This document shows positions 1 through 41,923 of a stretch of DNA of 41,923 bases, in pieces. Both the position numbers and the translations under genes were made by a program. Origin of the DNA: a virus. Its lineage: Duplodnaviria > Heunggongvirae > Uroviricota > Caudoviricetes. The stretch lies in IMG/VR virus record IMGVR_UViG_2630968543_000002; one strand, given 5' to 3'. How positions within the stretch are numbered: the first letter of the stretch is position 1; each line of letters begins with the position of its first letter. Under the pieces are notes generated by a model, which did no database searches, had not been told where the DNA came from, and saw only the letters and a list, made by a program, of their open reading frames with translations.

Positions 1-1251
1 GTGCTTACCGATACAAAATTAAAGAACCTCAAGCCACAGGACAAACTGTACAAAGTTTCCGATCGTGACGGGCTGTATGTAGCTGTGCTTACGTCAGGTA
101 CGGTCTCGTTTCGCTATGACTACCGTATCAACGGTCGCCGCGAAACACTGGTAATCGGGCAGTATGGGCGTGACGGTATCAGCCTGGCAGAAGCGCGAGA
201 AGAACTGATTGCTGCAAAGAAGCTGCTTAAAGCAGGCCAGTCGCCGGCTGCGGCTAAACGTGACGGTATCAAAAAGATTCGTGGTGCCGAGACGTTTGCG
301 GTACATACCGACAGTTATATGAAACACGTCATCCTGGCTGACAGTACCCGCGCAATGAAACAGGCGGTGATCGACCGTGACATACTTCCGGTTCTTGGCA
401 ATAAAATGATGGCTGAAATTACCACATCGATGGTTCGTGATTTGTGTGACCGGATTGTCGAACGCGGTGGCCGGGCAACAGCAGTGCAGGCCAGGGAGAT
501 CATCAGTAGCGTATACCGTCACGCCAATGACCGTGGTCATGGTTTGTTTAATCCTGCGGCTGACATTAAACCTTCGTCTATCGCCATATTTAAACCAAGA
601 GAGCGAACACTGACACCAGAAGAAATTGGCCTGTTCTTCCGCACGCTGGATGCCATTGGTGCTATGGGCACTATGAAAATGGCTTTAAAGCTGGTGCTTA
701 TCACTATGGTTCGTAAAGGCGAATTCACCAACGCAACGTGGGATGAAATAGATTTTAAAAAATGGACATGGACCATTCCTTCAGACCGCATGAAGGGAAG
801 CCGGGCGCACGTTATTTACCTGCCTAAACAGGCTCAGGATATATTGGTCGGATTGCAGATGTGCGCTGGTGGAAGTGAATATCTGGTTCCTGGTCGTTAC
901 AATTTCCGGAAGCCATTATCTAATGCCGCGCTGAACTCTCTGATCGACAGAACGGTGAAAATAATAAATGAAGATGGTGAGCATATTCAGGGCTTCACCG
1001 TACACGATATGCGCCGTACAGCCAGTACATTGTTGCATGAGGCTGGTTATCCTTCAGACTGGATTGAAAAGGCTCTGGCACATGAGCAGAAAGGTGTGCG
1101 CGCCGTATATAACAAAGCGGAATACGCCAGACAGCGCGCCTACATGTTGCAGCAGTGGGCCGATATGATTGATTCCTGGATTGACGGGGAGCATACGGAT
1201 CTGATTCCGTTCTCCCCGTCGAAGTTTGAGAAGTGGATGGCGGGGGAATAA
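1..1251 (+). CDS. int: Tyrosine recombinase / phage integrase, P4-like family; begins with GTG at window position 1, so the true N-terminus may lie outside the window
   Basis: 416-aa ORF; N-terminal LTDTKLKNLKP...DGLYV arm-binding-like region and C-terminal HDMRRTASTLLHEAGY...YNKAEY region typical of P4-type integrases (recognised from memory). Confidence 0.9.
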   Translation: MLTDTKLKNLKPQDKLYKVSDRDGLYVAVLTSGTVSFRYDYRINGRRETLVIGQYGRDGISLAEAREELIAAKKLLKAGQSPAAAKRDGIKKIRGAETFAVHTDSYMKHVILADSTRAMKQAVIDRDILPVLGNKMMAEITTSMVRDLCDRIVERGGRATAVQAREIISSVYRHANDRGHGLFNPAADIKPSSIAIFKPRERTLTPEEIGLFFRTLDAIGAMGTMKMALKLVLITMVRKGEFTNATWDEIDFKKWTWTIPSDRMKGSRAHVIYLPKQAQDILVGLQMCAGGSEYLVPGRYNFRKPLSNAALNSLIDRTVKIINEDGEHIQGFTVHDMRRTASTLLHEAGYPSDWIEKALAHEQKGVRAVYNKAEYARQRAYMLQQWADMIDSWIDGEHTDLIPFSPSKFEKWMAGE

Positions 1252-1254
1252 CGT

Positions 1255-1449
1255 TTAATTATTCTGCTGATTTTCTTCCATCTCGGCTTCTGCTGCCAGT
1301 GATTCAATTTTATCTGTGAATATTGCTGACAGTGTTGCAAATTCAGCATCAGTGACAGCGGGAATTGGAACAAACCTGATCCCGCTGTGTGCAAGCATGT
1401 TTGCAGTTTCAAGGCATTTCCTTAAATCTGCTGGTGATGCCCTGTTCAT
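1255..1449 (-). CDS. Hypothetical small protein (64 aa), translationally coupled to the upstream methyltransferase
   Basis: Internal ATG at 1449 of ORF 1255..1569 forms an ATGA overlap with the methyltransferase stop (1446-1448); acidic C-terminus; convergent with int. Confidence 0.45.
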   Translation of the reverse strand: MNRASPADLRKCLETANMLAHSGIRFVPIPAVTDAEFATLSAIFTDKIESLAAEAEMEENQQNN

Positions 1450-2096
1450 GCTGCACGCTCCCGCCCCTGGTTGTCTGTTGGTGACAGCGGAGCATTGCTG
1501 AATGCATTTGTTAATCCGGCAATATACAACGCGTATCCAGGGTGTAGTTGCACTGCTGGGTCTTCGCACTGATTACCCCAAACATCGAAGCCATGAGACG
1601 TCTGGCGGGCGAACAGTTCAATGCGAGAAACATCGCCTAACAATTGCACAAGTTTTTCACGAACGACATCTGGTTTTCTTGAATGCTCAAGCCGCGGTGC
1701 GGTAAATGACTGAACGATCCCTGCATTAATGCGCGGAGGTAGTTTTCCCTTAACTGCAAACAGGCAATCTTCACTATTGGCGCGAGTCATGTGTCCCATA
1801 CCCATAACCAGTTTATCTGGTTGTCGACTACCACATTTTATCCACGTGAAGCCCTTCATGGTCATCAGACGGAACCCCCAGGCTTCAACAACTTTTAGTG
1901 CTTCGAGTGGTTGTGTTGGCACCCACCACATGGCCAACAGACAGTTTTCATCGGCCAAATCCCACACAGGAAGGCGGCAGATATCCATCACACTCATAAC
2001 CGGATATTTAAAACCGGCACCGCGATTACCATCTGCGGCTTTGTCCCGGTATACCCAGGGTGGATCTGCATAGATTAGTGTGTATTTCTTAGTCAT
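1446..2096 (-). CDS. MT-A70 family N6-adenine DNA methyltransferase (orphan, no restriction partner seen)
   Basis: 216-aa ORF with N-terminal DPPW catalytic motif (YADPPWVY) and overall MT-A70-like layout. Confidence 0.85.
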   Translation of the reverse strand: MTKKYTLIYADPPWVYRDKAADGNRGAGFKYPVMSVMDICRLPVWDLADENCLLAMWWVPTQPLEALKVVEAWGFRLMTMKGFTWIKCGSRQPDKLVMGMGHMTRANSEDCLFAVKGKLPPRINAGIVQSFTAPRLEHSRKPDVVREKLVQLLGDVSRIELFARQTSHGFDVWGNQCEDPAVQLHPGYALYIAGLTNAFSNAPLSPTDNQGRERAA

Positions 2097-2355
2097 AAAC
2101 CACCCCGCAACATCCTATACCGCTATAGTCTCCACGGCGAAGGCCGTTACCTTTTGTGATACATTGGTCCCTGCGAACCGCGATCCTTGCACGCTCAACA
2201 TCACCAGAAGCAACATCCATACACTGAAGCCAAAGGTGAGCGGCAATGCGGAACTGCCCTTTTTTCTCTCTTTCAATCGCGCGTTTTTCGATCTCTATCG
2301 CCGCAGGAGTAACGGCGACAATCTTTGACGGACTGCGCATTGAAACCTTGTTCAT
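2089..2355 (-). CDS. Hypothetical protein (88 aa) upstream of the methyltransferase; start uncertain (2355 or 2340)
   Basis: ORF 2089..2388; its stop overlaps the methyltransferase start by 8 nt (ATGACTAA), suggesting co-translation. Confidence 0.4.
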   Translation of the reverse strand: MNKVSMRSPSKIVAVTPAAIEIEKRAIEREKKGQFRIAAHLWLQCMDVASGDVERARIAVRRDQCITKGNGLRRGDYSGIGCCGVVYD

Positions 2356-2497
2356 GTGATATTTTTCAAGTCGGCTTAACTTTCTCACTTAATCCAACCC
2401 TCTCTGAAAATTAATGCCAGCAGATAAAGCCATGCTGAAACAGAGGCCAGGAATAAGTACCATCCTGACCATTTGCTCCAGTGCCTTAGCAGCACAC

Positions 2498-2746
2498 TCA
2501 TGCCGCGTTGCTCACAGGACGATATACACGTTGCTGAACAGGAGGTTTTTTACCCTGGAACTCTGCCGGGCTTGCTGCCTGACGTTCATCAAGCCAACGC
2601 TCAACTTCGTCACGGTTCCATGCGCAGCGTTTGTCAGTGATATACCAGCGTTTAGGAAATTCACCTGCGCGCTCCATACGGTCGATAGTGCTCCATGACA
2701 GTGGCACCACCGCCAGGAGTTCCTTCTTACCTAATGCACCTTTCAT
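2498..2746 (-). CDS. AlpA-family DNA-binding protein / putative excisionase
   Basis: 82-aa ORF with winged-HTH signature (LSWSTIDRMERAGEFPKRWYI...WNRDEVERWL); GAGG Shine-Dalgarno 6 nt upstream of ATG. Confidence 0.8.
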   Translation of the reverse strand: MKGALGKKELLAVVPLSWSTIDRMERAGEFPKRWYITDKRCAWNRDEVERWLDERQAASPAEFQGKKPPVQQRVYRPVSNAA

Positions 2747-2795
2747 AAATACCTCTCTTGGTTGCAGTGCGGCGCGCGTGGCGCCGCGGTGGTGG

Positions 2796-3818
2796 TTACT
2801 CGAATTCTGTACGCATATCGTTAAGCGTCATCATGAATTTTTGGTGATATTCATCACCGAGCTTTTCAGCCATGGTGTTAATTTCATTTTCAGCGCGCTT
2901 GAACATCGTTTTTGCATCTTCAGCAGATGGATCCAGGCTATTAAGTATCGCGATGATATATTCTCGAGCTTCTTCTCGTTCTGAATCTGAAATTGGCGAT
3001 AGGTGTTGACGCTCATCGTCAACTACGGAATATTCACCAGTGATAACAGCTGCGTTATCTTGGCTAAGTCCAGCTTCAGCGCGCTCATCCATAACAACAG
3101 CCTTCTGCATCTCAATAGAAACAGGAAGATATTTGAACAGTCGGCGAATTACTGTTTTTTTAGCCATCTCATCGAAGTGATCAACCCATGGGCCACTGCT
3201 ACCGGCTTTGCTCAGTGCACGAACTTTCTCAACGTCTGCCCGGCTCATAACTTCAAATTGGACTCCACCATCTTTCAGTCGTGCAACGGCGTAAACGTGC
3301 GTTAATTCTCCGCGGTCACCTGTTTCGCAAGGTAAATGCTCGAGCGTTTCTTCCAGGCCGTATGAGTAGCTGAATTTGTCGTTTGTATGTACGGTACGAG
3401 CCGAGATACTCAGGATCTGCCCAGAGCGGCGGGCAAGGTCAATCATTCCGCGATAGCCGATAATCAGCTGTGCTTCTGTAGATACGGTTTCCCATCTTCC
3501 ATTTACTTTCTGGCGTTTGTCGAACGGTATCAGGTAAGCGTGTCCAAGAGCTCCACCTGGTTCAAGACCCAATTGGGCACATTGCATAATTGCCCCCAGG
3601 AAGCTGGCTTGGTCGCATGATGCAAGTTTTGGAACCTTTCGGATCTCTGTGGTTGCTATGCGCGCCAGACGGTCTGCTGTCATGTGCTTTGGAAGTGCCA
3701 AAGCCATCTGGGCTTTTATTTTTGGGTCTGCCAGAAGTCCGGCCAGAGTTGTTGGTTTCTCATTATGATGTGCAACTTGGTTACCGGTAGCCGCTGCCTT
3801 AAGTGCATTGATAGACAT
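2796..3818 (-). CDS. recT: RecT-family single-strand annealing recombinase
   Basis: 340-aa ORF with strong RecT signature (RIATTEIRKVP...LGLEPG...GHAYLIPF...QLIIGYRGMIDLARRSGQI...THVYAVARLKDGG...FEVM...GPW...EMAKKT.IRRLFKYLPVSIE). Confidence 0.9.
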   Translation of the reverse strand: MSINALKAAATGNQVAHHNEKPTTLAGLLADPKIKAQMALALPKHMTADRLARIATTEIRKVPKLASCDQASFLGAIMQCAQLGLEPGGALGHAYLIPFDKRQKVNGRWETVSTEAQLIIGYRGMIDLARRSGQILSISARTVHTNDKFSYSYGLEETLEHLPCETGDRGELTHVYAVARLKDGGVQFEVMSRADVEKVRALSKAGSSGPWVDHFDEMAKKTVIRRLFKYLPVSIEMQKAVVMDERAEAGLSQDNAAVITGEYSVVDDERQHLSPISDSEREEAREYIIAILNSLDPSAEDAKTMFKRAENEINTMAEKLGDEYHQKFMMTLNDMRTEFE

Positions 3819-3827
3819 TTTTTCTCC

Positions 3828-4727
3828 TTACTTCATTCTGAAGACGCGTTGTGTCGTTGTTGTTTTGAATTTTTCGAATAACTCAGGGTGTACTGACTGG
3901 AATAGCTTCTGGTCGAATCTGTTGCTGATCTGAGATTTCCATGTGCAGAGCGGCTTTCCGTCCAGGGTCAGGACTGAGTGCTCTTGCATGTACATCTTCA
4001 GCTTCTCTTCTGATATAGCTATTTCTTCTTCCAGTGATTTTCTGCGTGACTTCATGTCTCGTAGATCGTTGAATAGTGCGAGTGCCTTTCCGTCAGCCTC
4101 GATACTTGTCCCGGCATCTTTCTCAAACATCAGCGATACATCGCTTACGCTGGTAGCTTCCGGCGGGTTAAGATTTTTCACTCGGTCCCAGAAAGCGATT
4201 TCTTTTTCTAAGATCGCCTGGATAGTTTCTTCATCACGCTCAACCCGATAGATTCGGAAGTCGTCGCCACCGATAAGCACACCGAAAACGCATACCTGTT
4301 TGTTTGTAACCATCAACCCGTGCATGGCCTGGGCCGTGTAATGCACAGGAATTGCATCTGTCTGGATTTCTCCCCATTCTTTGGCTTTGAACGGACTAAC
4401 TGTTTTGATCTCAATGTTCTCGCCTGACGCTGCTTCTGCATCGATCTCAGCTGCAATAAAATCGTAATCACGGTGGATATAGCGGTTTCCGCGATGAACG
4501 ATTTCCATCCCTGTTTCCTCAGAAAGCAGGTCTATTACGTATGGCTCCATACGCTGGCCACGCGTGAAAACTTTCTGCTTGCTTGGGTCTACTGGTTTGA
4601 CACGTGGCTGGACTTTATCCAGATAAACCTCAAGCGGGGTGCGCCATGGGCTAATTCCAAGAATCCCTGCAACATCGCTTCCTCCGATGTATTTTGTTCT
4701 ATCCATGATTCCAGCGTTCCGCATCAT
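3828..4727 (-). CDS. YqaJ-like phage exonuclease (lambda Exo-type PD-(D/E)XK), partner of RecT
   Basis: 299-aa ORF directly upstream of recT; N-terminal GGSDVAGILG motif typical of YqaJ recombination exonucleases; ATGA overlap with the preceding gene. Confidence 0.8.
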   Translation of the reverse strand: MMRNAGIMDRTKYIGGSDVAGILGISPWRTPLEVYLDKVQPRVKPVDPSKQKVFTRGQRMEPYVIDLLSEETGMEIVHRGNRYIHRDYDFIAAEIDAEAASGENIEIKTVSPFKAKEWGEIQTDAIPVHYTAQAMHGLMVTNKQVCVFGVLIGGDDFRIYRVERDEETIQAILEKEIAFWDRVKNLNPPEATSVSDVSLMFEKDAGTSIEADGKALALFNDLRDMKSRRKSLEEEIAISEEKLKMYMQEHSVLTLDGKPLCTWKSQISNRFDQKLFQSVHPELFEKFKTTTTQRVFRMK

Positions 4728-5023
4728 GCCGCGTCCCTCTGCCCATCAAGCTGATCCGCCAGATCCCAGCGGGCGATAATTGCCATTGCATCTCGCCGGT
4801 AGGCATCCATCAGTTCTTCGAACTCAGGGCTGTCTTTAGCAGCCTCCAGTACTTCCTGACGAACGCCTTTGCCTGTTACAACGTCGAAAGTTGAGGACAG
4901 TTGATGAAGTCGGACGCTCTCAATCAGTTCAACTTGTCGGTCATATAGCTGTTCTGACAGGCGGTAGTCCTTGTCGAATGCCAGCATGATTTTTTGAAGA
5001 TTTTTCTGCTGATTAACGTTCAT
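4724..5023 (-). CDS. Hypothetical early protein (99 aa); sits where lambda carries gam (possible anti-RecBCD, positional inference only)
   Basis: ATG at 5023 preceded by GGAGGG Shine-Dalgarno; stop overlaps the exonuclease start. Confidence 0.55.
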   Translation of the reverse strand: MNVNQQKNLQKIMLAFDKDYRLSEQLYDRQVELIESVRLHQLSSTFDVVTGKGVRQEVLEAAKDSPEFEELMDAYRRDAMAIIARWDLADQLDGQRDAA

Positions 5024-5025
5024 TA

Positions 5026-5178
5026 TCAGCCCTCCCATATCTCGTTATCGTTGGCTACATCGCGAGCTTCTTTGCTGACGAAAGCCCACTTGATGCCTTC
5101 CTGTAAGGTGCGGAACTTCCAGCTCATGAATCCGCATGCAGTAACGCAGTACCAACCGTTGATGATTTTCCACTGCAT
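5026..5178 (-). CDS. Small Cys/Trp-rich ORF (50 aa), first gene of the leftward early operon; not in the ORF track (under 60 aa)
   Basis: Hand translation MQWKIINGWYCVTACGFMSWKFRTLQEGIKWAFVSKEARDVANDNEIWEG; GAGG about 9 nt upstream; lies just downstream of the OL operators. Confidence 0.3.
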   Translation of the reverse strand: MQWKIINGWYCVTACGFMSWKFRTLQEGIKWAFVSKEARDVANDNEIWEG

Positions 5179-5184
5179 AACTTG

Positions 5185-5274
5185 TTACCTCGGCTTGTTA
5201 CCGTTGAGGTAATGGTTATGCGTATTTGGTTTGATGTCAATAGATATGAGTTAAAAAAATTACCCATAAGGTAA
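5185..5274. promoter_or_regulatory. Left operator/promoter region (OL-like): two perfect TTACC-N5-GGTAA palindromes (5198..5212, 5260..5274) plus a TTACC half-site at 5185..5189
   Basis: Direct reading; a minus-strand TTGACA -35 hexamer lies between the two sites (plus 5235..5240, as tgtcaa). Confidence 0.65.
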
Positions 5275-5287
5275 TCTTGATGGCAAT

Positions 5288-5309
5288 AAAAAAGCCGCCA
5301 TGAGGCGGC
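5288..5309 (-). terminator. Rho-independent terminator downstream of the repressor gene
   Basis: GCCGCC-ATGA-GGCGGC hairpin (5294..5309) followed on the minus strand by a 6-U tract (plus A-run 5288..5293). Confidence 0.6.
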
Positions 5310-5331
5310 TTACTTGCTGAAAACTATAGTT

Positions 5332-5916
5332 TTATTGTTTATTTTTTTCGTTCTGGTTGATGACAAATTCAATGTAACTTTCGATCTTTGCTTTCTCGGT
5401 TTCGGGTAACAATGCGTAGCGCGAGCGGTCATAGTTGATGGTCGCAGGGTCGTGCGGGTGAATCAGTAATTCATAGCCGTGACGCCCGAATGCGGATGCA
5501 ACATTCTCCAGGGTGGAAATGGAAACGCTGACCTCATTGTTTAACAGGCGGCTGATTGTTACCTGGGCGACGCCGGATGCGCGGTGAAGTTTTCCCTGTG
5601 TTGAAAGGTCGCGGCTTTCGCTCATCCAGCGTTCCAGGTTGTGAGCCGCCAGCTGACCAATGTCGCTTGGGCCGACAGGCTGAAAACCTTCCTGAGAAAG
5701 CGAGCGATCGATATCAAGCCAGTTACGGGGTTTATTGGCGGCAGCTTCAATTTTTCGCGCAACCTGGTCGCCGATAACCTTCTTGCCAAGAGCCCAGCGG
5801 TTTACCAGATTTGCCTGAGTTCCAAGTTTTTCTGCCATCCGCGTCTGAACACCATTGAATTCACGGTCGATCAAGTCGTTGAGATTTTGCCTGCGGACGT
5901 CCTGGATACTTTTCAT
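5332..5916 (-). CDS. Prophage repressor with two tandem HTH domains (CI analogue); no S24 peptidase domain evident
   Basis: 194-aa ORF with two HTH-like segments (QTRMAEKLGTQANLVNRWALGKK and GVAQVTISRLLNNEVSVSISTLENVA); divergent from the Cro-like gene across an operator-rich spacer. Confidence 0.75.
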   Translation of the reverse strand: MKSIQDVRRQNLNDLIDREFNGVQTRMAEKLGTQANLVNRWALGKKVIGDQVARKIEAAANKPRNWLDIDRSLSQEGFQPVGPSDIGQLAAHNLERWMSESRDLSTQGKLHRASGVAQVTISRLLNNEVSVSISTLENVASAFGRHGYELLIHPHDPATINYDRSRYALLPETEKAKIESYIEFVINQNEKNKQ

Positions 5917-5971
5917 TTTCTGGAAAATCGCCTCATATATGAATCAGTAGATGATTCAATTTAAAGCAATA

Positions 5972-6034
5972 TTACCCAACAGGTAAATGCACCTCATAGG
6001 TAACTATCCTTGATTTTTGTTACCTTATGGGTGA
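5972..6034. promoter_or_regulatory. Right operator region (OR-like) between repressor and cro: one perfect site (5972..5986) and two degenerate sites (5989..6003 GCACC-N5-GGTAA; 6020..6034 TTACC-N5-GGTGA)
   Basis: Direct reading; the third site lies between a TTGATT -35 (6011..6016) and a GAATAT -10 (6034..6039) of the putative rightward promoter. Confidence 0.65.
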
Positions 6035-6070
6035 ATATTTATTATCTGAAATAAATATCAGGCAATAGCT

Positions 6071-6301
6071 ATGAGCGATAACGGACATTTCGATTTCAAA
6101 AAGCACTGGCTTGCACTTACTCCGGATGAGCGTGAAGCCTTCGCACAGGAAGCCGGAACGACGAGTCACTATATCCAGACTCACTTAACAGGTAAGCGCA
6201 AAATGCCAGGTAAGGTATTGATGAATGGGCTTTTTAAAGCCTGTAAAACAAGACAATGGCTGCGCTCAAAAGCAGAACTGGCATACTTCTTCTACTCATG
6301 A
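6071..6301 (+). CDS. Cro-like small DNA-binding protein
   Basis: 76-aa ORF divergent from the repressor, followed by a terminator; putative HTH segment EAFAQEAGTTSHYIQTHLTGKRKMP. Confidence 0.65.
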   Translation: MSDNGHFDFKKHWLALTPDEREAFAQEAGTTSHYIQTHLTGKRKMPGKVLMNGLFKACKTRQWLRSKAELAYFFYS

Positions 6302-6323
6302 TATCCATCCACAACCCTCTGTA

Positions 6324-6348
6324 GACCGCCATCCGGCGGTCTTTTCAT
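6324..6348 (+). terminator. Rho-independent terminator after cro (tR1-like)
   Basis: GACCGCC-ATCC-GGCGGTC hairpin followed by TTTTCAT. Confidence 0.6.
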
Positions 6349-6356
6349 ATCTATTC

Positions 6357-6371
6357 GTACCTCAAAGGTAA
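6357..6371. promoter_or_regulatory. Operator-like site GTACC-TCAAA-GGTAA (one mismatch) just downstream of the cro terminator
   Basis: Direct reading. Confidence 0.4.
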
Positions 6372-6451
6372 TAAAAAACCAAATCTGGTTGATCTTTTTT
6401 TTGTGTCAGCACAAAATGACCGTAATCCCAATACTAATAACAGGGCTTACC

Positions 6452-6652
6452 ATGGAAATCATTACACGTATTGATGCCGCAAAGCGCGGACTTAAACGCT
6501 ACTACACCGGAAAACCATGTAAGCACGGACATGACAGTGAACGCTGGGTTTACAACGGACACTGTGTTGAGTGCACTATGGAATCAAACCGTCGCATCAG
6601 GGCAGAGATTAAGCAGATCATGATTAATTCCTCCCCACAACATTCAAGCTGA
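6452..6652 (+). CDS. Hypothetical Cys/His-rich protein (CKHGHD...GHCVEC, possible zinc ribbon); sits where lambda carries cII; start uncertain (ORF opens at 6389)
   Basis: ORF 6389..6652; internal ATG at 6452 gives a 66-aa product. Confidence 0.45.
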   Translation: MEIITRIDAAKRGLKRYYTGKPCKHGHDSERWVYNGHCVECTMESNRRIRAEIKQIMINSSPQHSS

Positions 6653-6667
6653 TAGCGGAGATTAATC

Positions 6668-7483
6668 ATGAGCAGACATGCAACAGATTGGGCCTGGGAG
6701 ACAGATCCAGGTAGCTCGTCATTAAAGCTCATACTGCTCTCGATGGCTGACAGAGCCGATGAATATAACCTCTGCTACCCCAGCATAGAACGCCTCGTTA
6801 AAGACACTTGCCTGAATAAAAAAACCGTGCAGGCCGGGCTTATATCGCTCATGAAGATGGGGCTTATTTCAGATACCGGAGAGAGAAAGGGTGCGACGAA
6901 AAGAGTGCGGGTTTTCTCTCTTAATATAACCAAAAACGGGAACATTAAAGGCAACCGGGAAGGGGGTAATGAACCCGAAAACGGTAATGTTACCGAAAAC
7001 GGGAATATACCCAAAAACGGGATGTTGAATGATCCCAAAAACGGGATGTTGAATGATCCCAAAAACGGGATCCAGAACCAGTCATATAACCAGTCATTTA
7101 ACCAAGAGAGGGAGAGCAGGACAAAAAGCGGGGATTCTGTGCCTCATGACCCCGGCGCAAACAACGCCGTGATGAATAACTTTGTTCCTCCTGGTGGGCC
7201 AGGGCAATTAGGCAAATTTGTCATGCATGAACAATGGCAGCCATCAGATGACTTTCTTCGGAAAAGCTCATTGCAGGGGATCTACCTGGACAGCCTGCCA
7301 ACGGCACAGGAGCTTGCAGAGTTCAGAATTTACTGGATGGCTGAGGGTAAGGCATACCATCAGGCACAGTGGGAGCAGAAGCTGGCAAGGCGGCTGCAGA
7401 TTAGCAGACAGAAGCAATCAACATTACCTGATAACAACGTTCCGCACTGGAACAGCCCTGAAGCGTGGGAGGATTTCTTGTGA
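6668..7483 (+). CDS. Replication initiator (lambda O analogue) with DnaT-like C-terminal domain; the gene contains the putative origin iterons
   Basis: 271-aa ORF; N-terminal winged-helix-like region (LKLILLSMADRADEYNLCYPSIERLVKDT), central NG-rich repeats encoded by the iterons, C-terminal FRIYWMAEGKAYHQAQWEQKLARRLQ; GGAG Shine-Dalgarno. Confidence 0.75.
   Translation: MSRHATDWAWETDPGSSSLKLILLSMADRADEYNLCYPSIERLVKDTCLNKKTVQAGLISLMKMGLISDTGERKGATKRVRVFSLNITKNGNIKGNREGGNEPENGNVTENGNIPKNGMLNDPKNGMLNDPKNGIQNQSYNQSFNQERESRTKSGDSVPHDPGANNAVMNNFVPPGGPGQLGKFVMHEQWQPSDDFLRKSSLQGIYLDSLPTAQELAEFRIYWMAEGKAYHQAQWEQKLARRLQISRQKQSTLPDNNVPHWNSPEAWEDFL
6929..7072. repeat. Origin-like iteron array: six copies of CC(A/G)AAAACGG(G/T)A, the last three as 24-bp tandem repeats, followed by AACCAGTCAT direct repeats
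   Basis: Direct reading (copies at about 6930, 6975, 6993, 7011, 7035, 7059). Confidence 0.7.
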
Positions 7484-8265
7484 ACAACGTTTTTACCGCG
7501 ATACAAAACCGTGACGGAGAAGCCCTTTCTCGCATGTCAGGTTATGAGCATCAGTACGTCAACAATGACAATGTGGTGAACATGTCAGCAGAGAGGCTTG
7601 TTGATGCCCTTTTCAAACAGCTGAAACAACTGTTTCCGGCGGCAGTAGTAACCAACCTGAAGACGCCAGAGCAGGAAGTTGCTGCAAAACAGCAGTGGAT
7701 TGCTGCGTTTGCCGAAGGGGGGATCCGAACCCGTGAACAGGTTTCTGCTGGTATGCGCCACGCCCGCGCCAGTGAATCTCCGTTCTGGCCGTCGCCAGGG
7801 CAATTCATCAAGTGGTGTAAAGACAGCAAGATGGTTCTTGGCGTCACCATTGACGATGTGATGGCGGAGTTTCACCGGTACAGCAAGGAAAAAAGTTTAT
7901 ATCCTGGTGGTCCCGAAAGATTCCCGTGGCGACATCCGGTTATGTACTGGGTCGTATGTGATACCCGCCGTGCAATGTATCAGCGCCAGCTTAGCGAGAT
8001 TGAGGTTGAGAAACACGCGCGCAGGCTGCTCGATGATTGGGCGAAAAAGGTAGCTTCCGGACAGCAGATACCCGATCCGGTGATCAGCATACAGGCAAAG
8101 CCAGAACCCATGAGTACGCCTCCGGACACAGGGAGAGACGTTTACCATCCACCAGGGCGAAGTTTCGGGTGCATGCCTAACGCCGCCACCCTTGGGGGAA
8201 TAACACCGGCGCAGTGGCTGATGGAGGAATACAGGCGGGGAAAGGCGGCAGGATTTATCAAGTAA
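7480..8265 (+). CDS. Lambda P-like replication protein (helicase loader)
   Basis: Matches lambda P as recalled (REQVSAGMRHARASESPFWPSPGQFIKWC versus lambda MEQVNAGMRVARRQNRPFLPSPGQFVAWC); GTG start at 7480 with GGGAGG 7 nt upstream, GTGA overlap with the O-like stop. Confidence 0.85.
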   Translation: MNNVFTAIQNRDGEALSRMSGYEHQYVNNDNVVNMSAERLVDALFKQLKQLFPAAVVTNLKTPEQEVAAKQQWIAAFAEGGIRTREQVSAGMRHARASESPFWPSPGQFIKWCKDSKMVLGVTIDDVMAEFHRYSKEKSLYPGGPERFPWRHPVMYWVVCDTRRAMYQRQLSEIEVEKHARRLLDDWAKKVASGQQIPDPVISIQAKPEPMSTPPDTGRDVYHPPGRSFGCMPNAATLGGITPAQWLMEEYRRGKAAGFIK

Positions 8266-8270
8266 TACCA

Positions 8271-8290
8271 GCGCGATAGCGCATTTTTTT
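8271..8290 (+). terminator. Weak terminator-like element after the P-like gene
   Basis: 4-bp GC stem (GCGC-GATA-GCGC) followed by seven T. Confidence 0.3.
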
Positions 8291-8302
8291 ACGTCTCGAT
8301 AA

Positions 8303-8317
8303 TTACCTGTGAGGTAA
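8303..8317. promoter_or_regulatory. Perfect operator palindrome TTACC-TGTGA-GGTAA, immediately preceded by GATAAT (-10-like)
   Basis: Direct reading. Confidence 0.55.
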
Positions 8318-8364
8318 TAAAATATTCTAAACTCTATTGATTTCGTGTCTTATGTGGTTTTTAA

Positions 8365-8379
8365 TTACCTCAGGGGTAA
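8365..8379. promoter_or_regulatory. Perfect operator palindrome TTACC-TCAGG-GGTAA, 4 nt upstream of the 8383 start codon; TATGTGGTT motif 5 bp upstream (8351..8359)
   Basis: Direct reading. Confidence 0.55.
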
Positions 8380-8382
8380 ATT

Positions 8383-8730
8383 ATGAGAAAACAGATACAG
8401 GCTCTTGGTCGACTCAAAACAGGCCAGATGAACAAAACAGAATCTGCGTATTGCCAGCACCTTGAGATGCGTAAACGTGCAGGAGAAATCGTCTGGTATC
8501 GATTTGAGGGTATCAAGCTGCGGTTAGCTGACAACACGTTCTATACGCCCGATTTTGCTGTGATGCTCGCCACCGGCGAGATGGAGCTGCACGAAGTGAA
8601 AGGGGGATTCTGGACCGACGACGCCAGGGTGAAAACCAAAGTCGCCGCAGATCAGTATCCGTTCCGAATCATCGGGGTAACGGTTAAACCAAAGAAAGCA
8701 GGTGGTGGCTGGAACATCGAAGAGTTCTGA
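8383..8730 (+). CDS. PD-(D/E)XK nuclease-like protein (resembles DUF1064)
   Basis: 115-aa ORF with putative PD...E.K motif (YTPDFAVM...ELHEVKGG). Confidence 0.6.
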   Translation: MRKQIQALGRLKTGQMNKTESAYCQHLEMRKRAGEIVWYRFEGIKLRLADNTFYTPDFAVMLATGEMELHEVKGGFWTDDARVKTKVAADQYPFRIIGVTVKPKKAGGGWNIEEF

Positions 8731-8791
8731 ATCGACGATCTTTTTAGTTATCAATGTAATCAATAAGTTATGTGGATAAGCGAGGGTAAAG

Positions 8792-9424
8792 ATGGAAAGT
8801 AATATCAAAGGGTTAGTTGCCGCCGGGCATGAGATGGCTTCGGAACTGAAAGCAGAATGTGGTGCCGTTGATATGCGCAGTGTGGCAAAGCTGCTCAGCG
8901 ATTTGGCAACGCAACTGGAAGTGCAACTGGTGCGTGCTAATGTGCTGGCCGAAGACCAGCAGAAAGCGATTGAGTCAATTAAGCAGGCTGATTCGGCTGT
9001 TAAGTTGGCACACGAGAAGTTTTCGGCGCTGGCGGCGGAGAATGCGGGGCTGAAACATGCAATGGCTGTAACTCTTGAGCATGTGTCGGTCACGGATGCA
9101 GGGCAGGCCGGAGTTGCTGCAATGATTATCAACGATGCCCTGCACCACAGCGAAACTCCAGCCACCGATGCTTTTCTGGCTGAAATTCGTGCGGAGGCTC
9201 GCAACGAGGGGATTAACTATACCGCAAGCCGTCTTGCTGCTGCTTTCAACCACGGATTTATCAATAAGTCTTTACGTGAAGTTTTCGACGTTACACGCAT
9301 GATTCTGTCAGCGAAAGAAGAGTTGGCTAATGAACCGCACCCGATTGATGGCCTGTCCGGTGAATATGCGGAGAAATCCCTTGAAGAATGGGCGGAACAG
9401 ATTCGCAAAGGAGCTGACAAGTGA
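8792..9424 (+). CDS. Coiled-coil protein, paralogue A (possibly Ead/Ea22-like; unverified)
   Basis: 210-aa ORF; C-terminal about 90 aa (TPATDAFLAEIRAEARNEGINYTA...EEWAEQIRKGADK) paralogous to the C-terminus of 9840..10640; GAGGG Shine-Dalgarno. Confidence 0.6.
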   Translation: MESNIKGLVAAGHEMASELKAECGAVDMRSVAKLLSDLATQLEVQLVRANVLAEDQQKAIESIKQADSAVKLAHEKFSALAAENAGLKHAMAVTLEHVSVTDAGQAGVAAMIINDALHHSETPATDAFLAEIRAEARNEGINYTASRLAAAFNHGFINKSLREVFDVTRMILSAKEELANEPHPIDGLSGEYAEKSLEEWAEQIRKGADK

Positions 9425-9831
9425 AGAAGATGATTTTTGTCGCGGCATTGTTGGTGAATATCCAACAAGTGCATGCTTCAGCAGCTATTGTAGCCTCTAC
9501 CGCCGCGACTACGGCTGCTGTAGCTGCTGCGAACTCTGCGAATATCGCAAACCAACAGGCACAGCGTGCTGCTAATGCATCAGCCAGCGTTCACTCAATC
9601 ACCATTAAGAGCAGTAAGCAAAATCTGGGATTCATAACGTGCGGCACGCGTTCTAATGAAGCTGTAGGTTCACTTGGATGTACGGTATATGGGGGTAGTG
9701 AGAATAGAGAAATTCCATGGAAAACGTGGCCCGGATACGTTCTTGGCTCGAAGCTCCCGGCCAGTTATGAAGTAAACGCCGTATCGTTTGATCACTATAA
9801 CGGCGTGGCAACGGTCTATTTTGCATATTGA
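9421..9831 (+). CDS. Secreted/periplasmic protein of unknown function (N-terminal signal peptide)
   Basis: GTG start overlapping the upstream stop (GTGA); MKKMIFVAALLVNIQQVHA signal-like N-terminus, then an Ala/Asn/Gln-rich segment. Confidence 0.6.
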   Translation: MKKMIFVAALLVNIQQVHASAAIVASTAATTAAVAAANSANIANQQAQRAANASASVHSITIKSSKQNLGFITCGTRSNEAVGSLGCTVYGGSENREIPWKTWPGYVLGSKLPASYEVNAVSFDHYNGVATVYFAY

Positions 9832-9839
9832 GGCTCCGC

Positions 9840-10640
9840 ATGAAATTCTCCAAATTTTCTGAGTTGGTGAATCGTATTTTGTTGAATCGTATTTTGTCCA
9901 ACAACCACAGCCATCGTCGCGATATGGATGTAACGATCGTTGTTCATTCGCCTGGCAGCATTGGTTCAACACCCTCAGTTGAGGTTCAGTCAATTCACGC
10001 TGGTTTTGATTGGGATTCCGGGAAAGTGCTGATTTTCCCAGCACAGCCACTGACCACGCTAACACCAGAACAGATTACTGATATTACTGATAGTGTGCGC
10101 AAAGGTCAGTCCTGGCACGCATATCAGGAATACAAGAAGCATCAAGAGCAGTTGGAAAAATTATCGATTGAACTTGATACCGCAAAACAGCGCATTGCAG
10201 AGCTGGAGGGTAATCGCGCGGCGCTGGCTGCGGAGAATGCGAGACTGAAGGCGATATGTGAGGATCGCCGCACGTTCATTATGAATGGCGTGCAGCTTGG
10301 TTTTATCAAGGTGCCAACAGTGGAAATAGATCCAGCTCTTGAAACAATTCGTATCGCCCTATCACCACAAAAAACCACTCCTGCGACCGACACTTTCCTG
10401 GATGAAGTGAAGACTGAAGCACGCAAGGAGGGCGCTTACTTTGTGGCGAATAGAATGCTGGCTGCCTGGGAAGCTGGTTTTATTGATGATACTGCGAAGA
10501 ACGCCGCGGATATTGCCCGGATGATTCTTACCTCTACTGAGTTTATGGCTAATGCGCGGGAAGGCGATTTTGACCGCTCATTCTCTGATGGTGTTCTCGA
10601 AGATATCGCTGAACAGCTTCGCAAAGGAGGCAGCCAGTGA
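9840..10640 (+). CDS. Coiled-coil protein, paralogue B (possibly Ead/Ea22-like; unverified)
   Basis: ATG at 9840 with GAGG upstream; C-terminus TPATDTFLDEVKTEARKEGAYFVA...EDIAEQLRKGGSQ aligns with paralogue A; shared ALAAENA(G/R)LK coiled-coil segment. Confidence 0.6.
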   Translation: MKFSKFSELVNRILLNRILSNNHSHRRDMDVTIVVHSPGSIGSTPSVEVQSIHAGFDWDSGKVLIFPAQPLTTLTPEQITDITDSVRKGQSWHAYQEYKKHQEQLEKLSIELDTAKQRIAELEGNRAALAAENARLKAICEDRRTFIMNGVQLGFIKVPTVEIDPALETIRIALSPQKTTPATDTFLDEVKTEARKEGAYFVANRMLAAWEAGFIDDTAKNAADIARMILTSTEFMANAREGDFDRSFSDGVLEDIAEQLRKGGSQ

Positions 10641-11140
10641 GCGAGCTTTACTATCAGACGTTACGTGAACGTTTTTCACCGAAACCAGCGCCTAAATGCT
10701 CTGTTTGTGGCGAGGAAATGTCAATACAGCGCATATCTGGAGCACATGTTGTTTATGCCTGTTCCGGTGAGGGTGATGACGGATATTTTAAGATAGGGCG
10801 TACTTTTGCAGACGAACATTATGAAAAATCACGCGTAACAGTAGTTGATGATAGTGATCCCGATGTGATTGCACTACTGGACGAACTGGAGGCAGCAAAA
10901 TCAAAACTCAACGAGCAGCGCGAGTATTACGAGGGAGTTATCTCTGATGGGTGCAAGCGTATTGCTGAACTGGAAGCGCGGGAAGTTCAATTACCGACTC
11001 GCTACGACCTTCGATATGGACACCCGATAAATGCAGATGAGCGACAAGTCATGATACCTAAAGAAAATGGCAGTTGGCTTTACCTGATTGACCTAGAACA
11101 CGCATTACGCGTCGCTGACATTCGCATCAAAGGAGAGTGA
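10637..11140 (+). CDS. Hypothetical protein with N-terminal Cys cluster (CSVCGEE...YAC)
   Basis: GTG start with AGGAGG upstream and GTGA overlap with the preceding stop. Confidence 0.55.
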   Translation: MSELYYQTLRERFSPKPAPKCSVCGEEMSIQRISGAHVVYACSGEGDDGYFKIGRTFADEHYEKSRVTVVDDSDPDVIALLDELEAAKSKLNEQREYYEGVISDGCKRIAELEAREVQLPTRYDLRYGHPINADERQVMIPKENGSWLYLIDLEHALRVADIRIKGE

Positions 11141-11141
11141 T

Positions 11142-11405
11142 ATGGCAACTTTGACAAAAAAAGAACAAGCATGGTTGAGCGAATTACAGGACGTTCTTGA
11201 TCGCTGCCCATCACCGAAAAAAATTGGTTTTTACACCATTGGCGATAAAAGCATTTACCTGTATGACCTGCGCCGCATGGATGAAATCATGGAGGCTCTT
11301 GATAATCGTTCGTCAATGGATTGGTGTGTTGCTGTTCATGATATGAATGCCGGATTTGATGAAAAGATTTTATTCCCCTCATCAGTTGAAAGTACAGCAG
11401 GATAA
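11142..11405 (+). CDS. Hypothetical protein (87 aa)
   Basis: ORF starts 1 nt after the upstream stop. Confidence 0.5.
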   Translation: MATLTKKEQAWLSELQDVLDRCPSPKKIGFYTIGDKSIYLYDLRRMDEIMEALDNRSSMDWCVAVHDMNAGFDEKILFPSSVESTAG

Positions 11406-11415
11406 GGACTAACAC

Positions 11416-12153
11416 ATGACCACTATTACCAAAGAGCGACTGCTGACAATCAGGCAGTGGCGCGAAACATACGGACCTGGTAGCAACGTTGTACTGCCAG
11501 CAGAAGAAGCGGAAGAACTGGCACGAATTGCTCTGGCATCGCTGGAAGCAGAGCCGATAGGTTTCCGTTGCAGGCGCAATGATAACCTTGGTGATTGGAG
11601 TTACGTATATCATCGAGAGCCAGATGATTTTGAGCGCAAACATTTAGTGATAGAGGGCATTTACGCCGCCCCTCCAGCACCGGTAGTGCCTGAAGAAGCA
11701 ACTCCGGAAAACGTAGAAATGCTCTCTGGCTATGTTTCAACGTACAAATTAACCGATAGCGAGCGCGATATTGCTGCCGAAATATGGAACGCCTGCCGCG
11801 CCGCCATGCTTCAGTCCGGAAACTTTCGGGAAAATAAGGATTCGTCAACCAATAATTTTCGGGAAACCTCGGAAACGTCAACCAACTCTCCGGTAACTCC
11901 GGATGGTTGGGTTATGGTGCCGAAGAAACTAACCGCTGAGAACGGCGCTAAGGGTGTGCTATCCGGTGAATTTTCAGAAACTACGTTTATAAGCTGCCCG
12001 GAATGCTTTGGCGATGATGATTGCGATACCTGTGACGGGAGCGGACGAATTGAAATTAAAGTACCAGTCACGTGGACGACCATAAAATCCATCTGGGATA
12101 AAGGTATTGCGCATTTTGCAGCAAAACCGCCGCAGGAGGTTAACCGTGGCTAA
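11416..12153 (+). CDS. Hypothetical protein with C-terminal zinc-finger-like motif (CPECFGDDDCDTCDGSG) and short internal repeats
   Basis: 245-aa ORF; GGA Shine-Dalgarno-like sequence upstream. Confidence 0.55.
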   Translation: MTTITKERLLTIRQWRETYGPGSNVVLPAEEAEELARIALASLEAEPIGFRCRRNDNLGDWSYVYHREPDDFERKHLVIEGIYAAPPAPVVPEEATPENVEMLSGYVSTYKLTDSERDIAAEIWNACRAAMLQSGNFRENKDSSTNNFRETSETSTNSPVTPDGWVMVPKKLTAENGAKGVLSGEFSETTFISCPECFGDDDCDTCDGSGRIEIKVPVTWTTIKSIWDKGIAHFAAKPPQEVNRG

Positions 12154-12427
12154 CCTGCAACTTGCCGTCAAAGGTGAATACTTCGATGCCATGATTCGCG
12201 GAGAGAAAACGGAAGAGTATCGCCTGTGTAATGACTACTGGAATAAGCGCCTCGTTAACCGTAAGTATGACCGCCTGATTATCACAAAGGGATATCCGAA
12301 GCGCGAAGACTTCAGTCGCAGAATTGACGTCCCGTATAACGGATATGAAATAAAAACAATCACACATCCACACTTCGGTGATAAACCGGTAAAGGTGTTC
12401 GCGATAAAGGTAAATATTGATGGCTAA
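12146..12427 (+). CDS. ASCH/PUA-like domain protein (resembles DUF3850)
   Basis: GTG start with AGGAGG 6 nt upstream; N-terminus LQLAVKGEYFDAMIRGEKTEEYR matches the ASCH-type pattern. Confidence 0.55.
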   Translation: MANLQLAVKGEYFDAMIRGEKTEEYRLCNDYWNKRLVNRKYDRLIITKGYPKREDFSRRIDVPYNGYEIKTITHPHFGDKPVKVFAIKVNIDG

Positions 12428-12758
12428 ATCAGCAGCAGAGCGCAAAGCCGCTCAGAGAGCCAGACAAGCTGCATCTGGTGTGCGTAAGCTGGAGATTGTG
12501 CTTGATGCTCAGGAAATTGAAATGCTTGAGCGTAACTGTGCCGCGCGTCGCCCCGGGCGTGCGCCTTACGAATTTGGTGAGTATATAGCGTTACTGATCC
12601 GCCAAGATGATGCACGCGTGCACGGGCGTATAAAATCGATCAGCAGAAAACGTTGCGGTAAGTGCGGCGAGAGAGTTCCTGTGAATTCATGCCCGTGTAA
12701 TGGTGACTCGCAATGCTGGGTGACTAAAGGCTGGCATGAAACGAAATTAATAGTGTGA
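12420..12758 (+). CDS. Hypothetical protein with C-terminal Cys cluster (CGKCGERVPVNSCPCNGDSQC); last gene before the late operon, possible late-gene regulator (inference)
   Basis: 112-aa ORF; its stop codon lies inside the GTGACATGTCAC palindrome. Confidence 0.5.
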   Translation: MAKSAAERKAAQRARQAASGVRKLEIVLDAQEIEMLERNCAARRPGRAPYEFGEYIALLIRQDDARVHGRIKSISRKRCGKCGERVPVNSCPCNGDSQCWVTKGWHETKLIV

Positions 12759-12766
12759 CATGTCAC
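12755..12766. repeat. Perfect 12-bp palindrome GTGACATGTCAC, copy 1 of 3
   Basis: Direct reading. Confidence 0.7.
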
Positions 12767-12807
12767 GAGTAGATTATGCATGATGAATTTGATGGGTTTT
12801 GAATACT

Positions 12808-12834
12808 GCCGCCAACTATGGCGGCTTTATTTTG
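12808..12834 (+). terminator. Rho-independent terminator between the early-right genes and the late operon
   Basis: GCCGCCA-ACTA-TGGCGGC hairpin followed by TTTATTTTG. Confidence 0.55.
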
Positions 12835-12844
12835 CATGGTACTA

Positions 12845-12877
12845 TTACCACAACGGTAACAATTACCAGGGTGGTTA
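12845..12877. promoter_or_regulatory. Late-operon control region: perfect site TTACC-ACAAC-GGTAA (12845..12859) preceded by TACTAT, plus degenerate site TTACC-AGGGT-GGTTA (12863..12877) ending 2 nt before the terS start
   Basis: Direct reading. Confidence 0.55.
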
Positions 12878-12879
12878 TA

Positions 12880-13473
12880 ATGCCTGCTGAACCTAAAACC
12901 TATAAACGCAAATCAACGCAATTTAAGCCGCTCACAGCAATGCAGGAGGCTTATTGCCAGTCATACATCAAAACGCCTGAAAACCAGACTCAGGCTGCGA
13001 TTAACGCAGGATTCTCCCCAAATACAGCGGCAGTTAAAGCCAGTGTTATGATGCGCGATGAACGCATTCAAAAACGGATTGCCGAGTTGATGGAGGAGCG
13101 CAACAAACGAATGCGCGTCAGTGCTGATTACGTTCTCATGCGCCTGGTGGAGATCGACCAGATGGACGTGATCGATATCCTCAACGACGATGGGAGCCTT
13201 AAACCAATCCGTGAGTGGCCGAAAATCTGGCGCACTACGCTTAGCGGCTTTGATCTGTCATCGACCATCATGAACATGAACGAGGACTCGATAGAGACAA
13301 TCCTCAAAAAAATTAAATGGCCTGACAAGGTGAAGAACCTAGAACTGATTGGTAAGCACGTCGACGTCAACGCATTCAAAGAACGCCTGGATGTTAATGT
13401 GAATGTGACAATTGCTGATCGCATAGCGGCAGCCAGGAAGCGACTCAAAGAACGTCAGGATGGTAATCAGTGA
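12880..13473 (+). CDS. terS: Terminase small subunit
   Basis: Position directly upstream of and overlapping the large terminase (GTGA); basic HTH-like N-terminus; ORF opens at 12799 but a terminator and operators occupy 12808..12877, so ATG 12880 is preferred. Confidence 0.65.
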   Translation: MPAEPKTYKRKSTQFKPLTAMQEAYCQSYIKTPENQTQAAINAGFSPNTAAVKASVMMRDERIQKRIAELMEERNKRMRVSADYVLMRLVEIDQMDVIDILNDDGSLKPIREWPKIWRTTLSGFDLSSTIMNMNEDSIETILKKIKWPDKVKNLELIGKHVDVNAFKERLDVNVNVTIADRIAAARKRLKERQDGNQ

Positions 13474-14945
13474 CAGATGCAGCGTTATCTCCTGAAGAGC
13501 AGTTAATCGAAGATATTGCAGGGTTCACTAACGATCCGCTTGGCTATGCCCTCTATGCGTTCCCTTGGGGGGAAGAGGGGACTGAACTGGCACATGCTAC
13601 CGGTCCACGTCAGTGGCAGGCCGATGCGTTCCGAGAGATACGTGATCACCTGCAGAATCCAGAGACGCGTTATCAGCCGCTTATGCTGGCACGTGCTTCT
13701 GGTCACGGTATTGGTAAATCCGCATTCATCTCAATGCTCATCAACTGGGGCATGTCCACTTGCGAGGATTGTAAGGTCGTGGTGACCGCCAACACCGACA
13801 ACCAGCTACGAACGAAGACCTGGCCGGAAATTATCAAGTGGTCGAACCTTGCTATCACGAAAGACTGGTTTACCTGTACCGCTACCGCGATGTACAGCAA
13901 TGACCCTGGGCACGACAAGCGGTGGCGGGCTGACGCAATACCCTGGTCTGAGCACAACACTGAGGCATTCGCCGGACTACACAACGAGCGCAAACGCATC
14001 ATCGTGGTATTCGATGAAGCGTCGAACATTGCGGATCTGGTGTGGGAAGTTGCTGAGGGTGCGCTTACGGACGAAGACACTGAGATTATCTGGGTGGCGT
14101 TCGGGAACCCGACGCGTAACACCGGGCGTTTCCGTGAATGTTTCCGCAAGTACAAACACCGCTGGAAGTGTGCGCAGATTGACAGCCGGACGGTGGAAGG
14201 CACTAACAAACAGCAGTTGCAGAAATGGGTTGATGACTACGGGGAAGACAGCGACTTCGTTAAAATCCGTGTGCGCGGCATATTCCCTGATGCATCTGAA
14301 TTGCAGTTTATCCCTACCGGTCTTACTGACGAGGCAATGAAACGGGTGGTAACCGCTGCGCAGGTTGCACATGCTCCGGTGATAATCGGCGTTGACCCGG
14401 CGTACTCCGGCGTTGATGACGCTGTGATATACCTGCGGCAGGGGCTGCACAGTAAGGTGCTATGGACTGGAAACAAGACCACTGACGATCTGATTATGGC
14501 GAAGCGTATCGCTGACTTTGAAGACCAGTACCAGGCTGACGCAGTGTTCATCGACTTCGGTTACGGAACTGGTCTGAAGTCAATCGGTGACGGCTGGGGT
14601 CGTACATGGCAACTTGTTCCGTTCGGTGGCGCGTCTACTGACCCGCAGATGCTCAATAAGCGCGGGGAGATGTTCAACTCATGCAAGACGTGGCTGAGGC
14701 TGGGCGGCATGCTTGATGACCAGGAAACAGCAGACGACCTGTCGGCGGCAGAGTACAAAGTTCGAGTGGACGGTAAAATCGTTATCGAACCGAAGGAAGA
14801 TATCAAGGAGCGGCTTGGGCGTTCTCCTGGTAAAGGCGATGCGCTACTGCTGACGTTTGCGTTCCCTGTGTCGAAGCGTCTGCGAATTCCCGGGCAGCAG
14901 AACCAGCAAGGCAAGGCCATCACAGATTACGATCCCTATGCTTAA
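13470..14945 (+). CDS. terL: Terminase large subunit (ATPase and nuclease)
   Basis: 491-aa ORF; Walker A-like GHGIGKSA, acidic motifs (IIVVFDEASN, IIGVDPA) typical of TerL. Confidence 0.9.
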   Translation: MTDAALSPEEQLIEDIAGFTNDPLGYALYAFPWGEEGTELAHATGPRQWQADAFREIRDHLQNPETRYQPLMLARASGHGIGKSAFISMLINWGMSTCEDCKVVVTANTDNQLRTKTWPEIIKWSNLAITKDWFTCTATAMYSNDPGHDKRWRADAIPWSEHNTEAFAGLHNERKRIIVVFDEASNIADLVWEVAEGALTDEDTEIIWVAFGNPTRNTGRFRECFRKYKHRWKCAQIDSRTVEGTNKQQLQKWVDDYGEDSDFVKIRVRGIFPDASELQFIPTGLTDEAMKRVVTAAQVAHAPVIIGVDPAYSGVDDAVIYLRQGLHSKVLWTGNKTTDDLIMAKRIADFEDQYQADAVFIDFGYGTGLKSIGDGWGRTWQLVPFGGASTDPQMLNKRGEMFNSCKTWLRLGGMLDDQETADDLSAAEYKVRVDGKIVIEPKEDIKERLGRSPGKGDALLLTFAFPVSKRLRIPGQQNQQGKAITDYDPYA

Positions 14946-15019
14946 TCCGCTGGTGGGGATAATGTCGTTGATATCCTCTGATGAGGATAAAACAAAGCCA
15001 GCTCATCGGCTGGCTGTTT

Positions 15020-15031
15020 GTGACATGTCAC
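15020..15031. repeat. Perfect 12-bp palindrome GTGACATGTCAC, copy 2 of 3
   Basis: Direct reading; lies between convergent terL and the minus-strand ORF. Confidence 0.7.
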
Positions 15032-15035
15032 GGTG

Positions 15036-15455
15036 TTACTTAATGGCATTAAATCCAGCGTTGATGGCTTCCGCAATATTGATGGCTCTTGTTTTATCGA
15101 AGTGCCCATTCTGAATAAGCGTCGCATGCAGGCATTGTAACTTCATGTTGTATAAGTGTTCGCTCATGTAATCATGATCACTTTTTGCTTTAGCGTAAAC
15201 AGCGCGAGAAATATCAAACATATCGCCTTTTTCCATTTCAGAACGTTGTGCTGTTATCCAGTCATGGAACGTAACGCTAGTACCATGGTCTTCGCTAAGA
15301 GTTAACCCGGCCAGTCCCTCACTCTGAATTACTTCGTAATGCATTTCATTACCAGCAAAAACGCCATAAAAAACGCAGTCTTCAGCTTGAACGATACGAG
15401 AATATTTTAATGGCCATTCATTTAGATACTTAGCCAACATATCAATTGTTTTCAT
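15036..15455 (-). CDS. Hypothetical protein (139 aa) of unknown function, encoded opposite to the structural genes (moron-like)
   Basis: ORF with AAGGTGA Shine-Dalgarno 5 nt upstream; on the same strand and downstream of the phage tRNA; no recognisable motifs. Confidence 0.6.
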   Translation of the reverse strand: MKTIDMLAKYLNEWPLKYSRIVQAEDCVFYGVFAGNEMHYEVIQSEGLAGLTLSEDHGTSVTFHDWITAQRSEMEKGDMFDISRAVYAKAKSDHDYMSEHLYNMKLQCLHATLIQNGHFDKTRAINIAEAINAGFNAIK

Positions 15456-15466
15456 GATCTCACCTT

Positions 15467-15490
15467 AAAAAAATGCCCGGCGAACCGGGC
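15467..15490 (-). terminator. Rho-independent terminator between the tRNA and the minus-strand ORF
   Basis: GCCCGG-CGAA-CCGGGC hairpin followed on the minus strand by seven U (plus A-run 15467..15473). Confidence 0.6.
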
Positions 15491-15653
15491 GAACTGGAAG
15501 CAATGAGTTATGCCTTCCGTGGCTGTACGGGTTTACAGCATGAAGTCATCGCAATGGCGTCCTGCTGTAAAAAGGGCGGTGATAGTCCTTCAAGGGAAAC
15601 CATCACCGCCAAGCACCTGGAACTTCTGGCATCACGGTCCTTAGGCGTGATTC

Positions 15654-15730
15654 TGGCGCGGCATGCAGGATTCGAACCTGCGACCAACCGCTTAGAAGGC
15701 GGTTGCTCTGTCCAACTGAGCTAATGCCAC
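15654..15730 (-). tRNA. tRNA-Arg (anticodon UCU), phage-encoded, 77 nt with encoded CCA
   Basis: Manual fold: acceptor GUGGCAU/AUGCCGC, D-arm GCUC-AGUUGGACA-GAGC, anticodon stem ACCGC/GCGGU with loop CUUCUAA, T-arm GCAGG-UUCGAAU-CCUGC; close to, but distinct from, E. coli argU as recalled. Confidence 0.85.
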
Positions 15731-16052
15731 AACGCTGAGAGCACTTAGCCTGTTAAGGCGCCACACTTTGTCGCGGCTCCATAAATGCTCTCATCGTTGT
15801 ACCCTCGTCTCTTCCGAGGTGTCACACCGAATCGCCGGGATGGTGAATCCCCGTGCGCGGAATAAAACCGCTCGACTTGCACATTCCGGCTACCTGGTTC
15901 GTTTGCCCGAGCAAGGGAGGGTGCCCCTTAAACGTATCCAGACCGCTATCGGCGCATGTGCCATACGCCGTACTGCTCAAAATAAAAGCTCACCCCACCT
16001 GTTCAATTTAACGACAAGCCAGTCAGATTAGTAACTGGAGTGAATTCTTTGA

Positions 16053-16067
16053 TTACCTGAAAGGTAA
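16053..16067. promoter_or_regulatory. Perfect operator palindrome ATTACC-TGAAA-GGTAAT upstream of the portal operon; TATGTGGTT motif 44 bp downstream (16111..16119)
   Basis: Direct reading. Confidence 0.55.
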
Positions 16068-16157
16068 TAATTCGCGCATTAAATGTCAACTGTCTACGAT
16101 AAATAAATCATATGTGGTTAAATTGGTAATAATTTAATTGCGTACGGAGTCATTGAT

Positions 16158-16364
16158 ATGTGCATGGGTAGCTCACCATCAGTGCCTGCAACACCAGAAG
16201 TTCAGGCAGCACCACAGGAGCAGGATGCCGCCGTTGTTGATGCCCGCGACGAAGAAACTCGTCGCCGTCGCGCTGCTGCTGGTCGTAGTTCTACGCTGCT
16301 TACCGGTTCTCAGGGCGACACATCAACCGCTAATACCAGCGGTAAAACGCTGCTTGGTCAGTAA
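16158..16364 (+). CDS. Small hypothetical protein (68 aa, low complexity) upstream of portal
   Basis: Preceded by GGAGTCATTGA, the same 11-nt initiation region that precedes the portal start (16367..16377). Confidence 0.4.
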   Translation: MCMGSSPSVPATPEVQAAPQEQDAAVVDARDEETRRRRAAAGRSSTLLTGSQGDTSTANTSGKTLLGQ

Positions 16365-16378
16365 CCGGAGTCATTGAA

Positions 16379-18058
16379 ATGGCGGAAACAACTAAAGAGC
16401 GATTGAACAAACAGTTCGCACAACTTGAAAGCGAGCGTCAGTCGTTCGAGCCGCACTGGCGCGAGTTGAGTGATTACATCAACCCGCGTGGTTCCCGCTT
16501 TCTGACTTCTGAGGTCAACCGTAACGATCGACGCAATACGCGCATTATTGATTCGACCGGGACTATGGCGGCGCGCACTCTCGCCAGCGGCATGATGTCT
16601 GGTATCACAAGCCCCGCCCGTCCGTGGTTTCGCCTGGCTACGCCAGATCCTGAAATGATGGATTATGGCCCTGTTAAGTTGTGGCTTGAGGCGGTGCAGA
16701 ACCGCATGAACGATATGTTCAATAAGTCGAATCTCTACCAGTCGCTGCCGCAGTTATACGGAAGCCTCGGCACATACAGCACTGGTGCAATGGCAGTGCT
16801 GGAGGATGACGAGGACATCATTCGCACAATGCCATTCCCGATAGGCAGTTACTACCTGGCTAACTCACCTCGTGGCAGTGTGGACACCTGTTTTCGCAAG
16901 TTCTCTATGACTGTTCGTCAGCTTGTTCAGGAGTTCGGGCTAAATAACGTCAGCGAATCTGTAAAAAGCATGTGGGAAAGCGGCACCTACGAGAAGTGGA
17001 TTGAAGTGATGCATTCGGTTTACCCGAACATTGACCGCGATACATCGAAGCTGGATAGCAAGAACAAGCCATTCAAATCGGTTTATTACGAGGTTGGTGG
17101 CGATAACGACAAGTTGTTGCGTGAGTCCGGATTCGATGAGTTTCCAATTATGGCTCCGCGCTGGGAAGTTAACGGCGAAGATGTTTATGGATCATCATGC
17201 CCGGGTATGCTGGCGCTTGGACCTGTTAAGGCATTGCAGCTTCTCCAGAAGCGTAAGTCGCAGTTGATTGATAAAGCCACCAATCCGCCGATGGTTGCTC
17301 CGAATTCCCTCAAGAATCAGCGCGCCTCCCTTCTTCCTGGTGACATCACGTATATCGATCAGATTACTGGTCAGGATGGTTTCAGGCCTGCTTATCTGGT
17401 TAACCCCAGTACAGCAGATTTGGTGGCAGACATTCAGGACACTCGTCAAATCATTAACAGCGCCTACTTTGTCGATCTGTTCATGATGTTGCAGAACATC
17501 AATACCCGCTCGATGCCTGTGGAAGCGGTGATCGAAATGAAAGAAGAAAAACTTCTGATGTTGGGGCCGGTTCTGGAGCGCCTGAACGACGAATGTCTTA
17601 ATCCTCTCATTGATCGCTCTTTCTCGATGATGGTGCGTAAAAACATGCTGCCGCCACCGCCAGACGTGATGGAAGGTATGCCCCTGAAGGTCGAATACAT
17701 TTCCGTCATGGCTCAGGCGCAGAAGTCTATCGGCCTGTCCAGTCTGGCGTCCACGGTTAACTTCATTGGTCAACTTGCGCAAGCGAAACCAGAAGCTCTC
17801 GACAAACTCAACGTTGATCAGGCGATCGATGCATTCGCTGATATGTCCGGAGTGTCTCCAACCGTCATTGTTCCGCAGGAACAGGTTGAGCAGGCTCGCC
17901 AGCAACGGGCACAGCAACAACAGCAGCAACAAATGATGGCGATGGGGATGGCGGCGGCACAGGGTGCTAAGACGCTAAGCGAAGCTAAAACTTCGGATCC
18001 GAGTGTTTTGTCAGCTATGGCGAATGCAGTTAGTGGTCAGGGTGGGCAATCACAATGA
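16379..18058 (+). CDS. Portal protein (T7 gp8-like head-to-tail connector)
   Basis: 559-aa ORF directly after terminase; Gln/Met/Ala-rich C-terminus (QQQQQQQMMAMGMAAAQGA) resembles the T7 gp8 C-terminus as recalled. Confidence 0.8.
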   Translation: MAETTKERLNKQFAQLESERQSFEPHWRELSDYINPRGSRFLTSEVNRNDRRNTRIIDSTGTMAARTLASGMMSGITSPARPWFRLATPDPEMMDYGPVKLWLEAVQNRMNDMFNKSNLYQSLPQLYGSLGTYSTGAMAVLEDDEDIIRTMPFPIGSYYLANSPRGSVDTCFRKFSMTVRQLVQEFGLNNVSESVKSMWESGTYEKWIEVMHSVYPNIDRDTSKLDSKNKPFKSVYYEVGGDNDKLLRESGFDEFPIMAPRWEVNGEDVYGSSCPGMLALGPVKALQLLQKRKSQLIDKATNPPMVAPNSLKNQRASLLPGDITYIDQITGQDGFRPAYLVNPSTADLVADIQDTRQIINSAYFVDLFMMLQNINTRSMPVEAVIEMKEEKLLMLGPVLERLNDECLNPLIDRSFSMMVRKNMLPPPPDVMEGMPLKVEYISVMAQAQKSIGLSSLASTVNFIGQLAQAKPEALDKLNVDQAIDAFADMSGVSPTVIVPQEQVEQARQQRAQQQQQQQMMAMGMAAAQGAKTLSEAKTSDPSVLSAMANAVSGQGGQSQ

Positions 18059-18351
18059 CAGATTACGAAGACGATCAACTGAAAGAAGAAAACGCCCGTA
18101 AGCAACGTGACATGGCACAGCGTGAAATTGATGACATTCGCTTTGTCATGAGCAGTGAACAGGGGCGTCGCGTTGTCTGGTCGGTGCTGGAGAAAGGCCG
18201 GGTGTTTTCCGCTATCTCTCCGATGGATGCCATGGCAATGGCATTTAATGAGGGGCAACGCAATCTGGCGCTGGAACTGTTTCAGCGCGTTATGGCGCAT
18301 TGCCCTGAACAGTATTTGAAGATGGCCAAAGAGGCCAGTGAACAGGAGTGA
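18055..18351 (+). CDS. Hypothetical virion-module protein (98 aa)
   Basis: ATGA overlap with the portal stop. Confidence 0.5.
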   Translation: MTDYEDDQLKEENARKQRDMAQREIDDIRFVMSSEQGRRVVWSVLEKGRVFSAISPMDAMAMAFNEGQRNLALELFQRVMAHCPEQYLKMAKEASEQE

Positions 18352-18353
18352 TC

Positions 18354-19049
18354 ATGAGTTTATTTGAGCGTTTGCTGTATCGCCGTCTTTGCAATGAGCA
18401 ACAAGTCGATGGTGGGGCAGCACCGGCTGCGTCAGAACCGTCAGCGCATGCAGGTGATAACCCTGCTCCAGCTGGTGATCCATCACAACAGGAAGGTGAT
18501 AAGCCACAACCTGTTGTTGATGTCGATAAACCTGATGATGAAAAAAAATCTGAAAACGATAAGCAGGGTGAAAAAAAGGACGGCGATAAACCAGAGGGTG
18601 CGCCGGAGAAGTACGAATTTCATGCTGCCGAAGGCGTAGAGCTGGATACAGAAGCGTTGAAGGAATTCGAGCCAGTGGCGCGAGAACTTAACCTGACCAA
18701 CGAGCAAGCGCAAAAGCTGGTTGATGCTTATCCGAAGATTCTGGCAGGTGTTCAGCAGCGCCAGGCAGAAGCCTGGCAGAAAACAACCGAGCAGTGGGCT
18801 GCGGATGTAAAAGCTGACAAAGAAATCGGTGGCGACAAGTTGATTTCTAACCTTAGCGCCGCACAGCGTGCGCTTGACCAGTTCGGGACACCTGAACTCA
18901 AAGAATATCTGAACACCACCGGGCTGGGTAATCACCCTGATCTGGTCAAAACGTTCGTGAAAATCGGAAAGGCGATGTCTGAAGATGGCATGGTCACCGG
19001 TGGTAATGAAGGCCAGCGTAGTGCGGCCGAAGTGCTCTATGGCAAATAA
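18354..19049 (+). CDS. Putative scaffolding / capsid assembly protein
   Basis: Position between portal and major capsid; highly acidic Lys/Asp/Glu-rich N-terminal half; GGAG Shine-Dalgarno. Confidence 0.65.
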   Translation: MSLFERLLYRRLCNEQQVDGGAAPAASEPSAHAGDNPAPAGDPSQQEGDKPQPVVDVDKPDDEKKSENDKQGEKKDGDKPEGAPEKYEFHAAEGVELDTEALKEFEPVARELNLTNEQAQKLVDAYPKILAGVQQRQAEAWQKTTEQWAADVKADKEIGGDKLISNLSAAQRALDQFGTPELKEYLNTTGLGNHPDLVKTFVKIGKAMSEDGMVTGGNEGQRSAAEVLYGK

Positions 19050-19057
19050 GAGAGGAA

Positions 19058-20050
19058 ATGACAATGGCTGTTAAAGGCTTAACTGCGCTAACGCTGGCTG
19101 ACTGGGGTAAGCGCGTCGATCCAGATGGGAAAGTCGATAAGATTATCGAGCTTCTCGGTCAAACTAACCCGATCCTTCAGGATATGCCTTTTGTCGAAGG
19201 TAACCTTCCTACCGGACACAAAACCACCATTCGTTCTGGTTTACCTTCAGCTACCTGGCGTTTGCTGAACTATGGCGTACAGCCAAGCAAATCAACCACA
19301 GTGCAGGTAACCGATTCCGTTGGCATGCTGGAAACCTATGCTGAAGTCGATAAGTCACTGGCTGATCTGAACGGTAATACCGCCGAATTCCGCCTGTCTG
19401 AAGACCGCGCATTTATTGAAGCGATGAATCAGCAGATGGCGCAGACGCTGTTTTATGGTGATTCCAGCGTTAACCCTCAGCAGTTTATGGGACTGTCCTC
19501 CCGCTATTCCAGCCTGTCTGCGGGTAATGCTCAGAACATCATTGATGCTGGTGGCACGGGTACAGATAACACCTCAATCTGGTTAGTGGTGTGGGGCGAA
19601 AACACCGTGCATGGCATCTTCCCGAAAGGGAAGAAGGCTGGCATCCAGATGGAAGATAAAGGCCAGGTGACACTGGAAGATGCTAATGGCGGCAAGTACG
19701 AAGGCTATCGCACCCATTACAAATGGGATAACGGACTTGCTCTGCGTGACTGGCGTTATGTTGTTCGCATTGCAAACATTGATGTCAGCAATCTTTCAGA
19801 ACCTTCCTCTGCCGCAAATATTGCGAAGTTGATGGTTAAAGCACTGCATCGCATTCCAAACCGTGGCATGGGCCGCCCGGTGTTCTACATGAACCGCACT
19901 GTAGGCCAGGCTCTTGATCTGCAGTCTCTGGAGAAAACATCTCTGGCGATTAGCGTAAAAGAGACTGAAGGCGAGTGGTGGACGTCATTCCGTGGTGTAC
20001 CAATCCGTGAAACTGATGCGCTTCTGGAAACAGAAGCCCGCGTGGTGTAA
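19058..20050 (+). CDS. Major capsid protein
   Basis: 330-aa ORF following the scaffold gene; GAGAGG Shine-Dalgarno; size and position typical of a T7-like or HK97-fold major capsid protein. Confidence 0.75.
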   Translation: MTMAVKGLTALTLADWGKRVDPDGKVDKIIELLGQTNPILQDMPFVEGNLPTGHKTTIRSGLPSATWRLLNYGVQPSKSTTVQVTDSVGMLETYAEVDKSLADLNGNTAEFRLSEDRAFIEAMNQQMAQTLFYGDSSVNPQQFMGLSSRYSSLSAGNAQNIIDAGGTGTDNTSIWLVVWGENTVHGIFPKGKKAGIQMEDKGQVTLEDANGGKYEGYRTHYKWDNGLALRDWRYVVRIANIDVSNLSEPSSAANIAKLMVKALHRIPNRGMGRPVFYMNRTVGQALDLQSLEKTSLAISVKETEGEWWTSFRGVPIRETDALLETEARVV

Positions 20051-20101
20051 CGCCTGTTATTAACCTGTGGGTCGCAACAGGCCCACTAATGGAGAAAGAA
20101 G

Positions 20102-20539
20102 ATGATCACCGACAAACTGTTGATGTTCTCCGAAGCACAGGCGGTAACTGATACCGCGGCTTCTACTGACGTAATCGATCTCGGTCCAATTGACGGAAAC
20201 CGTCGCGATATCGGCGTGGGTTATCCGCTTGAGTTTTGGGCGCTGGTTAACGAAGCCGCCACGGCAAGTGGTGAGGCAACTGTAAACATCCAGTTGCAGA
20301 CGAGTGAGAATAACAGCTCATGGTCCACTATTTATGATAGTGGCGCACTGGCAAAGGCCACCCTGACAGCAGGTAAGCGAGTTGTTTCTGCAAAGGTGCC
20401 AGCCGGTGTTCAGCGATATCTGCGTGTTAACTACTCCGTCGCAACTGGCCCACTAACGGCTGGCAAATTCACTGCGGGTATCAATCTTGATGTTGATGCC
20501 AATACGCCGTATCCGATCCGCTCAAAAGTAACTGGTTAA
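20102..20539 (+). CDS. Hypothetical structural protein (145 aa), possible capsid decoration or adaptor
   Basis: GGAG Shine-Dalgarno; position after the major capsid gene. Confidence 0.5.
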   Translation: MITDKLLMFSEAQAVTDTAASTDVIDLGPIDGNRRDIGVGYPLEFWALVNEAATASGEATVNIQLQTSENNSSWSTIYDSGALAKATLTAGKRVVSAKVPAGVQRYLRVNYSVATGPLTAGKFTAGINLDVDANTPYPIRSKVTG

Positions 20540-20549
20540 GGTGATATTG

Positions 20550-20885
20550 ATGTCAGGTGAGAAACCAAGATACCGCGTTCTGCGCCTCTCTCATATCCAT
20601 AACACTCTGTGGCCGGAGGGGGCAGAAATCGAATACGAAGGTGAGCCAGGTAGCGCACTGGAACCTGTTAACGATGCAGCCAGACAGGCAAAAGCAAAAG
20701 TTGCAGGAAAGGTGTCAATGGCAGCAACCAGCACCAAAATCATCAACGATGTGTCAGATGATGGTGAACTGGATAAGCTCCGTGAAGAGTACAAATTGCT
20801 CTTTAACGAGAAGCCACACCATAACGCCAAAGCAGAAACGCTCCGCGAGAAGATCGCAGATAAGCGTAAAGAACTGGGCGTGTAA
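20550..20885 (+). CDS. Hypothetical structural-module protein (111 aa)
   Basis: ATG at 20550 with AAGGTGA upstream; followed by a terminator. Confidence 0.5.
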   Translation: MSGEKPRYRVLRLSHIHNTLWPEGAEIEYEGEPGSALEPVNDAARQAKAKVAGKVSMAATSTKIINDVSDDGELDKLREEYKLLFNEKPHHNAKAETLREKIADKRKELGV

Positions 20886-20902
20886 GCCTCGCGAATCAGA
20901 CA

Positions 20903-20923
20903 AGGGGCTTCGGCCCCTTTATT
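20903..20923 (+). terminator. Rho-independent terminator or attenuator inside the structural module
   Basis: AGGGGC-TTCG-GCCCCT hairpin followed by TTATT. Confidence 0.55.
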
Positions 20924-20935
20924 GCAGGAGTGTAT

Positions 20936-21259
20936 ATGGAACTCGTAAACCTCAAAACCGGCACTGACAGCTACCAGGATGAGAGCGGAGAAACCAGAAC
21001 TCGCGATGAATACCCGTGGGGGCTGTGCATCACGCTGAATAACGACACATTGAATAAGCTGAAGGCGCAACCTCAGGGCGTCGGAACAGAAGTGATGATA
21101 ACTGCAAAGGCTGTTATTCGAGGCCTGTCTGCCAGAGAAACTGACGATGGTGTTAATCGCAGCGCCGATCTGCAGATCACTGATATGGCAATCGCTCCTG
21201 TTTCCGGTGATGTAGAAAAATCAGCGGCTGAAACTCTGTACGGCAATGGGGGTGAGTAA
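20936..21259 (+). CDS. Hypothetical structural-module protein (107 aa)
   Basis: GCAGGAG Shine-Dalgarno 5 nt upstream of ATG. Confidence 0.5.
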   Translation: MELVNLKTGTDSYQDESGETRTRDEYPWGLCITLNNDTLNKLKAQPQGVGTEVMITAKAVIRGLSARETDDGVNRSADLQITDMAIAPVSGDVEKSAAETLYGNGGE

Positions 21260-21864
21260 TGGCCTCTGTAGTAGAGATCTGCAATCGCGCGCTGTCCAAT
21301 ATTGGCAACAGCCGCAGCATTAACAGCCTGACGGAAGCCAGCAAGGAAGCGGGGGAATGTTCGCTGCACTTTGAGGCCTGCCGTGATGCTGTGCTTTCTG
21401 ATTTTGACTGGAACTTTGCTACCAAACGCGTGGCGCTTGCAGATACGAGCAATCCACCGCCTGACTGGGAATATGCGTACCAGTACCCGTCCGATTGTCT
21501 GCGCATTACTGAAATTATGCTTCATGGTGTACGCAATCCAACAGCAGCAATGCGCGTTCAGTACGAAGTTGGTGCAGACACCAACGGAACAGGAAAGTTG
21601 ATCTACACAGACCAGCCGCAGGCATGGCTCAAGTATGTCTCTCGCGTTACAGATGTGAACATGTTTGATGCCATTTTTATGGAGGCGCTGGCCTGGCGTC
21701 TTGCGGCAGCTATTAACATGGCGCTTACTGGGAATGCAGACCTCGGTACGTTTGCCCTCAATATGTACAATCGCGTGATTCTTAGTGCTGGCTCGCATAG
21801 CCAGAATGAATCACAGGAACCACAGCCACCGGTTGACGAGTTTACCATTGCGAGGTTGTCCTGA
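21259..21864 (+). CDS. Tail tubular protein A-like (T7 gp11 position)
   Basis: 201-aa ORF; N-terminal pattern (CNRALSNIGNSRSINSLTE) resembles T7 gp11 (VNDILASIGEPPVSTLEGD) as recalled; TAATG overlap. Confidence 0.6.
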   Translation: MASVVEICNRALSNIGNSRSINSLTEASKEAGECSLHFEACRDAVLSDFDWNFATKRVALADTSNPPPDWEYAYQYPSDCLRITEIMLHGVRNPTAAMRVQYEVGADTNGTGKLIYTDQPQAWLKYVSRVTDVNMFDAIFMEALAWRLAAAINMALTGNADLGTFALNMYNRVILSAGSHSQNESQEPQPPVDEFTIARLS

Positions 21865-24335
21865 TGGCTATCAGTTGGATCCAGCCCAGCTTTGCCGGTG
21901 GTGAGATTGGACCGTCGTTGTACGGTCGTATCGACATGGCGAAGTACCAGGTGGCATTGCGCAAGTGCGATAACTTTATCGTGCGGCAGTATGGCGGCGT
22001 TGAGAATCGACCTGGTACGCGTTTTGTCGGTGCCGCCAAATACCCAAATCGGAAATGCCGCCTGATCCCGTTCCAGTTCTCGACGGTTCAGACTTATGCT
22101 CTGGAGTTCGGACACCAGTACATGCGCGTTATCAAAGATGGTGCGTTGGTGCTGAACAGCAGCAATGTTATTTATGAAATTGCCACGCCATATACTGAAG
22201 CCGATCTGTTCCGAATTAAATTCACGCAAAGCGCCGACGTGCTTACGCTGGTTCACCCGGCATACCCGCCGAAAGAGTTGCGCCGCTATGCGCATGACAA
22301 CTGGCAACTGGTTGATGTGGTAACGAAGAACGGGCCATTTGAAGATATCAATATTGACGAGTCAGTGACGGTTTATGCCAGCGCCAGCACCGGGACAATT
22401 ACGTTAACGGCAAGCGCCTCTATTTTTGGCGCGGAGCAGGTAGGCAAATTGTTCTATCTGGAACAGCCTGCAGTGGATTCTGTGCCGGTATGGGAAACCA
22501 GCAAGAGTACGTCGATTGGCGATATTCGCCGTGCAGACAGTAACTACTATCGCGCCGTTACAGCAGGCAAAACAGGTACTTTGCGCCCTTCGCATACAGA
22601 AGGCACATCATGGGATGGCTGGGGCGGATCCGGTGATGATGATACTGGCATTGAGTGGGAATATCTGCACAGTGGTTTTGGCATTGCCCGTATCTCTGCT
22701 GCAAATGGCACTACTGCAACTGCCGAGGTGATTTCCTATATTCCTTCGCAGGTCGTTGGCGAGGATAATGCCAGCTATAAATGGGCTAAATATGCCTGGA
22801 ACAGTGTTAATGGTTATCCTGGCACTGTTGTTTATTATCAACAACGTCTTTACTTCGCCGCATCGACTGCGTTCCCTCAGACTATCTGGGCCAGCCGTAC
22901 CGGGGATTATAAGGATTTTGGCAAAAGCAATCCTACGCAGGATGACGACAGAATTATCTACACCTATGCCGGACGTCAGGTTAATGAGATCCGCCACCTG
23001 ATTGATGTTGGTTCGCTGGTGGCGCTGACTTCCGGAGGTGAGTACGTCATCACCGGCGACCAGAACAAAGTGTTAACCCCATCATCATTTGCATTCAGCT
23101 CTCAGGGATCAAATGGCTCAAGCAACGTCCCACCAATTGCTGTGGCGAATATTGCTCTGTTCGTCCAGGAGAAAGGCAGCGTTGTCCGTGATCTGGCCTA
23201 CTCATTCGATGTTGACGGCTATCAGGGGAACGACCTGACCATCCTTGCCAATCATCTTTTTCAGAAGCACAGCATTGTTGACTGGTGCTTCTCGATTGTC
23301 CCTTACTCCAGCGCCTTCTGCATTCGTGATGACGGCAAATTACTGGTGATGACCTATCTGCGTGATCAACAGGTTTTTGCATGGGCACCACAGTCCAGTA
23401 CCGGAAAATATGAAAGCACATGCAGTATCAGCGAAGGCAATGAAGATGCGGTGTATTTCGTCGTTAACCGAACTATTAACGGGCAAACAGTGAGATACAT
23501 CGAGCGACTGTCCAGCCGTTTATTTACCAGCGATGAAGATGCTTTCTTTGTTGATTCTGGCCTTAGCTATGATGGAAGAAATACGTCTGACAGAACGATG
23601 ATCATCACTGGTGGTTCTGGCGAATGGGATTACCGCGCGGAATATACAATCAGTGTTTCTGGTGGTGCGTACTTCACCAGTAGTGATGTCGGTGCTCAAC
23701 TACAGTTCCCTTATACTGGAACTGATCCTGATACTGGCGATGAAGTGTCAAAAGAATTACGTTGCGACATTATTTCTGTAACCAGCAATACCGCTGTAGT
23801 GGTTCGTGCTAACAGGAACGTCCCACCATCCCTCAGGAATGCGGCCACCACGAACTGGCAGATGGCGCGCCGGACATTTGGAGGCCTGTCTCATCTTGAA
23901 GGCCAGACCGTAAACATTCTCTCTGATGCGAACGTGGAACCACAGAAAGTTGTTTCCGGAGGTGCCGTCACGCTGGAATCACCGGGGGCTGTAGTGCACA
24001 TCGGCCTACCAATAACTGCTGAATTCGAAACACTGGATATCAACATTAACGGACAGGAAACGCTGCTGGACAAAAAACAGGTGATCCCGTCCGTTACTCT
24101 GGTTGTGAATGCCAGCCGCGGCATCTGGGCGACTACGCCCGGCGGCAAATGGTACGAATATCCACAGCGTGAATTCGAGTTCTACGATGATCCTGTTGAT
24201 GATGCTACCGGAAAAGTAGAAGTGAAACTGGACAGTAACTGGGGCAAAAACGGACGTGTAAAAATCCGTCAGCTTGACCCGTTGCCGCTGTCTGTTCTTG
24301 CCGTTATTCCTCGCCTTACTGTTGGGGGATTCTGA
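21864..24335 (+). CDS. Tail tubular protein B-like / nozzle protein (T7 gp12 position)
   Basis: 823-aa ORF following the gp11-like gene; size and order match the T7-like tail tube. Confidence 0.6.
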   Translation: MAISWIQPSFAGGEIGPSLYGRIDMAKYQVALRKCDNFIVRQYGGVENRPGTRFVGAAKYPNRKCRLIPFQFSTVQTYALEFGHQYMRVIKDGALVLNSSNVIYEIATPYTEADLFRIKFTQSADVLTLVHPAYPPKELRRYAHDNWQLVDVVTKNGPFEDINIDESVTVYASASTGTITLTASASIFGAEQVGKLFYLEQPAVDSVPVWETSKSTSIGDIRRADSNYYRAVTAGKTGTLRPSHTEGTSWDGWGGSGDDDTGIEWEYLHSGFGIARISAANGTTATAEVISYIPSQVVGEDNASYKWAKYAWNSVNGYPGTVVYYQQRLYFAASTAFPQTIWASRTGDYKDFGKSNPTQDDDRIIYTYAGRQVNEIRHLIDVGSLVALTSGGEYVITGDQNKVLTPSSFAFSSQGSNGSSNVPPIAVANIALFVQEKGSVVRDLAYSFDVDGYQGNDLTILANHLFQKHSIVDWCFSIVPYSSAFCIRDDGKLLVMTYLRDQQVFAWAPQSSTGKYESTCSISEGNEDAVYFVVNRTINGQTVRYIERLSSRLFTSDEDAFFVDSGLSYDGRNTSDRTMIITGGSGEWDYRAEYTISVSGGAYFTSSDVGAQLQFPYTGTDPDTGDEVSKELRCDIISVTSNTAVVVRANRNVPPSLRNAATTNWQMARRTFGGLSHLEGQTVNILSDANVEPQKVVSGGAVTLESPGAVVHIGLPITAEFETLDININGQETLLDKKQVIPSVTLVVNASRGIWATTPGGKWYEYPQREFEFYDDPVDDATGKVEVKLDSNWGKNGRVKIRQLDPLPLSVLAVIPRLTVGGF

Positions 24336-24799
24336 TGATCGATGTTCAAATTATTCCCGCTACCGAAGAGCATCTTCAGATGATTTTGCCGGATGTTCGT
24401 CAGGCTGATATTGACGAACTGTATGCGGTATCGCTGATGACTACCGAAGATGCGCTGCGCGTTGGTCTGCGCACTGCGACTATGGCCTGGTCAGGATTTG
24501 CGAACGGAGAACTAGTAACCATGTTTGGCGTATCTCCGGCGTCAATGATCGGTGGAAATGGTACGCCCTGGCTGGTCGGTACCAGCCGTATTGAAAAATA
24601 TCAGAAGACATTTCTTCGCCACTGCCGACCTGTATTGCAGCAGATGCTGGCAGTTTATCCGCGCCTGGAAAACTATGTCGACGAGCGAAACCATGTTGCC
24701 AAAGCATGGCTGCACTGGCTTGGATTCAGGCTTGAAGAATCCGCGCCTTATGGTGCTCTTGGTCTTAATTTCCACAGATTTCACATGGAGAGAAAATAA
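24335..24799 (+). CDS. Virion-associated protein (gp13 position)
   Basis: 154-aa ORF; TGATG overlap with the upstream gene. Confidence 0.5.
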   Translation: MIDVQIIPATEEHLQMILPDVRQADIDELYAVSLMTTEDALRVGLRTATMAWSGFANGELVTMFGVSPASMIGGNGTPWLVGTSRIEKYQKTFLRHCRPVLQQMLAVYPRLENYVDERNHVAKAWLHWLGFRLEESAPYGALGLNFHRFHMERK

Positions 24800-25344
24800 T
24801 GTGCGATCCGGTTATTGCTGGTGGCGCAATGCTCGCCATGAGTGGCATTCAGGCATACACCCAGTACCAACAGGGAAAGTATGCCTCGAAGGTTGCAGAA
24901 GCGAACGCAGATATAGCCACAGCTCAGGCAAATGATGCAATAAACAGAGGTAACGCTGAAGCTGAGCAACGGCGCAGAGAGACCCGACAGCGGCTTGGTA
25001 CACAGGCGGCGACAATGGGGGCTACCGGCGCTGATTTATCTACAGGTAACGCGCTGGATATATTTGGCGACACTGCCCAGTTTGGCGCTCTTGATTCGCT
25101 GACGACGGTGAATAACGCGCAACGCGAGGCTTACGGTTATCAGGTTCAGGCTGCCAACTATAAAGCAGAAGCCAGTTCAGCCCGTAAACAGGGGAATGTG
25201 GGAGCAGCAACAACATTGCTCACTGCGCCTCTGAAGGCATACGGTGCGTACCAGATGTTTGGTGGGACGTGGAGTCCGTTTACTCAAAGCACTCCTGCGC
25301 CAATCGGGGCAGCAGCAGGAACCAGATTACCCGGAGGATTATAA
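24799..25344 (+). CDS. Internal virion protein B-like (T7 gp14-like)
   Basis: N-terminus MCDPVIAGGAMLAMSGIQAY resembles T7 gp14 MCWAAAIPIAISGAQAISGQ as recalled; GGAGAG Shine-Dalgarno. Confidence 0.65.
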   Translation: MCDPVIAGGAMLAMSGIQAYTQYQQGKYASKVAEANADIATAQANDAINRGNAEAEQRRRETRQRLGTQAATMGATGADLSTGNALDIFGDTAQFGALDSLTTVNNAQREAYGYQVQAANYKAEASSARKQGNVGAATTLLTAPLKAYGAYQMFGGTWSPFTQSTPAPIGAAAGTRLPGGL

Positions 25345-27857
25345 TGCCAGTCGTACCAACAGTATCCGGACGTCAGGTTGAGAGCCGTGGAGTTCAGTCA
25401 GCAGGCTTGCAGACGTTTTCTCAGCCAGGTATTGGTGATGCTTTTGTTCGGGCAGGGGCAGAGGCAATTGATGTTTTTGGTCAGGCAAAACAGCGTGCCA
25501 ATATCGCTCTGGCTCAGGAGGCATCTCTTAACCTCAGTCAGATAAGCAGCGATCTGCTGAATAATCCTGAAACAGGATTGCTTAATCTGAAAGGGAAAAA
25601 TGCTATTGGAAAAGGCCATGAGTATACGCAGCAGTTTGATGCTCAGGTCGAACAACTGGCTATGTCGCTGCCGGATGAACAGGCTCGTAATGCTTTCATG
25701 CAGCAGGCGCAGCAGCAGCGCATTCAGTTCACTACGCAGGCAGGGCGGCACGAGATAGGGCAAATAAATGCCTACGAAGAAGGCCAGTTTCAGGCTACGC
25801 TGCTGAACAATGGTAAAAATGCCGCAGCATTGTATGGCGACAACGCCGCATACGTATTGGCTAATAAGCAAACTTTCCAGCAAATTGAGGATTACGGCAT
25901 TGCACATGGCTGGAGTGACGAGCAAATCCAGGCCAAGAAAATCGAGTTTAAAGAAGCAACAGCAAAAGCAACTGCTCAAAATGCTATTGGAGCAAACTAT
26001 CTTCAGGTAAGACAGCAAAACGGCGAGTTAAGCGATACTGCTGTTGGATCTCGCCGTGCTGTAGCAGATAGTGGCTCTTCCGATCGTACCCGCGGTATAC
26101 GCAACAATAACCCCGGCAATCTTGAATACAGCAAAACTAATCCGTGGGTTGGGCAGACTGGTGATGATGGTCGCTTTGCCAAATTCGAAACCCCTGAACA
26201 CGGTATTCGTGCATTAGGGCGGAACCTGATGTCGTATCAGCGGCAGGGTATTGATACCGTCAGCGAGATAATTAATCGCTGGGCACCGCCTACTGATAAA
26301 AATGACACTATGTCGTATATCAAAGCAGTGTGCGAACAACTTGGCGTTTCTGCTGATGAGCCTCTCGATGCATCAAATCCTGATACCCTGAAGGCGCTTT
26401 GTGCAGCCATTATCCATCATGAAAACGGTAGCCAGCCATACAGTGATCAGCAGTTAACTGCAGGTGTTAGTGCCGCGCTGGGGCTTTCTCAGCTACCGAC
26501 AAAAAATAAACGTTATACCGGTGTAGCCTGGTTCGATGCTTTAAGTGAATCAGATCAGGCCAGCGTGTTGCGACAGACTGATGCACTAGCCAGACAACAG
26601 CAGGCTGAATATAAAACGATGCTCGACAGTCGGGTTCGCGATGCGACGGCTGCGTATATGCGTGGCGTTGAATTTCCTAACCCACCTGGTGAGGATGATT
26701 TTATTGCAGCTTATGGAGTCAGAGAAGGAAACCTGCGATATACCGAGTTTAAGAATACGCAGATCGCCGGACAGTATATAGGCTCTTTCCGCAACATGCC
26801 GACAAGCAGCATTACAGCATATGTTGAGCAATTACGCCCGGATACTGGTGAGACAGGGGAGGGATATGCGGCACGCGCAGCTCTTTATGACAACGTTGTT
26901 TCGGCTGCAAATCAGGTGATAAAGCAGCGGCAATCGGATCCTGTGCAGTTCTCTCTTGCCGCCGGACAGGCAAAGCCTATCGACATGAGCAATAAGGATA
27001 ACTTTGGACAGAGTGTTGCCTTGCGTGCTGCTCAGGTTAGTGATCTTGCCAAGTCATATGGCACTCCACTGACGTTCTTTTCCAAAGACGAGGCCAATCA
27101 GATCGGTGTTTTCTTTCGTGATGCGCCCGTTTCCCAACAGGCAGCATATCTCGATACCATCAGGCAAAGCACTGGTGGTGGGCAGGTGTATATGTCAGCA
27201 CTACAGCAGATCAGTGCCAACGCTCCATCTGCTGCCGTTGCCGGGATACTGATGGATAAGCCTGGTGGTATTTTGGCAGAAAAAAACTGGTTTAATCCGG
27301 ATGTTTCCGTGTCTCCTGAAACCGCTGCGCAGACAATTCTTGCTGGCGCGGCGGCTCGTAAAGGTACTGATGATGCGAAAGGTATTCCGATGCCTAAAGA
27401 TGCTGATCTTCGCCTTGAGTTTTCTGACATGGTGAAGGATGCATTTGCTGGTGATGCTCAGGGGGCATCAATGGCATACGAGATCGCAAAGGACTATTAC
27501 GCTGGTGTGATGGCGAAAAAAGGCGTGGTATCAGGCGAAATTGACAATGATATCTGGAAACAGGCTGTTAACGTAGCTACAGGTGGCGTGCATGATTATA
27601 ACGGAATGGGGAATGTCCTTTTGCCGTGGGGAATGTCTGCAGAGCAATTCGATAAGCAGGTTAATCAGGCTTGGAATGAACAAGTTGTCGGCACCGGGAT
27701 AAAAACACCGCCTGGTCAGTATGGTTTGCAAAGTTACGGCGATAGTCAGTACCTGGTGAAACTTGGCACTGGTTATCTGCTGAAAGATGATGGTTCTCCT
27801 GTTGTTCTTGATCTGACACAGAAGCGTCAGAGATTCTCCGGAGATATTCCGCAATGA
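25344..27857 (+). CDS. Internal virion / ejection protein (gp15 position) with conserved GIRNNNPGNLEY motif domain
   Basis: ATG at 25344 with GGAGG 7 nt upstream (ORF opens at 25269); about 837 aa. Confidence 0.6.
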   Translation: MPVVPTVSGRQVESRGVQSAGLQTFSQPGIGDAFVRAGAEAIDVFGQAKQRANIALAQEASLNLSQISSDLLNNPETGLLNLKGKNAIGKGHEYTQQFDAQVEQLAMSLPDEQARNAFMQQAQQQRIQFTTQAGRHEIGQINAYEEGQFQATLLNNGKNAAALYGDNAAYVLANKQTFQQIEDYGIAHGWSDEQIQAKKIEFKEATAKATAQNAIGANYLQVRQQNGELSDTAVGSRRAVADSGSSDRTRGIRNNNPGNLEYSKTNPWVGQTGDDGRFAKFETPEHGIRALGRNLMSYQRQGIDTVSEIINRWAPPTDKNDTMSYIKAVCEQLGVSADEPLDASNPDTLKALCAAIIHHENGSQPYSDQQLTAGVSAALGLSQLPTKNKRYTGVAWFDALSESDQASVLRQTDALARQQQAEYKTMLDSRVRDATAAYMRGVEFPNPPGEDDFIAAYGVREGNLRYTEFKNTQIAGQYIGSFRNMPTSSITAYVEQLRPDTGETGEGYAARAALYDNVVSAANQVIKQRQSDPVQFSLAAGQAKPIDMSNKDNFGQSVALRAAQVSDLAKSYGTPLTFFSKDEANQIGVFFRDAPVSQQAAYLDTIRQSTGGGQVYMSALQQISANAPSAAVAGILMDKPGGILAEKNWFNPDVSVSPETAAQTILAGAAARKGTDDAKGIPMPKDADLRLEFSDMVKDAFAGDAQGASMAYEIAKDYYAGVMAKKGVVSGEIDNDIWKQAVNVATGGVHDYNGMGNVLLPWGMSAEQFDKQVNQAWNEQVVGTGIKTPPGQYGLQSYGDSQYLVKLGTGYLLKDDGSPVVLDLTQKRQRFSGDIPQ

Positions 27858-29656
27858 GTTACTTTGGCCTTAATCCAGTAAACCAGAATCAGCAACTTGA
27901 CGAAGCAGCATCAAATCCAGCGGGCTTTAACAGCGATGTTGGTTTTTTCGACAATGCTGTAGGAGCGGCATTGTCTGGTTTGTACTCCGGGCTGGTGGCA
28001 AAGCCAGATCAGTTGCTATGGGCAGGGATGGATAAAATCGTATCCCCGATTGCTCAGTTTATTAACGAAAACACCTCGCTCAATGACACTTCAGTTTCAT
28101 ACATTGCTGAGCAGAGAAAACTAGCAGAGCAGCAGGTTAAGCGGCTGACGCCTGATGCCGCGACAACCGGAACCGCCGGGCAGGTCCTTTATGGGTTGTT
28201 CGATATGGGCGGGCAGGCTGTTGTCGGTACAACGCTCGGTGGTCCGGTCGGAGGTGCTGCGGCGGTAACTTCTCTACAGGGTTTTTCTGAGTTTGAACGG
28301 CTGACAGCACAGGGTGTTGATTTCAGGACGGCGCAGGAAGCTGGATTAGTGCAGGGTATTACTGCTGGTGCCGGAACACTGATCCCTATGAGCCTCGGGT
28401 TACGTGCGGGTGGTGCGCTGGCGGAAGGTGTGGCGGCTCAGCTTGCGCGGACGGGTGAAAGTTCAGTGCGACGCGCTGCAGCAACAGCAGTACGTGCAAC
28501 GCCAGATATTGCCTATGCCGCAGGTACAAATATTGCGTTCGGTATGGCACAGCGTGGGCTTACTGCTAAAACGCTTCGTGATGGTGGCTATAGCGAAATG
28601 GCTAACCAGTATGATGTGTTGGATCGACAGGCAATTGCTATTGATGCTGTTCTTGGGGTGGCGTTTGGTGGTGTCGGCAGATTTATTAACTCTCGCGGCG
28701 AGTCTACAAGCGCACCAAATTTTTCACCAGTTGATATCGATGCTGCACTGGCGGCGAATGCCGCTCATCATGCTGAAATTGATATTGCTCCCGGCGTGCC
28801 GATCAACGTGCTTTCGCGTAATTCACACATTCAGGCTCTGCGAAAAGCCATGTCTGATGTTAGCCAGGGGAGACCTGTAGACGTTGCCAGCATTGTTGAG
28901 TCTGCATCTTTCAGTGAAATTCCTGGGCGCAAGAGTCTGCTGTCTCAGGCAGTTAATGAGGCTCTGTCATCAGTAGATGATGGAGTAACGGCGCGCGCTA
29001 TAGAAAATCGGTTGCTTGAAGAACAGGCCGCACAGCTTTTGCCGCGTGGCGATAGACAGGTTTACCAGTCTGAAATCGCTAATAGCCAACGAATTATTGA
29101 AAATCTCACTGAACAGCGCGCACAAATTCTTGCAGAAGATCCAACCGGTAGCGGTAAGGCTTTATCTCGTGCTCGATCAGATAAACAGGCCAGACTTCGC
29201 GATATTGACCAACGAATCAGGCAGGCACAAGAACGCCTGGAATTTTCTCGTAACGCGTTGGCACCGCATGAGCCTGGCGGTCAGTTTTTTGAAGCTCGAG
29301 CAGAACTGGCACGGCGACTGCAGGTAGAAAGTGAACTTAATGCTCAGGCTGTTTCATTCTATAAAACAGCAGAGGTCAGGACGCCAGACGAAGTAGCTCC
29401 TTTTGAGCCTGATAAAATATTGCAACAGGCAGAACAAAAAATGATGGCGGATCAGGCAGGAGATATTGATCTGCGCATAGCTGAAGACTCGCTGCTTGAA
29501 TCACCTGACATGATAATCACCGTGCTGGATGATGATGGTAATCCACAATCGCGCAGCGCGCGTGAAGTACTGGATGAAGCGAACAGGGAAAGTGAGCAGG
29601 CAATACAGGATTCCAGCCTGTTTGATGTCGCTGTGGCGTGTTTCTTGAGAGGTTAA
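27854..29656 (+). CDS. Internal virion / ejection protein (gp16-like, part 1)
   Basis: 600-aa ORF; ATGA overlap with the upstream gene; Gly/Ala-rich hydrophobic N-terminal third. Confidence 0.55.
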   Translation: MSYFGLNPVNQNQQLDEAASNPAGFNSDVGFFDNAVGAALSGLYSGLVAKPDQLLWAGMDKIVSPIAQFINENTSLNDTSVSYIAEQRKLAEQQVKRLTPDAATTGTAGQVLYGLFDMGGQAVVGTTLGGPVGGAAAVTSLQGFSEFERLTAQGVDFRTAQEAGLVQGITAGAGTLIPMSLGLRAGGALAEGVAAQLARTGESSVRRAAATAVRATPDIAYAAGTNIAFGMAQRGLTAKTLRDGGYSEMANQYDVLDRQAIAIDAVLGVAFGGVGRFINSRGESTSAPNFSPVDIDAALAANAAHHAEIDIAPGVPINVLSRNSHIQALRKAMSDVSQGRPVDVASIVESASFSEIPGRKSLLSQAVNEALSSVDDGVTARAIENRLLEEQAAQLLPRGDRQVYQSEIANSQRIIENLTEQRAQILAEDPTGSGKALSRARSDKQARLRDIDQRIRQAQERLEFSRNALAPHEPGGQFFEARAELARRLQVESELNAQAVSFYKTAEVRTPDEVAPFEPDKILQQAEQKMMADQAGDIDLRIAEDSLLESPDMIITVLDDDGNPQSRSAREVLDEANRESEQAIQDSSLFDVAVACFLRG

Positions 29657-29661
29657 ATTAA

Positions 29662-32136
29662 ATGAGACAGGAATGTATACAAGCGGTCCAGCAGGCGGCG
29701 CAGCGCACGTTAACGGCGCGAGAAATACAGAACATTGAAGACCGCATTTATCGAAATATGCGCTCCATTGCTCGTGATGACCCGATGTCGTGGAGACAAC
29801 TTTCCGAATCAGAGCGGCTATATCGTGCAGCACAATTGGCATCTGAAGAATTACAGCGAGAAGCGGCATTAAAGAAACGTCGTGTGGCCCTCACTATATC
29901 CGCACGTCAGAGATTGGATAAATTTATCAATAGCTATCAAGGGGCTGATGGGAAACTTGGCGCTCTTAACCGTACTATTGCTTTTAATGCAGACGGTAAA
30001 TCGAATTTCCTCTCTGTTGAGTCCAGAACAAAAGCCACTCGTGATTATGCATTGAGTCAATTGCAAGAGGCATTTGAAGCAGTTGATCCTCGCTTTTTTG
30101 GCCTGTTTGAAGATGAAGCTGGCGTGCGTGACCTGGTATATGAAATGCGAGGGCAAAATACTGGCAATGCTAAAGCAAGAAAAGGTGCTAAGGCGTGGAG
30201 AGAAGTGACAGATCTACTGCGCCGCCGGTTTAATGATGCTGGTGGGGACATTGGCTATCTCGAAAACTGGGGAATCCCTCAACATCATTCTATGGAAAAG
30301 GTTGGGGCGGTATCAAAGGATAAGTGGGTTAGCGATGTTATAGGTAAGCTGGATCGCAAATATTATATCCGAGCCGATGGACAACTGATGAACGATTCCG
30401 AGTTGTCTGCATTTCTTGGAGAGGCTTATAACACGATCGCTACTGGTGGGCTGAATAAGCTTACTGATACCGGAATGCGAATTTCAGGCGCACGTGCTAA
30501 CCGTGGTAATACATCACGACAGATACATTTCAAAGATGCAGATTCCTATCTGCAATATCAGCAACTTTATGGCGATCGCTCTCTATGGGAAATCATGGTC
30601 GGTCACCTGGAAGGTATCAGTAAAGATATTGCACTGGTGGAAACATATGGCCCAAACCCCGATCATGTTTTCCGCTCTCTTCTTGATCAGGTGAAGGCAG
30701 AAACGGCAACAGCTAACCCGAGTAAAACCGGTAAAGTCGAGCGGCTGGCGAACAATACAGAGAATCTGTACAACTTTATTTCCGGAAAGACACAGCCTGT
30801 AGCGAATCCGCACATCGCGCGATGGTCTGACAATATCCGCAACTGGCTGGTTGCCAGCAGACTCGGATCCGCGTTGCTGTCATCGTTCTCTGATCTTGGA
30901 ACCATGTATCTGTCTGCGAAGGTGACCAACCTTCCAATGAACCAGTTATTCCGCAACCAGCTTGAAGCTATGGACCCAACGAACCGTACAGAACTTGCGC
31001 GGGCGCGCCGCGCTGGTCTGGCGATGGAATCTCTACTTGGCAGCGTTAACCGCTGGGCGATGGATAATATGGGGCCGTCTGTGTCTCGTTGGGCTGCAAC
31101 GGCGGTAATGCGTGCCAGTGGGCTTACAGCATGGTCAGATGCGCACAAGCGCGCCTATGGCGTAACCATGATGGGAAGCTTGGGAGAAGTAGTGTCACGG
31201 ACACCAGACCTTCGTAGCCTCGATGATTCTGATTTTCGCATCCTGAAAAGCAAAGGGATTACTGACACAGACTGGAGCGTATGGAAGCTGGCGCAACAGG
31301 AGGACTGGGGGAACGGCAATAATACGATGCTGACACCGGAAAGCATTATGCGTATCCCTGATTCAGCAGTTAAACATCTTGGTGAGCCTGAACGCGTGAA
31401 ATTTGAGGCAATGCGTAAACTGCTCGGTGCCATAACTGAAGAAGTTGATATGGCTGTTATTACACCGGGAGCACGTGAGCAACTGATAACCGGTTCTGGT
31501 ATTCAGCGTGGAACATGGAAAGGTGAATTAACGAGAAGTGTTTTCCTGTTTAAATCGTTCCCTATCTCGGTGGTTATGCGTCACTGGTCACGCGCTATGG
31601 GTATGCCGTCTGCTGGTGGGCGTGCGGCATATATTGCGACGTTTATTGCCAGTACGACCATTCTTGGCGCTTTGTCGCAGCAACTTAACGACCTTGCGTC
31701 TGGTCGTAATCCTCGCGAGATGACAGGAGAAGATGCTGCTAAATTTTGGCTTGGTGCTCTACTGAAAGGTGGTGGTCTTGGCCTTTACGGTGACTTTTTA
31801 TTGTCAGATCACACTAGGTACGGAAGCGGCGCGCTGGCGTCGATGCTTGGCCCGGTAGCTGGTCTGGTTGATGACGTAGTGAAGATTGCTCAGGGCATAC
31901 CGTTAAATGCTGTGGAAGGGAAGAGTGAGCAGACTGGTGGTGATCTGGTTAAGCTGGGGAAAGGTCTGATGCCAGGTGCGAATCTCTGGTACTTGAAGGC
32001 GGCTCTCGATCACATGATCTTTAACCAGATGCAGGAGTATTTTTCACCAGGTTATTTGCGTAAAATGGAGCAACGTTCGAAGAAAGAGTTTAACCAGACA
32101 TACTGGTGGCGACCACAGGATGTCACTCCGCAATAA
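29662..32136 (+). CDS. Internal virion / ejection protein (gp16-like, part 2)
   Basis: 824-aa ORF; last gene of the core-protein operon. Confidence 0.55.
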   Translation: MRQECIQAVQQAAQRTLTAREIQNIEDRIYRNMRSIARDDPMSWRQLSESERLYRAAQLASEELQREAALKKRRVALTISARQRLDKFINSYQGADGKLGALNRTIAFNADGKSNFLSVESRTKATRDYALSQLQEAFEAVDPRFFGLFEDEAGVRDLVYEMRGQNTGNAKARKGAKAWREVTDLLRRRFNDAGGDIGYLENWGIPQHHSMEKVGAVSKDKWVSDVIGKLDRKYYIRADGQLMNDSELSAFLGEAYNTIATGGLNKLTDTGMRISGARANRGNTSRQIHFKDADSYLQYQQLYGDRSLWEIMVGHLEGISKDIALVETYGPNPDHVFRSLLDQVKAETATANPSKTGKVERLANNTENLYNFISGKTQPVANPHIARWSDNIRNWLVASRLGSALLSSFSDLGTMYLSAKVTNLPMNQLFRNQLEAMDPTNRTELARARRAGLAMESLLGSVNRWAMDNMGPSVSRWAATAVMRASGLTAWSDAHKRAYGVTMMGSLGEVVSRTPDLRSLDDSDFRILKSKGITDTDWSVWKLAQQEDWGNGNNTMLTPESIMRIPDSAVKHLGEPERVKFEAMRKLLGAITEEVDMAVITPGAREQLITGSGIQRGTWKGELTRSVFLFKSFPISVVMRHWSRAMGMPSAGGRAAYIATFIASTTILGALSQQLNDLASGRNPREMTGEDAAKFWLGALLKGGGLGLYGDFLLSDHTRYGSGALASMLGPVAGLVDDVVKIAQGIPLNAVEGKSEQTGGDLVKLGKGLMPGANLWYLKAALDHMIFNQMQEYFSPGYLRKMEQRSKKEFNQTYWWRPQDVTPQ

Positions 32137-32145
32137 GGATGAGAA

Positions 32146-32286
32146 ATGATTGCTTTTATTCTTGTTGTGTTTGCGCTTGTTGCACTTGGCGTTATGAACC
32201 GTAAATGTATCATTGACGATGGCGAATTTGCTGTTGCAGTTATTTTGATATTATCTGGTGTAGCAGGGTACATAGGCTTGTCATAA
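32146..32286 (+). CDS. Small hydrophobic peptide (46 aa, two predicted membrane helices); not in the ORF track
   Basis: Hand translation MIAFILVVFALVALGVMNRKCIIDDGEFAVAVILILSGVAGYIGLS; AAGGATGAG 5 nt upstream; followed by palindrome and terminator. Confidence 0.35.
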   Translation: MIAFILVVFALVALGVMNRKCIIDDGEFAVAVILILSGVAGYIGLS

Positions 32287-32293
32287 CGTGAGC

Positions 32294-32305
32294 GTGACAT
32301 GTCAC
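32294..32305. repeat. Perfect 12-bp palindrome GTGACATGTCAC, copy 3 of 3
   Basis: Direct reading. Confidence 0.7.
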
Positions 32306-32330
32306 AGGCCGCTTTCGCGGCCTTGTTTTT
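32306..32330 (+). terminator. Rho-independent terminator ending the core-protein operon
   Basis: AGGCCGC-TTTC-GCGGCCT hairpin followed by TGTTTTT. Confidence 0.7.
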
Positions 32331-32370
32331 AACGAATGCCACCGCCGCCCGGACGGGAATCCGCAGACAC

Positions 32371-32391
32371 AAAAAAGCCCGCGGCGCGGGC
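32371..32391 (-). terminator. Rho-independent terminator for the minus-strand two-gene operon
   Basis: GCCCGC-GGC-GCGGGC hairpin followed on the minus strand by six U (plus A-run 32371..32376). Confidence 0.6.
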
Positions 32392-32831
32392 TATTCTTCT
32401 TCATCATAAAAAAGCGGATTGTCGTTTCCATCTGATGAAAGGAAAGGTATGTGTTCTCTTGAAAATCCAACAACGACAATTTCATTATCATTTTTTGCAT
32501 AATGAATGCATTCATTAGAATGCATTCCGCCGGGGTTGAAATTTAAGTTAATGGTATAATTCTTAAATGTGTTTGGATACCATGTTGGCCCACAATGATA
32601 ATGCCAATAATTCTCTTGCTCATAATTGTCTGAGCCGGGAATTTTATCATGGTTATCATCAACCCACGATGGCTTGTTTTTTCCAACAAGCGCCCTTCCA
32701 TTGGCAACATCTTCTAAAAACCTTTGTATGATTTTTATTTCATCGTCAGTAAGGAAAGGTCCGTCTACAGCGAAAGGGGTGTTGCTTTCCCCATTTAGAA
32801 AACTATTAGATATTCTAATGTTAAACTTCAA
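32391..32831 (-). CDS. Hypothetical protein (146 aa), acidic C-terminus, no recognisable domain; second gene of the accessory operon
   Basis: TTG start with AGGAG 6 nt upstream, 20 nt after the stop of the small upstream gene. Confidence 0.5.
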   Translation of the reverse strand: MKFNIRISNSFLNGESNTPFAVDGPFLTDDEIKIIQRFLEDVANGRALVGKNKPSWVDDNHDKIPGSDNYEQENYWHYHCGPTWYPNTFKNYTINLNFNPGGMHSNECIHYAKNDNEIVVVGFSREHIPFLSSDGNDNPLFYDEEE

Positions 32832-32851
32832 GACAAACTCCTAATGTGCTT

Positions 32852-33019
32852 CTATTTGGAGCGAAATGCCGCCTTGAAGTCGCTGAAAGATGTTCCTGTC
32901 TGGTAAACCATATCCTTGTCGCGCTCTTTGCTTGCGCGGCCAAGCATAACTTTTCCAATGACATCCCAGCATTGCTTGGCTTGTTCATTGTGCTGAGTAC
33001 GATTTTTCAACGCTGTCAT
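32852..33019 (-). CDS. Small hypothetical protein (55 aa); first gene of the accessory operon; not in the ORF track
   Basis: Hand translation MTALKNRTQHNEQAKQCWDVIGKVMLGRASKERDKDMVYQTGTSFSDFKAAFRSK; GGAGG 6 nt upstream. Confidence 0.5.
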   Translation of the reverse strand: MTALKNRTQHNEQAKQCWDVIGKVMLGRASKERDKDMVYQTGTSFSDFKAAFRSK

Positions 33020-33031
33020 ATCGCGCCTCCT

Positions 33032-33075
33032 TTACCTTTAAGGTAATAGTACGCTATTCACCCCCAGTCTGCAAT
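33032..33075 (-). promoter_or_regulatory. Sigma70-like promoter (-35 TTGCAG, 17-bp spacer, -10 TACTAT) with a perfect operator TTACC-TTAAA-GGTAA (33032..33046) overlapping the -10/+1
   Basis: Direct reading of the minus strand. Confidence 0.6.
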
Positions 33076-33119
33076 CTGTACAGAATTATTTAAAGGCACA
33101 TCCCTGTGCCGCCGTTCCG

Positions 33120-33812
33120 TCAGAAAAATCCTGCTTTATCGTTGATGTACTCCGCGTGGGTCTCGATATCACGCAGGCATTTGCTCACACCGACGATGTA
33201 GCAGAACATGGTGGTCAGCTCCGCCGCCGCGCCCGATACGTCGTGCCCGTCTTCCTGTAACTGGTTCAGCAGATTCATCAGCAGTGAGTTCTCCGTCAGG
33301 CCGAGAACACCAGACGGCGAGTGAATCAGACTGCGGTAGCCGGGCTTCAGTGGGGCGCTGTAGGTTTTGTTCTCTATCTTCATTGCCTGCATCACTGCTG
33401 ACGCCGTGGCGTTGGCAACCTGGTCGGCAACCATCTTTATGCGTTCTTCCTGCGGGAGCGAGTTTTTAATGTAGCTTCCGGTGCGGCGGATCTGAGGAAG
33501 AACCTCACCTGTAACCCATTCAAGAAATCTGAATGCTCTCGTTCCCTCTGTCATTGCCTCTTTGCAACGCAGAATAAGGATGTAGAGACCTGATTCTGAA
33601 ACGATGGATAGTTCTTGTATTCCACCAGGGGTCTGTATTGAATGCAGCCCCTTTTTGTTCCAGCCTTTTTTATCAAGTTTTCTCGCTTGTGTAACATCAA
33701 TATTCAAAGCATTGCACACATCTTTGGTGACAAACCAAGGTTCTCCGTCAATCATGAACATACGGATCTGGCAGGATGACTCAAAGGAAAAGATGGAAGG
33801 TTTGGTATTCAT
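33120..33812 (-). CDS. Bro-N domain protein / putative antirepressor (Ant-like)
   Basis: N-terminal Bro-N signature (IFSFESSCQIRMFMIDGEPWFVTKDVCNALNI); AAGGTGA 5 nt upstream of ATG 33812 (ORF opens at 33857 with TTG); C-terminal domain paralogous to gene 34959..35216. Confidence 0.75.
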   Translation of the reverse strand: MNTKPSIFSFESSCQIRMFMIDGEPWFVTKDVCNALNIDVTQARKLDKKGWNKKGLHSIQTPGGIQELSIVSESGLYILILRCKEAMTEGTRAFRFLEWVTGEVLPQIRRTGSYIKNSLPQEERIKMVADQVANATASAVMQAMKIENKTYSAPLKPGYRSLIHSPSGVLGLTENSLLMNLLNQLQEDGHDVSGAAAELTTMFCYIVGVSKCLRDIETHAEYINDKAGFF

Positions 33813-33966
33813 GGCGATCACCTTTGTAGTTAGGTTAATCACCACCGCTGAGACCAATCAGATGGTGGTGAACTGTGCAGAGTTGGTCTTACCGGCTACA
33901 AAGGAACCCGGCGCACCTTTCGGTGCCCCCACACAGCCCACCATAGAATAGGTGCGCTTTACACAT

Positions 33967-34080
33967 AAAAAAACCGCTTATGCGGCATATGTGCCTCTGT
34001 AGTAATCCGGGAGACCAATCCCGGCACTGGATTTTGCCAGTGCCCGATTACTATGGCACAAGAGGAGTGCGATGTAAATT
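33967..34080 (-). ncRNA. Candidate structured leader or small RNA upstream of the Bro-N gene (tentative)
   Basis: Minus-strand promoter (-35 TTGATT, 17-bp spacer, -10 TATCAT) abutting the operator at 34080..34094; two stable hairpins (34007..34024 and 34024..34043) and a short GC stem followed by seven U (33967..33985). Confidence 0.25.
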
Positions 34081-34094
34081 TACCGAAAAGGTAA
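34080..34094. promoter_or_regulatory. Perfect operator palindrome TTACC-GAAAA-GGTAA
   Basis: Direct reading. Confidence 0.55.
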
Positions 34095-34172
34095 TGATAA
34101 GCGCGAAAAAACATTAAAATCAACCGTATTTGGTTGATTGCGTTTAACGCTTGATCACCTGAAAGCAAGATA

Positions 34173-34187
34173 TTACCTTTAAGGTAA
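34173..34187. promoter_or_regulatory. Perfect operator palindrome ATTACC-TTTAA-GGTAAT preceded by AGATAT (-10-like), 21 nt upstream of the 34208 start codon
   Basis: Direct reading; core 15-mer identical to the site at 33032. Confidence 0.55.
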
Positions 34188-34207
34188 TGTTATTGTGAGG
34201 AAAAGCA

Positions 34208-34936
34208 ATGGAAGTTTTCTGGATAGTTGTTGGTGTGGTTGCGGTGATTATTTACGTTATCAACCAGAACAAGACTAAGATCTCTGATCGTACGGTCGTT
34301 AATCAGAACAAAACGATAAAGACCGAAGATGGGGAGATAACGATTAATCGTACACAGGTGATAGAGCACACATCTACTCAGTTTCAAAAAACTGGAGGTA
34401 ACGCTCCTGATATTTCCGTACCTCCTGCTTATGATAGTGCGGTAATCCAGACATATTATAAACAGCAGGAGTTAGCAAAAGAGAGGCAACTGATTCAGCC
34501 AAAGCCGTTTACAGCTGAGCTTCCACCTGGAGTGTCAACGCGTCCGGCATATCATGGAAGATTCCCTGGTGATGACATATCGTCTCAGTCATTTAAAAAA
34601 GCACCTCAGGCAGTATCAGAGCCAGCAAGAATATCTTCTGTATCGCCGCCAAAAGAAGAATCAGCTAACAGAGTTTCAAGCGGTAGCAAGCAGTGCTTGC
34701 GATGCAGAATAAACCTTCCATATGAAAAATTCAGGAAATCGTCAAAAAATCCGGATGGATTGACTAAGTGGTGTGCAAGGTGTCTCGATGGCCCAAAGAA
34801 TACACGTCATATGAAGTGGTGCCCAATTTGTAATGTCCGCAGAAAACGAACCAGCTTTTACCCTAATAATCAAAATGCGGACGGCTTAATGGCATGGTGC
34901 AAAACGTGCTGGGACGAGCACAAAGCGAAACGATAG
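34208..34936 (+). CDS. Membrane-anchored protein with two C-terminal zinc-ribbon-like repeats (unknown function)
   Basis: N-terminal hydrophobic helix (EVFWIVVGVVAVIIYVI); two repeats of C-x2-C-x16-17-DGL-x3-WC-x2-C; GAGG Shine-Dalgarno. Confidence 0.65.
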   Translation: MEVFWIVVGVVAVIIYVINQNKTKISDRTVVNQNKTIKTEDGEITINRTQVIEHTSTQFQKTGGNAPDISVPPAYDSAVIQTYYKQQELAKERQLIQPKPFTAELPPGVSTRPAYHGRFPGDDISSQSFKKAPQAVSEPARISSVSPPKEESANRVSSGSKQCLRCRINLPYEKFRKSSKNPDGLTKWCARCLDGPKNTRHMKWCPICNVRRKRTSFYPNNQNADGLMAWCKTCWDEHKAKR

Positions 34937-34952
34937 GCCGCTCTTGCGGCCT
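34937..34952. terminator. Hairpin between convergent genes (possible bidirectional terminator)
   Basis: GGCCGC-TCTT-GCGGCC followed by TTTAAATTT. Confidence 0.45.
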
Positions 34953-34958
34953 TTAAAT

Positions 34959-35216
34959 TTACCTGGTTTGTTTTCGTAATTGTTCGGCACAATAGTCGAG
35001 ATGTGTTTGCAGATCCTGCATAGACATCTGTGAGCTGGTGACGTAGTTAATCAGTGCAGTCAGTTCGGCAAGTGGGCCATCGACATTAAATCCATCCTTA
35101 TTGAGATCCCGGAGTAATTTCATCAAGTGCGATCCCTCCACCAGTGACCTGACGCCTCCCGGCGTGTGAATCCTTTCGGTAAATCCGTCTTCCAGTGGAT
35201 AGTGATACTGCTGCAT
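34959..35216 (-). CDS. Hypothetical protein (85 aa), paralogue of the C-terminal domain of the Bro-N protein
   Basis: ATG at 35216 with GGAG upstream; TERIHTPGGVRSLVEGSHLMKLLRDLNKDGFNVDGPLAELT aligns with RSLIHSPSGVLGLTENSLLMNLLNQLQEDGHDVSGAAAELT. Confidence 0.55.
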   Translation of the reverse strand: MQQYHYPLEDGFTERIHTPGGVRSLVEGSHLMKLLRDLNKDGFNVDGPLAELTALINYVTSSQMSMQDLQTHLDYCAEQLRKQTR

Positions 35217-35292
35217 CTTATCTTCTCCATGCAATAACTGTATATTTATACAGTAGCAAATAATTTGTTTGCTATCCAGCACGTTTTGCAAA

Positions 35293-35307
35293 TTACCTGA
35301 AAGGTAA
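35293..35307. promoter_or_regulatory. Perfect operator palindrome ATTACC-TGAAA-GGTAAT between divergent gene 34959..35216 and the tailspike; TATGTGGTT motif and a GGTAAT half-site follow at 35339..35358
   Basis: Direct reading. Confidence 0.55.
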
Positions 35308-35411
35308 TATCTATTAGTATTCACAGTATTTCTATCCATATGTGGTTTTTCAGGTAATAGAATAACCAGATATGCGGCGCAACGGGTGCTGCGACTATCT
35401 GGAGATTTAAC

Positions 35412-38400
35412 ATGACGGTCTCAACCGAAGTTGACCACAACGAATACACAGGTAACGGCGTTACGACATCGTTTCCGTATACTTTTCGAATTTTCAGAAA
35501 ATCCGACCTGGTTGTTCAGGTGTCTGACCTGAACGGGAACGTAACAGAATTGGTTCTGGATACCGGTTATACGGTAACTGGGGCGGGCACTTATAGTGGC
35601 GGTTCTGTGGTTCTTCCGTCGCCGCTTGCTACTGGATGGAGAATTACGATAGATCGTGTGCTTGATGTAGTGCAGGAGACAGACCTTCGCAATCAGGGAA
35701 AGTTTTTCCCCGAAGTGCATGAAGATGCCTTTGACTACCTGACGATGCTGATCCAGCAATGTTTTGGATGGTTCAGACGTGCATTGATGAAACCATCTTT
35801 GCTTGCAAAATATTACGATGCAAAGCAAAACAGAATTTCTAACCTTGCAGATCCATCACTTGAACAGGACGCTGTAAATAATCGCTCAATGCGTAATTAT
35901 GTCGATGCTGCAATCGCCGGGGTTGTTGGTGGTTTTGGTTGGTTTATTCAGTATGGTTCTGGGGCAGTATACCGAACGTTCCAGGATAAAATGCGTGATG
36001 CTATTAGCCCCAAAGATTTTGGAGCTGTTGGTGATGGTATAAATGACGATTCTACTGCAATAAGCGCGTGCCTTGAAGCCTCATCTCCAGGTTATAAAAT
36101 TGACGGATTAGGGCTTACTTTTAAAGTATCAACTCTTCCGGATGTCAGCCGATTTAAAAATGCTCGTTTTTTATTTGAGAGAATACCGGGTCAGCCTCTT
36201 TTTTATGCTTCTGAAGATTTTATCCAGGGAGAGTTATTTAAAATTACAGATACACCGTGGTACAACGCCTGGACGCAGGATAAAACGTTTGTATATGACA
36301 ATGTCATCTATGCGCCTTTTATGGCTGGAGACCGCCATGGTGTAAATAACCTCCATGTTGCATGGGTTCGCTCAGGAGATGACGGGAAGACCTGGACAAC
36401 GCCGGAATGGCTTACAGATTTACATGAAAACTATCCCACAGTTAACTATCACTGCATGAGTATGGGGGTTGTCAGAAATCGCCTTTTTGCTGTAATTGAG
36501 ACGCGGACCGTGAGCGGAAATAAACTGCAGGTTGCAGAGTTGTGGGATCGTCCAATGAGTCGCAGCCTTCGCGTTTATGGTGGTATAACGAAAGCAGCAA
36601 ATCAGCAAGTCGCTTATATTCGCATTACTGATCACGGATTATTTGCTGGTGATTTTGTCAACTTCTCAAACTCTGGTGTTACAGGTGTTACCGGGAATAT
36701 GACGGTGACTACTGTTATTGATAAAAATACTTTTACAGTTACGACGCAAAATACTCAGGTTGTGGATCAGAATAACGAGGGTAGATACTGGAGTTTTGGT
36801 ACATCATTTCACTCGTCACCATGGAGAAAAACCAGTCTTGGAACTATTCCTTCTTTTGTTGACGGAAGCACTCCTGTTACTGAGATTCACAGTTTTGCGA
36901 CGATTAGCGATAACAGTTTTGCTGTTGGCTACCATAATGGTGATATTGGTCCACGCGAGCTTGGGATACTCTATTTCTCTGATGCTTTCGGTTCTCCTGG
37001 TAGCTTTGTTCGCAGACGCATACCTGCAGAATATGAGGCGAATGCATCTGAGCCATGTGTAAAATATTATGATGGCATTCTGTATCTGACGACCAGGGGG
37101 ACATTAAGTACTCAACCCGGTAGTTCATTGCACAGAAGCTCTGATTTAGGTGCATCATGGAATTCTCTTCGCTTCCCAAATAATGTTCATCACTCAAACC
37201 TTCCTTTTGCCAAAGTTGGCGATGAGCTGATTATTTTTGGCAGTGAGCGCGCATTTGGTGAGTGGGAAGGAGGAGAACCTGATAACCGTTATGCAGGAAA
37301 TTATCCAAGAACATTTATGACCAGAGTTAACGTCAATGAGTGGAGTCTGGATAATGTAGAGTGGGTTAATGTTACTGATCAGATTTATCAGGGCGGAATA
37401 GTTAACTCTGCGGTTGGTGTTGGTTCAGTTTGTATCAAAGACAACTGGCTGTACTACATTTTCGGTGGGGAAGACTTTCTAAACCCATGGAGCATAGGGG
37501 ATAACAACAGAAAATATCCTTATGTTCACGATGGTCACCCGGCTGATTTGTATTGTTTCAGGGTGAAAATTAAACAGGAAGAATTTGTTTCAAGGGATTT
37601 TGTCTACGGAGCCACTCCTAACAGAACGCTTCCTACTTTTATGTCGACGTCCGGCGTGAGGACGGTTCCTGTACCCGTTGATTTCACAGATGATGTTGCC
37701 GTCCAGTCACTGACTGTCCATGCAGGTACATCAGGACAAGTTCGCGCGGAAGTCAAACTGGAGGGCAATTACGCCATTATTGCGAAGAAAGTACCGTCTG
37801 ATGATGTTACCGCTCAGAGATTAATCGTTAGCGGCGGTGAAACAACGTCTTCAGCAGATGGTGCAATGATAACGTTGCATGGTTCCGGAAGCAGTACTCC
37901 ACGTCGCGCGGTATATAACGCACTCGAACATCTTTTTGAGAACGGAGATGTTAAACCTTATCTTGATAATGTAAATGCTCTTGGTGGTCCGGGAAACAGG
38001 TTCTCGACAGTTTATCTTGGCTCCAATCCTGTGGTTACCAGTGACGGAACATTAAAGACAGAGCCGGTCTCTCCTGACGAAGCATTGCTGGATGCCTGGG
38101 GTGACGTCAGGTATATCGCTTATAAATGGCTGAACGCTGTCGCTATAAAGGGAGAAGAAGGGGCGAGGATACATCATGGTGTAATCGCGCAGCAACTTCG
38201 TGATGTTCTTATTTCTCACGGACTCATGGAAGAAGAAAGCACAACATGCCGCTATGCCTTTCTTTGCTATGACGATTATCCCGCAGTATATGATGACGTC
38301 ATTACTGGCCAAAGGGAAATTCCGCTGACTGATAATGACGGGAGCATCATTGTTGATGAGGATGATAATCCAGTGATGGTAATGGAAGACATCATTGAGC

Positions 38401-38531
38401 GCGTTGAAATAACGCCAGCAGGATCTAGATGGGGGGTCAGACCTGATCTCTTATTCTATATCGAGGCAGCATGGCAGCGCAGAGAAATGGATAAGATAAA
38501 AGAGCGGATTCAGTCTCTGGAAGAACGTTAA
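35412..38531 (+). CDS. Tailspike / receptor-binding protein with predicted beta-helix and C-terminal chaperone-like domain
   Basis: 1039-aa ORF; conserved N-terminal particle-binding region (TGNGVTTSFPYTFRIF), pectate-lyase-like start (ISPKDFGAVGDGINDDSTAI); GGAG Shine-Dalgarno. Confidence 0.8.
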   Translation: MTVSTEVDHNEYTGNGVTTSFPYTFRIFRKSDLVVQVSDLNGNVTELVLDTGYTVTGAGTYSGGSVVLPSPLATGWRITIDRVLDVVQETDLRNQGKFFPEVHEDAFDYLTMLIQQCFGWFRRALMKPSLLAKYYDAKQNRISNLADPSLEQDAVNNRSMRNYVDAAIAGVVGGFGWFIQYGSGAVYRTFQDKMRDAISPKDFGAVGDGINDDSTAISACLEASSPGYKIDGLGLTFKVSTLPDVSRFKNARFLFERIPGQPLFYASEDFIQGELFKITDTPWYNAWTQDKTFVYDNVIYAPFMAGDRHGVNNLHVAWVRSGDDGKTWTTPEWLTDLHENYPTVNYHCMSMGVVRNRLFAVIETRTVSGNKLQVAELWDRPMSRSLRVYGGITKAANQQVAYIRITDHGLFAGDFVNFSNSGVTGVTGNMTVTTVIDKNTFTVTTQNTQVVDQNNEGRYWSFGTSFHSSPWRKTSLGTIPSFVDGSTPVTEIHSFATISDNSFAVGYHNGDIGPRELGILYFSDAFGSPGSFVRRRIPAEYEANASEPCVKYYDGILYLTTRGTLSTQPGSSLHRSSDLGASWNSLRFPNNVHHSNLPFAKVGDELIIFGSERAFGEWEGGEPDNRYAGNYPRTFMTRVNVNEWSLDNVEWVNVTDQIYQGGIVNSAVGVGSVCIKDNWLYYIFGGEDFLNPWSIGDNNRKYPYVHDGHPADLYCFRVKIKQEEFVSRDFVYGATPNRTLPTFMSTSGVRTVPVPVDFTDDVAVQSLTVHAGTSGQVRAEVKLEGNYAIIAKKVPSDDVTAQRLIVSGGETTSSADGAMITLHGSGSSTPRRAVYNALEHLFENGDVKPYLDNVNALGGPGNRFSTVYLGSNPVVTSDGTLKTEPVSPDEALLDAWGDVRYIAYKWLNAVAIKGEEGARIHHGVIAQQLRDVLISHGLMEEESTTCRYAFLCYDDYPAVYDDVITGQREIPLTDNDGSIIVDEDDNPVMVMEDIIERVEITPAGSRWGVRPDLLFYIEAAWQRREMDKIKERIQSLEER

Positions 38532-38537
38532 AAAAAA

Positions 38538-38557
38538 GCCCGCAATATTTTGCGGGT
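38538..38557. terminator. Strong hairpin immediately after the tailspike (orientation ambiguous)
   Basis: GCCCGCAA-TATT-TTGCGGGT; 8-A run upstream and ATCAAAAA downstream, no T-run on the plus strand. Confidence 0.4.
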
Positions 38558-38837
38558 ATCAAAAACGGAGTTGGTGAAAAGTTATCTTTGAATTCTATCA
38601 TGAATCAGTACGTATTTTAAATACATGTTCAGGTTTATTACACCATAGCATTATTAAATACAAAATTAAGTCTATGGTTCCTGTACAACTGCCCCCACTC
38701 TGCTGGCTCGTTCTGTAAAATCATTAGTACTTTTATTGAGATATATGATATGGAACAATAATGATTCATATATGGTTTACTATGCGGGTTTAGTCATCAA
38801 TAATTGACTGGCTTATAGATAGTAAACAGGAGAAAGT

Positions 38838-39242
38838 ATGTCTGCTCAAGTAACAAGTGAGCAATTAAATCAGTTGCTTAGTTTTGGTTCTCTTGCTGCG
38901 GTTATTGCAGGTGTCCCTCCGGAGGTTGCTTTAGGGGCTTTGGCTGGGGCGGTGATTTTTGTTACCTCTGCAGTAGAGTACCCCATCCGTCGCCGGGTGC
39001 TCCTGTCGATGCTCAGCTTTCTTTGCGGCCTTCTCTTTTACAAACCAGCAGCATCAATTCTTATCGGCATAGCTAGCCTGATCCCTACCATCACGCAGGA
39101 CTCTTTTGAAAAAGGGATTGTTTTCTCTGCAGGCGCATTCGTGTCAGCAATTGTCGCTGTGCGTATTGGTATATGGCTCTATCACCGTTCCGATAATCCA
39201 CGCGAGTTAATTCCGGGGAGAAAAGACGATGGTAACGCATGA
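38838..39242 (+). CDS. Holin (multi-pass membrane protein)
   Basis: 134-aa ORF with several hydrophobic segments and charged C-terminus; AGGAGAAAG Shine-Dalgarno; first gene of the lysis cassette. Confidence 0.65.
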   Translation: MSAQVTSEQLNQLLSFGSLAAVIAGVPPEVALGALAGAVIFVTSAVEYPIRRRVLLSMLSFLCGLLFYKPAASILIGIASLIPTITQDSFEKGIVFSAGAFVSAIVAVRIGIWLYHRSDNPRELIPGRKDDGNA

Positions 39243-39537
39243 GTTTTTTTTGCTTATCACCAATGCAGTTATTTGCACTGGCATAGCAATTCGCGTTGTC
39301 ACATTCCGGCGTAACGGCTCTCAACACCGAAGGTGGGGAGGATGGCTTGCTTATTTCCTGATTGTTGCTGCGGCCAGTATTCCTGTTCGAGTCGCCTATG
39401 CAATCTGGTTACGTACGCCAATGGCTGTGGATTTATCTGAGGTCATTATTAACGCTGTCATGCTTGCTGCGGTTCTTAAAACTCGCGGTAACGTCGTTCA
39501 AATTTTCAAAACAACGAGGTCTAAACATGGAGATTAA
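39229..39537 (+). CDS. Second small membrane protein of the lysis cassette (holin-like or antiholin)
   Basis: 102-aa ORF with three hydrophobic segments; overlaps the holin 3-prime end by 14 nt. Confidence 0.5.
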
Positions 39538-40156
39538 ACAATTCCAGCGTGCTGCTGGTATTAGCGAGGCGCTGGCCGAACGCTGGTTCTTGCATATAAC
39601 TTCTGCGATGAAAGAGTTTGGAATCAGCAAACCCGAAGATCAGGCAATGTTTATTGCTCAGGTCGGGCATGAGTCTGGGGGCTTCACCCGGTTGCAGGAA
39701 AATTTCAACTACAGTGTCACCGGACTGGCTAACTTCGTTCGGACTGGGCGTCTCACCCAGGGGCAGGCTAATGCACTGGGTCGCCGTGCTGGTGAAGCAG
39801 CATTACCACTTGAGCGACAGCGCGCTATCGCCAATCTGGTGTACAGCAAACGCATGGGGAACAATGCCCCTGGTGATGGCTGGAACTACCGTGGGCGCGG
39901 ACTTATCCAGATTACCGGCTTGAATAACTATCGTGACTGCGGAAACGGTCTGAAAGTTGACCTGCTGGAGAATCCTGAACTGCTGGCACAGGACGAATAC
40001 GCGGCCCGTAGCGCGGCCTGGTTCTTCTCCAGCAAAGGCTGCATGAAGTATACCGGCGATATTGCACGTGTAACTCTGATTATCAATGGTGGCCGGAACG
40101 GCATTGATGACCGTCGCGCCCGATACATCATTGCCAGTAAGGTGCTGGCTGTATGA
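39527..40156 (+). CDS. Endolysin, glycoside hydrolase family 19 (chitinase-like lysozyme)
   Basis: ATG at 39527 (ORF opens at 39362); GH19-like motifs [10 protein letters not shown] and [19 protein letters not shown]. Confidence 0.85.
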
Positions 40157-40635
40157 TCTGGGCATTCGTAAAAGCATACTGGAAACAGTTGATTATCGTG
40201 GCGATGCTTGCTGTTCTTGCCACATCAGGAGTTGTTGCCTGGAATGTGCACGGCAGTCGTCAGTACGACGCCGGGTATGCTCAGGCGAAAGAAGACCGCA
40301 AAACTGAAGATGAGAGAGTTCGTCAGCACTACGAACAGGAGAAAGCGATCAATGAACGTGAATCGCAGCAGAGGATCGACCAGGCGCGCAATGATGCTCT
40401 TGATGCTGCCGCTCGCGCTGGCCGGTTGCAGCAACAGCTCGTTGCCATCCGTGAGCAGCTCAGGCACTATAACGCCATTGTCGGCGCTGGGTCGTCAGCC
40501 GCAGACACCGGAGTTTTGCTTGCCGACGTGCTCAGCAAATCTCTCGAGAGAAACAGACAACTGGCAGAGTATGCTGACCGGGCAGCCGAAGCCGGAAGAG
40601 TCTGCGAAAAACAGTACGACACCCTGACCAGATAG
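40153..40635 (+). CDS. Rz: Rz-like inner-membrane spanin
   Basis: ATGA overlap with the endolysin stop; N-terminal transmembrane helix followed by coiled-coil. Confidence 0.7.
40352..40627 (+). CDS. Rz1: Rz1-like outer-membrane lipoprotein spanin embedded in the +1 frame of Rz
   Basis: Lipoprotein signal with lipobox ([26 protein letters not shown]); Pro-rich mature part; alternative start at 40391. Confidence 0.6.
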   Translation: MNVNRSRGSTRRAMMLLMLPLALAGCSNSSLPSVSSSGTITPLSALGRQPQTPEFCLPTCSANLSRETDNWQSMLTGQPKPEESAKNSTTP

Positions 40636-40788
40636 CATGGCATTTTTCATGGTACTGATTTCCGGTGACGGTATATAAAACGGTATGGGAAAAATTCATC
40701 TTTGGAAAAATGTTATCACTCAATTGGTTATGGTGTCCGTGAATAATTGAGTGGGAATGATTTGACCCTGCACTATGAATGAACAAAA

Positions 40789-40815
40789 CCCTCTGTTACT
40801 ACAGAGGGTTTTTTA
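40789..40815 (+). terminator. Rho-independent terminator near the right prophage boundary
   Basis: CCCTCTG-TTACTA-CAGAGGG hairpin followed by TTTTTTA. Confidence 0.6.
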
Positions 40816-40852
40816 TCTTCAAGAATTATAGGATTGAAGTTACTAACATCGA

Positions 40853-41392
40853 TTAATTAAACCAGCTGTCCGATTTGTTCTCTTCTGCTTTGCCCACGCT
40901 TTTCATCAGATCGCGACCGCCTTCAGTCATATTTCTGTTGGCGTCAGCTTCAGATTGCACCACATCGGTTTGCGCAGCTTTGTGCTTCAGTTCCTGATCG
41001 ATAAATTCGTTTTCTCGCTTAACGCGGGCTTCTTCTTTCGCCAGCGCCAGTTTTTGTTTCTGAATCTCTAAGCTGCGTAGCTCATCTTCATAACTTTGAT
41101 CGCGTTTTTTGTCCGCATAGGCTTCGGCGTCCAGTTTATCCTGACGAGCTTTCTTATTTGCCGCTGCCGTTGCCGCTCTTTTGTTAGCGGCGGCCTGGGC
41201 ATTTGCGCGACGTTGCTTCTCTTGCTGGATTTCCCTGTTGCGCTCCGCGACCCATTCGTCATGCTGCCTTTGCTCTTCATTTTTACCTTGCTGTTCCGCT
41301 TCTGCGACAGCAGAGAGTTGATCCTGCAATGATGAGGCGATAGCCGGATAGCTTAAGGAGGCTAAGATGGCGCAAAGAAAAACTTTCTTCAT
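40853..41392 (-). CDS. Secreted coiled-coil protein of unknown function (probable host flank)
   Basis: 179-aa ORF; N-terminal signal peptide (MKKVFLCAILASLSYPAIA); Lys/Ala/Gln/Glu-rich; AAGGAGG Shine-Dalgarno. Confidence 0.6.
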   Translation of the reverse strand: MKKVFLCAILASLSYPAIASSLQDQLSAVAEAEQQGKNEEQRQHDEWVAERNREIQQEKQRRANAQAAANKRAATAAANKKARQDKLDAEAYADKKRDQSYEDELRSLEIQKQKLALAKEEARVKRENEFIDQELKHKAAQTDVVQSEADANRNMTEGGRDLMKSVGKAEENKSDSWFN

Positions 41393-41407
41393 GACTCCTC
41401 CTGATTA

Positions 41408-41923
41408 TTAGCTCTTTTCAGGACATTTGGTATTTGGCTGAATACGCGTTTCGTTATACGTCGTGGTAATAACAACGGCTAAACCTGTCGTAAACTGGCA
41501 CTCTTTACCCACCTGGGTAGAGGTATACACTTTGGTGCCTTCCTTATAGGTTAAAGAAACACCTTCCACTAAGGTTTTATCATTCACCATAGAACCCGCT
41601 GCCGCGCCTACAGCTCCGCCGCCAACTGCACCTGCCGTCGTTCCGGAATTGCTGCCAGACCCGACGTTGTGGCCGATAACACCGCCAGCGACTGCGCCAA
41701 TAAGCGCGCCGAAGGCTTGTGCGTTCCGTTTATTTTGGGAGTTGTCTACGGCAACTTTTGCGGGAAGAATGGAAATAATATTAACGGTTTTAGTTTCTTG
41801 TTTGGTATTCAGTTGATCGGTTTGATAAACATCGGCAGCATGATCGTCAGCATTTGACTGGCATCCTGCCAGAGTGAATGACGCTAACATTGCCACAGGC
41901 AGAAGACATTTTTTAAATTTCAT
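41408..41923 (-). CDS. Glycine-zipper outer-membrane lipoprotein (SlyB/Pcp-like; probable host flank); start codon at the window edge
   Basis: Lipobox LAGC in MKFKKCLLPVAMLASFTLAGC; Gly/Ala-rich glycine-zipper segment. Confidence 0.65.
   Translation of the reverse strand: MKFKKCLLPVAMLASFTLAGCQSNADDHAADVYQTDQLNTKQETKTVNIISILPAKVAVDNSQNKRNAQAFGALIGAVAGGVIGHNVGSGSNSGTTAGAVGGGAVGAAAGSMVNDKTLVEGVSLTYKEGTKVYTSTQVGKECQFTTGLAVVITTTYNETRIQPNTKCPEKS

Follow-up and report, generated by a model that had tools for sequence, protein, structure and literature searches.

Among early phage proteins, one group of close described counterparts of those reported here comprises Ea22 of lambda and of Stx phages and EaD of P22, whose genes are early, non-essential and mosaic (PMC10834534, PMC7093339). 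The Ea22-like architecture comprises a tetrameric full-length protein with a dimeric C-terminal domain (CTD) and goes with a pro-lysogenic phenotype (PMC10834534), an activity shown only for the lambda and Stx-phage Ea22 proteins (PMC10834534, PMC7093339). Variants of Ea22 keep the N-terminus and coiled coil constant and vary the CTD, which in lambda Ea22 has a mixed alpha/beta fold (PMC10834534). A second group is formed by EaE (gp32) of P22 and the Eae or EaE-like proteins of P22-, epsilon15- and ES18-like phages, which are encoded by non-structural early genes and combine a variable head, a short xLxxENxxLK coiled coil and a CTD. In P22-like phages, eaE immediately follows the anti-RecBCD genes abc1 and abc2. 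In our literature search for EaE function, eaE was mentioned only in a genome description, and the results were swamped by the intimin gene eae.

Here we describe a pair of genes, A and C, separated by a third, B, in a 41,923-nt window (the whole stretch of viral DNA analysed) that is a phiV10/epsilon15-like prophage of E. coli. Like lambda Ea22, P22 EaD and Stx-phage Ea22, the products of A and C have a short head, a long coiled coil and a portable acidic CTD, and like the EaE proteins they come from non-structural early genes. Both genes follow the replication genes in the early-right operon, whereas P22 eaE is found in the early-left operon after abc2. We read the pair as an everyday example of phage mosaicism that happens to be visible with uncommon clarity.

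Gene layout of the locus

The three open reading frames that an initial annotation had placed at 8792..9424, 9421..9831 and 9840..10640 were present as described; a fourth, gene D, lies outside the coordinates covered by that annotation. The features of the region are as follows.

8792..9424, + strand: gene A, 210 aa, ATG start, EaE-family protein (phrog_614)
Gene A, aa 1-52: N-module of the phiV10p46 type
Gene A, aa 53-90: coiled coil, terminating in ALAAENAGLK
9024..9054, + strand: ALAAENA-coding patch of gene A, 31 nt, 28/31 identical to 10219-10249
Gene A, aa 91-121: linker, form 1
9155..9421, + strand: A-type EaE CTD of gene A (aa 122-210), beginning at TPATDAFL
9421..9831, + strand: gene B, 136 aa, GTG start, probable exported small protein (phrog_8805)
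9840..10640, + strand: gene C, 266 aa from its ATG, chimeric EaE-family protein
Gene C, aa 1 to about 95: N-domain (phrog_6026), widespread among phages
Gene C, aa about 92-139: coiled coil, terminating in ALAAENARLK
10219..10249, + strand: ALAAENA-coding patch of gene C, direct repeat of 9024-9054
Gene C, aa 141-177: linker, form 2, of the phiV10p46 type
10374..10637, + strand: P22-type EaE CTD of gene C (aa 178-266)
10637..11140, + strand: gene D, 167 aa, GTG start, Ead/Ea22-like protein

Genes A, B and C are translated from the early-right operon with stops and starts that overlap or nearly abut. The GTG start of gene B overlaps the TGA stop of gene A as GTGA, an 8-nt gap separates gene B from gene C, for which TTG at 9828 is an alternative start, and the GTG start of gene D overlaps the stop of gene C. 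The A-type CTD ends in IRKGADK, whose codons hold the Shine-Dalgarno sequence for gene B, and the C-type CTD ends in LRKGGSQ, whose codons hold that for gene D. In a 96%-identical prophage (L001), RefSeq has the same three genes at 3490-4122, 4119-4529 and 4538-5323. Promoter-like and terminator-like sites were no commoner in the region than in shuffled sequence, so gene B gives no sign of transcription signals of its own. Antisense open reading frames at 8524..9204, 9670..10065 and 10142..10426 had no PHROG match and were taken as spurious.

The shared C-terminal domain is that of the EaE family

A common C-terminal domain, a shared coiled-coil segment and unrelated N-termini had been proposed for A and C, and all three were borne out. 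BLASTP aligned A 78-210 with C 131-270 (C numbered from TTG 9828) at 36% identity over 145 aa (E=5e-20); the alignment starts exactly at ALAAENA(G/R)LK, and none was obtained between the N-termini. The CTD proper spans about 89 aa, with an identity of about 41-42% between the A-type and the C-type. Judged by amino acid identity (P22 84.5%, SE1/ST160 94%, epsilon15 83%), the gene C CTD is the CTD of P22 protein EaE, while that of gene A is of the phiV10p46 'eae-like' type, with relatives at 93-100% identity in IMG/VR loci. The two are old, diverged subtypes: pS between the CTDs of the window is 0.68, synonymous sites are saturated, and selection is purifying, with dN/dS of 0.11-0.29 for the A-type and 0.06 for the C-type measured against P22.

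An exhaustive search of 1.84 billion proteins recovered 266 representatives of the EaE CTD family at E<=1e-3, and all named matches were enterobacterial. The source names of CTD-bearing proteins were 'Eae protein' or 'ead/Ea22-like'. The domain is C-terminal in 117/129 representatives and has invariant positions E-G, A..R, AA, GF, D, RMIL, E, A and R. The xLxxENxxLK motif, present in both A and C, occurs in 51 of the 129, and Pfam Ead_Ea22 in only 5. Both A and C fall within the profile family, with PHROG E-values of 1e-43 to 1e-66 (the EaE family in PHROGs being 614, 368, 14548 and 492). Pfam and NCBIfam hold no model for the domain.

The A-type CTD is predicted to be all-alpha, with four helices, and is acidic (net charge -5.4), as is the C-type (-6.2). 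The AlphaFold2 model of the EaE CTD was weak (pLDDT 60, pTM 0.37; 26-sequence alignment), and Foldseek found no fold match for it in the PDB (best E=1.9). Sequence and profile searches of the PDB with C, B, D and the CTD profile returned nothing meaningful, NCBIfam and, at E<=0.01, the PADLOC anti-phage defence models had no match for genes A-D, and Pfam searches of isolated modules at E<=10 gave noise only. A candidate helix-turn-helix in RLAAAFNHGF...LREV was rejected: its loop has 7 residues in the model, and the domain is acidic, the C-type helix especially. A reading of the CTD as a DNA mimic was judged weak on account of its modest charge density.

Relation to Ead/Ea22 proteins

The initial annotation had likened A and C to the Ead/Ea22 pattern, a comparison that holds for the tripartite plan and the module pool and fails for the Pfam family and for which end is constant. 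The Pfam Ead_Ea22 profile (PF13935; gathering score 27 bits), which spans an N-terminal segment and the coiled coil, had no match in the whole A and C proteins at E<=0.01, nor in A 1-79, C 1-107 or either CTD at E<=10. No significant similarity was found between gene A and lambda Ea22 (E=8.3) or P22 EaD (E=2.5), and that between gene C and lambda Ea22 was marginal (E=0.018) and confined to the coiled coil. Gene D matched the Pfam profile at 76.8 bits (E=3.2e-21), over the gathering score, and lambda Ea22 at 54% identity over 72 aa (E=9e-18); by these matches, D is the true Ead/Ea22-like gene of the operon.

A and C keep the CTD and vary the N-terminus, the reverse of Ea22, and their CTD is predicted to be all-alpha whereas that of lambda Ea22 is mixed alpha/beta. 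The tripartite architecture itself was found in both proteins, with stretches that fit a heptad pattern (A 27-88, C 92-139), the acidic CTDs and discrete module boundaries. In addition, an identical A-type CTD and coiled-coil segment stands behind a genuine Ead_Ea22 head in ORF15 of Stx phage P13771 (57.8 bits) and in P1-like plasmids, which indicates a single module pool shared by EaE and Ea22 proteins.

Genes A and C are chimeras, probably joined at short motifs

At the DNA level, A and C resemble each other in only two patches, of 31 nt and 22 nt. Each gene is a chimera, its segments mapping to a P1-like plasmid and to the phages phiV10, P13771 (an Stx phage), Av-05 and P22. In the part that includes gene A, 8300-8949 matched phiV10 (94.6%) and 8944-9431 matched P13771 ORF15 (83.8%); further downstream, 9408-10160 matched Av-05 (74.9%), 10221-10432 phiV10 (81.6%) and 10377-10636 P22 eaE (78.5%). 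The phrog_6026 head of gene C is rare in combination with an EaE CTD, forming a cluster of 2 among 112 representatives.

Breakpoint clusters in 80 viral loci and in E. coli genomes coincided with the ALAAENA patch, with the TPATD motif or with the RKGG/stop/start junction. Counted as sequences and not as independent recombination events, as related genomes are included, 86/94 left HSP ends in the viral loci fell within five 10-nt bins, with 22 of the 94 in the 9020s bin at the gene A patch and 27 in the 9150s bin at the start of the A-type CTD. Right ends, counted in the same way, lay at the gene A stop or the gene C patch in 80 of 102 cases; 20 of the 102 fell at 10200-10259 (the gene C patch). 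E. coli matches started at query 232-236, 367 or 154 and ended at 1448-1459; among the matches listed, 9/25 started at 232-236 and 12/25 ended at 1448-1459. Conserved protein motifs that merely break up diverged sequence would also concentrate HSP ends at motif edges. The exact stretch from the gene A motif to the gene C motif is common to many records, and other heads and tails are fused at the same motifs.

All 174 phage records had one EaE-CTD gene and none had two. The A-C geometry recurred in 7/80 viral loci, the other 73 A-type loci having a single CTD; of the 5,426 E. coli genomes, 8 had it too.

Gene B encodes a probable exported protein

The signal peptide ascribed to gene B by the initial annotation proved credible, by heuristic analysis of its n-, h- and c-regions and by conservation in its family. 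An MKK n-region precedes an 11-residue h-region, MIFVAALLVNI (Kyte-Doolittle 2.7), and the c-region, QQVHA before SA, satisfies the -3,-1 rule; the family consensus there is QQAQA before SA, in which A19 and S20 do not vary. Further A-X-A sites in an Ala/Thr-rich stretch at residues 20-39 leave the exact cleavage site ambiguous. Homologues in Klebsiella and E. coli phages, 39-43% identical, have a classic short signal peptide (MKKTIIALLCASFTTAANA, cleaved before A) and keep both cysteines; the depositors of KLB16 annotated a signal peptide, and one UniRef name is 'Prophage exported protein'. Behind the signal peptide, a stretch rich in Ala, Thr and Asn leads into a C-terminal domain of about 75 aa, whose two invariant cysteines, C74 and C87, are consistent with a periplasmic disulphide. 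This domain is apparently beta-rich in a model that was poor overall (AlphaFold2 pLDDT 49; 32-sequence alignment). Gene B is under purifying selection (dN/dS 0.20-0.56), and its sequence features point to a probable small, exported, disulphide-bonded periplasmic protein.

An exported protein had been thought unusual in an early operon, a view not upheld by its distribution: at least five unrelated phage backgrounds, several of them without EaE flanks, have a homologue of B in an early or accessory region. Such flanks are missing around B in the early regions of Mu-like prophages and in T1-like-sized phages, and in the virulent phage Av-05 B lies next to an N-domain like that of gene C. T4 Sp and Imm, T5 Llp and Cor of phi80 and N15 are phage morons or early exported exclusion proteins. 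Like them, gene B is small, predicted to be exported, placed among early or accessory genes and mobile between unrelated temperate and virulent phages; unlike them, it lacks a lipobox as well as its own promoter and terminator, and its translation is coupled to that of gene A. We know of no sequence or fold similarity between gene B and T4 Sp/Imm, T5 Llp or Cor. Its product would most likely work in the envelope, superinfection exclusion being one example.

Origin and role of the pair

We think it likely that a mosaic explanation holds as a whole, with A and C as separately assembled EaE members, B as a passenger and an Ea22-like role by analogy. A and C belong to the EaE family of enterobacterial temperate-phage early proteins, which takes its name from P22 EaE and shares a mosaic gene pool with Ea22/EaD. 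Each protein is built of interchangeable segments: after the N-module comes a coiled coil that closes with ALAAENAxLK, then a linker, of which at least two forms exist, and last the CTD of about 89 aa, which is acidic and apparently all-alpha. Three short conserved sites would serve homologous recombination as junctions, namely the ALAAENA-coding patch, the TPATDAFLAE motif and the overlap of RKGG-stop, Shine-Dalgarno sequence and start; exchange there would swap segments in frame and so bring two CTD subtypes side by side. A common exchange unit would stretch between the ALAAENA patches of the upstream and the downstream gene, carrying the A linker and CTD, the whole of gene B, and the C N-domain and coiled coil; B would be independently mobile and not an obligate partner of A and C. 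From the Ea22 literature (PMC10834534, PMC7093339), the acidic CTDs and the heptad patterns, we infer that A and C may be cytoplasmic coiled-coil oligomers acting as adaptors, which would modulate early development by way of a partner, from host or phage, to which the acidic CTDs are offered. The analogy with Ea22 predicts little for A and C.

A more tentative thought is that the ALAAENA, TPATDAFL and RKGG-stop/Shine-Dalgarno/start patches might be kept partly at the nucleotide level as in-frame recombination linkers. The mobile unit would then be a split-gene cassette offset from the gene boundaries, in which one gene's tail and the next gene's head enclose a complete passenger gene, with ALAAENA direct repeats at its ends. 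Within the ALAAENA patch, synonymous sites are identical between A and C at 7/9, which is only suggestive because the codons GCG and CTG are favoured in E. coli. Such a cassette, if real, would give morons like gene B a specific route of spread among P1-like, epsilon15-like and lambdoid elements. Just as tentatively, A and C might form hetero-oligomers through the shared coiled-coil end, which would couple two different heads to one CTD type.

The initial annotation had treated A and C as a diversifying paralogue pair, which implies recent tandem duplication of one gene with N-termini later diverged or replaced. To this we give hardly any weight: the genes do share strand, operon, motif and CTD, and their junctions to the next gene are structured identically, but CTD identity is 41% and the synonymous sites are saturated, each CTD has far closer relatives in other phages (93-100% for the A-type in IMG/VR, 94% for the C-type in SE1/ST160), and each subtype stands alone in most phages. 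A and C are not a local duplication, their CTDs are under purifying selection (dN/dS 0.06-0.29), and their diversity stems from module shuffling. It is also decidedly improbable that the three genes work together as one functional system in which exported B, for instance a periplasmic sensor or effector, is coupled to two cytoplasmic coiled-coil proteins. Recurrence of the A-B-C order in epsilon15-like prophages and P1-like plasmids, the tight coupling through the GTGA overlap and 8-nt gap, a C-type N-domain after B in 16/16 viral loci with an A-type CTD and B, and the adjacency of B to this N-domain in Av-05 too would all suit such a system. This co-travel is, however, explained by the motif-to-motif exchange unit; moreover, B is found alone in the Mu-like and T1-like-sized backgrounds, the C N-domain occurs in 124 phage records against 5 for B, 73 of the 80 A-type loci and all 174 phage records have a single CTD, and the gene downstream of B carries no EaE CTD in Av-05 or in two other loci (L100, L013).

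We also regard as unlikely the idea that A and C are anti-defence or host-takeover proteins, whose CTD would inhibit a host immunity or DNA-repair factor while shuffled N-modules widen the target range. Rapid shuffling in hypervariable early accessory regions, the position of eaE beside abc1/abc2, the acidity of the CTDs and a family seemingly restricted to enterobacterial phages (all named matches) are in keeping with it. Against it stand the absence of a PADLOC match and of structural similarity to DNA mimics or known inhibitors, a modest charge of about -5 to -6 over 89 aa, selection on the CTD that is purifying and not positive, and the lack of any experimental hint in the literature searched.

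The mosaic explanation brings no new mechanism and no function. It ties 'hypothetical' genes of the prophage to a definable EaE CTD family that is missing from current Pfam and NCBIfam, and it provides a clean, quantified case of intragenic mosaic junctions in phage early genes. Its practical use lies in annotation and in domain boundaries for choosing Ea22/EaE constructs. The published three-variant picture of Stx-phage Ea22 is extended by P13771 and its relatives, in which an Ead_Ea22 head is fused to an EaE CTD. P13771 and related phages had been reported as being without ea22.

The early-right operon of a phiV10-like prophage

A phiV10/epsilon15-like (Uetakevirus-type) prophage of E. coli makes up the window, and genes A, B and C sit within its early-right operon, whose genes overlap or abut:

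6668..7483, O-like initiator with DnaT and HTH_36 domains
7465..8265, lambda-P-like helicase loader
8383..8730, DUF1064 protein
8792..9424, gene A
9421..9831, gene B
9840..10640, gene C
10637..11140, gene D
at 12799, small terminase subunit, preceded by more small genes after D

All three ORFs proposed in the initial annotation were recovered at the same positions, and the RefSeq annotation of a 96%-identical prophage contains the same three genes. Promoter-like and terminator-like sites in the region were not more frequent than in shuffled sequence. Downstream of gene D, a 245-aa protein (11416-12153) belongs to phrog_60, whose relatives are annotated DUF551, a domain that serves as CTD in the published Ea22 variant V2; close to the C-terminus it has a double CxxC motif resembling that of DnaJ (CPECFGDDDCDTCDGSGRIE), and it gave a faint PADLOC match (PDC-M01B, E=0.003).

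Genes A and C share an EaE-type C-terminal domain

The initial annotation had described A and C as paralogues with unrelated N-termini and a common C-terminus. This observation is confirmed: BLASTP aligned the two proteins over 145 aa (36% identity, E=5e-20), from ALAAENA(G/R)LK to both C-termini, leaving the N-terminal parts unaligned. The C-terminal domain (CTD) proper spans ~89 aa, with 41% identity between the A and C versions. The last 87 residues of gene C match the C-terminal end of P22 EaE (gp32) at 84.5% identity, and its CTD is 94% identical to those of SE1 and ST160 and 83% to that of the epsilon15 "Eae-like protein", while gene A carries the phiV10p46/Stx-phage subtype. No model for the CTD was found in Pfam, NCBIfam or PADLOC, and the PHROGs covering the EaE family (614, 368, 14548 and 492) are all labelled "unknown function".

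Searching 1.84 billion cluster representatives with a CTD profile returned only 266 at E<=1e-3, and the organism-named matches were all Enterobacteriaceae or their phages. Among 129 representatives, the CTD was C-terminal in 117, an xLxxENx motif lay 22-100 residues before it in 51, and Pfam Ead_Ea22 was present in only 5. The head of gene A is the prevalent one (in single-linkage clustering, 73 of 112 fall in its cluster), and the pairing of the gene C head with an EaE CTD is rare (a cluster of 2). This gene C head (aa 1-107, window 9840-10160) contains an N-terminal domain of ~80 aa that has no Pfam family and belongs to phrog_6026, found in 124 phage records, 84 of them Pseudomonas (e.g. 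LUZ7, N4-like phages), and also in Aeromonas, Klebsiella, Serratia and Photobacterium phages; its host range is far wider than that of the EaE CTD.

Both CTDs are acidic (net charge -5.4 in A and -6.2 in C) and under purifying selection (dN/dS 0.06-0.29). Structure prediction gave four helices at low confidence (pLDDT 60), perhaps because the domain folds only as an oligomer, and neither fold nor profile searches with the CTD found a match.

The pair is a mosaic, probably assembled at conserved junctions

At the DNA level A and C have only two patches in common, one of 31 nt (28 identical) encoding ALAAENAxLK and one of 22 nt encoding EQ(I/L)RKG, which holds the next gene's Shine-Dalgarno followed by a GTGA stop/start overlap. 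Local duplication is contradicted by this restriction to two patches, by the saturated synonymous divergence between the two CTDs (pS 0.68), and by the closer relatives of each CTD elsewhere, with near-identical ones in other phages. A and C are a mosaic, not a duplication, and the best match by DNA identity changes along the region.

Table. Best match for each window stretch
Window; match; DNA identity; content
8300-8949; phiV10; 94.6%; DUF1064 gene, A aa 1-52
8944-9431; P13771 ORF15; 83.8%; A aa 51-210
9023-10884; P1-like plasmid pDEC12A-1; 97.2%; A from ALAAENA onward, B, C and D's first half
9408-10160; virulent phage Av-05; 74.9%; B and C aa 1-107
10221-10432; phiV10p46 middle; 81.6%; linker form 2
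10377-10636; P22 eaE; 78.5%; C-type CTD

To locate junctions, internal ends of HSPs of at least 85% identity were counted in 80 IMG/VR loci with the A-type CTD. Five 10-nt bins (8940s, 9020s, 9130s, 9150s and 9830s) held 86 of 94 left ends, and 80 of 102 right ends fell at A's stop (9410-9439) or C's ALAAENA patch (10200-10259); the counts tally sequences rather than independent recombination events. In the best 25 E. coli records, partial matches started at query positions 232-236 (9 records), 367 (4) and 154 (3) and ended at 1448-1459 (12 records) and 1411 (3); several records therefore have precisely the stretch from the A motif to the C motif, with different flanks on either side. In protein alignments, unlike heads meet at ALAAENAGLK, and differing C-terminal cores are bracketed by TPATDAFLAE(V/I)RA and (L/I)RKGGxQ. 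Two of the compared loci (L100, 2317-2970; L013, 2220-2900) have a third, shorter core 3' of a gene-C-type N-domain, flanked by the junction motifs TPATDAFLAEVRA and ELRKGGxQ, so the motifs are preserved around non-homologous cores. In the ALAAENA patch 7 of 9 synonymous sites are identical, which is only suggestive of nucleotide-level constraint because the codons are the favoured ones.

The pair itself is infrequent. Of 174 phage records with the CTD, none had two copies; 7 of 80 IMG/VR loci did, six of them with window-like spacing of ~1.2 kb. Among 5,426 complete E. coli genomes, 8 contain at least 80% of A-B-C, in five chromosomal prophages and otherwise in P1-like plasmids.

EaE and Ea22 proteins draw on one pool

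The resemblance to the Ead/Ea22 pattern suggested in the initial annotation was partly right: A and C fall below Pfam Ead_Ea22 and are unconvincing against lambda Ea22 and P22 EaD, but they belong to the same mosaic pool. Gene D is itself Ead/Ea22-like (Pfam Ead_Ea22, E=3e-21; lambda Ea22, E=9e-18). In its coiled coil, the segment ELEAAKSKLNEQREYYEGVISDGCKRIAELE matches lambda Ea22 at 54% identity over 72 aa, but its C-terminal part is unlike the lambda Ea22 CTD. ORF15 of Stx phage P13771 (2042-2767 of its record, in the exo-xis region) belongs to Pfam Ead_Ea22 (E=2e-15), yet both its coiled-coil segment (LAEDQQKAIESIKQADSAVKLAHEKFSALAAENAGL) and its A-type CTD are nearly identical to those of gene A, and in P1-like plasmids Ead_Ea22-type heads are fused to a linker and CTD of the gene A type. 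Since P13771, along with WGPS2 and others, is listed among genomes without detectable ea22 (PMC10834534), the combination of an Ead_Ea22 head with an EaE CTD is an unclassified variant, and looks like a fourth variant of Ea22 among Stx phages. The A-B-C arrangement of the window is a new combination inside a mosaic gene family that is known but uncharacterised.

Published work describes Ea22 as tripartite, its acidic, portable CTD joined to the head through a coiled coil; it forms a tetramer with a dimeric CTD, is pro-lysogenic and has no known partner (PMC10834534, PMC7093339). The CTDs of A and C are acidic like all Ea22 CTDs of PMC10834534. By analogy with Ea22, A and C would most likely be cytoplasmic coiled-coil oligomers with swappable heads, displaying the CTD early in infection to a conserved enterobacterial or phage partner. 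A live but much less likely alternative is a speculative anti-defence role for EaE-type proteins, as eaE adjoins anti-RecBCD genes in P22-like phages.

Gene B, a probable independent passenger

The secreted protein noted between A and C is borne out by a signal peptide predicted in B from its sequence features (MKK, then a hydrophobic core of 11 residues and VHA|SA; family consensus AQA|SA), although the cleavage site is ambiguous. Homologues of 39-43% identity in Klebsiella and E. coli phages retain both cysteines and a textbook signal peptide, which their depositors annotated too. Residues 20-40 (window 9478-9540) form an Ala/Thr/Asn-rich stretch SAAIVASTAATTAAVAAANSANIA after the predicted signal peptide, strongly conserved in the family and missing from distant Klebsiella-phage homologues; this stretch may act as a stalk, form a second hydrophobic segment or belong to a signal peptide of unusual length.

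B belongs to a small family, with 55 clusters at 90% identity from Escherichia, Salmonella, Shigella and Citrobacter, and is under purifying selection (dN/dS 0.20-0.56). B was found in 63 of 5,426 E. coli genomes, at 46 chromosomal and 20 plasmid places; its backgrounds include epsilon15-like prophages, P1-like plasmids, a yfdQ/yfdR-type prophage and the Vequintavirinae phage Av-05, and a divergent form occurs in 45-kb Klebsiella and E. coli phages. In Mu-like prophage early regions, which lack EaE genes, it adjoins DUF2786, GemA and Mor. Where an A-type CTD lies 5' of B, a C-type N-domain lies 3' of it (16 of 16 loci), and B is likewise followed by this domain in Av-05 (E=2e-50); among phage records, the C-type N-domain occurs in 124, including Pseudomonas N4-like phages, versus 5 for B. 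In our view B is a passenger that moves independently; it might act in the envelope, for instance in superinfection exclusion, though this is speculation.

Other features of the prophage

Rfam identified a C4 antisense RNA (33861-34043, - strand; 78.6 bits) adjoined by an isrK Hfq-binding RNA (74.7 bits), an RNA module of the kind that controls the P1/P7 antirepressor, situated in the prophage's late or accessory portion. A tRNA-Arg with anticodon TCT, which reads the rare AGA codon, lies at 15654-15730 (- strand), after the large terminase ORF and before the next large downstream ORF (16379..18058), and is encoded on the strand opposite to them.

Follow-up and report, generated by a model that had tools for sequence, protein, structure and literature searches.

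The stretch of DNA analysed here (the window, 41,923 nt) is, by gene order, an epsilon15/phiV10-like podophage (Uetakevirus) prophage of E. coli. Its best matches, at 96-98% identity, are the E. coli O157 typing phages 9 and 10, vB_EcoP_PAS61, ZX5, TL-2011b and phiV10, and the relatives returned by a locus scan of IMG/VR were all at least 96% identical to the window locus. Phages of the epsilon15 type find use with O157 and Salmonella both as reporter phages and in biocontrol. The window is organised as follows.

1-1251: integrase gene.
After the integrase: leftward early operon with RecET, an AlpA-like gene and a PerC-like gene.
5332-5916, minus strand: gene for the prophage repressor Rep (PDB 5D50, SPC32H Rep, E = 4e-42; phrog_8).
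About 6071 to 12758: rightward early operon, whose last gene encodes a 112-aa protein.
12880-13473, plus strand: terS, small terminase, first gene of the late operon (Pfam Terminase_2, E = 1e-29).
3' of terS: terL, then a small reverse module (tRNA-Arg and an ORF at 15036-15455).
16158 to 32136: portal-to-tail genes.
32146-32286: small membrane ORF, 5' of palindrome 3.
After the portal-tail genes: reverse accessory genes including ant (33120-33857, minus strand).
38838-40635: holin/lysis genes, which follow the tailspike gene and are the last in the window.

The initial annotation had pointed to a late-operon control region with neither a Q homologue nor a lysis cassette ahead of the terminase genes, and both observations hold. 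Searches of Pfam, NCBIfam and PHROG gave no match to a Q or N antiterminator family in any scanned ORF, early or otherwise, and no canonical antiterminator elsewhere among these ORFs. The lysis cassette is situated beyond the tailspike, far 3' of terS, and none is found upstream of terS. The individual elements that had been described between the end of the early operon and terS are all present, together with a mini-ORF and a putative -10 element.

12420-12758, plus strand: gene for the 112-aa protein with predicted ribbon-helix-helix (RHH) and Cys4 regions, last of the early-right operon (epsilon15 gp49/N15 gp46 family, phrog_536).
12755-12766: palindrome 1, GTGACATGTCAC, overlapping the TGA stop codon (12756-12758) of the 112-aa gene; proposed cognate site of its product.
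12778-12804, plus strand: mini-ORF of 9 codons, MHDEFDGF and a stop.
12808-12833, plus strand: intrinsic terminator ending the early-right operon (stem 12808-12825, GCCGCC/GGCGGC, and a T-run).
12837-12845, plus strand: putative extended -10 element of the terS promoter, TGgTACTAT, as read from the sequence, with no good -35.
12844-12860: operator O1, ATTACCACAACGGTAAC, of the Rep type (ATTACC-N5-GGTAAT).
12862-12878: probable operator O2, ATTACCAGGGTGGTTAT, with one mismatch, covering the terS Shine-Dalgarno sequence.

Three of these elements exceed what chance would produce. The terminator RNA folds at -16.2 kcal/mol (z = -4.4), GTGACATGTCAC occurs in three exact copies in the window where 0.02 are expected, and the 17-bp motif ATTACC-N5-GGTAAT has 15 matches (up to two mismatches) against an expectation of 1.1. 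All relatives retain TGn+TAYTAT ahead of terS, with n being G, T or A and the hexamer reading TATTAT in some; a constant element around a variable n fits an extended -10 promoter without a -35. O1 starts inside the TGgTACTAT element, and O2 ends one base before the terS ATG (12880). A second -10-like element, AACAAT, occurs downstream of the putative terS -10.

Copies of the operator motif are found at the immunity region and upstream of every major unit. Besides O1 and O2, they include the following.

5197 and 5259: left of the repressor gene.
5971: between the repressor gene and a cro-like gene.
8302 and 8364: upstream of the gene at 8383.
16052-16068: upstream of ORF 16158 and the portal unit.
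33031, 34079 and 34172: around the antirepressor module.
35292: upstream of the tailspike gene.

The gene at 8383 has the same two-operator layout as terS, the second operator ending 2 nt before its ATG. The register of the motif comes from epsilon15, whose RefSeq record carries "protein_bind: repressor, lysogeny" features that correspond to ATTACC-N5-GGTAAT and are themselves predictions; a reading of the operators as GGTA-N4/5-TACC inverted repeats was dropped. In epsilon15 the annotated sites are found in the immunity region, just 5' of terS, and also 5' of gp3/portal and of the tailspike. The equivalent of O1 (12-27) is among those annotated as repressor binding, and O2 is less conserved there. 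Rep of SPC32H acts as a tetramer on palindromic sites and is disassembled by the antirepressor Ant (as summarised in PMC9638917). The window resembles this immunity system in having a Rep homologue, an Ant gene, a LexA box, here upstream of a small antirepressor-like gene, and palindromic sites at lytic promoters including that of terS. It differs in that its antirepressor module also contains a C4 antisense RNA and isrK.

We presume that Rep is the protein that binds the ATTACC-N5-GGTAAT operators. The distribution of the motif, the epsilon15 annotation and the homology of Rep support reading a sigma-70 promoter under Rep repression in the control region of terS, and direct repression is the best reading of the sequence. 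Of the two possibilities that the initial annotation had left side by side, direct repression or activation at this promoter, it is repression that gains support, and no activator was identified. The epsilon15 record already implies a late promoter that lacks Q and is wired to the repressor; as to late-gene timing in epsilon15-like phages, the present results point to direct control of the late operon by the prophage repressor.

The 112-aa protein, with its C-terminal Cys cluster CGKCGERVPVNSCPCNGDSQCW, matches phrog_536 over its full length (E = 1.2e-54, residues 1-111), and homology to the gp49 family is named in the epsilon15 and phiV10 records. Full-length HMM matches place epsilon15 gp49, phiV10 p55, N15 gp46 and phiKO2 gp45 in the same family. 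The phrog_536 label "transcriptional regulator" apparently derives from fold prediction only. The family is small, comprising 154 clusters at 50% identity in an exhaustive search of 1.84 billion representatives, and is almost confined to Enterobacterales, Vibrio and Aeromonas. Neither the 112-aa protein nor 66 diverse relatives matched a Pfam family, or a Q family in Pfam, NCBIfam or PHROG; no sequence relative of the protein was found in the PDB, and a Foldseek search against the PDB gave nothing useful.

An AlphaFold model built from a 67-sequence alignment is confident (pLDDT 93.6, pTM 0.70) and divides the protein as follows.

Residues 5-19: basic N-terminal helix with the motif RK..QR.R, including some of the best-conserved residues.
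Residues 20-29: extended segment.
Residues 30-42 and 52-74: two helices.
Residues 79-99: Cys-rich stretch, then a short C-terminal helix.

The model contains the strand-helix-helix order of an RHH fold. Across 67 diverse relatives, R8, R13, C79, C82 and C99 each reach at least 90% conservation, and the CxxC...C...C pattern of the gp49/gp46 family is completed by another conserved Cys at position 91-93; in a profile comparison the Cys region also matches the L32 zinc ribbon weakly. From its sequence, the C-terminal Cys4 cluster is a probable zinc module, and the model as a whole is that of an RHH DNA-binding protein, which makes the product a plausible regulator. Small RHH repressors (P22 Arc and Mnt, CopG, the TacA/ParD antitoxins, AmrZ) share this fold, from which dimeric reading of a short symmetric operator is expected. 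The 112-aa protein differs from them in its extra conserved basic N-terminal helix (RK..QR.R) and C-terminal Cys4 module, and in having its proposed operator at the 3' end of its gene instead of in the promoter of that gene.

The candidate target of this protein is the palindrome that overlaps its stop codon. epsilon15 carries GTGACATGTCAC at the same three places as the window, and phiV10 has exact copies at two of the three, the third being split by the ends of the record and differing by one mismatch. epsilon15 gp49 and phiV10 p55 are likewise the last genes before terS, with the same palindrome over their stop codons, and palindrome 1 is kept in relatives despite diverged flanks. The arrangement recurs in other kinds of phage: the TGA stop codon lies inside GTGACTGGTCAC for N15 gp46 and phiKO2 gp45, inside GTGACGCGTCAC for the family gene of P2-like Yersinia phages and inside GTGACAGGTCAC for that of Pantoea phage AH07, always in the same register, even though these phage types share only 30-58% protein identity. 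Vibrio phage K303 has three copies of the palindrome.

For a broader comparison we used 52 prophage loci from GTDB (one genome per species; 954 kb). The stop codon lies inside an exact palindrome, in the same register, in 30 of the 52; about ten more have a palindrome 6-200 nt 3' of the stop, and most of the remaining loci carry one elsewhere in the prophage. Sites of the form GTGAC-N2-GTCAC number 66 and occur in 48 of the 52 loci, whereas spacers of 0, 1 or 3-7 bp yield 0-2 sites each and the inverted arrangement 0-1. Symmetry extends into the flanks, giving Y-GTGAC-RY-GTCAC-R (12-14 bp). No exact site occurs in lambda or P2, both of which are without the gene. Of 16 sites in annotated genomes, 13 fall between genes or over a stop codon.

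Half-sites of 5 bp that do not vary, set about a centre that does, fit reading by a symmetric dimer, and the palindrome co-varies with the gene across phages. On these comparative grounds, the 112-aa protein probably binds Y-GTGAC-RY-GTCAC-R and not the operators. The initial annotation had proposed the Cys-cluster protein as a candidate regulator of the terS promoter. That it may be a regulator is borne out by the predicted RHH fold, but action at the terS operators is not supported, to judge by the element with which the gene co-varies (GTGAC-N2-GTCAC), by the variable distance from palindrome to promoter and by the coexistence of the family with Q or Ogr regulators. To our reading this constitutes a second, previously undescribed DNA-protein pair, in which a widespread RHH-Cys4 protein has its stop codon built into its own probable site; the link between the gp49/gp46 family and the palindrome, the stop-codon overlap and the resemblance to matS discussed below were not found in the available literature. 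An RNA-level role of the palindrome was rejected, given a negligible hairpin (-2.9 kcal/mol, z = -0.15) and the opposite orientation of site 2. A promoter-like match in or after the palindrome (GTGACA-18-CATGAT) is at chance level and not conserved.

The three palindromes of the window are all located at 3' ends of transcription units, each with an intrinsic terminator next to it. Palindrome 1 is 41 nt upstream of the early-right terminator; the other two are arranged as follows.

14997-15031: bidirectional terminator hairpin, 4 nt, and palindrome 2 (15020-15031), between terL and the reverse module.
32294-32330: palindrome 3 (32294-32305) and an abutting terminator hairpin, ending the portal-tail unit.

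In diverged relatives the hairpin sequences change while the spacings of 4 nt (site 2, including 7 diverged Uetakevirus-type loci) and 0-1 nt (site 3) are kept, and in epsilon15 the equivalent of site 3 overlaps the gp18 stop codon. Outside Uetakevirus-type loci the association with terminators does not hold, but the boundary position is still kept. Other prophages have the palindrome 13-37 nt ahead of the next gene's start codon, and in at least 13 loci this next gene encodes an excisionase from one of four unrelated families (DUF4224-like, AlpA-like, PrtN-like and lambda-Xis-like). There is no conserved partner gene upstream or downstream of the gp49/gp46 family gene. The pair marks the border of the early operon, which faces terS here and xis in many other prophages. 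The palindrome is directly followed in some Uetakeviruses by a 70-aa moron or a umuD-like gene, and from a comparison of 136-nt and 322-nt intergenic variants, the mini-ORF at 12778-12804 looks like a remnant of the 70-aa moron that sits between palindrome and terminator in relatives.

We propose an explanation that combines a Rep-wired late operon with the 112-aa protein acting on the palindrome as a boundary repressor or roadblock; taken whole, we judge its chances of being correct to be even. The late terS operon would have no Q switch and would be transcribed from an extended -10 promoter directly after the early-operon terminator. Two Rep operators overlapping this promoter and the ribosome-binding site would allow Rep to hold the late genes off directly, and the motif distribution, the epsilon15 annotation and Rep homology suggest that the early, portal, tailspike and antirepressor units would be held in the same way. 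The product of the last early gene would be a dimeric RHH protein with a Cys4 (zinc) module whose target, suggested by comparative co-occurrence, is the palindrome. As it accumulates from the early operon, it may come to occupy the junctions between units and there limit the transcription that crosses them, from the early operon into a moron or terS here and from the early operon into xis elsewhere. At the convergent junctions (sites 2 and 3), bound protein could reinforce termination in both directions.

The boundary role of the 112-aa protein is the weakest step in this scheme, and we infer it tentatively, with doubts that somewhat outweigh our confidence. It follows from the common denominator of these loci, namely that the gene is the last of the early operon and the site lies at the border to the next module. 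A boundary repressor is favoured over a late-gene activator because the family coexists with Q or Ogr and often directly precedes xis. RHH proteins are mostly repressors, with some, such as AmrZ, acting as activators. Two observations run against a roadblock: many prophages have a single site, which says little on the choice between a roadblock and simple operator repression, and the palindromes precede the terminators ending three consecutive rightward units, which also fits antitermination. If the protein is a self-made transcription barrier, it would offer phages of different types a simple and transferable means of timing or insulation.

In its logic this arrangement resembles the stoperators of mycobacteriophage L5. 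These are reportedly short repeated sites bound by the prophage repressor gp71 in tight intergenic gaps, often over stop codons, and are said to have been proposed to halt elongating RNA polymerase; they are also said to be asymmetric, orientation-dependent and about 24 in number. The sites described here are likewise repeated in short gaps or over stop codons, but they are perfect palindromes present in 1-3 copies per genome, and the linked protein is not Rep. Unlike L5 gp71, the 112-aa protein is made from the lytic early operon.

An alternative is that the 112-aa protein supplies the missing late switch, either as an antiterminator that, bound at the palindromes, would carry RNA polymerase from the early-right promoter past the terminator after each palindrome, into terS-terL and then portal-tail, or as an activator of the terS promoter acting from upstream. 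Its gene occupies the position of lambda Q, last in the early operon and beside the late operon, no other late regulator was found among the scanned ORFs, and like lambda Q and other Q-type proteins, the product is small and has a zinc-binding type of Cys cluster. In this genus each of the three palindromes is followed after 0-41 nt by an intrinsic terminator, read in the direction of the unit that it ends, and one of the K303 palindromes is 19 nt before terS. Against this, the family coexists with Q-like proteins (N15 gp40, phiKO2 gp38, AH07 gp52) and, in Yersinia P2-like phages, with an Ogr-position regulator, and on this ground it cannot be a general late switch. The protein has no similarity to any Q family, whether of the lambda, 82 or 21 kind, the distance from palindrome to terS promoter varies among relatives between about 55 and about 400 nt, no palindrome is found near the portal (16052) or tailspike (35292) promoters of the window, and in xis-linked prophages the gap from the palindrome to the next start codon is too short for a terminator. 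In Q-type systems, moreover, the terminator is downstream of the late promoter, whereas here it (12808-12833) is upstream of the putative one, and the Q-type combination of an element within the late promoter, a promoter-proximal pause and a downstream terminator is absent at terS. We therefore regard the late-switch reading as unlikely, although in this genus the protein could still serve as a late activator or antiterminator.

The second alternative arises from the palindrome itself. The consensus of matS, the chromosomal site of the E. coli Ter macrodomain organiser MatP, is GTGAC-RNY-GTCAC (PMC3603311) and becomes the phage site, GTGAC-RY-GTCAC, on loss of its central base, a near-identity that raises the question of a link to chromosome-organising machinery. 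The 112-aa protein and its sites might then correspond to MatP and matS, marking phage DNA in a way unrelated to transcription and bridging or condensing it, or displacing or evading host MukBEF/MatP. In both cases an RHH binder would recognise GTGAC/GTCAC half-sites with purine and pyrimidine flanking the centre, at few sites per replicon. The 13-bp matS (spacer 3) occurs neither in the window nor in the 954 kb of related loci that hold the 66 spacer-2 sites, matS is reported to be avoided in prophages (PMC3603311), and the family is nearly restricted to the bacterial groups named above. Alignment of the 112-aa family to MatP with hhalign brings the RHH helices into the right register, but at E = 0.27 and 0.041 and a probability of at most 1.3%, which is not significant sequence homology.

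Other comparisons with MatP of E. coli tell against the correspondence. An HMM search found no match of the family to the MatP chains in the PDB, and PF17414 (the MatP-type RHH) gave no detectable match in the 112-aa protein. PF06303, the N-terminal four-helix domain of MatP, is likewise unmatched, the protein starting instead with a basic helix before the RHH strand, and the C-terminal coiled coil of MatP is replaced by the Cys4 module. MatP homologues among the matches listed were all at least 97% identical. The spacers differ (3 bp in matS, 2 here), many prophages have one site only, and unlike matS the phage sites are at gene ends, nearly always intergenic, which points to gene expression. 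Lacking demonstrable homology and both the N-terminal domain and the coiled coil, the protein is not placed in the MatP family, and a literature search on phage MatP-like proteins and the palindrome sequences gave nothing useful. A non-transcriptional role of this kind is quite improbable. A long shot, in our view, is that the gp49/gp46 family with its sites amounts to a MatP/matS counterpart carried by temperate phages, its site 1 bp shorter, which marks the phage's own DNA in gamma-proteobacteria that have MatP/MukBEF; if true, such a counterpart might serve to unload the host SMC complex or escape it, or to organise phage DNA during replication, and would do so without drawing in host MatP.

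It is very improbable that the palindrome is not a site for the protein at all but a junction sequence (a hotspot for recombination or moron insertion) or a host-factor site travelling with the 3' end of the gene, as the insertion of morons (the 70-aa ORF, umuD-like genes) immediately 3' of it in relatives and the position of all three window sites at module junctions might suggest, since the palindrome is retained where the stop codon has shifted 6-26 nt away, occurs elsewhere in the prophage where it is missing at the gene, is not in lambda or P2, and has a strict spacer and strict half-sites but a centre that is free to vary, the pattern that a symmetric dimer should give. A link to packaging, for which the sites flanking terS-terL and the K303 site were considered, was also rejected: the family occurs in cos phages (N15, P2-like) as well, with sites elsewhere.

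The two-operator layout of the terS control region is mirrored at 8302-8382, where a second such arrangement follows the terminator closing the replication genes, and its predicted O2 (8364-8380) stops 2 nt 5' of the ATG of a DUF1064 gene (8383). This promoter shares a short repeat, TATGTGGTT, with those of the portal and tailspike units; three exact copies occur in the window against 0.37 expected:

8351-8359, TATGTGGTT
16111-16119, TATGTGGTT
35339-35347, TATGTGGTT

In every case a predicted Rep-type operator, the presumed site of the prophage repressor Rep, precedes the repeat by 30-42 nt. The repeat may be a common promoter or leader element, or another regulator's site. The O-like replication initiator gene contains two inverted repeats of the form GGTA-N4/5-TACC, at 6983-6994 and 7346-7358.

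Rfam matches in the window place two small RNAs (33861-34043, minus strand) immediately 5' of the antirepressor gene:

33120-33857, minus, ant, encoding the Ant antirepressor
33861-33948, minus, C4 antisense RNA (Rfam match)
33967-34043, minus, isrK (Rfam match)

Together they make up a P1/P7-type immI module within an epsilon15-like prophage. Predicted Rep-type operators at 34079 and 34172 flank the module. The predicted operator at 35292 is itself adjoined by a further element:

35238-35253, LexA-box-like sequence CTGTATATTTATACAG

This element lies upstream of a reverse ORF (34959-35339) whose C-terminus is antirepressor-like (phrog_450/1760), a combination that recalls the SOS-controlled antirepression of SPC32H, an epsilon15-like phage with a Rep/Ant immunity system.

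An alternative candidate for a late-gene activator is encoded in the early-left operon. The terL and portal genes are separated by a reverse-oriented module, in which a tRNA gene accompanies an ORF:

2089-2388, minus, PerC-family "transcriptional activator" gene (Pfam PF06069, phrog_868; epsilon15 gp31)
15036-15455, reverse module, ORF (phrog_4846)
15654-15730, minus, tRNA-Arg(TCT) gene

Comparison of the window with relatives' loci L022, L091 and L098 identifies the gap between the GTGAC-RY-GTCAC palindrome and the terminator (12767-12805) as a site of moron insertion. Here relatives have either a 70-aa ORF or a umuD-like gene, the latter preceded by a LexA box in Klebsiella phage Kp4865-1, and the window keeps an apparent 9-codon remnant. 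Two exact palindromes break the pattern of intergenic placement: one falls within the Q-like antiterminator gene of Pantoea phage AH07 (locus L096, 34430) and the other within N15 repA (locus L007, 235; record position 33237).

Follow-up and report, generated by a model that had tools for sequence, protein, structure and literature searches.

The window (the whole 41,923-nt stretch of DNA analysed) is a phiV10/epsilon15-like (Uetakevirus) prophage in which a perfect 12-bp palindrome, GTGACATGTCAC, recurs at the edges of gene blocks. The initial annotation had reported three copies and placed them at the 3′ ends of operons where functional modules meet. An exact search of both strands across the whole window recovers the same three and no fourth, and the placement is borne out by the context of open reading frames and terminators. 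The elements concerned are listed below; the palindromes were located by exact match to GTGACATGTCAC and the terminators by a terminator scan.

12420..12758, plus strand: gene for a 112-aa protein with a predicted ribbon-helix-helix (RHH) fold and C4 zinc ribbon, of the epsilon15 gp49/PhiV10p55/N15 gp46 family (phrog_536); candidate cognate gene, hereafter the regulator gene
12755..12766: site A, the "home" site, sharing bases with the regulator gene's stop codon (TGA 12756-12758)
12808..12835, plus strand: intrinsic terminator 41 nt 3′ of site A, before terS (ATG 12881)
14996..15015, minus strand: intrinsic terminator that serves the cargo gene on the same strand and lies 4 nt from site B
15020..15031: site B, with the terL-side hairpin on its left and the 3′ end of the minus-strand cargo gene on its right
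15036..15455, minus strand: exchangeable cargo gene, 139 aa, phrog_4846 (ORF list, phrog match), with its stop 4 nt from site B
32149..32287, plus strand: 45-aa ORF for a PhiV10p21-like membrane protein (phrog_7892, phiV10 annotation), with its stop 6 nt before site C
32294..32305: site C, just past the final virion-block gene and abutting a plus-strand terminator
32306..32331, plus strand: intrinsic terminator beginning right after site C

All three sites thus follow a stop codon by 0-6 nt and closely precede an intrinsic terminator, as read on the strand on which that terminator works. The regulator gene closes the early-right operon and directly precedes terS; sites B and C mark convergent junctions, and the site B region adjoins a tRNA-Arg gene (15654-15730). 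The stem at 14996-15015 shows compensatory change among relatives (gccagc/gctggc vs gcccgc/gcgggc). Site A overlaps a weak promoter-like match (GTGACA-18-CATGAT, 9/12) that is followed by the terminator, and sites B and C have no promoter-like context. A different arrangement, a conserved promoter whose spacer would contain the site (in the window, TTAATA-17-TAGATT), was rejected because it is not kept in epsilon15 or in the L151-type arrangement. Between terS and the terminator that follows site A, at 12844-12860, lies an ATTACC-N5-GGTAAT-type sequence, and the prophage carries an MT-A70 adenine methyltransferase gene at 1449-2096.

Base composition predicts 0.0025 copies of GTGACATGTCAC in the window, against the 3 observed, and 0.037 copies of the looser GTGACNNGTCAC; GTGACATGTCAC appeared in 0 of 100 dinucleotide-preserving shuffles of the window. 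Allowing up to two mismatches to GTGACATGTCAC adds one match only, GTGACATGGCAC at 18107, which lies within an ORF, is at chance level, and is not kept in epsilon15, Tyrion, or SPN1S. Outside the 12 bases, the sequences around the copies have nothing in common, so the 12-mer is not part of a longer repeat, and a mobile element is ruled out on the same grounds. When the junctions of related phages were inspected, as the initial annotation had proposed, epsilon15, Tyrion, and SPN1S proved to carry the 12-mer at all three corresponding places despite diverged flanks; phiV10 holds the exact 12-mer at two of the three positions and a copy with one mismatch at the third. Site A again falls at the regulator stop in epsilon15, Tyrion, and SPN1S, and site C is orthologous in these three and phiV10, 1-3 nt before the hairpin. 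Across 15 diverse loci, the 12-mer at site B is 100% conserved vs 65% for the left flank and 56% for the right. A site is likewise found at the regulator stop in 19 of the 24 loci of one clade, whose regulators share 53-100% identity with a cluster representative that in turn shares 52% with the window protein. The 12-mer sites are non-random and under selection.

Outside the Uetakeviruses the motif takes the more general form GTGAC-NN-GTCAC, in which the half-sites GTGAC/GTCAC are fixed and the central dinucleotide is free: AT in the window, TG in N15, AC, GC, or CC in Vibrio phages, and AG, CT, GC, or GT in other lineages. All 27 exact sites in nine full phage genomes have a 2-nt spacer. A regulator homologue accompanied by one to three sites, usually with one at the gene's stop, occurs in ZF40, Chlobot, N15-like phages, Vibrio K233, and three distant prophage loci, and at least nine lineages have the motif at the gene or close by, the distant ones sampled singly, query by query. 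In Uetakeviruses, ZF40, Chlobot, N15-like phages, and L171, the site reaches the gene's stop or lies no more than 9 nt away. L170 has it just upstream of the regulator gene rather than at the stop; there and in an Aeromonas phage it sits 3-25 nt upstream of the start codon, directly before the ribosome-binding site. L172 carries a tandem pair between convergent genes. N15-like phages hold 105 sites in 883 kb vs 0.84 expected, all falling into three positional classes; the N15-type site inside the repA coding sequence is invariant, and the neighboring codons vary. ZF40 and N15 have sites within early genes as well, and the further sites of each genome occupy non-homologous places. Copies within coding sequence and away from junctions, which the initial annotation took to tell against its account, are thus absent from the window and present in relatives of other genera. 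Four phages that have a related terL but no regulator homologue have no site in a total of 175 kb. A terminase or pac site was rejected because the motif follows the regulator into N15, Chlobot, and ZF40, whose terminases are unrelated, and is absent alongside related terL genes; an operator of the prophage repressor was also rejected, as the epsilon15 record annotates another sequence, ATTACC-N5-GGTAAT, in that role.

The free center bears directly on the earlier suggestion that the palindrome, which contains CATG, is recognized by the prophage methyltransferase or a nuclease; the nuclease could be of the restriction or homing type, and the palindrome also contains ACATGT. The prophage does encode an MT-A70 enzyme, and the window copies do contain CATG. 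Yet the center varies by lineage and CATG is not the conserved part, so the idea fails on the motif itself; moreover, N15, ZF40, Chlobot, and K233 do not share the MT-A70 gene of this prophage, the regulator family has no conserved catalytic-type residues, and a 12-bp site with only three copies per genome is not known to be typical of methyltransferase recognition. We regard this explanation as scarcely credible.

The junctions are also places where cargo has been swapped. At least six unrelated cargo sequences are found to the right of site B, starting 1-7 nt after it, and relatives carry differing inserts after site A, e.g., a small ORF, or a LexA-box promoter with a UmuD-like gene. The recombination linker put forward by the initial annotation is therefore a correct description of these junctions, and a short common sequence used for module exchange, with no binding protein, would suit a phage that encodes RecE/RecT-type recombination functions. 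Lambdoid phages have conserved boundary ("linker") sequences at their mosaic junctions, and the likeness is clear: a short conserved sequence stands exactly where unrelated modules or cargo join. The 12-mer differs from them in its dyad with a free center, its intragenic copies in other genera, and a presence that co-varies with one gene. A passive linker needs no perfect dyad and would explain neither the conserved copies in the repA coding sequence of N15-like phages nor those in ZF40 genes; it would not track one regulator gene across phage types or vanish from relatives that lack the gene, and 12 bp is very short for homology-driven exchange. As an explanation for the 12-mer, passive linkage is quite improbable.

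The regulator gene is the sole window ORF common to N15, ZF40, Chlobot, and K233, four genomes compared in full. Fold searches predict for its product an RHH fold with a C4 zinc ribbon, to which a conserved basic (arginine-rich) N-terminal helix is added. The family is found in phages of Enterobacterales, Vibrio, and Aeromonas, and its carriers include podoviruses, myoviruses, siphoviruses, and a linear plasmid-prophage. A viral structure library matched the regulator only to a fragment of the same family, and no partner toxin accompanies it; a defence-system component was rejected, as PADLOC gave no match. In PDB, the family profile has TraR (two entries) and YbiI as its top three matches, with E no better than about 0.03, and hhalign against TraR gave 52%. 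The Pfam family zf-dskA_traR matched 0 of 56 family members at E up to 1, and two fold searches listed neither TraR nor DksA. The DxxDxA tip motif is a feature of TraR (PMC9239242); because the regulator helix is fused to the RHH domain, such a motif cannot sit in the equivalent position. A TraR/DksA-type RNA polymerase binder is a weak profile hint that neither Pfam nor the fold searches support, and was set aside.

The half-sites recall matS, GTGAC[AG]N[TC]GTCAC, a 13-bp sequence (PMC3603311). The MatP/matS system, the Ter macrodomain organizer of E. coli, shares its half-sites with the phage motif, but the latter is 12 bp with a 2-nt center vs 13 bp with RNY, and it is carried on temperate phage genomes of several genera rather than in the chromosomal Ter macrodomain. 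MatP is built from a four-helix bundle and a coiled coil, the regulator having a C4 zinc ribbon instead, and a profile comparison of the two gave a probability of 0.7%, that is, no sequence homology. The true matS 13-mer is found in neither the window nor seven of eight related genomes, with one copy in K233. A true matS with a MatP homologue was rejected on both spacing and homology. A host protein, MatP or another factor, could still bind the sites, the phage gene being merely linked to them: one extra central base separates matS from the motif, and the host range of the gene family, which is Enterobacterales, Vibrio, and Aeromonas, matches the MatP-bearing clade. Against this stand the spacer of 2 rather than 3 nt at 27 of 27 exact sites and the report that prophages avoid matS (PMC3603311). 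Recognition by a host factor would also leave the position at the regulator stop, and the lack of sites in enterobacterial phages without the gene, unexplained; we hold it to be very unlikely.

Of the options raised by the initial annotation, a protein binding site is the one that the fixed half-sites, the conservation amid drifting flanks, and the co-occurrence with one gene of DNA-binding fold in unrelated phages favor. From this pattern of sequence we judge it likely that the 12-mer is the cognate site of the protein encoded at 12420-12758. We posit that an RHH/zinc-ribbon dimer would sit on GTGAC-NN-GTCAC with the RHH β-sheet over the variable center, other parts of the protein reading both GTGAC half-sites. 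After expression of the early operon, the bound regulator could act as a direction-independent barrier, either a roadblock or a repressor, that would strengthen the borders separating early, terminase, virion, and minus-strand cargo units from one another. We infer both the binding of the sites by the regulator and the effect of that binding, and the barrier is offered tentatively, at somewhat less than even odds. Consistent with it are the dyad symmetry of the site, the convergent junctions, the sites within early genes of ZF40 and N15, and the sites before the regulator's own ribosome-binding site in L170 and the Aeromonas phage; most characterized RHH proteins are repressors. As invariant islands in variable DNA, the sites may secondarily have become mosaic junctions and exchange points for cargo genes. 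For the reading as a whole, in which the 12-mer is the regulator's operator, serves as a boundary barrier, and later became an exchange point, our rough probability is 0.55.

The RHH repressors, among them Arc, Mnt, CopG, omega, and the ParD/MazE-type antitoxins, resemble the regulator in predicted fold, small size, and a short dyad operator, and the placement of a site just before the regulator gene in some lineages is like autoregulation. In the window and most lineages, however, the operator is at the 3′ end of the regulator's own gene and at operon ends by terminators, not at its own promoter, and the conserved basic N-terminal helix and zinc ribbon are additions to the RHH plan. The KorB OB sites of RK2 and the C1 operators of P1 are dispersed palindromic operators of global regulators and offer a parallel in layout: one short operator at a few positions around a mobile genome, some of them distant from promoters or intragenic. 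KorB and P1 C1 belong to other protein families (ParB-type and C1, respectively), have many more sites, and are repressors of demonstrated function.

The same positions could be read at the level of RNA. In the window, all copies would be transcribed immediately after a stop codon and before the terminator hairpin, and in N15, Chlobot, the L018-type arrangement, K233, and an Aeromonas phage a Shine-Dalgarno sequence follows the site at a distance of 0-8 nt. A hairpin formed by the transcribed palindrome might thus have a part in termination, processing, or translation, and the arginine-rich N-terminal helix of the regulator might bind it. Phage intergenic gaps are short, however, so that any intergenic site lies near a ribosome-binding site. 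The hairpin itself amounts to 4 bp and a 4-nt loop (−1.2 kcal/mol; z about 0), no better than shuffled sequence; its stem letters are invariant across distant lineages, with no covariation, and an Aeromonas variant, GTGACCGGACAC, breaks one pair in both copies without compensation. No Rfam family matches at the sites, and the predicted fold is an RHH that binds double-stranded DNA. There is only a slim chance that the 12-mer acts as RNA.

The protein-site pair of the operator reading could also work with the opposite sign. The last early product would bind 3′ of its own gene and allow RNA polymerase to read through the adjacent terminators, as a Q-like timer that would carry transcription from the early genes into terS-terL and, past the cargo islands, from the virion block to the tailspike and lysis genes. 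The layout invites comparison with lambda Q and qut in PR′/tR′: the gene ends the early-right operon, right before terS, and its stop is followed by the presumed site, a terminator, and the late genes. Uetakeviruses have no annotated Q homologue; the Pseudomonas phage Ab31, which has epsilon15-like virion genes together with a Q gene, has neither a regulator homologue nor sites. The site always precedes a hairpin on the strand where the terminator works, and several lineages have a promoter-like GTGACA-17/18-TAAATT/CATGAT overlapping site A. The likeness to Q does not extend to the protein, which has no similarity in sequence or fold to any Q family and no match to Q proteins in Pfam, PDB, or fold libraries; two of the three sites have no promoter, and the promoter-like context of site A is absent from the L018-type, N15, and ZF40 arrangements. 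An annotated Q is present alongside the pair in N15, ZF40, and Chlobot, and the sites inside early genes of N15 and ZF40 are unfit for loading. The terminator at site B acts on the minus strand, so read-through there would make RNA antisense to terL. Finally, the epsilon15 annotation puts repressor operators before terS, gp3, and the tailspike gene, which suggests separate promoters. On balance a positive, Q-like role is doubtful, if worth keeping in view. Less probable still, the pair may form a novel type of boundary system carried by phages, in which the RHH protein with its zinc module is tethered at matS-like sites at unit ends to act directly on RNA polymerase, as a programmable terminator helper or an antiterminator of a fourth Q-like class; or the protein may organize or bridge phage DNA in the manner of MatP, or displace SMC-type complexes from it.

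The literature that we searched gives no phage-context mention of any of the 12-mers, no description of the regulator-site pair, and nothing about N15 gp46 or the control of late genes in epsilon15-like phages. The assignment of the motif to its putative regulator would give a precise DNA sequence and a few target positions to a family so far annotated by similarity only, and one that is widespread in temperate phages, including epsilon15, phiV10, SPN1S, N15, phiKO2, and ZF40. The late genes of epsilon15-like phages have no annotated Q and are interrupted by minus-strand cargo islands, and it is exactly at the borders of those islands that the three sites lie. The sites mark spots where cargo is swapped and can be of use in reading prophage mosaics and in engineering. 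Their near-identity to matS, a sequence that prophages otherwise avoid, is a curiosity in its own right.

An exact search of both strands places the 12-bp palindrome GTGACATGTCAC in the window only at 12755, 15020 and 32294 (sites A, B and C), the three copies counted in the initial annotation; base composition predicts 0.0025, and 100 dinucleotide-preserving shuffles contained none. Allowing up to two mismatches adds one site, at 18107 within an ORF; one-mismatch sites arise at about the chance rate, and their positions are not kept among relatives. Comparison of the flanks of the three copies revealed no shared similarity. The window is a Uetakevirus prophage of the phiV10/epsilon15 kind. 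Through most of 12000-33000 it shares 97% identity with phages HEMP4, phiv142-3 and phiV10; identity with epsilon15 is about 77%. The sites were placed against the annotated phiV10 and epsilon15 records as follows.

12420-12758, plus strand: last early-right gene, homologous to PhiV10p55 and epsilon15 gp49 (the regulator gene)
12755-12766: site A, overlapping the stop codon of that gene
12808-12825: intrinsic terminator, 41 nt beyond site A, past which come, in order, a repressor-operator-like sequence and terS
15015-14996, minus strand: hairpin scoring as a terminator, 4 nt from site B
15020-15031: site B, beyond terL
15036-15455, minus strand: cargo gene whose stop lies 4 nt from site B
15654-15730, minus strand: tRNA-Arg (anticodon TCT) in the cargo island right of site B
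32294-32305: site C, 6 nt past the stop of the small final ORF of the virion block
32306-32323, plus strand: intrinsic terminator directly abutting site C

At all three sites the order is constant, stop codon, palindrome, terminator, on each terminator's working strand. ATTACCACAACGGTAAC at 12844-12860, past the site A terminator and ahead of terS (ATG at 12881), matches the prophage-repressor operator ATTACC-N5-GGTAAT that the epsilon15 record annotates upstream of terS, of gp3 and of the tailspike gene; this match suggests direct repression of the late blocks by the prophage repressor.

The sites are maintained by selection. Epsilon15, Tyrion and SPN1S each carry exactly three copies in the same three places despite differing flanks, and 79 of 80 close IMG/VR relatives have the copies that lie within the DNA covered. 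When 15 diverse loci are anchored on site B, all positions of the 12-mer show 100% conservation, against means of 65% in the left flank and 56% in the right; the neighboring hairpin shows compensatory substitutions. PhiV10 has two copies plus a one-mismatch copy split across the ends of its linear record: the reference (L001; NC_007804.2) was opened inside site A, ending in GTGA and beginning CATGTTAC, and the joined site reads GTGACATGTTAC, a mismatch that may be genuine or may stem from an assembly error at the record ends.

The palindrome is also linked to the regulator gene, whose 112-aa product is a predicted ribbon-helix-helix (RHH) and C4 zinc-ribbon protein (phrog_536). By tblastn, the 12420-12755 product has homologues in 154 phage records from Vibrio, Escherichia, Salmonella, Klebsiella, Yersinia, Aeromonas, Enterobacter and Pectobacterium hosts, and otherwise unrelated phages carry the same motif, or a variant in the center of GTGAC-NN-GTCAC, at the end of this gene. 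Pectobacterium myovirus ZF40 has GTGACATGTCAC 3 nt past the regulator stop and two further copies inside gp08 and gp12; lambdoid phage Chlobot has a single copy 7 nt past the stop; N15 has GTGACTGGTCAC across the gene 46 stop, within repA and upstream of its antirepressor region. Forty-nine N15-like loci contain 105 sites in 883 kb (0.84 expected), all in these three positional classes and invariant though adjoining codons vary. One clade has regulators sharing 53-100% identity with the cluster representative P0124, which in turn shares 52% with the window protein; here the site lies at or 9 nt past the regulator stop in 19 of 24 loci, and most also carry site B. Three loci with homologues just 31-36% identical have two sites each: over the gene's own stop in one, just ahead of its own start in another, and as a tandem pair between convergent genes in a third. 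Three sites (GTGAC-AC/GC-GTCAC) are present in Vibrio phage K233, of which two precede the start codons of gene 0032 and terS by 18-19 nt; these two (about 21296 and 35890 in L142) lie 46-52 nt downstream of a common TTATACGCG motif, a layout that may represent a shared promoter or leader arrangement.

In a six-frame comparison, the regulator ORF alone among the window ORFs had homologues in each of N15, ZF40, Chlobot and K233. No site was found in 175 kb from four phages with related terL but without a regulator homologue, namely two P22-like Salmonella phages, Sodalis phiSG1 and Pseudomonas Ab31; the last combines virion genes resembling those of epsilon15 with a Q gene. Two P2-like prophages with distant homologues (L141 and L008) lack the GTGACNNGTCAC site within 6 kb and 20 kb of sequence, so this branch may recognize a different motif. 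Their homologue lies directly past replication gene A, ahead of a variable island encoding proteins with CTD9, MC5 and AAA_15/AAA_23 domains in L141 and a protein annotated as Smc-like in L008. Phages of the SPN1S/SPC32H type keep three perfect sites despite a homologue (L004, 38348-38656, starting MATTTTRRQNLLELELVL) from which about ten residues of the conserved, basic helix at the N terminus are missing.

We posit that a dimer of the regulator would bind the GTGAC-NN-GTCAC dyad. Action at the RNA level is unlikely, given a palindrome hairpin of just -1.2 kcal/mol, no covariation and an uncompensated break in the two one-mismatch copies of an Aeromonas phage. We favor a barrier or repressor function for the bound protein because most characterized RHH proteins are repressors, the site is symmetric, sites occur at convergent junctions, early genes of ZF40 and N15 contain internal copies, and in two lineages a site directly precedes the regulator's own ribosome-binding site. 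The main alternative, a Q-like read-through switch, would fit a regulator encoded by the last early gene, ahead of terS, and a site ahead of each terminator, but is weakened at site B, where read-through would yield RNA antisense to terL.

The motif resembles matS, GTGAC[AG]N[TC]GTCAC, which prophages reportedly avoid (PMC3603311). The half-sites are identical, but the phage motif is one central base shorter; the regulator family profile showed no homology to MatP, and the window contains no true matS, so we reject membership in matS. The regulator and its sites resemble known regulators with dispersed dyad operators, among which a site at the 3' end of the regulator's own gene, beside terminators, is unusual, as are the predicted pairing of RHH and zinc ribbon and the resemblance of the motif to matS. 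None of the phage records inspected annotates the 12-mer; that of epsilon15 shows sites for the repressor, IHF, RNase III and integrase but leaves these positions unmarked. A literature search that did not cover the original epsilon15 genome paper, which might mention the sites, found no paper with these 12-mers in a phage context.

Exchangeable sequences start beside sites A and B, and the description of the sites as module junctions therefore holds. The left flank of site B stays constant, but its right side is taken up, from 1-7 nt onward, by at least six unrelated sequences; the first gene of the cargo island there differs between close relatives. Directly past site A, an inserted ORF of about 70 codons is intact in 17 loci (e.g., L018, 10357-10569), and the window retains an 8-codon remnant, MHDEFDGF*, at 12779-12805 between site A and its terminator; in some relatives a minus-strand mini-ORF with a homologous 3' end, MKYEFDGF*, abuts site B. 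In other relatives, site A is directly followed by a promoter bearing a LexA box and by a UmuD-like gene. In a sister prophage clade (L151, 10348-10400; similarly L147, L152 and L157-L168), TTGACT-17-TACTGT begins 6 nt past site A and overlaps a strong LexA box, TACTGTTTAAATATACAGTA; the UmuD-like gene comes next, giving a predicted SOS-controlled moron between the regulator and terS. We interpret the junction character as a consequence of an invariant functional island being flanked by exchangeable DNA. The cargo island right of site C has Rfam matches to C4 antisense RNA and isrK RNA at 33861-33948 and 33967-34043 (both minus strand). They lie just ahead of an ORF on that strand (33120-33857) that shares 49% identity with N15 gene 30, the annotated antirepressor Ant; RNAs and ORF look like a P1/N15-style antirepressor module controlled by antisense RNA, and in N15 the third motif copy closely precedes the corresponding region.

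Follow-up and report, generated by a model that had tools for sequence, protein, structure and literature searches.

A conserved structured RNA precedes tRNA-Arg(UCU) in a minus-strand unit of Uetakevirus phages and recurs in P1-like phages and lambdoid prophages

RNA elements that lead an operon and confer processive read-through are known from several mobile elements, including the N/nut system of phage lambda and EAR of Bacillus, which is an antitermination RNA. In conjugative plasmids of Gram-positive bacteria, antitermination is carried out by the conAn system (PMC8191782). The putL and putR RNAs of phage HK022 and the putL-like RNAs of HK639 act in cis and bind the zinc-binding domain of the β′ subunit of RNA polymerase (PMC9378689), and read-through of the put class is factor-independent and sensitive to rpoC mutations in this domain. 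Put RNAs are ∼70 nt long (126 nt annotated in HK639), have two stems and occur as a pL/pR pair. From E. coli K1 RS218, a 193-nt RNA named ‘sRNA-17’ has been mapped by RACE, for which its authors reported no Rfam match (PMC7719688). Temperate coliphages also carry argU-type tRNA genes, with argN/argO of Stx phages, the phiV10-type tRNA-Arg and the tRNA genes of the ban operon of phage P1 as examples.

Here we analysed a tailed-phage sequence of 41 923 nt (IMG/VR record IMGVR_UViG_2630968543_000002), which is referred to as the window. Genes for TerS (PF03592), TerL and portal (PF12236, 623 bits) are all encoded on its plus strand and flank a segment with the opposite orientation, which a preliminary description regarded as an insert interrupting the structural operon. 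A minus-strand unit between terminase and portal is common to all epsilon15/phiV10-like phages (Uetakevirus), and by this comparison the segment is a genus-wide conserved unit and not a private insert; a tRNA-Arg together with a small gene is ordinary for the genus. The unit runs from a candidate promoter/operator through a structured leader RNA of ∼260 nt, tRNA-Arg(UCU) and two intrinsic terminators (t1 and t2) to a swappable ORF and a bidirectional terminator (t3). The positions of these features are given in Table 1.

Table 1. Positions in the window of the features assigned to the minus-strand unit
Feature	Position	Strand	Basis or remark
Weaker overlapping candidate promoter, TAGACA-18-AATTAT	16096..16067	-	promoter scan
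Candidate sigma-70 promoter of the unit	16061..16089	-	-35 TTGACA (16089..16084), 17-nt spacer, -10 TACCTT (16066..16061); sequence reading
Operator-like palindrome TTACCTGAAAGGTAA	16053..16067		overlaps -10 and likely transcription start
5′ leader hairpin CCAGTTACTAATCTGACTGG	16019..16038	-	between promoter and RNA core
Structured RNA core	15791..15987	-	covariance model R1, 153.7 bits, E 2e-46
Helix P1	15970-15950	-	core helix
Helix P2	15941-15931 with 15903-15894	-	core helix
Invariant 19-mer GGUAGCCGGAAUGUGCAAG	15876..15894	-	junction after P2
Helix P3	15871-15857	-	core helix, window-specific
Helix P4	15851-15837	-	core helix
Pseudoknot	15845-15842 with 15828-15825	-	core
Helix P5	15819-15803	-	core helix
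Helix P6	15731..15799	-	conserved basal stem CAACGAUGAGAGCA / UGCUCUCAGCGUUG, apical part variable
tRNA-Arg(UCU), 77 nt, CCA encoded	15654..15730	-	ARAGORN, Rfam
t1, large-loop hairpin GGCGGUGAU..AUCACCGCC then CUUUUUAC	15569..15610	-	terminator scan
t2, GCCCGG-UUCG-CCGGGC then AU7	15468..15490	-	canonical intrinsic terminator, ends 1 nt before the ORF SD
Cargo ORF, 139 aa	15036-15455 (SD AAGGUGAG 15466..15459)	-	ORF call, sequence
t3, AGCCAGC..GCTGGCT hairpin	14996..15015	both	A-run on one side, T-run on the other, after the ORF

The region 15731-15987 (-), ∼260 nt directly upstream of the tRNA, had been taken as non-coding spacer, but it is the most informative part of the segment, a conserved structured RNA in which six helices are combined with a pseudoknot and an invariant 19-mer. 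Covariation was determined in an alignment of 42 copies (<90% identical to each other), and as these copies were collected through the exact 19-mer, the identity of this motif in 42 of 42 copies is partly by construction. Across the alignment 93% of pairing cells were paired, compared with 29–48% in controls with slid partners, and double-sided changes were found for 17 pairs in 122 cells, compared with 5–9 pairs in 5–25 cells of the slid controls; the observed score was reached by none of 500 shuffles. One pair of the pseudoknot is C-G in 37 copies and A-U in 5. The base of P6, whose last nucleotide abuts or overlaps position 1 of the tRNA, is common to 26 distinct copies, with the compensatory variants GAGAGCA/UGCUCUC, AAGAGCA/UGCUCUU and AAGGCG/CGCCGUU. 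Moreover, the alignment contains ∼45 invariant positions, and the minus strand has a folding z-score of -2.8 versus -1.95 for the plus strand. By the covariation among these sequences, RNA structure of the region is shown. RNAalifold also returned an alternative pairing, of the 3′ half of helix P1 (GCACAU) with AUGUGC of the invariant 19-mer. A small ORF was rejected as the cause of conservation at 15740-16010, due to indels of arbitrary length and paired compensatory changes, and the 3′ arm of P6 (UGCUCUY) was dropped as a boxA-like element, since this motif is base-paired and is missing from copies of the phage P1 type.

When all covariance models of Rfam 15 were applied to 15731-16060, none gave a gathering-level match, and the sole match at E ≤ 5 was the chance-level STnc300 (21.8 bits against a gathering score of 80), located upstream of the core. 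Judged against Rfam 15, the RNA is an undescribed family, which is represented here by model R1; the window copy has helices P1, P2, P4 and P5 and the pseudoknot with covariation support that characterize this family, together with the 19-mer.

The structured RNA is present in 1843 of 5426 complete E. coli genomes (34%), and its settings there are Uetakevirus (before tRNA-Arg), P1-like phages and lambdoid prophages without N. The 19-mer has exact copies in 24 species-representative genomes, nearly all from Enterobacterales, and in at least 120 viral contigs. No other part of the segment is as conserved or as widely distributed as the RNA, and the annotation under its matches in phage and RefSeq records was ‘none’. 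The phage P1 copy lies between trnI and ban, in the ban operon that C1 controls, and we found no terminator between the RNA and ban. In prophages of the CPS-53/mEp460/cdtI type the RNA begins ∼35 nt downstream of the inferred pL start and immediately follows a cI-like repressor; after it come a hairpin (GCGGUACCAG..CUGGUACCGC + UCUUUUUACA) and then yfdP-yfdT/int. The first gene after the lambdoid copy is not N-like; YfdP was rejected as an analogue of N, being acidic and having neither an arginine-rich motif nor a Pfam match. The tRNA start is the exact point at which homology of the window with the lambdoid copies stops. Of 131 loci, 47 have tRNAs called no more than 1.5 kb from the 19-mer motif, and these 56 tRNAs without exception share the strand of the RNA. 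In epsilon15 the RNA is truncated (44 bits with R1), and t2 and the different ORF of this phage are retained.

Upstream of the RNA, TTGACA-17-TACCTT is the sole good promoter candidate for the minus-strand unit, and its -35 element and spacing are kept in phiV10, PAS61, epsilon15 and one Klebsiella relative. The palindrome TTACCTGAAAGGTAA has 16 matches in the window versus 0.86 expected; it is also kept in relatives, and the epsilon15 record annotates the homologous palindrome as repressor binding site. With promoter and operator assigned at the level of consensus sequences, the segment is probably a minus-strand transcription unit under repressor control. Conservation of the leader hairpin CCAGTTACTAATCTGACTGG is limited to Uetakevirus.

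The tRNA had been recognised earlier, and ARAGORN called it as the one tRNA of the window, with anticodon tct; the Rfam tRNA model (RF00005) gave 69.4 bits against a gathering score of 29. Arginine identity elements of tRNA are A20, C35 and A/G73, and in the Rfam alignment A20, C35 and G73 are readable in this sequence. RefSeq annotates the identical sequence as tRNA-Arg, a tRNA-Arg is already annotated in the relatives typing phages 9 and 10, phiv142-3 and SPN9TCW, and copies at least 95% identical are found in ∼500 E. coli records. Identity with the host argU-type tRNA is 87% over positions 7–77, and with argO of Stx phages merely 79–80%. It is a temperate coliphage tRNA-Arg(UCU) like the other phage-borne argU-type tRNAs mentioned above, but unlike these it is fused to a structured leader RNA. 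The preliminary description had proposed that it serves AGA codons, and AGA is indeed enriched: in a crude ORF set it makes up 12% of Arg codons and occurs at 7.8 per 1000 codons, exceeding the usage of the host. These codons are concentrated in tail and tailspike genes, with 18 of them in the ORF at 35412-38531, and none are in head genes. In our model, the tRNA would be cut from the unit transcript at the base of P6 and would add to the capacity for decoding the many AGA codons of the tail and tailspike genes.

Three terminator-like hairpins are present in the segment, where one terminator had been claimed. A hairpin previously described at 15575-15610 with a 9-bp stem is real and extends to 14 pairs, and because CTTTTT follows these pairs it is terminator-like. 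It corresponds to t1, which is homologous to the hairpin with UUUUUACA that follows the RNA in lambdoid copies; this GGCGGU..ACCGCC+UUUUUACA hairpin is a recurrent feature of lambdoid as well as Uetakevirus copies. At the place of t2, epsilon15 has GCCCAC-UUCG-GUGGGC before an unrelated ORF, a compensatory change. Both t1 and t2 stand between the tRNA and the ORF, and since t2 lies 1 nt from the SD and its structure is kept in epsilon15, the ORF would be reachable by read-through alone. From its sequence, t3 can terminate the TerL transcript and the minus-strand unit alike, and the phiV10 record annotates it as rho-independent terminator. A crude finder detected a sense-strand terminator within 700 nt downstream of the RNA in 27 of 42 representatives, and an antisense one in 19 of 42.

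The 139-aa ORF has a strong Shine–Dalgarno sequence, as stated earlier (AAGGTGAG, 3 nt upstream of ATG), and belongs to phrog_4846 (E 1.9e-87, residues 1–139 of a 140-position profile; PHROGs function ‘unknown’), a small family restricted to Enterobacteriaceae with 28 clusters at 50% identity. In line with the earlier statement that it has no recognisable motifs, there was no Pfam match at E ≤ 0.1 and no NCBIfam match; a sequence profile search of the PDB also returned no match, and searches of 5.8 and 1.84 billion proteins returned hypothetical Enterobacteriaceae proteins only. The AF2 model (pLDDT 83) predicts an N-terminal alpha/beta domain (1–75), a linker and a C-terminal helical hairpin (93–137). 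The description of the ORF as cargo agrees with the variability of the slot, in which phiV10 and epsilon15 hold an unrelated Gp49/PF13876 gene, with slot proteins matching PF13876 at 1e-35, and Cronobacter relatives hold a chimera. The slot gene of the Gp49/Sf6 gp66 family (PF13876) has the same position, orientation and terminator-SD junction, and the family likewise consists of small proteins without assigned function, but ORF139 is unrelated to it. Distant Gp49 homology, which was considered on a forced MAFFT alignment, was rejected with an hhalign probability of 0.2%, and BLASTP aligned merely a different, non-equivalent 29-residue stretch (E 0.006). A defence function had been suggested for the ORF, and PADLOC-DB 2.0 gave 0 families at E ≤ 1. 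The other suggestion, lysogenic conversion, is doubtful, since the sole good promoter is overlapped by a repressor-type palindrome and the ORF lies behind two terminators. Expression of the cargo gene probably takes place during lytic growth and not in the lysogen, and ORF139 may be an accessory protein of two domains that is produced at this stage and stays in the cytoplasm.

In comparisons with known systems, the lambdoid copies resemble put RNAs in location, close to the promoter of the early-left operon in a phage that lacks N and ahead of terminators, and in being a structured nascent RNA with many conserved unpaired nucleotides. This put-type position is found for the lambdoid copies and not for phage P1, and the window unit has two terminators before its ORF. 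A string of 6+9 nt (ACGGCG..CAUGCGUCG) is common to putL stem I and the structured RNA, and the 9-mer is missing from putR. In contrast to the two-stem put RNAs, the structured RNA, at ∼200–260 nt, is about threefold larger and folds into six helices plus a pseudoknot, occurs once per genome rather than as a pair, and is also found in P1-like and podovirus genomes and beside tRNAs. Model R1 gave no match at E ≤ 10 on the HK022 putL/putR and HK639 putL loci, and together with the lack of the 9-mer in putR this led us to reject put homology at the level of detectable homology. With lambda N/nut, conAn and EAR, the RNA would share the principle that an element at the head of a mobile-element operon makes read-through processive; neither an N-like nor a ConAn1-like partner was found, and no boxA/boxB architecture was demonstrated. 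As judged from the primer sequences of PMC7719688, sRNA-17 belongs to the intergenic region of mEp460-type prophages that also contains the structured RNA and is the segment immediately downstream of it, between the P6 base and the terminator, and the ‘promoter fragment’ primers of its authors bracket the structured RNA; the upstream RNA and its family went unrecognised there (PMC7719688). In the window sRNA-17 is missing and tRNA-Arg fills its position.

We propose that the leader RNA, while it is being made, acts in cis on the polymerase that transcribes it, in a put-like manner as in HK022, so that downstream terminators are passed. In the window this would be read-through of t1 and t2, leading to expression of the 139-aa ORF, and in lambdoids read-through of the terminator before yfdP-type genes. 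For the whole unit, comprising a cis-acting leader RNA for polymerase read-through, a tRNA for AGA supply and an accessory ORF, we assign this reading a rough probability of 0.42. It is favoured by the location of the RNA at the start of the early-left operon in prophages without N and inside the ban operon of phage P1, by the shared strand of neighbouring tRNAs, by the terminators that follow the RNA and by the retention of t2 next to the SD in epsilon15, and the short likeness to putL stem I at the same promoter-proximal place is a lead only. The put loci are not matched by R1 and put is much smaller, the association with terminators is moderate, phage P1 has none between RNA and ban, and epsilon15 keeps t2 and its own ORF with a truncated RNA, all of which argue against this reading; moreover, a terminator kept beside a constitutive antiterminator is not obviously useful unless the action of the RNA is conditional. 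sRNA-17 ends at the downstream terminator, thus at least part of transcription stops there despite the upstream RNA. An alternative is a non-coding RNA operon, in which the structured RNA is stable, processed and trans-acting (a protein sponge, RNP component or ribozyme), is freed by cleavage at the P6 base and is followed by a second product (tRNA-Arg or the sRNA-17 segment), with the large-loop terminator ending the unit and the ORF receiving leaky read-through only. Several observations fit such an operon: the RACE ends of sRNA-17 are at the P6 base and the conserved terminator; the terminator-like hairpin with UUUUUACA is co-inherited at a similar spacing, ∼120–125 nt downstream of P6, in lambdoids as well as in Uetakevirus; the ∼45 invariant positions and the pseudoknot are what RNAs with a tertiary fold typically show; and tRNA adjacency in two unrelated phage groups suggests shared processing. 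However, the RNA is always within longer co-oriented operons, at the very start in lambdoids without an N gene and directly before ban in phage P1 without a terminator, no known ribozyme or RNP family of Rfam 15 is matched, and the sRNA-17 data bear on the downstream piece and not on the structured RNA; we regard this explanation as unlikely, though as one that deserves real weight.

If terminator passage is gated, the RNA could be a conditional leader, either sensing a small molecule like a riboswitch or serving as a large nut-like platform for a phage or host protein, which would couple early or accessory expression to cell state. Aptamer-like complexity and junction conservation are consistent with this, co-conservation of the terminator is sensible if read-through is regulated, and the alternative pairing of helix P1 with the 19-mer could be a switch, but this pairing is invariant and so shows no covariation. 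The terminator lies 120–260 nt past the fold with variable or tRNA sequence between, unlike riboswitch expression platforms, no riboswitch family of Rfam 15 is matched, and we found no protein common to Uetakevirus, P1 and lambdoids, which makes a conditional leader improbable. The simple moron of the preliminary description, i.e. a codon-supplying tRNA with a lysogenic-conversion or defence gene and spacer for the remainder, is consistent with a real tRNA, AGA enrichment and an ORF slot varying among relatives. It is contradicted for the spacer, which is the most conserved and most widespread part and shows covariation, and is further opposed by the operator-like site over the promoter, the two terminators before the ORF and the lack of a defence family match, and we consider it very improbable as a whole: its observations were confirmed, its interpretation is only partly supported and the structured RNA was missed. 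Finally, the conserved element might act as DNA, as a recombination hotspot, origin or packaging signal, given that it sits at mosaic boundaries, with lambdoid homology ending exactly at the tRNA start, and adjoins tRNA genes. But only one strand tolerates G-U pairs, six helices and the pseudoknot carry compensatory changes, the minus strand folds better, and the strand relation to operons and tRNAs is constant, so a role as DNA is hardly credible.

The tRNA and the cargo gene are parts of one regulated unit, and annotation of the segment should change accordingly. At even odds, the RNA belongs to a class of large functional RNAs of enterobacterial phages that has gone unrecognised so far and that governs the first step of early or accessory transcription in phage P1 and in a third of E. 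coli genomes, with tRNA genes repeatedly grafted onto it; it could process itself, be a conditional leader that senses a ligand or factor, or be an antiterminator that modifies polymerase and is not related to put. Few genomes have been studied as intensively as those of E. coli phages such as P1, yet a six-helix pseudoknotted RNA that is present in P1 and in 34% of complete E. coli genomes has apparently remained without name, Rfam model or annotation. The published virulence phenotype of sRNA-17 may need re-reading in light of one regulated unit. If the RNA is an antiterminator, it would explain early-left transcription in many lambdoid prophages without N (CPS-53/mEp460/cdtI/Stx2c types) and the reading of the long ban operon of phage P1, and would be a second, structurally different case of RNA polymerase control by RNA only.

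The region upstream of the tRNA-Arg(UCU) gene, which the preliminary description had passed over, is by covariation a conserved structured RNA (15731-15987, minus strand). The 430 nt from the tRNA to gp3 hold no credible ORF, and the 300 nt nearest the tRNA are 55-58% G+C. From 110 distinct copies we aligned 42 representatives with mutual identity below 90%, and derived the anatomy (helices P1-P6, minus-strand coordinates in the table) from an all-against-all covariation scan and inspection. Across the 42 representatives, standard pairs fill 93.0% of cells in the named structure versus 29-48% when the 3′ partners are slid by 1-3 columns; double-sided changes affect 17 pairs and 122 cells, against 5-9 pairs and 5-25 cells after sliding, and the observed score was matched by 0 of 500 column shuffles. 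The pseudoknot contributes one covarying pair (C-G in 37 sequences, A-U in 5), and P6 shows the compensatory variants GAGAGCA/UGCUCUC, AAGAGCA/UGCUCUU and AAGGCG/CGCCGUU (26 distinct copies). Measured against shuffled sequences, the minus strand has the better fold (z = -2.8, against z = -1.95 for the plus strand). No Rfam 15 family matched the RNA even at E<=5.

Features of the minus-strand unit and its structured RNA
Feature	Position	Strand	Remark
Candidate promoter, -35 TTGACA	16089-16084	minus	perfect match; 17 nt to TACCTT
Candidate promoter, -10 TACCTT	16066-16061	minus	overlapped by the palindrome
Palindrome TTACCTGAAAGGTAA	16053-16067		overlaps -10 and start region
Weak fourth hairpin	16038-16019	minus	from consensus scan
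P1	15970-15950	minus
P2	15941-15931 with 15903-15894	minus	closes variable arm
Invariant 19-mer GGTAGCCGGAATGTGCAAG	15894-15876	minus
P3	15871-15857	minus	variable
P4	15851-15837	minus
Pseudoknot	15845-15842 with 15828-15825	minus	P4 loop CACC with GGUG
P5	15819-15803	minus	GAAGAGA loop
P6	15799-15731	minus	conserved basal stem, variable apex
t1	15610-15575	minus	14 pairs, then CTTTTT
t2	15490-15475	minus	six G-C pairs, then AT7
t3	15015-14996	both directions possible	A-run upstream also; terminase transcript could end here; annotated likewise in phiV10

A covariance model built from the copies (R1) scores the window copy at 153.7 bits, and gives 117-186 bits in phiV10, PAS61, cdtI, 1720a-02, mEp390, phage P1, SopranoGao and 17 of 18 further bacterial loci searched. 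Epsilon15 lacks the tRNA and keeps only ~90 nt from the start of the RNA (2647-2738 of that locus), a truncated remnant that scores 44 bits. A ~150-nt insertion follows the operator there, and the epsilon15 record labels part of the remnant, on the opposite strand, as an RNase III site. A sensitive blastn search with 15735-16060 matched 91 phage records, in nearly all of which the aligned stretch is unannotated. They span several unrelated types: Uetakevirus, the lambdoids cdtI, mEp460, mEp390, 2H10, 1720a-02 and Stx2c phages, P1, P7, D6, SJ46, RCS47, Klebsiella phage SopranoGao and a phage named for Stenotrophomonas. By blastn the element occurs in 1843 of 5426 complete E. coli genomes (1925 chromosomal and 554 plasmid places), the annotation beneath being 'none' throughout among the matches listed. 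The exact 19-mer is found in at least 120 IMG/VR contigs and in 24 species-representative genomes, essentially all Enterobacterales; because the aligned copies were gathered through the exact 19-mer, both its invariance and the apparent limits of the family are biased by sampling. Two metagenome bins labelled Oscillospiraceae and Bacillota (L145 and L157) also carry it, L157 with an R1 score of 186 bits, and are most likely mis-binned enterobacterial phage contigs. We conclude that the RNA is a strongly supported, very widespread and unannotated family.

Its surroundings differ among phage types. All 56 ARAGORN tRNAs within 1.5 kb of the motif (47 of 131 loci) are co-oriented with the RNA. In the Uetakevirus arrangement tRNA-Arg(UCU) immediately follows P6 (30 loci), and in that of phage P1 a tRNA-Ile2 (anticodon CAU, called 'tRNA-Met' by ARAGORN) ends ~15 nt before helix P1 (17 loci). 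The phage P1 copy lies inside the C1-controlled ban operon, in the order trnI, RNA, ban; the full copy (2983-3185 of that locus, 71.0-71.2 kb of the record, 136.8 bits) is unannotated although the record has 535 features. Lambdoid copies stand downstream of a cI-like repressor gene. In one RefSeq lambdoid the cI stop and cI terminator are followed by two operator-like repeats, a TTGCAT-17-TATCTT promoter, helix P1 about 35 nt past it and the RNA through P6, then, about 125 nt beyond P6, a hairpin GCGGUACCAG..CUGGUACCGC with UCUUUUUACA, and finally yfdP, yfdQ, yfdR ... int. YfdP, the first lambdoid gene, was considered as N-like and rejected: it is acidic, without an arginine-rich motif or a Pfam match, thus leaving no N-like gene at the N position in these lambdoids. 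The homology between cdtI and the window reaches four bases into the tRNA and ends there, so that the tRNA appears to have been precisely gained or lost within an older module of RNA plus terminator.

The preliminary description was correct in placing a 1.4-kb minus-strand segment with a tRNA, an ORF and hairpins between terminase and portal, all of which were recovered. The plus-strand flanks encode the terminase small subunit (PF03592), a 491-aa large subunit, a 68-aa gp3-like ORF and the portal (PF12236, 623 bits). Megablast assigns the segment to Uetakevirus, the epsilon15/phiV10-like podoviruses, with 96.5% identity to HEMP4 across the entire query and 96-98% over ~78% of it to phiV10, O157 typing phages 9 and 10, TL-2011b and others; in Salmonella phages SPN1S and SPN9TCW only the tRNA and the sequence upstream of it aligned. 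Reading the segment as an insert does not hold, since phiV10, PAS61, epsilon15, one Klebsiella and one Cronobacter prophage all carry a minus-strand gene in this slot between terminase and gp3/portal. The slot protein belongs to phrog_4846 in the window, HEMP4, PAS61 and the Klebsiella prophage, and to the Gp49/Sf6-gp66 family (PF13876, E 1e-35) in phiV10 and epsilon15, two families between which hhalign found no relationship (probability 0.2%). The boundary of the gene swap is the Shine-Dalgarno (SD) sequence: epsilon15 has the same terminator-SD junction ahead of an unrelated ORF, and its t2-equivalent stem, GCCCAC/GTGGGC, is a compensatory change relative to the window.

The tRNA was the single ARAGORN call in 41.9 kb (tRNA-Arg(tct), 15654-15730, minus strand; Rfam 69.4 bits), with its CCA end encoded in the DNA as described. 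Over positions 7-77 it shares 87% identity with the host argU-type tRNA, from which it differs in the 5′ acceptor strand; about 500 E. coli records contain a copy of at least 95% identity. Several relatives annotate it as tRNA-Arg, and it is already known in epsilon15/phiV10-like phages. The phiV10 record has no tRNA feature; its plus-strand CDS PhiV10p04 (L001 2231-2482) spans the tRNA and trailer and is probably spurious, and the equivalent 83-aa ORF of the window (15473-15724, plus strand) should not be called. In a crude set of ORFs from the window that do not overlap, 12% of Arg codons are AGA and the codon's frequency is 7.8 per 1000, compared with ~2 per 1000 in E. coli K-12. Terminase, portal and head genes contain no AGA, and it is common in the large tail and injection genes. 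Across 16379-20539 the head genes have zero AGA, and a 1039-aa ORF at 35412-38531 (plus strand), presumably the tailspike, has 18 AGA and 8 AGG codons. This contrast suggests that the tail genes differ from the head genes in origin or in expression regime. As for the suggested decoding of rare AGA codons, the distribution is compatible with supply to late tail genes and is not proof of it.

The 139-aa ORF (ORF139; 15036-15455, minus strand) has the strong SD reported, AAGGTGAG 3 nt before the ATG, and likewise no recognisable motifs, with zero Pfam, NCBIfam and PADLOC matches; the suggestion of a defence gene thus finds no support in PADLOC. Its homologues (97 clusters at 90% identity, 28 at 50%) are all hypothetical and all from Enterobacteriaceae. 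An AlphaFold model from a deeper alignment (pLDDT 83) predicts an N-terminal alpha/beta domain (residues 1-75) joined by a disordered linker to a C-terminal helical hairpin, and the sequence has no hydrophobic segment. The C-terminal module is common to proteins with other N-terminal domains; the Cronobacter slot protein fuses a different N-terminus to the same C-terminal 50 residues. This hairpin (15036-15200; KSDxDYxxEHLYNMKLQCLHAALIQNGQFDKT..AEAINAGFDAIK) is ~80% identical in other proteins (P0089-P0095) despite entirely different N-terminal domains, and P0093, the one checked, occupies the same genomic slot. We can only say that ORF139 is a small cytoplasmic two-module accessory protein; it adds a member to an uncharacterised accessory family, and the variable slot it occupies is of a known kind.

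The TTGACA-17-TACCTT arrangement is kept in E. coli, Salmonella and Klebsiella relatives, and the epsilon15 record marks its homologue of the overlapping palindrome as a repressor site. The window contains 16 copies of the 15-bp palindrome TTACCT-N3-AGGTAA where 0.86 would be expected; they lie at 5198-6371, 8303-8379, 12845, 16053 and 33032-35307, all regulatory-looking intergenic places, and presumably form the repressor's operator set. From such consensus-level matches we infer that the minus-strand unit would be repressed in the lysogen and fire on induction or infection. At 33861-34043 (minus strand) a C4 antisense RNA (78.6 bits) adjoins an isrK-like Hfq-binding RNA (74.7 bits), which makes an immI-like immunity module of P1/P7 type, here in a podovirus, with operator-like palindromes at 33032, 34080 and 34173.

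A consensus scan found four minus-strand terminator-like hairpins where 1.9 were expected; t1 is the hairpin described as having a 9-bp stem, which is in fact longer. The large-loop hairpin of the lambdoids, with UUUUUACA, is homologous to t1 (GGCGGUGAU..AUCACCGCC CUUUUUACA), and t1-type hairpins with compensatory stem changes are present in many copies of the RNA. CCCUU in the loops of these conserved hairpins (window 15575-15610; 3866-3912 of L135, another locus with the RNA) and YCCUU at the P2 apex (columns ~99-102 of alignment A4) are anti-Shine-Dalgarno-like and conserved across phage types.

Since ORF139 can be reached only past t1 and t2, the second of which stops 1 nt short of the SD, we propose that the nascent structured RNA would modify the elongating polymerase and thereby allow read-through of both. 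The order of promoter, complex conserved RNA, terminator(s) and genes is that of the HK022 antiterminator RNA put, and in N-less lambdoids starts the early-left operon (PMC9378689; HK639 annotation). The string ACGGCG..CAUGCGUCG of putL stem I also occurs in helix P1, which is a lead only; putR lacks the shared string and the R1 search detected no put RNA, hence the RNA may work like put and is not a demonstrable family member.

Several observations count against read-through: sense-strand terminators were called by a crude finder in 27 of 42 representatives versus 19 of 42 for antisense, phage P1 has no terminator ahead of ban, and epsilon15 retains an ORF without the full RNA. Moreover, sRNA-17, a 193-nt RNA mapped in an mEp460-type prophage of E. 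coli K1 (PMC7719688), runs by that paper's primer table from the P6 base to the downstream terminator, which implies that the transcript is processed at the P6 base and that the conserved terminator stops at least part of transcription; the 'promoter fragment' of that study is the structured RNA itself. By the primers, the sRNA-17 5′ end lies inside the P6 3′ arm (L135 3741; window 15731, the tRNA start), which suggests an endonucleolytic processing site there. A processed stable RNA working in trans is a serious alternative, as is a conditional leader that depends on a ligand or factor. The 95-fold rise of yfdP in the sRNA-17 deletion mutant (PMC7719688) carries no information here, since in that mutant the terminator had given way to a resistance cassette. 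Control of transcription read-through is the most likely role of the RNA. Full-text searches on put-like or antiterminator RNAs in lambdoids, HK639, yfdP sRNA and the phiV10 tRNA, in which subscription journals are thinly covered, turned up no account of the RNA apart from PMC7719688, and an earlier one may exist. The valuable result of this segment is the structured RNA, rather than the tRNA or the ORF.

Follow-up and report, generated by a model that had tools for sequence, protein, structure and literature searches.

The region at positions 16379-40635 of a 41,923-nucleotide stretch of viral DNA (hereafter the window) raises the question of what kind of phage joins lambdoid early genes to virion genes arranged in T7-like order. 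It forms the virion and lysis half of a temperate short-tailed phage of E. coli, belonging to the genus Uetakevirus and to the phiV10/epsilon15 type. This kind of phage is ordinary and already described, and the biology that an earlier note had read from the letters of the DNA is known. With regard to the whole window, we are highly confident that it is an apparently complete Uetakevirus prophage of the phiV10/epsilon15 type, inserted at the guaA 3' end.

The best matches among phage records are HEMP4, phiv142-3, phiV10, PAS61, ZX5, Tyrion and epsilon15. By megablast, HEMP4 covers 83% of 16379-40635 at 97.2% identity, phiv142-3 82% at 96.8%, phiV10 78% at 96.2% and epsilon15 31% at 76%, and a search with the early half recovered the same set of phages. 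Uetakevirus is the genus of phiV10, epsilon15 and ZX5, i.e., of all the relatives whose taxonomy line was read. Intergenomic similarity in a VIRIDIC-style calculation is 78.9% with the published K1 phage vB_EcoP_ZX5, 75.4% with phiV10, 39.9% with epsilon15 and 0.2% with T7. In the blastn map, 15455-32351 aligns with phiV10 2654-19550 at 97.4%, the packaging and virion block as a whole (12759-32351) is 97% identical to phiV10, and coordinate 1 of the phiV10 genome corresponds to position 12759. Gene starts that differ from the mechanical list of open reading frames were set after the collinear phiV10 annotation. The resemblance to temperate podophages of the epsilon15/phiV10 type, proposed in the earlier note, is thus borne out, the best matches being phiV10, ZX5, epsilon15 and their kin.

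The early half comprises the following features:
1-1251, plus strand: P4-type tyrosine integrase of 416 aa (Pfam Arm-DNA-bind_3, Phage_int_M, Phage_integrase)
1446-4727, minus strand: early-left genes for an MT-A70 methylase, PerC-like and AlpA-like proteins, RecT and an exonuclease (Pfam)
2796-3818, minus strand: RecT (Pfam)
3828-4727, minus strand: YqaJ-type exonuclease (Pfam)
5332-6301, both strands: immunity region, a divergent repressor/cro pair
5332-5916, minus strand: HTH repressor (Pfam HTH_3; PHROG repressor family)
6071-6301, plus strand: cro-sized, cro-like gene (PHROG 'transcriptional repressor' family, E 5.6e-13)
6668-8265, plus strand: replication genes, an initiator followed by a lambda-P-type helicase loader (Pfam; PHROG replication-initiation and P-like loader families)
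6668-7483, plus strand: initiator with HTH_36 and DnaT domains (Pfam)
7465-8265, plus strand: lambda-P family protein, the helicase loader (Pfam, PHROG)
8383-12758, plus strand: Ea/ead-type accessory genes (Pfam Ead_Ea22)
12417-12758, plus strand: epsilon15 gp49-like regulator (PHROG transcriptional regulator)

The P4-type integrase (98.5% DNA identity to phiV10 26927-28177), RecT and exonuclease, repressor and cro, and the P-like gene were all found by Pfam and PHROG where they had been described. The gene described as O-like carries tandem repeats (iterons) at 6965-7104, as lambda O does internally, but it is of the DnaT/HTH_36 type and lies outside the family of lambda O. Within the genome, mosaicism is greatest at 8383-12758, where short patches show 87-97% DNA identity to Stx-converting, P22-like and lambda-like phages. 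Lambdoid and P22-like prophages freely exchange DNA with the early half; among 5426 complete E. coli genomes, this half has some match in 3606 and is covered to at least 80% in only 13. The corresponding counts for the late half are 706 and 111.

The range given in the note, 16379-40635, takes in only the virion and lysis half, and the late block also includes the terminase genes at 12799-14945. From these genes to the core proteins, it reads as follows:
12799-14945, plus strand: terminase small and large subunits (Pfam Terminase_2; PHROG terminase large subunit; blastn to phiV10 1-2280)
15036-15730, minus strand: accessory gene of 139 aa and unknown function (PHROG 4846) and tRNA-Arg(TCT) (ARAGORN), between the terminase and portal genes
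16158-16364: gene directly ahead of the portal gene
16379-18058, plus strand: portal, T7 gp8 family (Pfam Head-tail_con, the family holding T7 gp8, E 4e-187)
18055-18351, plus strand: small Bbp19-like protein of unknown role (Pfam Phage_Bbp19, E 2.8e-17)
18354-19049, plus strand: probable scaffolding protein, 231 aa
19064-21259, plus strand: head shell genes (Pfam GP7, Bbp16, Gp10-like)
19064-20050, plus strand: major capsid protein (Pfam GP7, E 2e-149)
20102-20539, plus strand: Bbp16-type cement protein (Pfam Bbp16)
20550-20885, plus strand: 111-aa protein of unknown function
20936-21259, plus strand: gp10-type capsid staple protein (Pfam Gp10-like)
21259-21864, plus strand: tail adaptor, 201 aa ('tail tubular A', T7 gp11 equivalent; AF2 model, pLDDT 86; Foldseek)
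21864-24335, plus strand: tail nozzle, 823 aa ('tail tubular B', T7 gp12 equivalent; PDB Carin-1 nozzle 8ck1_A, E 2.6e-216)
24335-24799, plus strand: gp13-like internal virion protein (PHROG 308, common to T7 gp13)
24799-25344, plus strand: gp14-like internal virion protein with the N-terminus MCDPVIAGG (Pfam T7_gp14, E 2.5e-7, above threshold)
25344-32136, plus strand: three large virion proteins of 837, 600 and 824 aa (PHROG families)

The T7 order proposed for this module holds, from portal through probable scaffold, capsid, adaptor, nozzle, gp13-like, gp14-like and large core proteins to tailspike and lysis genes. The gp8-like C-terminus of the portal was also confirmed, the window's QQQQQQQMMAMGMAAAQG being visibly like QQKMAQQSMQMGMDNGAAALAQG of T7 gp8. 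In addition, the portal shows reciprocal PHROG cross-hits with gp8, its family aligns with the gp8 family over 438 columns (hhalign), and it matches the Carin-1 portal (PDB 8ck0) with E 1.7e-178. The nozzle family HMM finds T7 gp12 with E 1.8e-6 (hhalign 70% probability over 233 columns), and the gp13-like family matches T7 gp13 with 96% probability and E 1e-8 (hhalign). In Foldseek, the adaptor model matches the Carin-1 connector (E 4e-16), LME-1, PhiM1, the KP32 tail tubular protein A and T7 gp11 (7box, E 1.3e-6, TM 0.57-0.60), so that a single predicted structure suggests its homology to gp11.

The window's portal, adaptor, nozzle and core genes are distantly homologous to T7 genes 8, 11, 12, 13, 14 and 16, with their order kept. 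The likeness is confined to profiles, fold and gene order, and to the portal, tail and core genes; pairwise protein comparison with T7 gave no significant match. When 15 families of the window were compared with 12 T7 families by hhalign, only cognate pairs exceeded 4% probability (gp8 40%, gp12 15%, gp13 96%, gp14 40%, gp16 34%), the values of 15-40% being modest and the T7 profiles having been built from close relatives and without secondary structure. The same pairs except gp14 were recovered by hmmsearch, and gp9, gp10, gp11 and gp15 were not recovered in the 15 x 12 comparison. The window's capsid protein would be homologous to that of T7 only in the general HK97 fold. Its PDB matches are BPP-1 (3j4u, E 8e-130), Carin-1 (8cjz) and epsilon15 gp7 (3j40, E 6e-85). 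Nothing in the module points to a siphovirus or myovirus origin of the structural proteins.

The 231-aa protein is labelled 'peptidase' or 'protease' in every database, but it matched no peptidase family in Pfam or NCBIfam. Its AF2 model, of low confidence (pLDDT 45), has a disordered N-terminal third rich in Pro, Ala, Glu and Lys and an all-helical C-terminal part. Together with the position between portal and capsid genes, this favours, without settling, the scaffold assignment made earlier, and the protein is probably the scaffold. With regard to the large virion proteins, the 837-aa protein contains a transglycosylase-like domain at about residues 248-403 (PDB matches 9vvp Gp29 and endolysin 7q47), and the 824-aa family aligns with T7 gp16 residues 758-1157 (hhalign E 4e-4, hmmsearch E 3.8e-4). 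Synteny, and the listing of epsilon15 with phages that have ejection genes like gp14-16 and a T7-like core stack (PMC8954989), suggest that all three are probably ejected core proteins.

Downstream of the core genes, the window contains the following features:
32146-32323, plus strand: small membrane-protein gene, homologue of phiV10 p21, and a terminator (collinear with phiV10 19345-19522)
32306-32323, plus strand: terminator of the structural operon (terminator scan, alignment)
32324-35339, both strands: variable accessory region (Pfam, PHROG)
32391-32831, minus strand: 146-aa ORF
33120-33857, minus strand: Bro-N antirepressor (Pfam/PHROG)
34208-34936, plus strand: 242-aa zinc-ribbon protein
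34959-35339, minus strand: epsilon15 gp19-like gene
35412-38531, plus strand: endosialidase tailspike, K1 polysialic-acid depolymerase (Pfam End_N_terminal, End_beta_propel, End_beta_barrel, End_tail_spike, Peptidase_S74)
38838-40635, plus strand: lysis cassette with two holin-like genes, endolysin and Rz/Rz1 (Pfam Phage_holin_8, Phage_holin_3_7, Glyco_hydro_19, DUF2514)
39527-40156, plus strand: GH19 endolysin (Pfam Glyco_hydro_19)
40153-40635, plus strand: Rz (Pfam DUF2514)
40352-40627, plus strand: Rz1 lipoprotein, embedded in Rz (lipobox LALAGC in translation)
40746-40762, plus strand: attR core ATTGAGTGGGAATGATT, a copy of the guaA 3' end and the right end of the prophage
40853-41923, minus strand: host chromosome, yfgI (40853-41392) and yfgH (41408-41923; RefSeq gene names)

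The accessory island reported at the core-to-tailspike junction is real (32137-35411), and the gap that it occupies is indeed the variable insertion region, hypervariable across the lineage, with 17 configurations among 36 relatives. The segments 32352-33116 and 34103-34958 are missing from phiV10, no phage record covers at least 80% of the region, and a PADLOC scan of it gave no match. Superficieibacter and Serratia prophages carry an accessory region at the same position. The terminator stem recurs at 34935-34952. The window has 12 copies of the operator palindrome ATTACC-N5-GGTAAT. They lie in the immunity region (5197, 5259 and 5971) and before the terminase genes, portal operon, accessory genes and tailspike; four are in the variable region.

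The tailspike combines a Uetakevirus N-terminal particle-binding domain, whose DNA is 83% identical to phiV10, with a C-terminal intramolecular chaperone domain. It is 99.4% identical to that of ZX5 and is predicted by homology to digest the K1 capsule. The host strain probably makes this capsule, given the tailspike and the fact that the best-matching genomes include K1 strains. The lysis cassette is 88% identical to phiV10, and the homology to phiV10 stops at 40762. The prophage lies in integrated orientation, from the integrase start at base 1 through the lysis end at 40635 and the attR core to host yfgI/yfgH, a region present in 5421 of the 5426 genomes. The core ATTGAGTGGGAATGATT exactly matches the published att core of ZX5 at guaA (PMC9782041). 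To judge from strain MS20653, where one syntenic prophage occupies the space from guaA to yfgI, the window is preceded on its left by attL and guaA; as attL is beyond it, completeness on that side is deduced from this prophage.

The tailspike could suggest a P22-like lambdoid K1 prophage related to CUS-3, the classic temperate K1 podophage, since over residues 193-1039 it shares 95% identity with the endosialidase of CUS-3 (about 62% with that of K1F), and the lambdoid early genes and the patches common to P22-like phages agree with this. However, the likeness begins only at residue 193; the N-terminal domain agrees instead with phiV10, at about 97%, as does every other virion gene. For adaptor and nozzle, the matches are tail proteins of Carin-1, LME-1 and T7, integration at guaA occurs through the Uetakevirus att core, and the phiV10 matches and the Pfam portal (T7 gp8) and capsid (GP7/BPP-1) families refute this identity, to which we attach practically no probability. 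It is also very improbable that the phage truly belongs to the T7 group (Autographiviridae) and has gained a lysogeny module. Its portal-to-fibre order, its homologues of gp8, 11, 12, 13, 14 and 16 and its lysis genes after the fibre gene would fit, but beyond the virion block there is no ORF of RNA- or DNA-polymerase size, and among the early ORFs the 416-aa integrase is the longest. Nucleotide similarity and pairwise protein comparison with T7, replication through an initiator and a lambda-P loader, a Terminase_2-type small subunit encoded upstream of the portal, and capsid and decoration proteins of BPP-1/epsilon15 type all argue against it.

Database searches give very different pictures of the two halves, and GC falls to 42-45% over 32-39 kb, which might indicate a lambdoid remnant beside a T7-like element or an assembly chimera. 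Nevertheless, the complete genomes deposited for phiV10, epsilon15 and ZX5 share this end-to-end layout, MS20653 carries it as one prophage from guaA to yfgI, and the window has a single integrase, a single att core and one operator motif across both halves; an artefact is extremely unlikely. A defective (cryptic) prophage, which would be compatible with the Uetakevirus classification, is unlikely, though it deserves some weight: about 190 bp are missing at 32.3-32.6 kb of the accessory region relative to MS20653, and the modification gene of phiV10 and epsilon15 is lacking. In contrast, all phiV10 and ZX5 genes from integrase to Rz have intact full-length counterparts, the virion block is 97% identical to both genomes, the att core is intact, and ZX5 is a plaque-forming isolate that makes stable lysogens (PMC9782041).

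For the apparently complete Uetakevirus prophage, homology suggests that the endosialidase tailspikes would bind and degrade the polysialic-acid K1 capsule, after which the short tail, with its adaptor and nozzle, would dock on the outer membrane. The core proteins, including the one with the transglycosylase domain, would then be ejected and form a DNA channel across the envelope, as in T7, while lysogeny would be kept by the repressor acting through the 12 operator palindromes. The genome comprises a lambdoid-style early half with an iteron-binding initiator, a terminase, a conserved virion block, a leftward-transcribed accessory/antirepressor region, a modular tailspike and a holin-endolysin-spanin cassette beside the attachment site.

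A lambdoid early region joined to a T7-order virion module, with lysis genes at the far end, had been described, and every gene named is in place. ZX5, phiV10 and epsilon15 show the same arrangement, and the mosaic is stable and lineage-wide, not a new junction. The operator motif is also annotated in the epsilon15 RefSeq record. At 2800-4723, the window is unlike phiV10, where RecET is a single fused gene, and shows about 80% identity to epsilon15; a gene for O-antigen or capsule modification, which both have after the tailspike, is absent from the window. Compared with T7, which has its terminase after the fibre gene, the window has it ahead of the portal, an order shared with P22-like and lambdoid genomes, and five interleaved genes have no T7 counterpart (16158-16364, the Bbp19-like, the Bbp16-like cement, the 111-aa and the gp10-like staple genes). 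The solved portal-tail complexes of Carin-1 and LME-1 are sequence relatives of the window's proteins; that of LME-1 is closely like the T7 tail complex, and Carin-1 is described as 'another T7-like virus' (PMC12407071).

The phages that match the late half of the window are also those that match its early half (1-16378). In a megablast search of 50,697 phage records, the best matches to 16379-40635 were HEMP4 (83% covered, 97.2% identity), phiv142-3 (82%, 96.8%) and phiV10 (78%, 96.2%), with PAS61, ZX5 and Enterobacter phage Tyrion also among the best matches and Salmonella phage epsilon15 as a more distant one (31% covered, 76% identity). The records of phiV10, epsilon15 and ZX5 carry the genus Uetakevirus on their taxonomy lines. 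As both halves retrieve the same phages and as these records belong to Uetakevirus, the earlier note was correct in likening the window to temperate podophages of the epsilon15/phiV10 type. The whole-genome comparison that it proposed gave an overall nucleotide similarity of 75.4% with phiV10 and 39.9% with epsilon15, while that with ZX5 is 78.9%. By the usual ICTV criterion, a phage belongs to a genus when its genome shares about 70% or more nucleotide similarity with one of the members, and both phiV10 and ZX5 place the window within Uetakevirus on this basis. The species boundary is set at 95% overall similarity; as the similarity to ZX5 is lower, the window would count as a separate species within the genus, which is routine among mosaic prophages. 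It is a known kind of phage, with close relatives already published.

The gene order is that of Uetakevirus: integrase, recombination, immunity, replication, terminase, portal to core, accessory region, tailspike, lysis and att. The virion typical of the genus is short-tailed, with six tailspikes and an internal core. On the collinearity, the annotated records agree gene for gene with the blastn map and with the six-frame ORF map, in which a leftward block is followed by a long rightward block, mixed strands at 32-35 kb, an ORF of 1039 aa and a short cassette reading rightward. In the blastn map, 1-2799 corresponds to phiV10 26927-29725, so the start codon of the integrase is base 1 of the window. 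Coordinate 1 of phiV10 falls at 12759, 15455-32351 aligns with phiV10 2654-19550 at 97.4% identity, and 38813-40762 aligns with the lysis region of phiV10, the homology ending at 40762. ZX5 integrates at the 3' end of guaA with a 17-bp att core, ATTGAGTGGGAATGATT (PMC9782041), which is found exactly once in the window (40746-40762). The genes beyond it are yfgI and yfgH, present in 5421 of the 5426 complete E. coli genomes, and MS20653 carries a syntenic prophage between guaA and yfgI. Based on the blastn map, the att core, the two host genes and this synteny, the window is a prophage running from int to beyond attR. It is probably a guaA-integrated Uetakevirus prophage of a probable K1 strain, with attL and guaA just to the left of the window, outside its bounds. 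The features referred to below are the following.

2800-4723: RecT and exonuclease genes
5197, 5259, 5971, 8302, 8364, 12844, 12862, 16052, 33031, 34079, 34172, 35292: operator copies, 17 nt each
6965-7104: tandem-repeat arrays inside the initiator gene
12799-14945: terminase genes, upstream of the portal gene
15036-15455, minus strand: 139-aa gene of unknown function
15654-15730, minus strand: tRNA-Arg(TCT), in the terminase-portal accessory gap
19013-21250: capsid, cement and staple genes
25344-27857: gene of the 837-aa protein
29662-32136: gene of the 824-aa protein
32306-32323 and 34935-34952: terminator stem AGGCCGC-N4-GCGGCCT
34208-34936, plus strand: gene of the 242-aa protein
35412-38531: tailspike gene

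The virion genes encode, in order, a 68-aa protein, the portal, a Bbp19-like protein, a 231-aa protein, the capsid protein (Pfam GP7), a Bbp16-type cement protein, a 111-aa protein of unknown function, a gp10-type capsid staple, the 201-aa and 823-aa tail proteins, the 154-aa and 181-aa internal virion proteins, and proteins of 837, 600 and 824 aa. The translation of the 181-aa protein exhibits the MCDPVIAGG start that had been reported for the gp14-like protein. With regard to the T7-like order attributed to this block, pairwise phmmer and blastp comparisons of 22 window proteins with 17 T7 proteins (gp6.7 to gp19) gave no significant match, and the nucleotide similarity to T7 is 0.2%. At the level of families and folds, in contrast, several genes have T7 counterparts. 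The portal belongs to the gp8 family (Pfam PF12236 Head-tail_con, E 4e-187), and the PHROGs matches are reciprocal, T7 gp8 reaching the family of the window portal with an E-value of 1.5e-31 and the window portal reaching the T7 family with an E-value of 3.4e-24. PHROG 308 is common to T7 gp13 and the 154-aa protein, and the 181-aa protein scores above the Pfam threshold for T7_gp14. In fold searches, the AlphaFold model of the 201-aa protein (pLDDT 86) matched the connector of Carin-1 (E 4e-16), the adaptors of LME-1 and PhiM1, T7 gp11 (7box; E 1.3e-6, TM 0.57-0.60) and the KP32 tail tubular protein A. The 823-aa protein is closely related in sequence to the 'tail nozzle' of Carin-1 (E 2.6e-216). 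Its family comprises 18,294 representatives of 50%-identity clusters at E <= 0.001, and the family profile finds T7 gp12 both in hmmsearch (E 1.8e-6) and in hhalign (70% over 233 columns; 15% with a smaller alignment). A gp11-type adaptor is followed, as in T7, by a gp12-type nozzle.

We also compared the profiles of 15 window families, built from diverse IMG/VR relatives, with those of 12 T7 families, all against all. Only cognate pairs exceeded 4% probability, namely portal-gp8 (40%), nozzle-gp12 (15%), gp13-gp13 (96%), gp14-gp14 (40%), and the 824-aa protein with the C-terminal half of T7 gp16 (34%); hmmsearch recovered the same cognate pairs except gp14. In these profile comparisons, T7 gp15 had no detectable counterpart in the window and the 600-aa protein matched nothing. 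[quoted passage not shown] Based on the profile, fold and family tests and on this literature, the T7 order is real for the portal and tail genes and probably for the core genes as a set, and the relationship is ancient.

The order shared with T7 comprises the portal, the scaffold position, the capsid, adaptor, nozzle, gp13, gp14 and large, probable core proteins, the fibre or spike, the holin and Rz, and homology at the family or fold level covers gp8, gp11, gp12, gp13, gp14 and, weakly, the C-terminal half of gp16. Nevertheless, five extra genes are interleaved in the module of the window, which encodes three large proteins where T7 has two; the first of the three, rather than the gp16 homologue, contains the transglycosylase domain. 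T7 has no counterpart of the cement and staple proteins. The small terminase subunit belongs to the Terminase_2 type, and the terminase genes precede the portal gene, unlike those of T7, which follow the fibre gene. The T7-like order claimed in the earlier note stands for the portal and tail genes and probably for the core genes, and does not extend to the capsid and decoration genes, the terminase placement, or DNA and pairwise similarity; the observation itself is confirmed and its interpretation is supported with these qualifications. The window also differs from T7 in having neither a phage RNA polymerase nor a phage DNA polymerase and in being temperate. A phage-encoded single-subunit RNA polymerase is the defining trait of the Autographiviridae. 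The ORF map showed no ORF longer than 491 aa outside the virion block and none of polymerase size in the early region, and the early genes scanned against Pfam and PHROG had other identities or no hit. The window is therefore not a member of the Autographiviridae.

The nearest solved relatives of the capsid protein are BPP-1 (3j4u, E 8e-130), Carin-1 and epsilon15 gp7 (3j40, E 6e-85), so it is closer to Bordetella phage BPP-1 than to epsilon15 gp7. The capsid, cement and staple genes (19013-21250) have no DNA match to epsilon15, unlike the flanking virion genes. As the capsid genes are unmatched in epsilon15 and closer to BPP-1, the virion block is itself mosaic within the genus. The 231-aa protein is named peptidase or protease in all database annotations, and no peptidase family of Pfam or NCBIfam matched it. 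Its AF2 model (pLDDT 45, too low for a fold search) exhibits a disordered, charged N-terminal third followed by helices only. This picture and the gene position make it a likely scaffolding protein; our literature search found no useful scaffold assignment for epsilon15. Sequence searches of the PDB gave nothing meaningful for the gp14-like, 600-aa and 824-aa proteins or for the large terminase subunit, and NCBIfam provided no useful names for ten virion and island proteins.

The 837-aa protein, a homologue of epsilon15 gp15, contains a transglycosylase-like domain. The only detectable similarity to T7 gp16 (residues 758-1157) is in the 824-aa protein, a homologue of epsilon15 gp17, and is weak (E 4e-4). 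The functions of T7 gp16 might accordingly be divided in Uetakeviruses between the 837-aa protein, with the transglycosylase, and the 824-aa protein, a relative of the channel-forming C-terminal half, although we regard such a split as rather unlikely. Were it true, the ejected core would consist of four proteins (the gp14-like protein and those of 837, 600 and 824 aa), and the finding would bear on whether the last large protein is part of the tail tube or an ejection protein. It would also revise the pairing of epsilon15 gp16 with T7 gp16, which was apparently made by synteny (PMC8954989). The weak profile scores suggest that the homologue of epsilon15 gp17, and not that of gp16, is the detectable relative of T7 gp16, which is the sole mildly new point of this analysis.

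The early region has a lambdoid layout: operators flank a divergent repressor/cro pair, which has the recombination genes on its left and the replication genes on its right. An HTH repressor gene lies opposite a 76-aa cro-like gene, with operators at 5197, 5259 and 5971. In the Pfam and PHROG scans, the integrase exhibited an Arm-DNA-bind_3 domain, which is typical of P4-type integrases, and the genes of the early left comprised an MT-A70 methylase, PerC-like and AlpA-like regulators, RecT and a YqaJ-type exonuclease. The helicase-loader gene clearly belongs to the lambda P family (PF06992, E 1.5e-56). The initiator consists of HTH_36 and DnaT domains, so it is not in the family of lambda O, and its hits to PHROG 'O-like' families are only partial (E 6e-19). 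Of the lambdoid early genes listed in the earlier note, the P4-type int, RecT, exonuclease, repressor, cro and P-like genes were thus recovered by Pfam and PHROG, whereas the O-like gene is of the HTH_36 and DnaT type. The three adjacent repeat arrays inside the initiator gene (periods of 18, 24 and 12 nt) are probably origin iterons, as inside lambda O. The RecT and exonuclease genes share about 80% identity with their epsilon15 counterparts, whereas in phiV10, in other respects the closer relative, a fused RecE-RecT gene stands in place of two separate genes; 2800-4723 is a recombination patch within the early-left operon.

Further to the right, 8730-12760 is a patchwork of short segments that are 87-97% identical to Stx-converting phages, lambda imm21, HK620 and SE1Spa, and through these shared DNA patches the window belongs to the recombining lambdoid gene pool. 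The sole family match of the gene at 12417-12758 is the PHROG 'transcriptional regulator'. PADLOC gave a weak match (E 0.0033) for the early ORF at 11416-12153 and one other hit, the MT-A70 methylase; it found no defence family in six island ORFs, the 139-aa gene, which adjoins the tRNA-Arg(TCT) gene, or the 270-aa early ORF (9828-10640). Among 5426 complete E. coli genomes, the early half has a match in 3606 and is covered to at least 80% in only 13, whereas the late half (16379-40762) has a match in 706 and is covered to at least 80% in 111. The top genome matches to the late half include O2:K1 avian pathogenic strains and human isolates (97.5-98.3% identity). The conserved virion block and the promiscuous early region therefore differ greatly in their rates of evolution.

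The palindrome ATTACC-N5-GGTAAT, annotated as the repressor site in the epsilon15 record, occurs in 12 copies in the window with at most one mismatch, compared with 0.05 expected by chance. Copies are found in the immunity region, beyond the P gene, at the beginning of the small terminase gene and upstream of the portal operon, with three in the island and one upstream of the tailspike gene. These positions suggest direct repressor control of the late and accessory operons, and the operators before late operons suggest a control logic other than a Q-type antiterminator acting on a single late operon.

After the core genes, a small membrane-protein gene and a strong terminator at 32306-32323 close the structural operon. 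The next 3 kb carry a 146-aa ORF and genes for a Bro-N antirepressor, a 242-aa zinc-ribbon protein and an epsilon15 gp19-like protein (Pfam and PHROG). No phage record covers 80% of this island, the best covering 66%. The 80 IMG/VR loci collected by the nozzle protein alone were all 99-100% identical, which made them useless for profiles but suitable for a survey of island variability. In 36 IMG/VR relatives whose nozzle gene is almost identical, the 2.2 kb that immediately follow the last core gene exhibited 17 match patterns. The same position is occupied by a YafO toxin gene or an IS3 element in some E. coli prophages, by hicA-like (HicA_toxin) and DUF1902 genes in an epsilon15-like prophage of Superficieibacter, and by KilA-N/ANT genes in one of Serratia. 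The core-to-tailspike gap is a hypervariable region common to the whole lineage, and these patterns and differing cargoes across genera support the view that the junction is the insertion point of the accessory island.

The 242-aa protein exhibits two C-terminal zinc-ribbon-like motifs and belongs to PHROG 6762, of unknown function, in a family of 33 clusters. Homologues are present in both the Superficieibacter and the Serratia prophages, the two contexts examined, where they lie in the same region on the opposite strand and adjoin the hicA-like/DUF1902 or the KilA-N/ANT genes; among the loci with homologues, they are found at 6001-6723 in L178 and at 6001-6645 in L179 and L180. The two copies of the terminator stem bracket most of the island, whereas in epsilon15 the stem occurs only once, immediately ahead of gp19 and the tailspike gene. 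Two terminator copies and an operator for each cassette would fit an addition of accessory genes already wired to repressor control. In comparison with MS20653, the closest genomic relative (prophage locus L005, 11020-11714), 32240-32831 lacks about 190 bp, possibly through a small deletion, so two minus-strand ORFs of 91 and 146 aa overlap by 125 nt.

The tailspike exhibits the endosialidase domain architecture, with an N-terminal extension, a beta-propeller with an inserted beta-barrel, a stalk and a C-terminal S74 chaperone domain; all five Pfam domains, including S74, are present in order (E 2.5e-233 to 1.8e-10). From residue 193-201 or so onward, across the catalytic and chaperone domains, it is 95% identical to CUS-3 and about 62% identical to K1F, while its first 145 codons or so are phiV10-like in DNA. 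Judged by its sequence, it is a predicted K1-capsule endosialidase, whose catalytic part is joined to a phiV10-type N-terminus around residues 145-193, a textbook case of module exchange. We rejected a phase-variable neuO of the CUS-3 type beside it: no heptanucleotide repeats were found, no acetyltransferase was present in the scanned island ORFs, and the ORF map of the 35412-38837 stretch showed no ORF of at least 60 aa in the 306 bp between the tailspike gene and the lysis genes. In the lysis cassette, two holin-like genes are accompanied by a GH19 endolysin gene and by Rz, within which lies Rz1 with its lipobox; this cassette is the last block before attR, at the far end, as proposed.

As a discovery, the architecture carries little weight, since it is the published plan of epsilon15 and phiV10 and since a K1-specific member, ZX5, is already characterised. 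The value lies in annotation: the window is identified as a probable guaA-integrated Uetakevirus prophage of a probable K1 strain, and genes that RefSeq calls 'hypothetical' or 'peptidase' receive structure-based names (adaptor, nozzle, gp13-, gp14- and gp16-like core, probable scaffold). The core-to-tailspike gap is where accessory cargo such as antirepressors and toxin-antitoxin pairs should be sought in this lineage. Temperate K1-specific phages are also relevant to capsule-targeting therapy and to the biology of neonatal-meningitis and avian pathogenic E. coli.

Among known systems, Carin-1 (Cobetia), LME-1 (Legionella) and BPP-1 (Bordetella) provide the closest solved structures; they infect other hosts, have non-homologous early regions and were used as structural references only. 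The name Carin-1, for PDB 8CK0/8CK1, was obtained from the fold search. Carin-1 matches the window in the portal (E 1.7e-178), the nozzle (E 2.6e-216), the connector (E 6e-26) and the capsid protein (E 1.8e-87), and LME-1 in the adaptor (E 9.5e-5) and the nozzle (E 1.7e-15). CUS-3 is a P22-like K1 prophage whose N-terminal particle-binding domain and remaining virion are unrelated to those of the window. Epsilon15, the type of the group, with an internal core known from cryo-EM, shares the module order, the operator palindrome, the att region adjoining the integrase gene, and homologues of the portal, adaptor, nozzle, gp13 to gp17 and lysis genes. It lacks a DNA match across the capsid genes and encodes a cytosine methylase, and its gp18 and gp19 are separated by almost no island. 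Both epsilon15, with O-antigen conversion genes, and phiV10, with the O-acetyltransferase gene oac, carry surface-polysaccharide modification genes after the tailspike gene, whereas no gene follows the endosialidase in the window.

The genome of phiV10 is collinear with the window and matches it in integrase, repressor, replication genes, lysis cassette and operator logic. It differs in the O157-specific C-terminus of its tail fibre and lacks two island segments of the window; identity multiplied by coverage falls from 95% in the packaging and virion block to 64% in the early region and 24% across the island and tailspike. ZX5 (vB_EcoP_ZX5, with the related records HEMP4 and phiv142-3) differs from the window in its early region, where identity multiplied by coverage is only about 52%, and in its core-to-tailspike region, where another gene set overlaps that of the window by only 36%. 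This temperate podophage nevertheless exhibits the same gene order, an identical guaA att core, a packaging and virion block with about 95% identity multiplied by coverage, and an endosialidase tailspike 99.4% identical to that of the window.

Follow-up and report, generated by a model that had tools for sequence, protein, structure and literature searches.

A probable lysis-lysogeny control region with two inserted cargo genes at the core-protein/tailspike junction of a Uetakevirus prophage

The immI region of phage P22 (mnt-arc-ant, with the sar RNA) is a secondary immunity region that encodes an antirepressor, and it maps between the ejection/internal protein genes and the tailspike. In SPC32H, a member of the same SPN1S/epsilon15 group as the phage analysed here, a Rep/Ant switch was reportedly described by Kim & Ryu (2013, J Virol) and Kim et al. 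(2016, PNAS), with PDB entries 5D50 and 5D4Z. In that system, LexA-controlled Ant inhibits the repressor (PMC7380047); the DNA-binding form of Rep is a tetramer, which is disrupted when an Ant tetramer engages two Rep dimers (PMC9638917). Antirepressor operons controlled by antisense RNA are represented by P1, in which the c4-icd-ant operon is repressed by C1 and C4 RNA (PMC8198154), and by the isrK-orf45-anrP locus of Gifsy-1 (PMC4825925).

The window, i.e. the whole stretch of 41,923 nucleotides that was analysed, is a Uetakevirus (epsilon15/phiV10-like) E. coli prophage. The stretch between its core-protein and tailspike genes is mainly a prophage lysis-lysogeny control region into which two swappable cargo genes have been inserted, and most of it is therefore already understood. 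The control components comprise two antirepressors (one of them a candidate), two regulatory RNAs, and repressor and LexA binding sites, and the region as a whole is quite probably a secondary immunity and induction-control locus with two mobile cargo units. All the units that the initial annotation had assigned to an accessory island were recovered on the ORF map, at or near where it had put them, and each has a full-length PHROG family (E 5.5e-33 or better). The GC content was 0.40-0.46 in most 500-nt bins of the region, versus about 0.50 in the structural genes. The features, including the repressor gene outside the island, are as follows.

5198 and 5260: OL sites of rep
5332..5916, minus strand: predicted phage repressor Rep (PDB 5D50_A 'Repressor', E 4e-42)
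5972, 5990 (degenerate) and 6020: OR sites of rep
32136: end of the last core-protein gene
32146..32286, plus strand: 46-aa two-TM protein, homologue of phiV10 gp21 / SPN1S_0020 (phrog_7892, 5.5e-33)
32306..32323, plus strand: intrinsic terminator closing the late (core-protein) operon, also an annotated terminator in phiV10
32376..32392, minus strand: terminator of the two-gene cassette, a GC-rich hairpin followed by a T-run
32391..32831, minus strand: 146-aa protein of RelE/ParE-like fold, a candidate toxin (phrog_5954), TTG start, AGGAG six bases upstream
32852..33019, minus strand: 55-aa partner and candidate antitoxin (phrog_8607), encoded immediately 5' of the 146-aa gene
33032..33046: Rep-type operator TTACCTTTAAGGTAA at the promoter of the cassette (TTGCAG-17-TACTAT), the promoter -10 overlapping it
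33120..33812, minus strand: Bro-N protein with an Ant-like C-terminal domain (Pfam Bro-N, 1.2e-13)
33861..33948, minus strand: C4 antisense RNA (RF01695; 78.6 bits versus a gathering score of 45)
33967..34043, minus strand: isrK-family sRNA (RF01394; 74.7 bits versus a gathering score of 50)
33973-33986: isrK terminator
34080..34094: Rep-type operator at the isrK-C4-Bro-N promoter, overlapping the -10 of TTGATT-18-TATCAT and abutting the -35 of a second promoter
34173..34187: Rep-type operator directly 5' of the zinc-ribbon gene ribosome-binding site
34208..34936, plus strand: 242-aa membrane-anchored tandem zinc-ribbon protein (phrog_6762, 6.6e-148)
34935..34952, plus strand: hairpin terminator where the zinc-ribbon and ant genes converge
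34959..35216, minus strand: ant, 85-aa SPC32H-type antirepressor (phiV10 gp24, similar to epsilon15 gp19)
35236..35255: LexA box AACTGTATATTTATACAGTA (18/20 to consensus) that overlaps the predicted promoter of ant (TGGATA-17-TACTGT)
35293..35307: Rep-type operator between ant and the tailspike gene, 55 nt away from the LexA box
35412: start of the tailspike gene

The 46-aa membrane protein gene, counted as a unit of the island by the initial annotation, belongs instead to the late structural operon. It lies directly 3' of the core-protein gene as the final gene of that operon, with neither an operator site nor a promoter of its own; its DNA is 86.7% conserved in the Salmonella phages SPN1S and SPC32H, and its phiV10 counterpart is annotated 'putative integral membrane protein'. 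Being last in the late operon and largely kept across the genus, it is not cargo. Each unit had also been credited with its own signals, and this was borne out in part: operators and terminator-like hairpins are present, the latter enriched in the region (13 versus 3.6 expected), but both site and promoter are missing from the 46-aa gene, and only a weak hairpin follows the Bro-N gene.

The repressor sequence points to a homologue of SPC32H Rep with two HTH domains; Pfam detected only HTH domains and no Peptidase_S24. A repeated palindrome, TTACC-N5-GGTAA, lies on both sides of rep (at OL and OR) and ahead of most operons; on the ORF map all such sites are intergenic. In the whole window, 14 sites with at most one mismatch were found versus 0.73 expected, an about 19-fold excess that none of 100 shuffles reached. 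It is also the top palindrome in Tyrion and SPN1S, at the same relative places, and several promoters have a -10 hexamer that overlaps the operator. The ATTACC-N5-GGTAAT promoter sites previously ascribed to the island include four exact TTACC-N5-GGTAA matches there (33032, 34080, 34173 and 35293), but the motif is genome-wide and not island-specific. Operators that are many and scattered over the genome are likewise a feature of the P1 repressor C1. The site at 35293, upstream of the predicted ant -35, may serve ant, the tailspike gene or looping.

The small ORF upstream of the tailspike had been described as a paralogue of the Bro-N C-terminal domain, and it is indeed 41% identical to the C-terminus of the Bro-N protein; it proved to be an SPC32H-type Ant (phrog_450), matching PDB 5D50_E 'Anti-repressor protein' over residues 2-84 (HMMER, E 2e-46). 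A mechanical 126-aa ORF for this gene was rejected as a spurious extension, the real length being 85 aa. The near-consensus LexA box, some 20 nt 5' of ant, is the sole such site in the window versus 0.01 expected, and is kept in seven relatives (TL-2011b, phiV10, phiv142-3, E15, Tyrion, SPN1S and a Pectobacterium prophage) that span Escherichia, Salmonella, Enterobacter and Pectobacterium. The locus shares with SPC32H the Ant and predicted Rep homologues, the latter peptidase-less and with two HTH domains, the LexA box at the ant promoter, and the position of ant, next to the tailspike gene on its upstream side and pointing away from it. Unlike SPC32H, it has a second, larger protein in which the Ant domain is fused to Bro-N and placed under RNA-level control, and it has two cargo units, whereas at this junction the closely related SPN1S, standing in for SPC32H, carries just ant and the 46-aa gene. 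With P22 immI it shares the map position and the character of a secondary immunity region encoding an antirepressor, and its relative TL-2011b carries Arc, Ant and the sar RNA in this same junction. The window itself, however, has no Arc/Mnt homologue, sar RNA or P22-type Ant, control being assigned to LexA, Rep and C4/isrK.

The Bro-N gene most likely starts at ATG 33812, giving 230 aa, and homologues are equally long; the TTG-extended ORF from 33857 was set aside as spurious. Residues 149-225 of the protein match SPC32H Ant (5D50_E, E 2.6e-13), and by virtue of this Ant-like C-terminal domain it would act as a second, RNA-controlled antirepressor. It is 80% identical to ZX5 ORF4, for which the support comes only from overexpression, under which prophage titres fell from 10^9 to 10^6 and lysogeny was lowered (PMC9782041). 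In its leader, the C4 loop CCUUUGUAG is the exact 9-nt complement of CUACAAAGG at 33821-33829, overlapping the Bro-N Shine-Dalgarno, and AGACCAA is complementary to UUGGUCU at both 33857 and 34018; the a-type box is duplicated. The isrK RNA carries upstream a1/b1-type decoy sites for C4, and a promoter-like TTTACA-17-CATAGT stops at 34050, seven bases before its 5' end. Six relatives have both C4 and isrK ahead of the Bro-N gene.

This arrangement resembles P1/P7 immI (c4-icd-ant1/2) and Gifsy-1 isrK-orf45-anrP in having a predicted main-repressor operator at the operon promoter, a C4-family RNA encoded in the leader, target boxes present twice, upstream within isrK and again at the downstream gene's ribosome-binding site, and an antirepressor-type protein from that gene. 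It differs in that the interval between C4 and the Bro-N gene yielded no established counterpart of icd or orf45, the c4-a1b1 Rfam motif (34004-34056) scores under its gathering score (39.9 versus 46.7 bits), no AntQ-type target is present, and the antirepressor is a Bro-N::Ant (SPC32H-type) fusion rather than P1 Ant1/2. The initial annotation could name no system for any product, yet the small paralogue, the Bro-N gene with its leader, and the repeated site belong to characterised lysis-lysogeny control systems, namely SPC32H Rep/Ant with LexA control and the P1 immI / Gifsy-1 isrK-type antisense-RNA-controlled antirepressor operon.

From these likenesses we infer the following order of events. 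In the lysogen, the two-HTH, peptidase-less Rep would bind TTACC-N5-GGTAA at OL, at OR and at the majority of the remaining promoters, three or four island operators among them, while host LexA would keep the small ant gene off. DNA damage would remove LexA, and the Ant then made would, by homology to SPC32H, bind Rep and break up its DNA-binding tetramer. Loss of Rep would open the isrK-C4-Bro-N operon, which could remain gated post-transcriptionally by pairing of C4 RNA with the Bro-N ribosome-binding site, the isrK RNA offering decoy sites for C4; the Bro-N protein as a second antirepressor would lock in the switch. The same derepression would turn on both cargo units.

One of these is the 55-aa/146-aa pair, a candidate toxin-antitoxin module on account of the RelE/ParE-like fold of the larger protein. 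Like type II RelE/ParE modules (YafNO, RelBE, YoeB-YefM, HigBA), it has a small upstream and a toxin-sized downstream gene in one operon and moves as a pair: the 55-aa gene is kept as upstream neighbour in Pectobacterium and Serratia prophages, and Erwinia persicina has a stand-alone chromosomal copy between accA and an IF-2B-family gene. In TL-2011b, a non-homologous Pfam YafO toxin pair occupies the same spot. Unlike those modules, the 146-aa protein lies by sequence outside all Pfam and NCBIfam families, those of toxins included, and has roughly 45 extra residues at the N-terminus as well as conserved GKNKPSW and WHYHCG motifs; its partner has no recognisable antitoxin fold or DNA-binding family; and the promoter has the phage repressor's operator and no evident antitoxin autoregulation site. 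This operator is found at the equivalent place in four diverged prophages and is absent from the chromosomal Erwinia copy, so the Rep wiring is specific to phage copies.

The second cargo unit encodes an N-terminal TM helix, a short conserved segment, a disordered Pro-rich linker and two CxxC...WCxxC zinc ribbons (AlphaFold2 pLDDT about 90 for the ribbons and <55 for the linker), and the protein probably faces the cytoplasm from its membrane anchor. It has 33 homologues, of which the named ones are all from Enterobacterales and labelled 'hypothetical'. The gene occurs at the same junction in a Providencia prophage and, in Buttiauxella, within a serine-recombinase element; a search for its sigma-70 promoter gave no convincing candidate.

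The operators at both cargo units suggest that these are silent in the lysogen. What the units would do once derepressed is more tentative, and a lytic-cycle role is possible, if doubtful: the RelE-fold protein would halt or reshape host translation, with its partner moderating the effect, and the inner membrane would be the site of action of the zinc-ribbon protein, e.g. blocking superinfecting DNA or countering host defence during replication. The phage-specific operators fit such a role, as do the HMM-level matches of the ribbons to the nucleic-acid-binding ribbons of phage EndoVII/HNH and Lar-like proteins; however, this ribbon similarity is generic, Foldseek against PDB returned no match, and the units are dispensable, being absent from most relatives.

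The defence cargo of prophages often includes toxin-antitoxin modules and membrane proteins, and the junction had been likened to a phage cargo or defence hotspot. The cassette, the zinc-ribbon protein and perhaps the Bro-N protein would then be expressed in the lysogen and exclude other phages, for example by abortive infection via the RelE-like toxin or superinfection exclusion at the membrane. Fast turnover and the mobility of both units accord with this, as does their replacement in relatives by a YafO-type toxin and other small genes, but we consider it unlikely. PADLOC matched no product of the region, three of the six units are switch components rather than cargo, and the unit promoters share the rep-flanking operator, retained at the cassette in diverged prophages; since a classical prophage defence gene would be expressed in the lysogen, this predicted silence argues against a defence island. 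That small ORFs and repeated sites are chance features of non-coding spacer is refuted for practical purposes, despite the two spurious mechanical ORFs, by the site enrichment, the PHROG families, the Ant match to 5D50_E, RNA matches above Rfam gathering scores and cargo homologues in other genera.

The hotspot character assumed by the initial annotation was supported by the comparison of related prophages: phiV10, TL-2011b, phiv142-3, SPN1S and Tyrion differ in content between the same flanking genes, and the junction is a hot spot of gene turnover. Among 5,426 complete E. coli genomes, the ant segment was present in 530, the zinc-ribbon gene in 128 and the two-gene cassette in 76, and 24 carried at least 80% of the island.

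According to megablast, the window belongs to the epsilon15/phiV10 group (genus Uetakevirus, temperate podophages), and PAS61, phiv142-3, ZX5 and TL-2011b match ~72–80% of its first 25 kb at an identity of ~97%. The gene ending at 32136 corresponds to phiV10 gp20, a 'virion structural protein'. At 35412 begins a gene whose product combines a K1 endosialidase (Pfam End_beta_propel, 2.5e-233) with an N-terminus like those of other Uetakevirus tailspikes, which we take to be the epsilon15-type adaptor. Because these two genes flank the junction, the frame adopted in the initial annotation, a stretch set between core-protein genes and a tailspike, is correct. The tailspike itself (35412–38531) is built of End_N_terminal, beta-propeller, beta-barrel and tail-spike domains followed by an S74 chaperone, from which the window would be a K1-capsule-specific Uetakevirus prophage. 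All of the units previously listed for the island were recovered in the ORF map, and the genes are as follows:

32146–32286, plus strand: 46-aa protein with two transmembrane helices
32391–32831, minus strand: 146-aa RelE/ParE-like candidate toxin
32852–33019, minus strand: 55-aa partner of the candidate toxin
33120–33812, minus strand: Bro-N gene
34208–34936, plus strand: zinc-ribbon gene
34959–35216, minus strand: ant

Two gene models had to be adjusted. The Bro-N gene is present with a different boundary, its likeliest start being ATG 33812, which gives 230 aa (compare 231-aa homologues), and the small ORF next to the zinc-ribbon gene is present with a different length, 85 aa, the length of its solved homologue. 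This small ORF, here named ant, had been called a paralogue of the Bro-N C-terminal domain, and indeed its product aligns with the ~75 C-terminal residues of Bro-N at 41% identity (E 3e-19). Terminator-like hairpins are over-represented in the region (13 versus 3.6 expected).

The ant product matched the 'Anti-repressor protein' of PDB 5D50 (chain E; E 2e-46, residues 2–84 of 85), and the phage repressor Rep (5332–5916, minus strand) matched the 'Repressor' of the same entry (chain A; E 4e-42, residues 1–190). Both chains come from Salmonella phage SPC32H, as its Ant and its Rep, and this phage is also among the DNA matches of the window. Pfam assigned only HTH_3, HTH_26 and YdaS-like domains to Rep and detected no S24 autocleavage peptidase in it. 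A LexA box (AACTGTATATTTATACAGTA, 35236–35255; 18/20 to the consensus) is located ~20 nt upstream of ant, overlapping the predicted ant promoter, and is unique in the window (0.01 expected). It is kept upstream of ant in seven relatives. Both the box and an operator 55 nt further on are kept in phiv142-3, E15, Tyrion and SPN1S, while TL-2011b and phiV10 keep the box with the operator one base off; a Pectobacterium prophage likewise has a LexA box ahead of its ant-like gene. An Ant homologue, a Rep homologue without S24 and a LexA box at the predicted ant promoter are thus all shared with SPC32H, for which LexA cleavage is outlined as leading to Ant production and repressor inhibition (PMC7380047), and Rep is summarized as a DNA-binding tetramer that tetrameric Ant dismantles (PMC9638917). 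By analogy with SPC32H, we infer that Ant would bind Rep and free the DNA, and that the prophage would be SOS-inducible through Ant. A point mutation in the LexA box is reported to make induction constitutive in SPC32N. In SPN1S the junction contains only the 46-aa gene and ant, so that ant is the constant occupant of the junction.

The site ATTACC-N5-GGTAAT had been presented as an island feature carried by each unit. Four copies of TTACC-N5-GGTAA do lie in the island (33032, 34080, 34173 and 35293), none of them belonging to the 46-aa gene, with which the late operon ends; however, the window holds 14 sites at ≤1 mismatch (0.73 expected), and the ten outside the island are distributed as follows:

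5198 and 5260: downstream of the Rep gene (OL)
5972 and 6020, with a degenerate copy at 5990: between the Rep gene and the divergent cro-like gene (OR)
6357, and 8303 and 8365: ahead of other transcription units
12845 and 12863: ahead of the small terminase gene
16053: ahead of the portal operon

Besides OL and OR, the motif thus marks most other operon starts (small terminase gene, portal operon and a DUF1064 gene). At several predicted promoters the −10 hexamer (TATCAT, TACTAT or TTTAAT) runs directly into the TACC of the site. In Tyrion and SPN1S the same motif is the most over-represented 5-N-5 palindrome and occupies equivalent relative places; operator–repressor covariation was dropped as an argument, since the shared motif means conservation only. 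We infer that TTACC-N5-GGTAA is the putative binding site of the main repressor, Rep, and hence an operator of the phage rather than of the island. A comparable arrangement of many C1 operators is known in P1 (PMC8198154), and the operator set of the window looks like a P1-C1-like multi-operator regulon.

The Bro-N protein resembles the solved Ant in its C-terminal domain (E 2.6e-13), and is 80% identical overall to ZX5 ORF4 and near-identical to it across the C-terminal 120 residues. Overexpression of ZX5 ORF4 decreased prophage titres ~1000-fold and lowered repressor transcripts (PMC9782041). The Ant-like C-terminus, together with the likeness to ZX5 ORF4 and the effect of the latter, leads us to read the Bro-N protein as a second antirepressor. 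Two Rfam-supported RNAs lie in its leader, downstream of the operator-bearing promoter and ahead of the Bro-N start codon; they are listed here with the neighbouring control elements:

33861–33948, minus strand: C4 antisense RNA (RF01695), full length, 78.6 bits against a gathering score of 45
33967–34043, minus strand: isrK (RF01394), 74.7 bits against a gathering score of 50
33973–33986: hairpin, the isrK terminator
34080–34094: putative Rep operator overlapping the predicted −10 of the isrK–C4–Bro-N promoter, with the operator sequence also seen at OL and OR

The C4 loop CCUUUGUAG is exactly complementary to CUACAAAGG (33821–33829), which overlaps the Shine-Dalgarno of Bro-N ATG 33812, and inspection by eye showed that isrK holds CUACAGAGG, a near-copy of CUACAAAGG. 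AGACCAA in C4 is complementary to UUGGUCU, a box with one copy in isrK and another immediately past C4 (33857). The c4-a1b1 Rfam model scored 39.9 bits, under its gathering score of 46.7. Whole-sequence C4–target duplex energies were no better than those of shuffled controls, and for the C4 pairing we therefore rely on the Rfam matches and on loop complementarity, which is exact. The arrangement of isrK and C4 ahead of the Bro-N gene is also found in TL-2011b, phiV10, phiv142-3, Tyrion and the Pectobacterium and Serratia prophages. Its a1b1/a2b2 logic is shared with the immI operon of P1/P7, in which C1 and C4 RNA jointly hold ant off (PMC8198154), and its layout recalls the isrK-orf45-anrP locus of Gifsy-1, in which the short form of IsrK switches on translation of the mRNA made by read-through (PMC4825925). 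No icd/orf45-type coupling ORF was found before the Bro-N gene; the ORFs seen there by eye are of ~25–28 codons, overlap C4 and have no family support. In the mechanism that we propose, the Bro-N antirepressor would be released when Rep is lost, with C4 and isrK as its gate, and would provide positive feedback once the LexA-controlled Ant had fired, in that presumed order of events. Between the two back-to-back operators of the island, a hairpin followed by a T-run (34118–34139, minus strand) has a stem that includes the −35 of the upstream promoter of the isrK operon, and may insulate this promoter against antisense read-through from ant. In the Serratia prophage (positions 7497–7584 of its locus), an sRNA-Xcc1 match (RF02221, 77.9 bits) instead of isrK/C4 precedes a second Bro-N gene, which suggests that the RNA leaders of Bro-N antirepressor genes are interchangeable.

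The earlier impression that no island product could be named is not supported, because the backbone is a composite of two characterized systems, SPC32H Rep/Ant under LexA control and an RNA-gated antirepressor operon of the P1 immI/isrK type. The backbone lies where P22 has immI, and none of the P22 immI parts (Arc/Mnt, P22-type Ant and sar RNA) was found in the window. At the same junction, TL-2011b encodes a P22-type Arc-like repressor and Ant (1280–2464 of its locus) with sar RNA (RF00262, 1451–1518, 44.8 bits), in addition to its isrK–C4–Bro-N unit and a YafO-type pair. The junction was rightly regarded as a hot spot of gene turnover, but a defence island of unnameable parts does not describe it best. 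The defence-system HMMs of PADLOC-DB v2 gave zero matches to the six island proteins at E up to 0.1. Genome counts were 530 for ant, 128 for the zinc-ribbon gene and 76 for the two-gene cassette of candidate toxin and partner; the latter two are minority passengers. An extra 53-aa gene, annotated as 'putative transmembrane anchored protein' in TL-2011b, lies between the 46-aa gene and the cassette position in E. coli MS20653 (1830–1991), TL-2011b (2539–2700) and locus L003 (3162–3323); the window lacks it, making it another small indel at the junction.

The cassette was found as a pair in the window and loci L003, L009, L011, L013 and L014, and its copy in Erwinia persicina is a lone chromosomal insertion. 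The 55-aa partner accompanies the 146-aa gene at the same junction in the Pectobacterium and Serratia prophages, and its identity is 35–62% in three aligned non-E. coli copies and 100% in L003. The 146-aa family has 115 representatives among 1.84 billion proteins, with H77, H79 and H127 invariant, and the candidate toxin has a RelE-like alpha/beta fold. The 146-aa protein had no Pfam, NCBIfam or PADLOC match, 68 relatives likewise had no Pfam or NCBIfam match, Foldseek of its model against BFVD returned nothing significant, and PDB sequence-profile searches with the 146-aa and 55-aa families returned nothing meaningful. TL-2011b carries at this spot an unrelated pair, the larger gene of which is a Pfam YafO toxin. 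The annotation of TL-2011b, and an HxH motif noticed on inspection, had suggested that the 146-aa protein belongs to the YafO family (YafO_toxin, PF13957). This was rejected, as BLASTP, Pfam on 69 family members and hhalign against the TL-2011b YafO (probability 0.3%) were all negative, and only a fold-level RelE/ParE claim is retained. The bicistronic layout of small partner and toxin, conserved as a pair, is shared with type II toxin-antitoxin systems of the RelE/ParE superfamily, making the cassette a candidate type II module of a new sequence family.

The zinc-ribbon protein (242 aa) comprises an N-terminal transmembrane helix, a short conserved segment and a disordered linker, followed by two zinc ribbons predicted with confidence. 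The resemblance of these to the N-terminal ribbons of phage EndoVII/HNH and Lar-like proteins is at motif level only. Foldseek against PDB returned nothing, the PDB profile search only PacI (E 0.29), and Pfam only Stc1, below cut-off. Its gene has an operator at the promoter, as does the cassette, where the operator is kept in diverged prophages and absent from the chromosomal Erwinia copy. It is conceivable, and in our judgement rather unlikely, that the master repressor directly controls both the unclassified RelE-fold toxin/partner pair and the membrane zinc-ribbon protein as induction-triggered effectors rather than lysogen-expressed defences. If Rep did control this cargo, the effectors could act in host shut-off, superinfection exclusion or counter-defence, and a toxin-antitoxin-like module would have been rewired from self-regulation to the lysis–lysogeny switch.

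The junction occurs in roughly a tenth of complete E. coli genomes. RefSeq labels ant and all other island genes except the BRO-N protein as 'hypothetical protein'. The present analysis gives names to ant and Rep, to the operators and LexA box, and to both RNAs. These prophages, among them some specific for the K1 capsule and relatives from strains that produce Shiga toxin (hosts O157:H7 and O103:H25), are predicted to be induced via a LexA-gated antirepressor, possibly backed by the second, RNA-gated one. Defence mining should allow for the chance that a 'cargo hot spot' beside a tailspike gene is a regulatory locus. Three items are possibly new: the occurrence of a free Ant together with a Bro-N::Ant fusion, the wide reach of the operator network, and a RelE-fold family, presumably wired to the phage repressor, for which no curated model exists; some of these items may already be published, and a Nat Commun 2025 paper on accessory genes contained nothing about this junction.

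Further features were observed outside the island genes. GGTAATAGAAT (35350–35375), which combines a half operator and a good −10 (TAGAAT) with no good −35, is kept in seven phages (the window and L001–L006), ~45–60 nt ahead of the ATG of the tailspike gene, for which it may serve as a promoter that depends on an activator. ORF 6668–7483 contains, at 6965–7104, three tandem-repeat arrays next to one another (periods 18, 24 and 12), which look like replication-origin iterons. After the lysis genes, 40853–41923 encodes proteins with lipoprotein-like signal sequences and is probably host DNA, which would place the prophage end near 40.7 kb.
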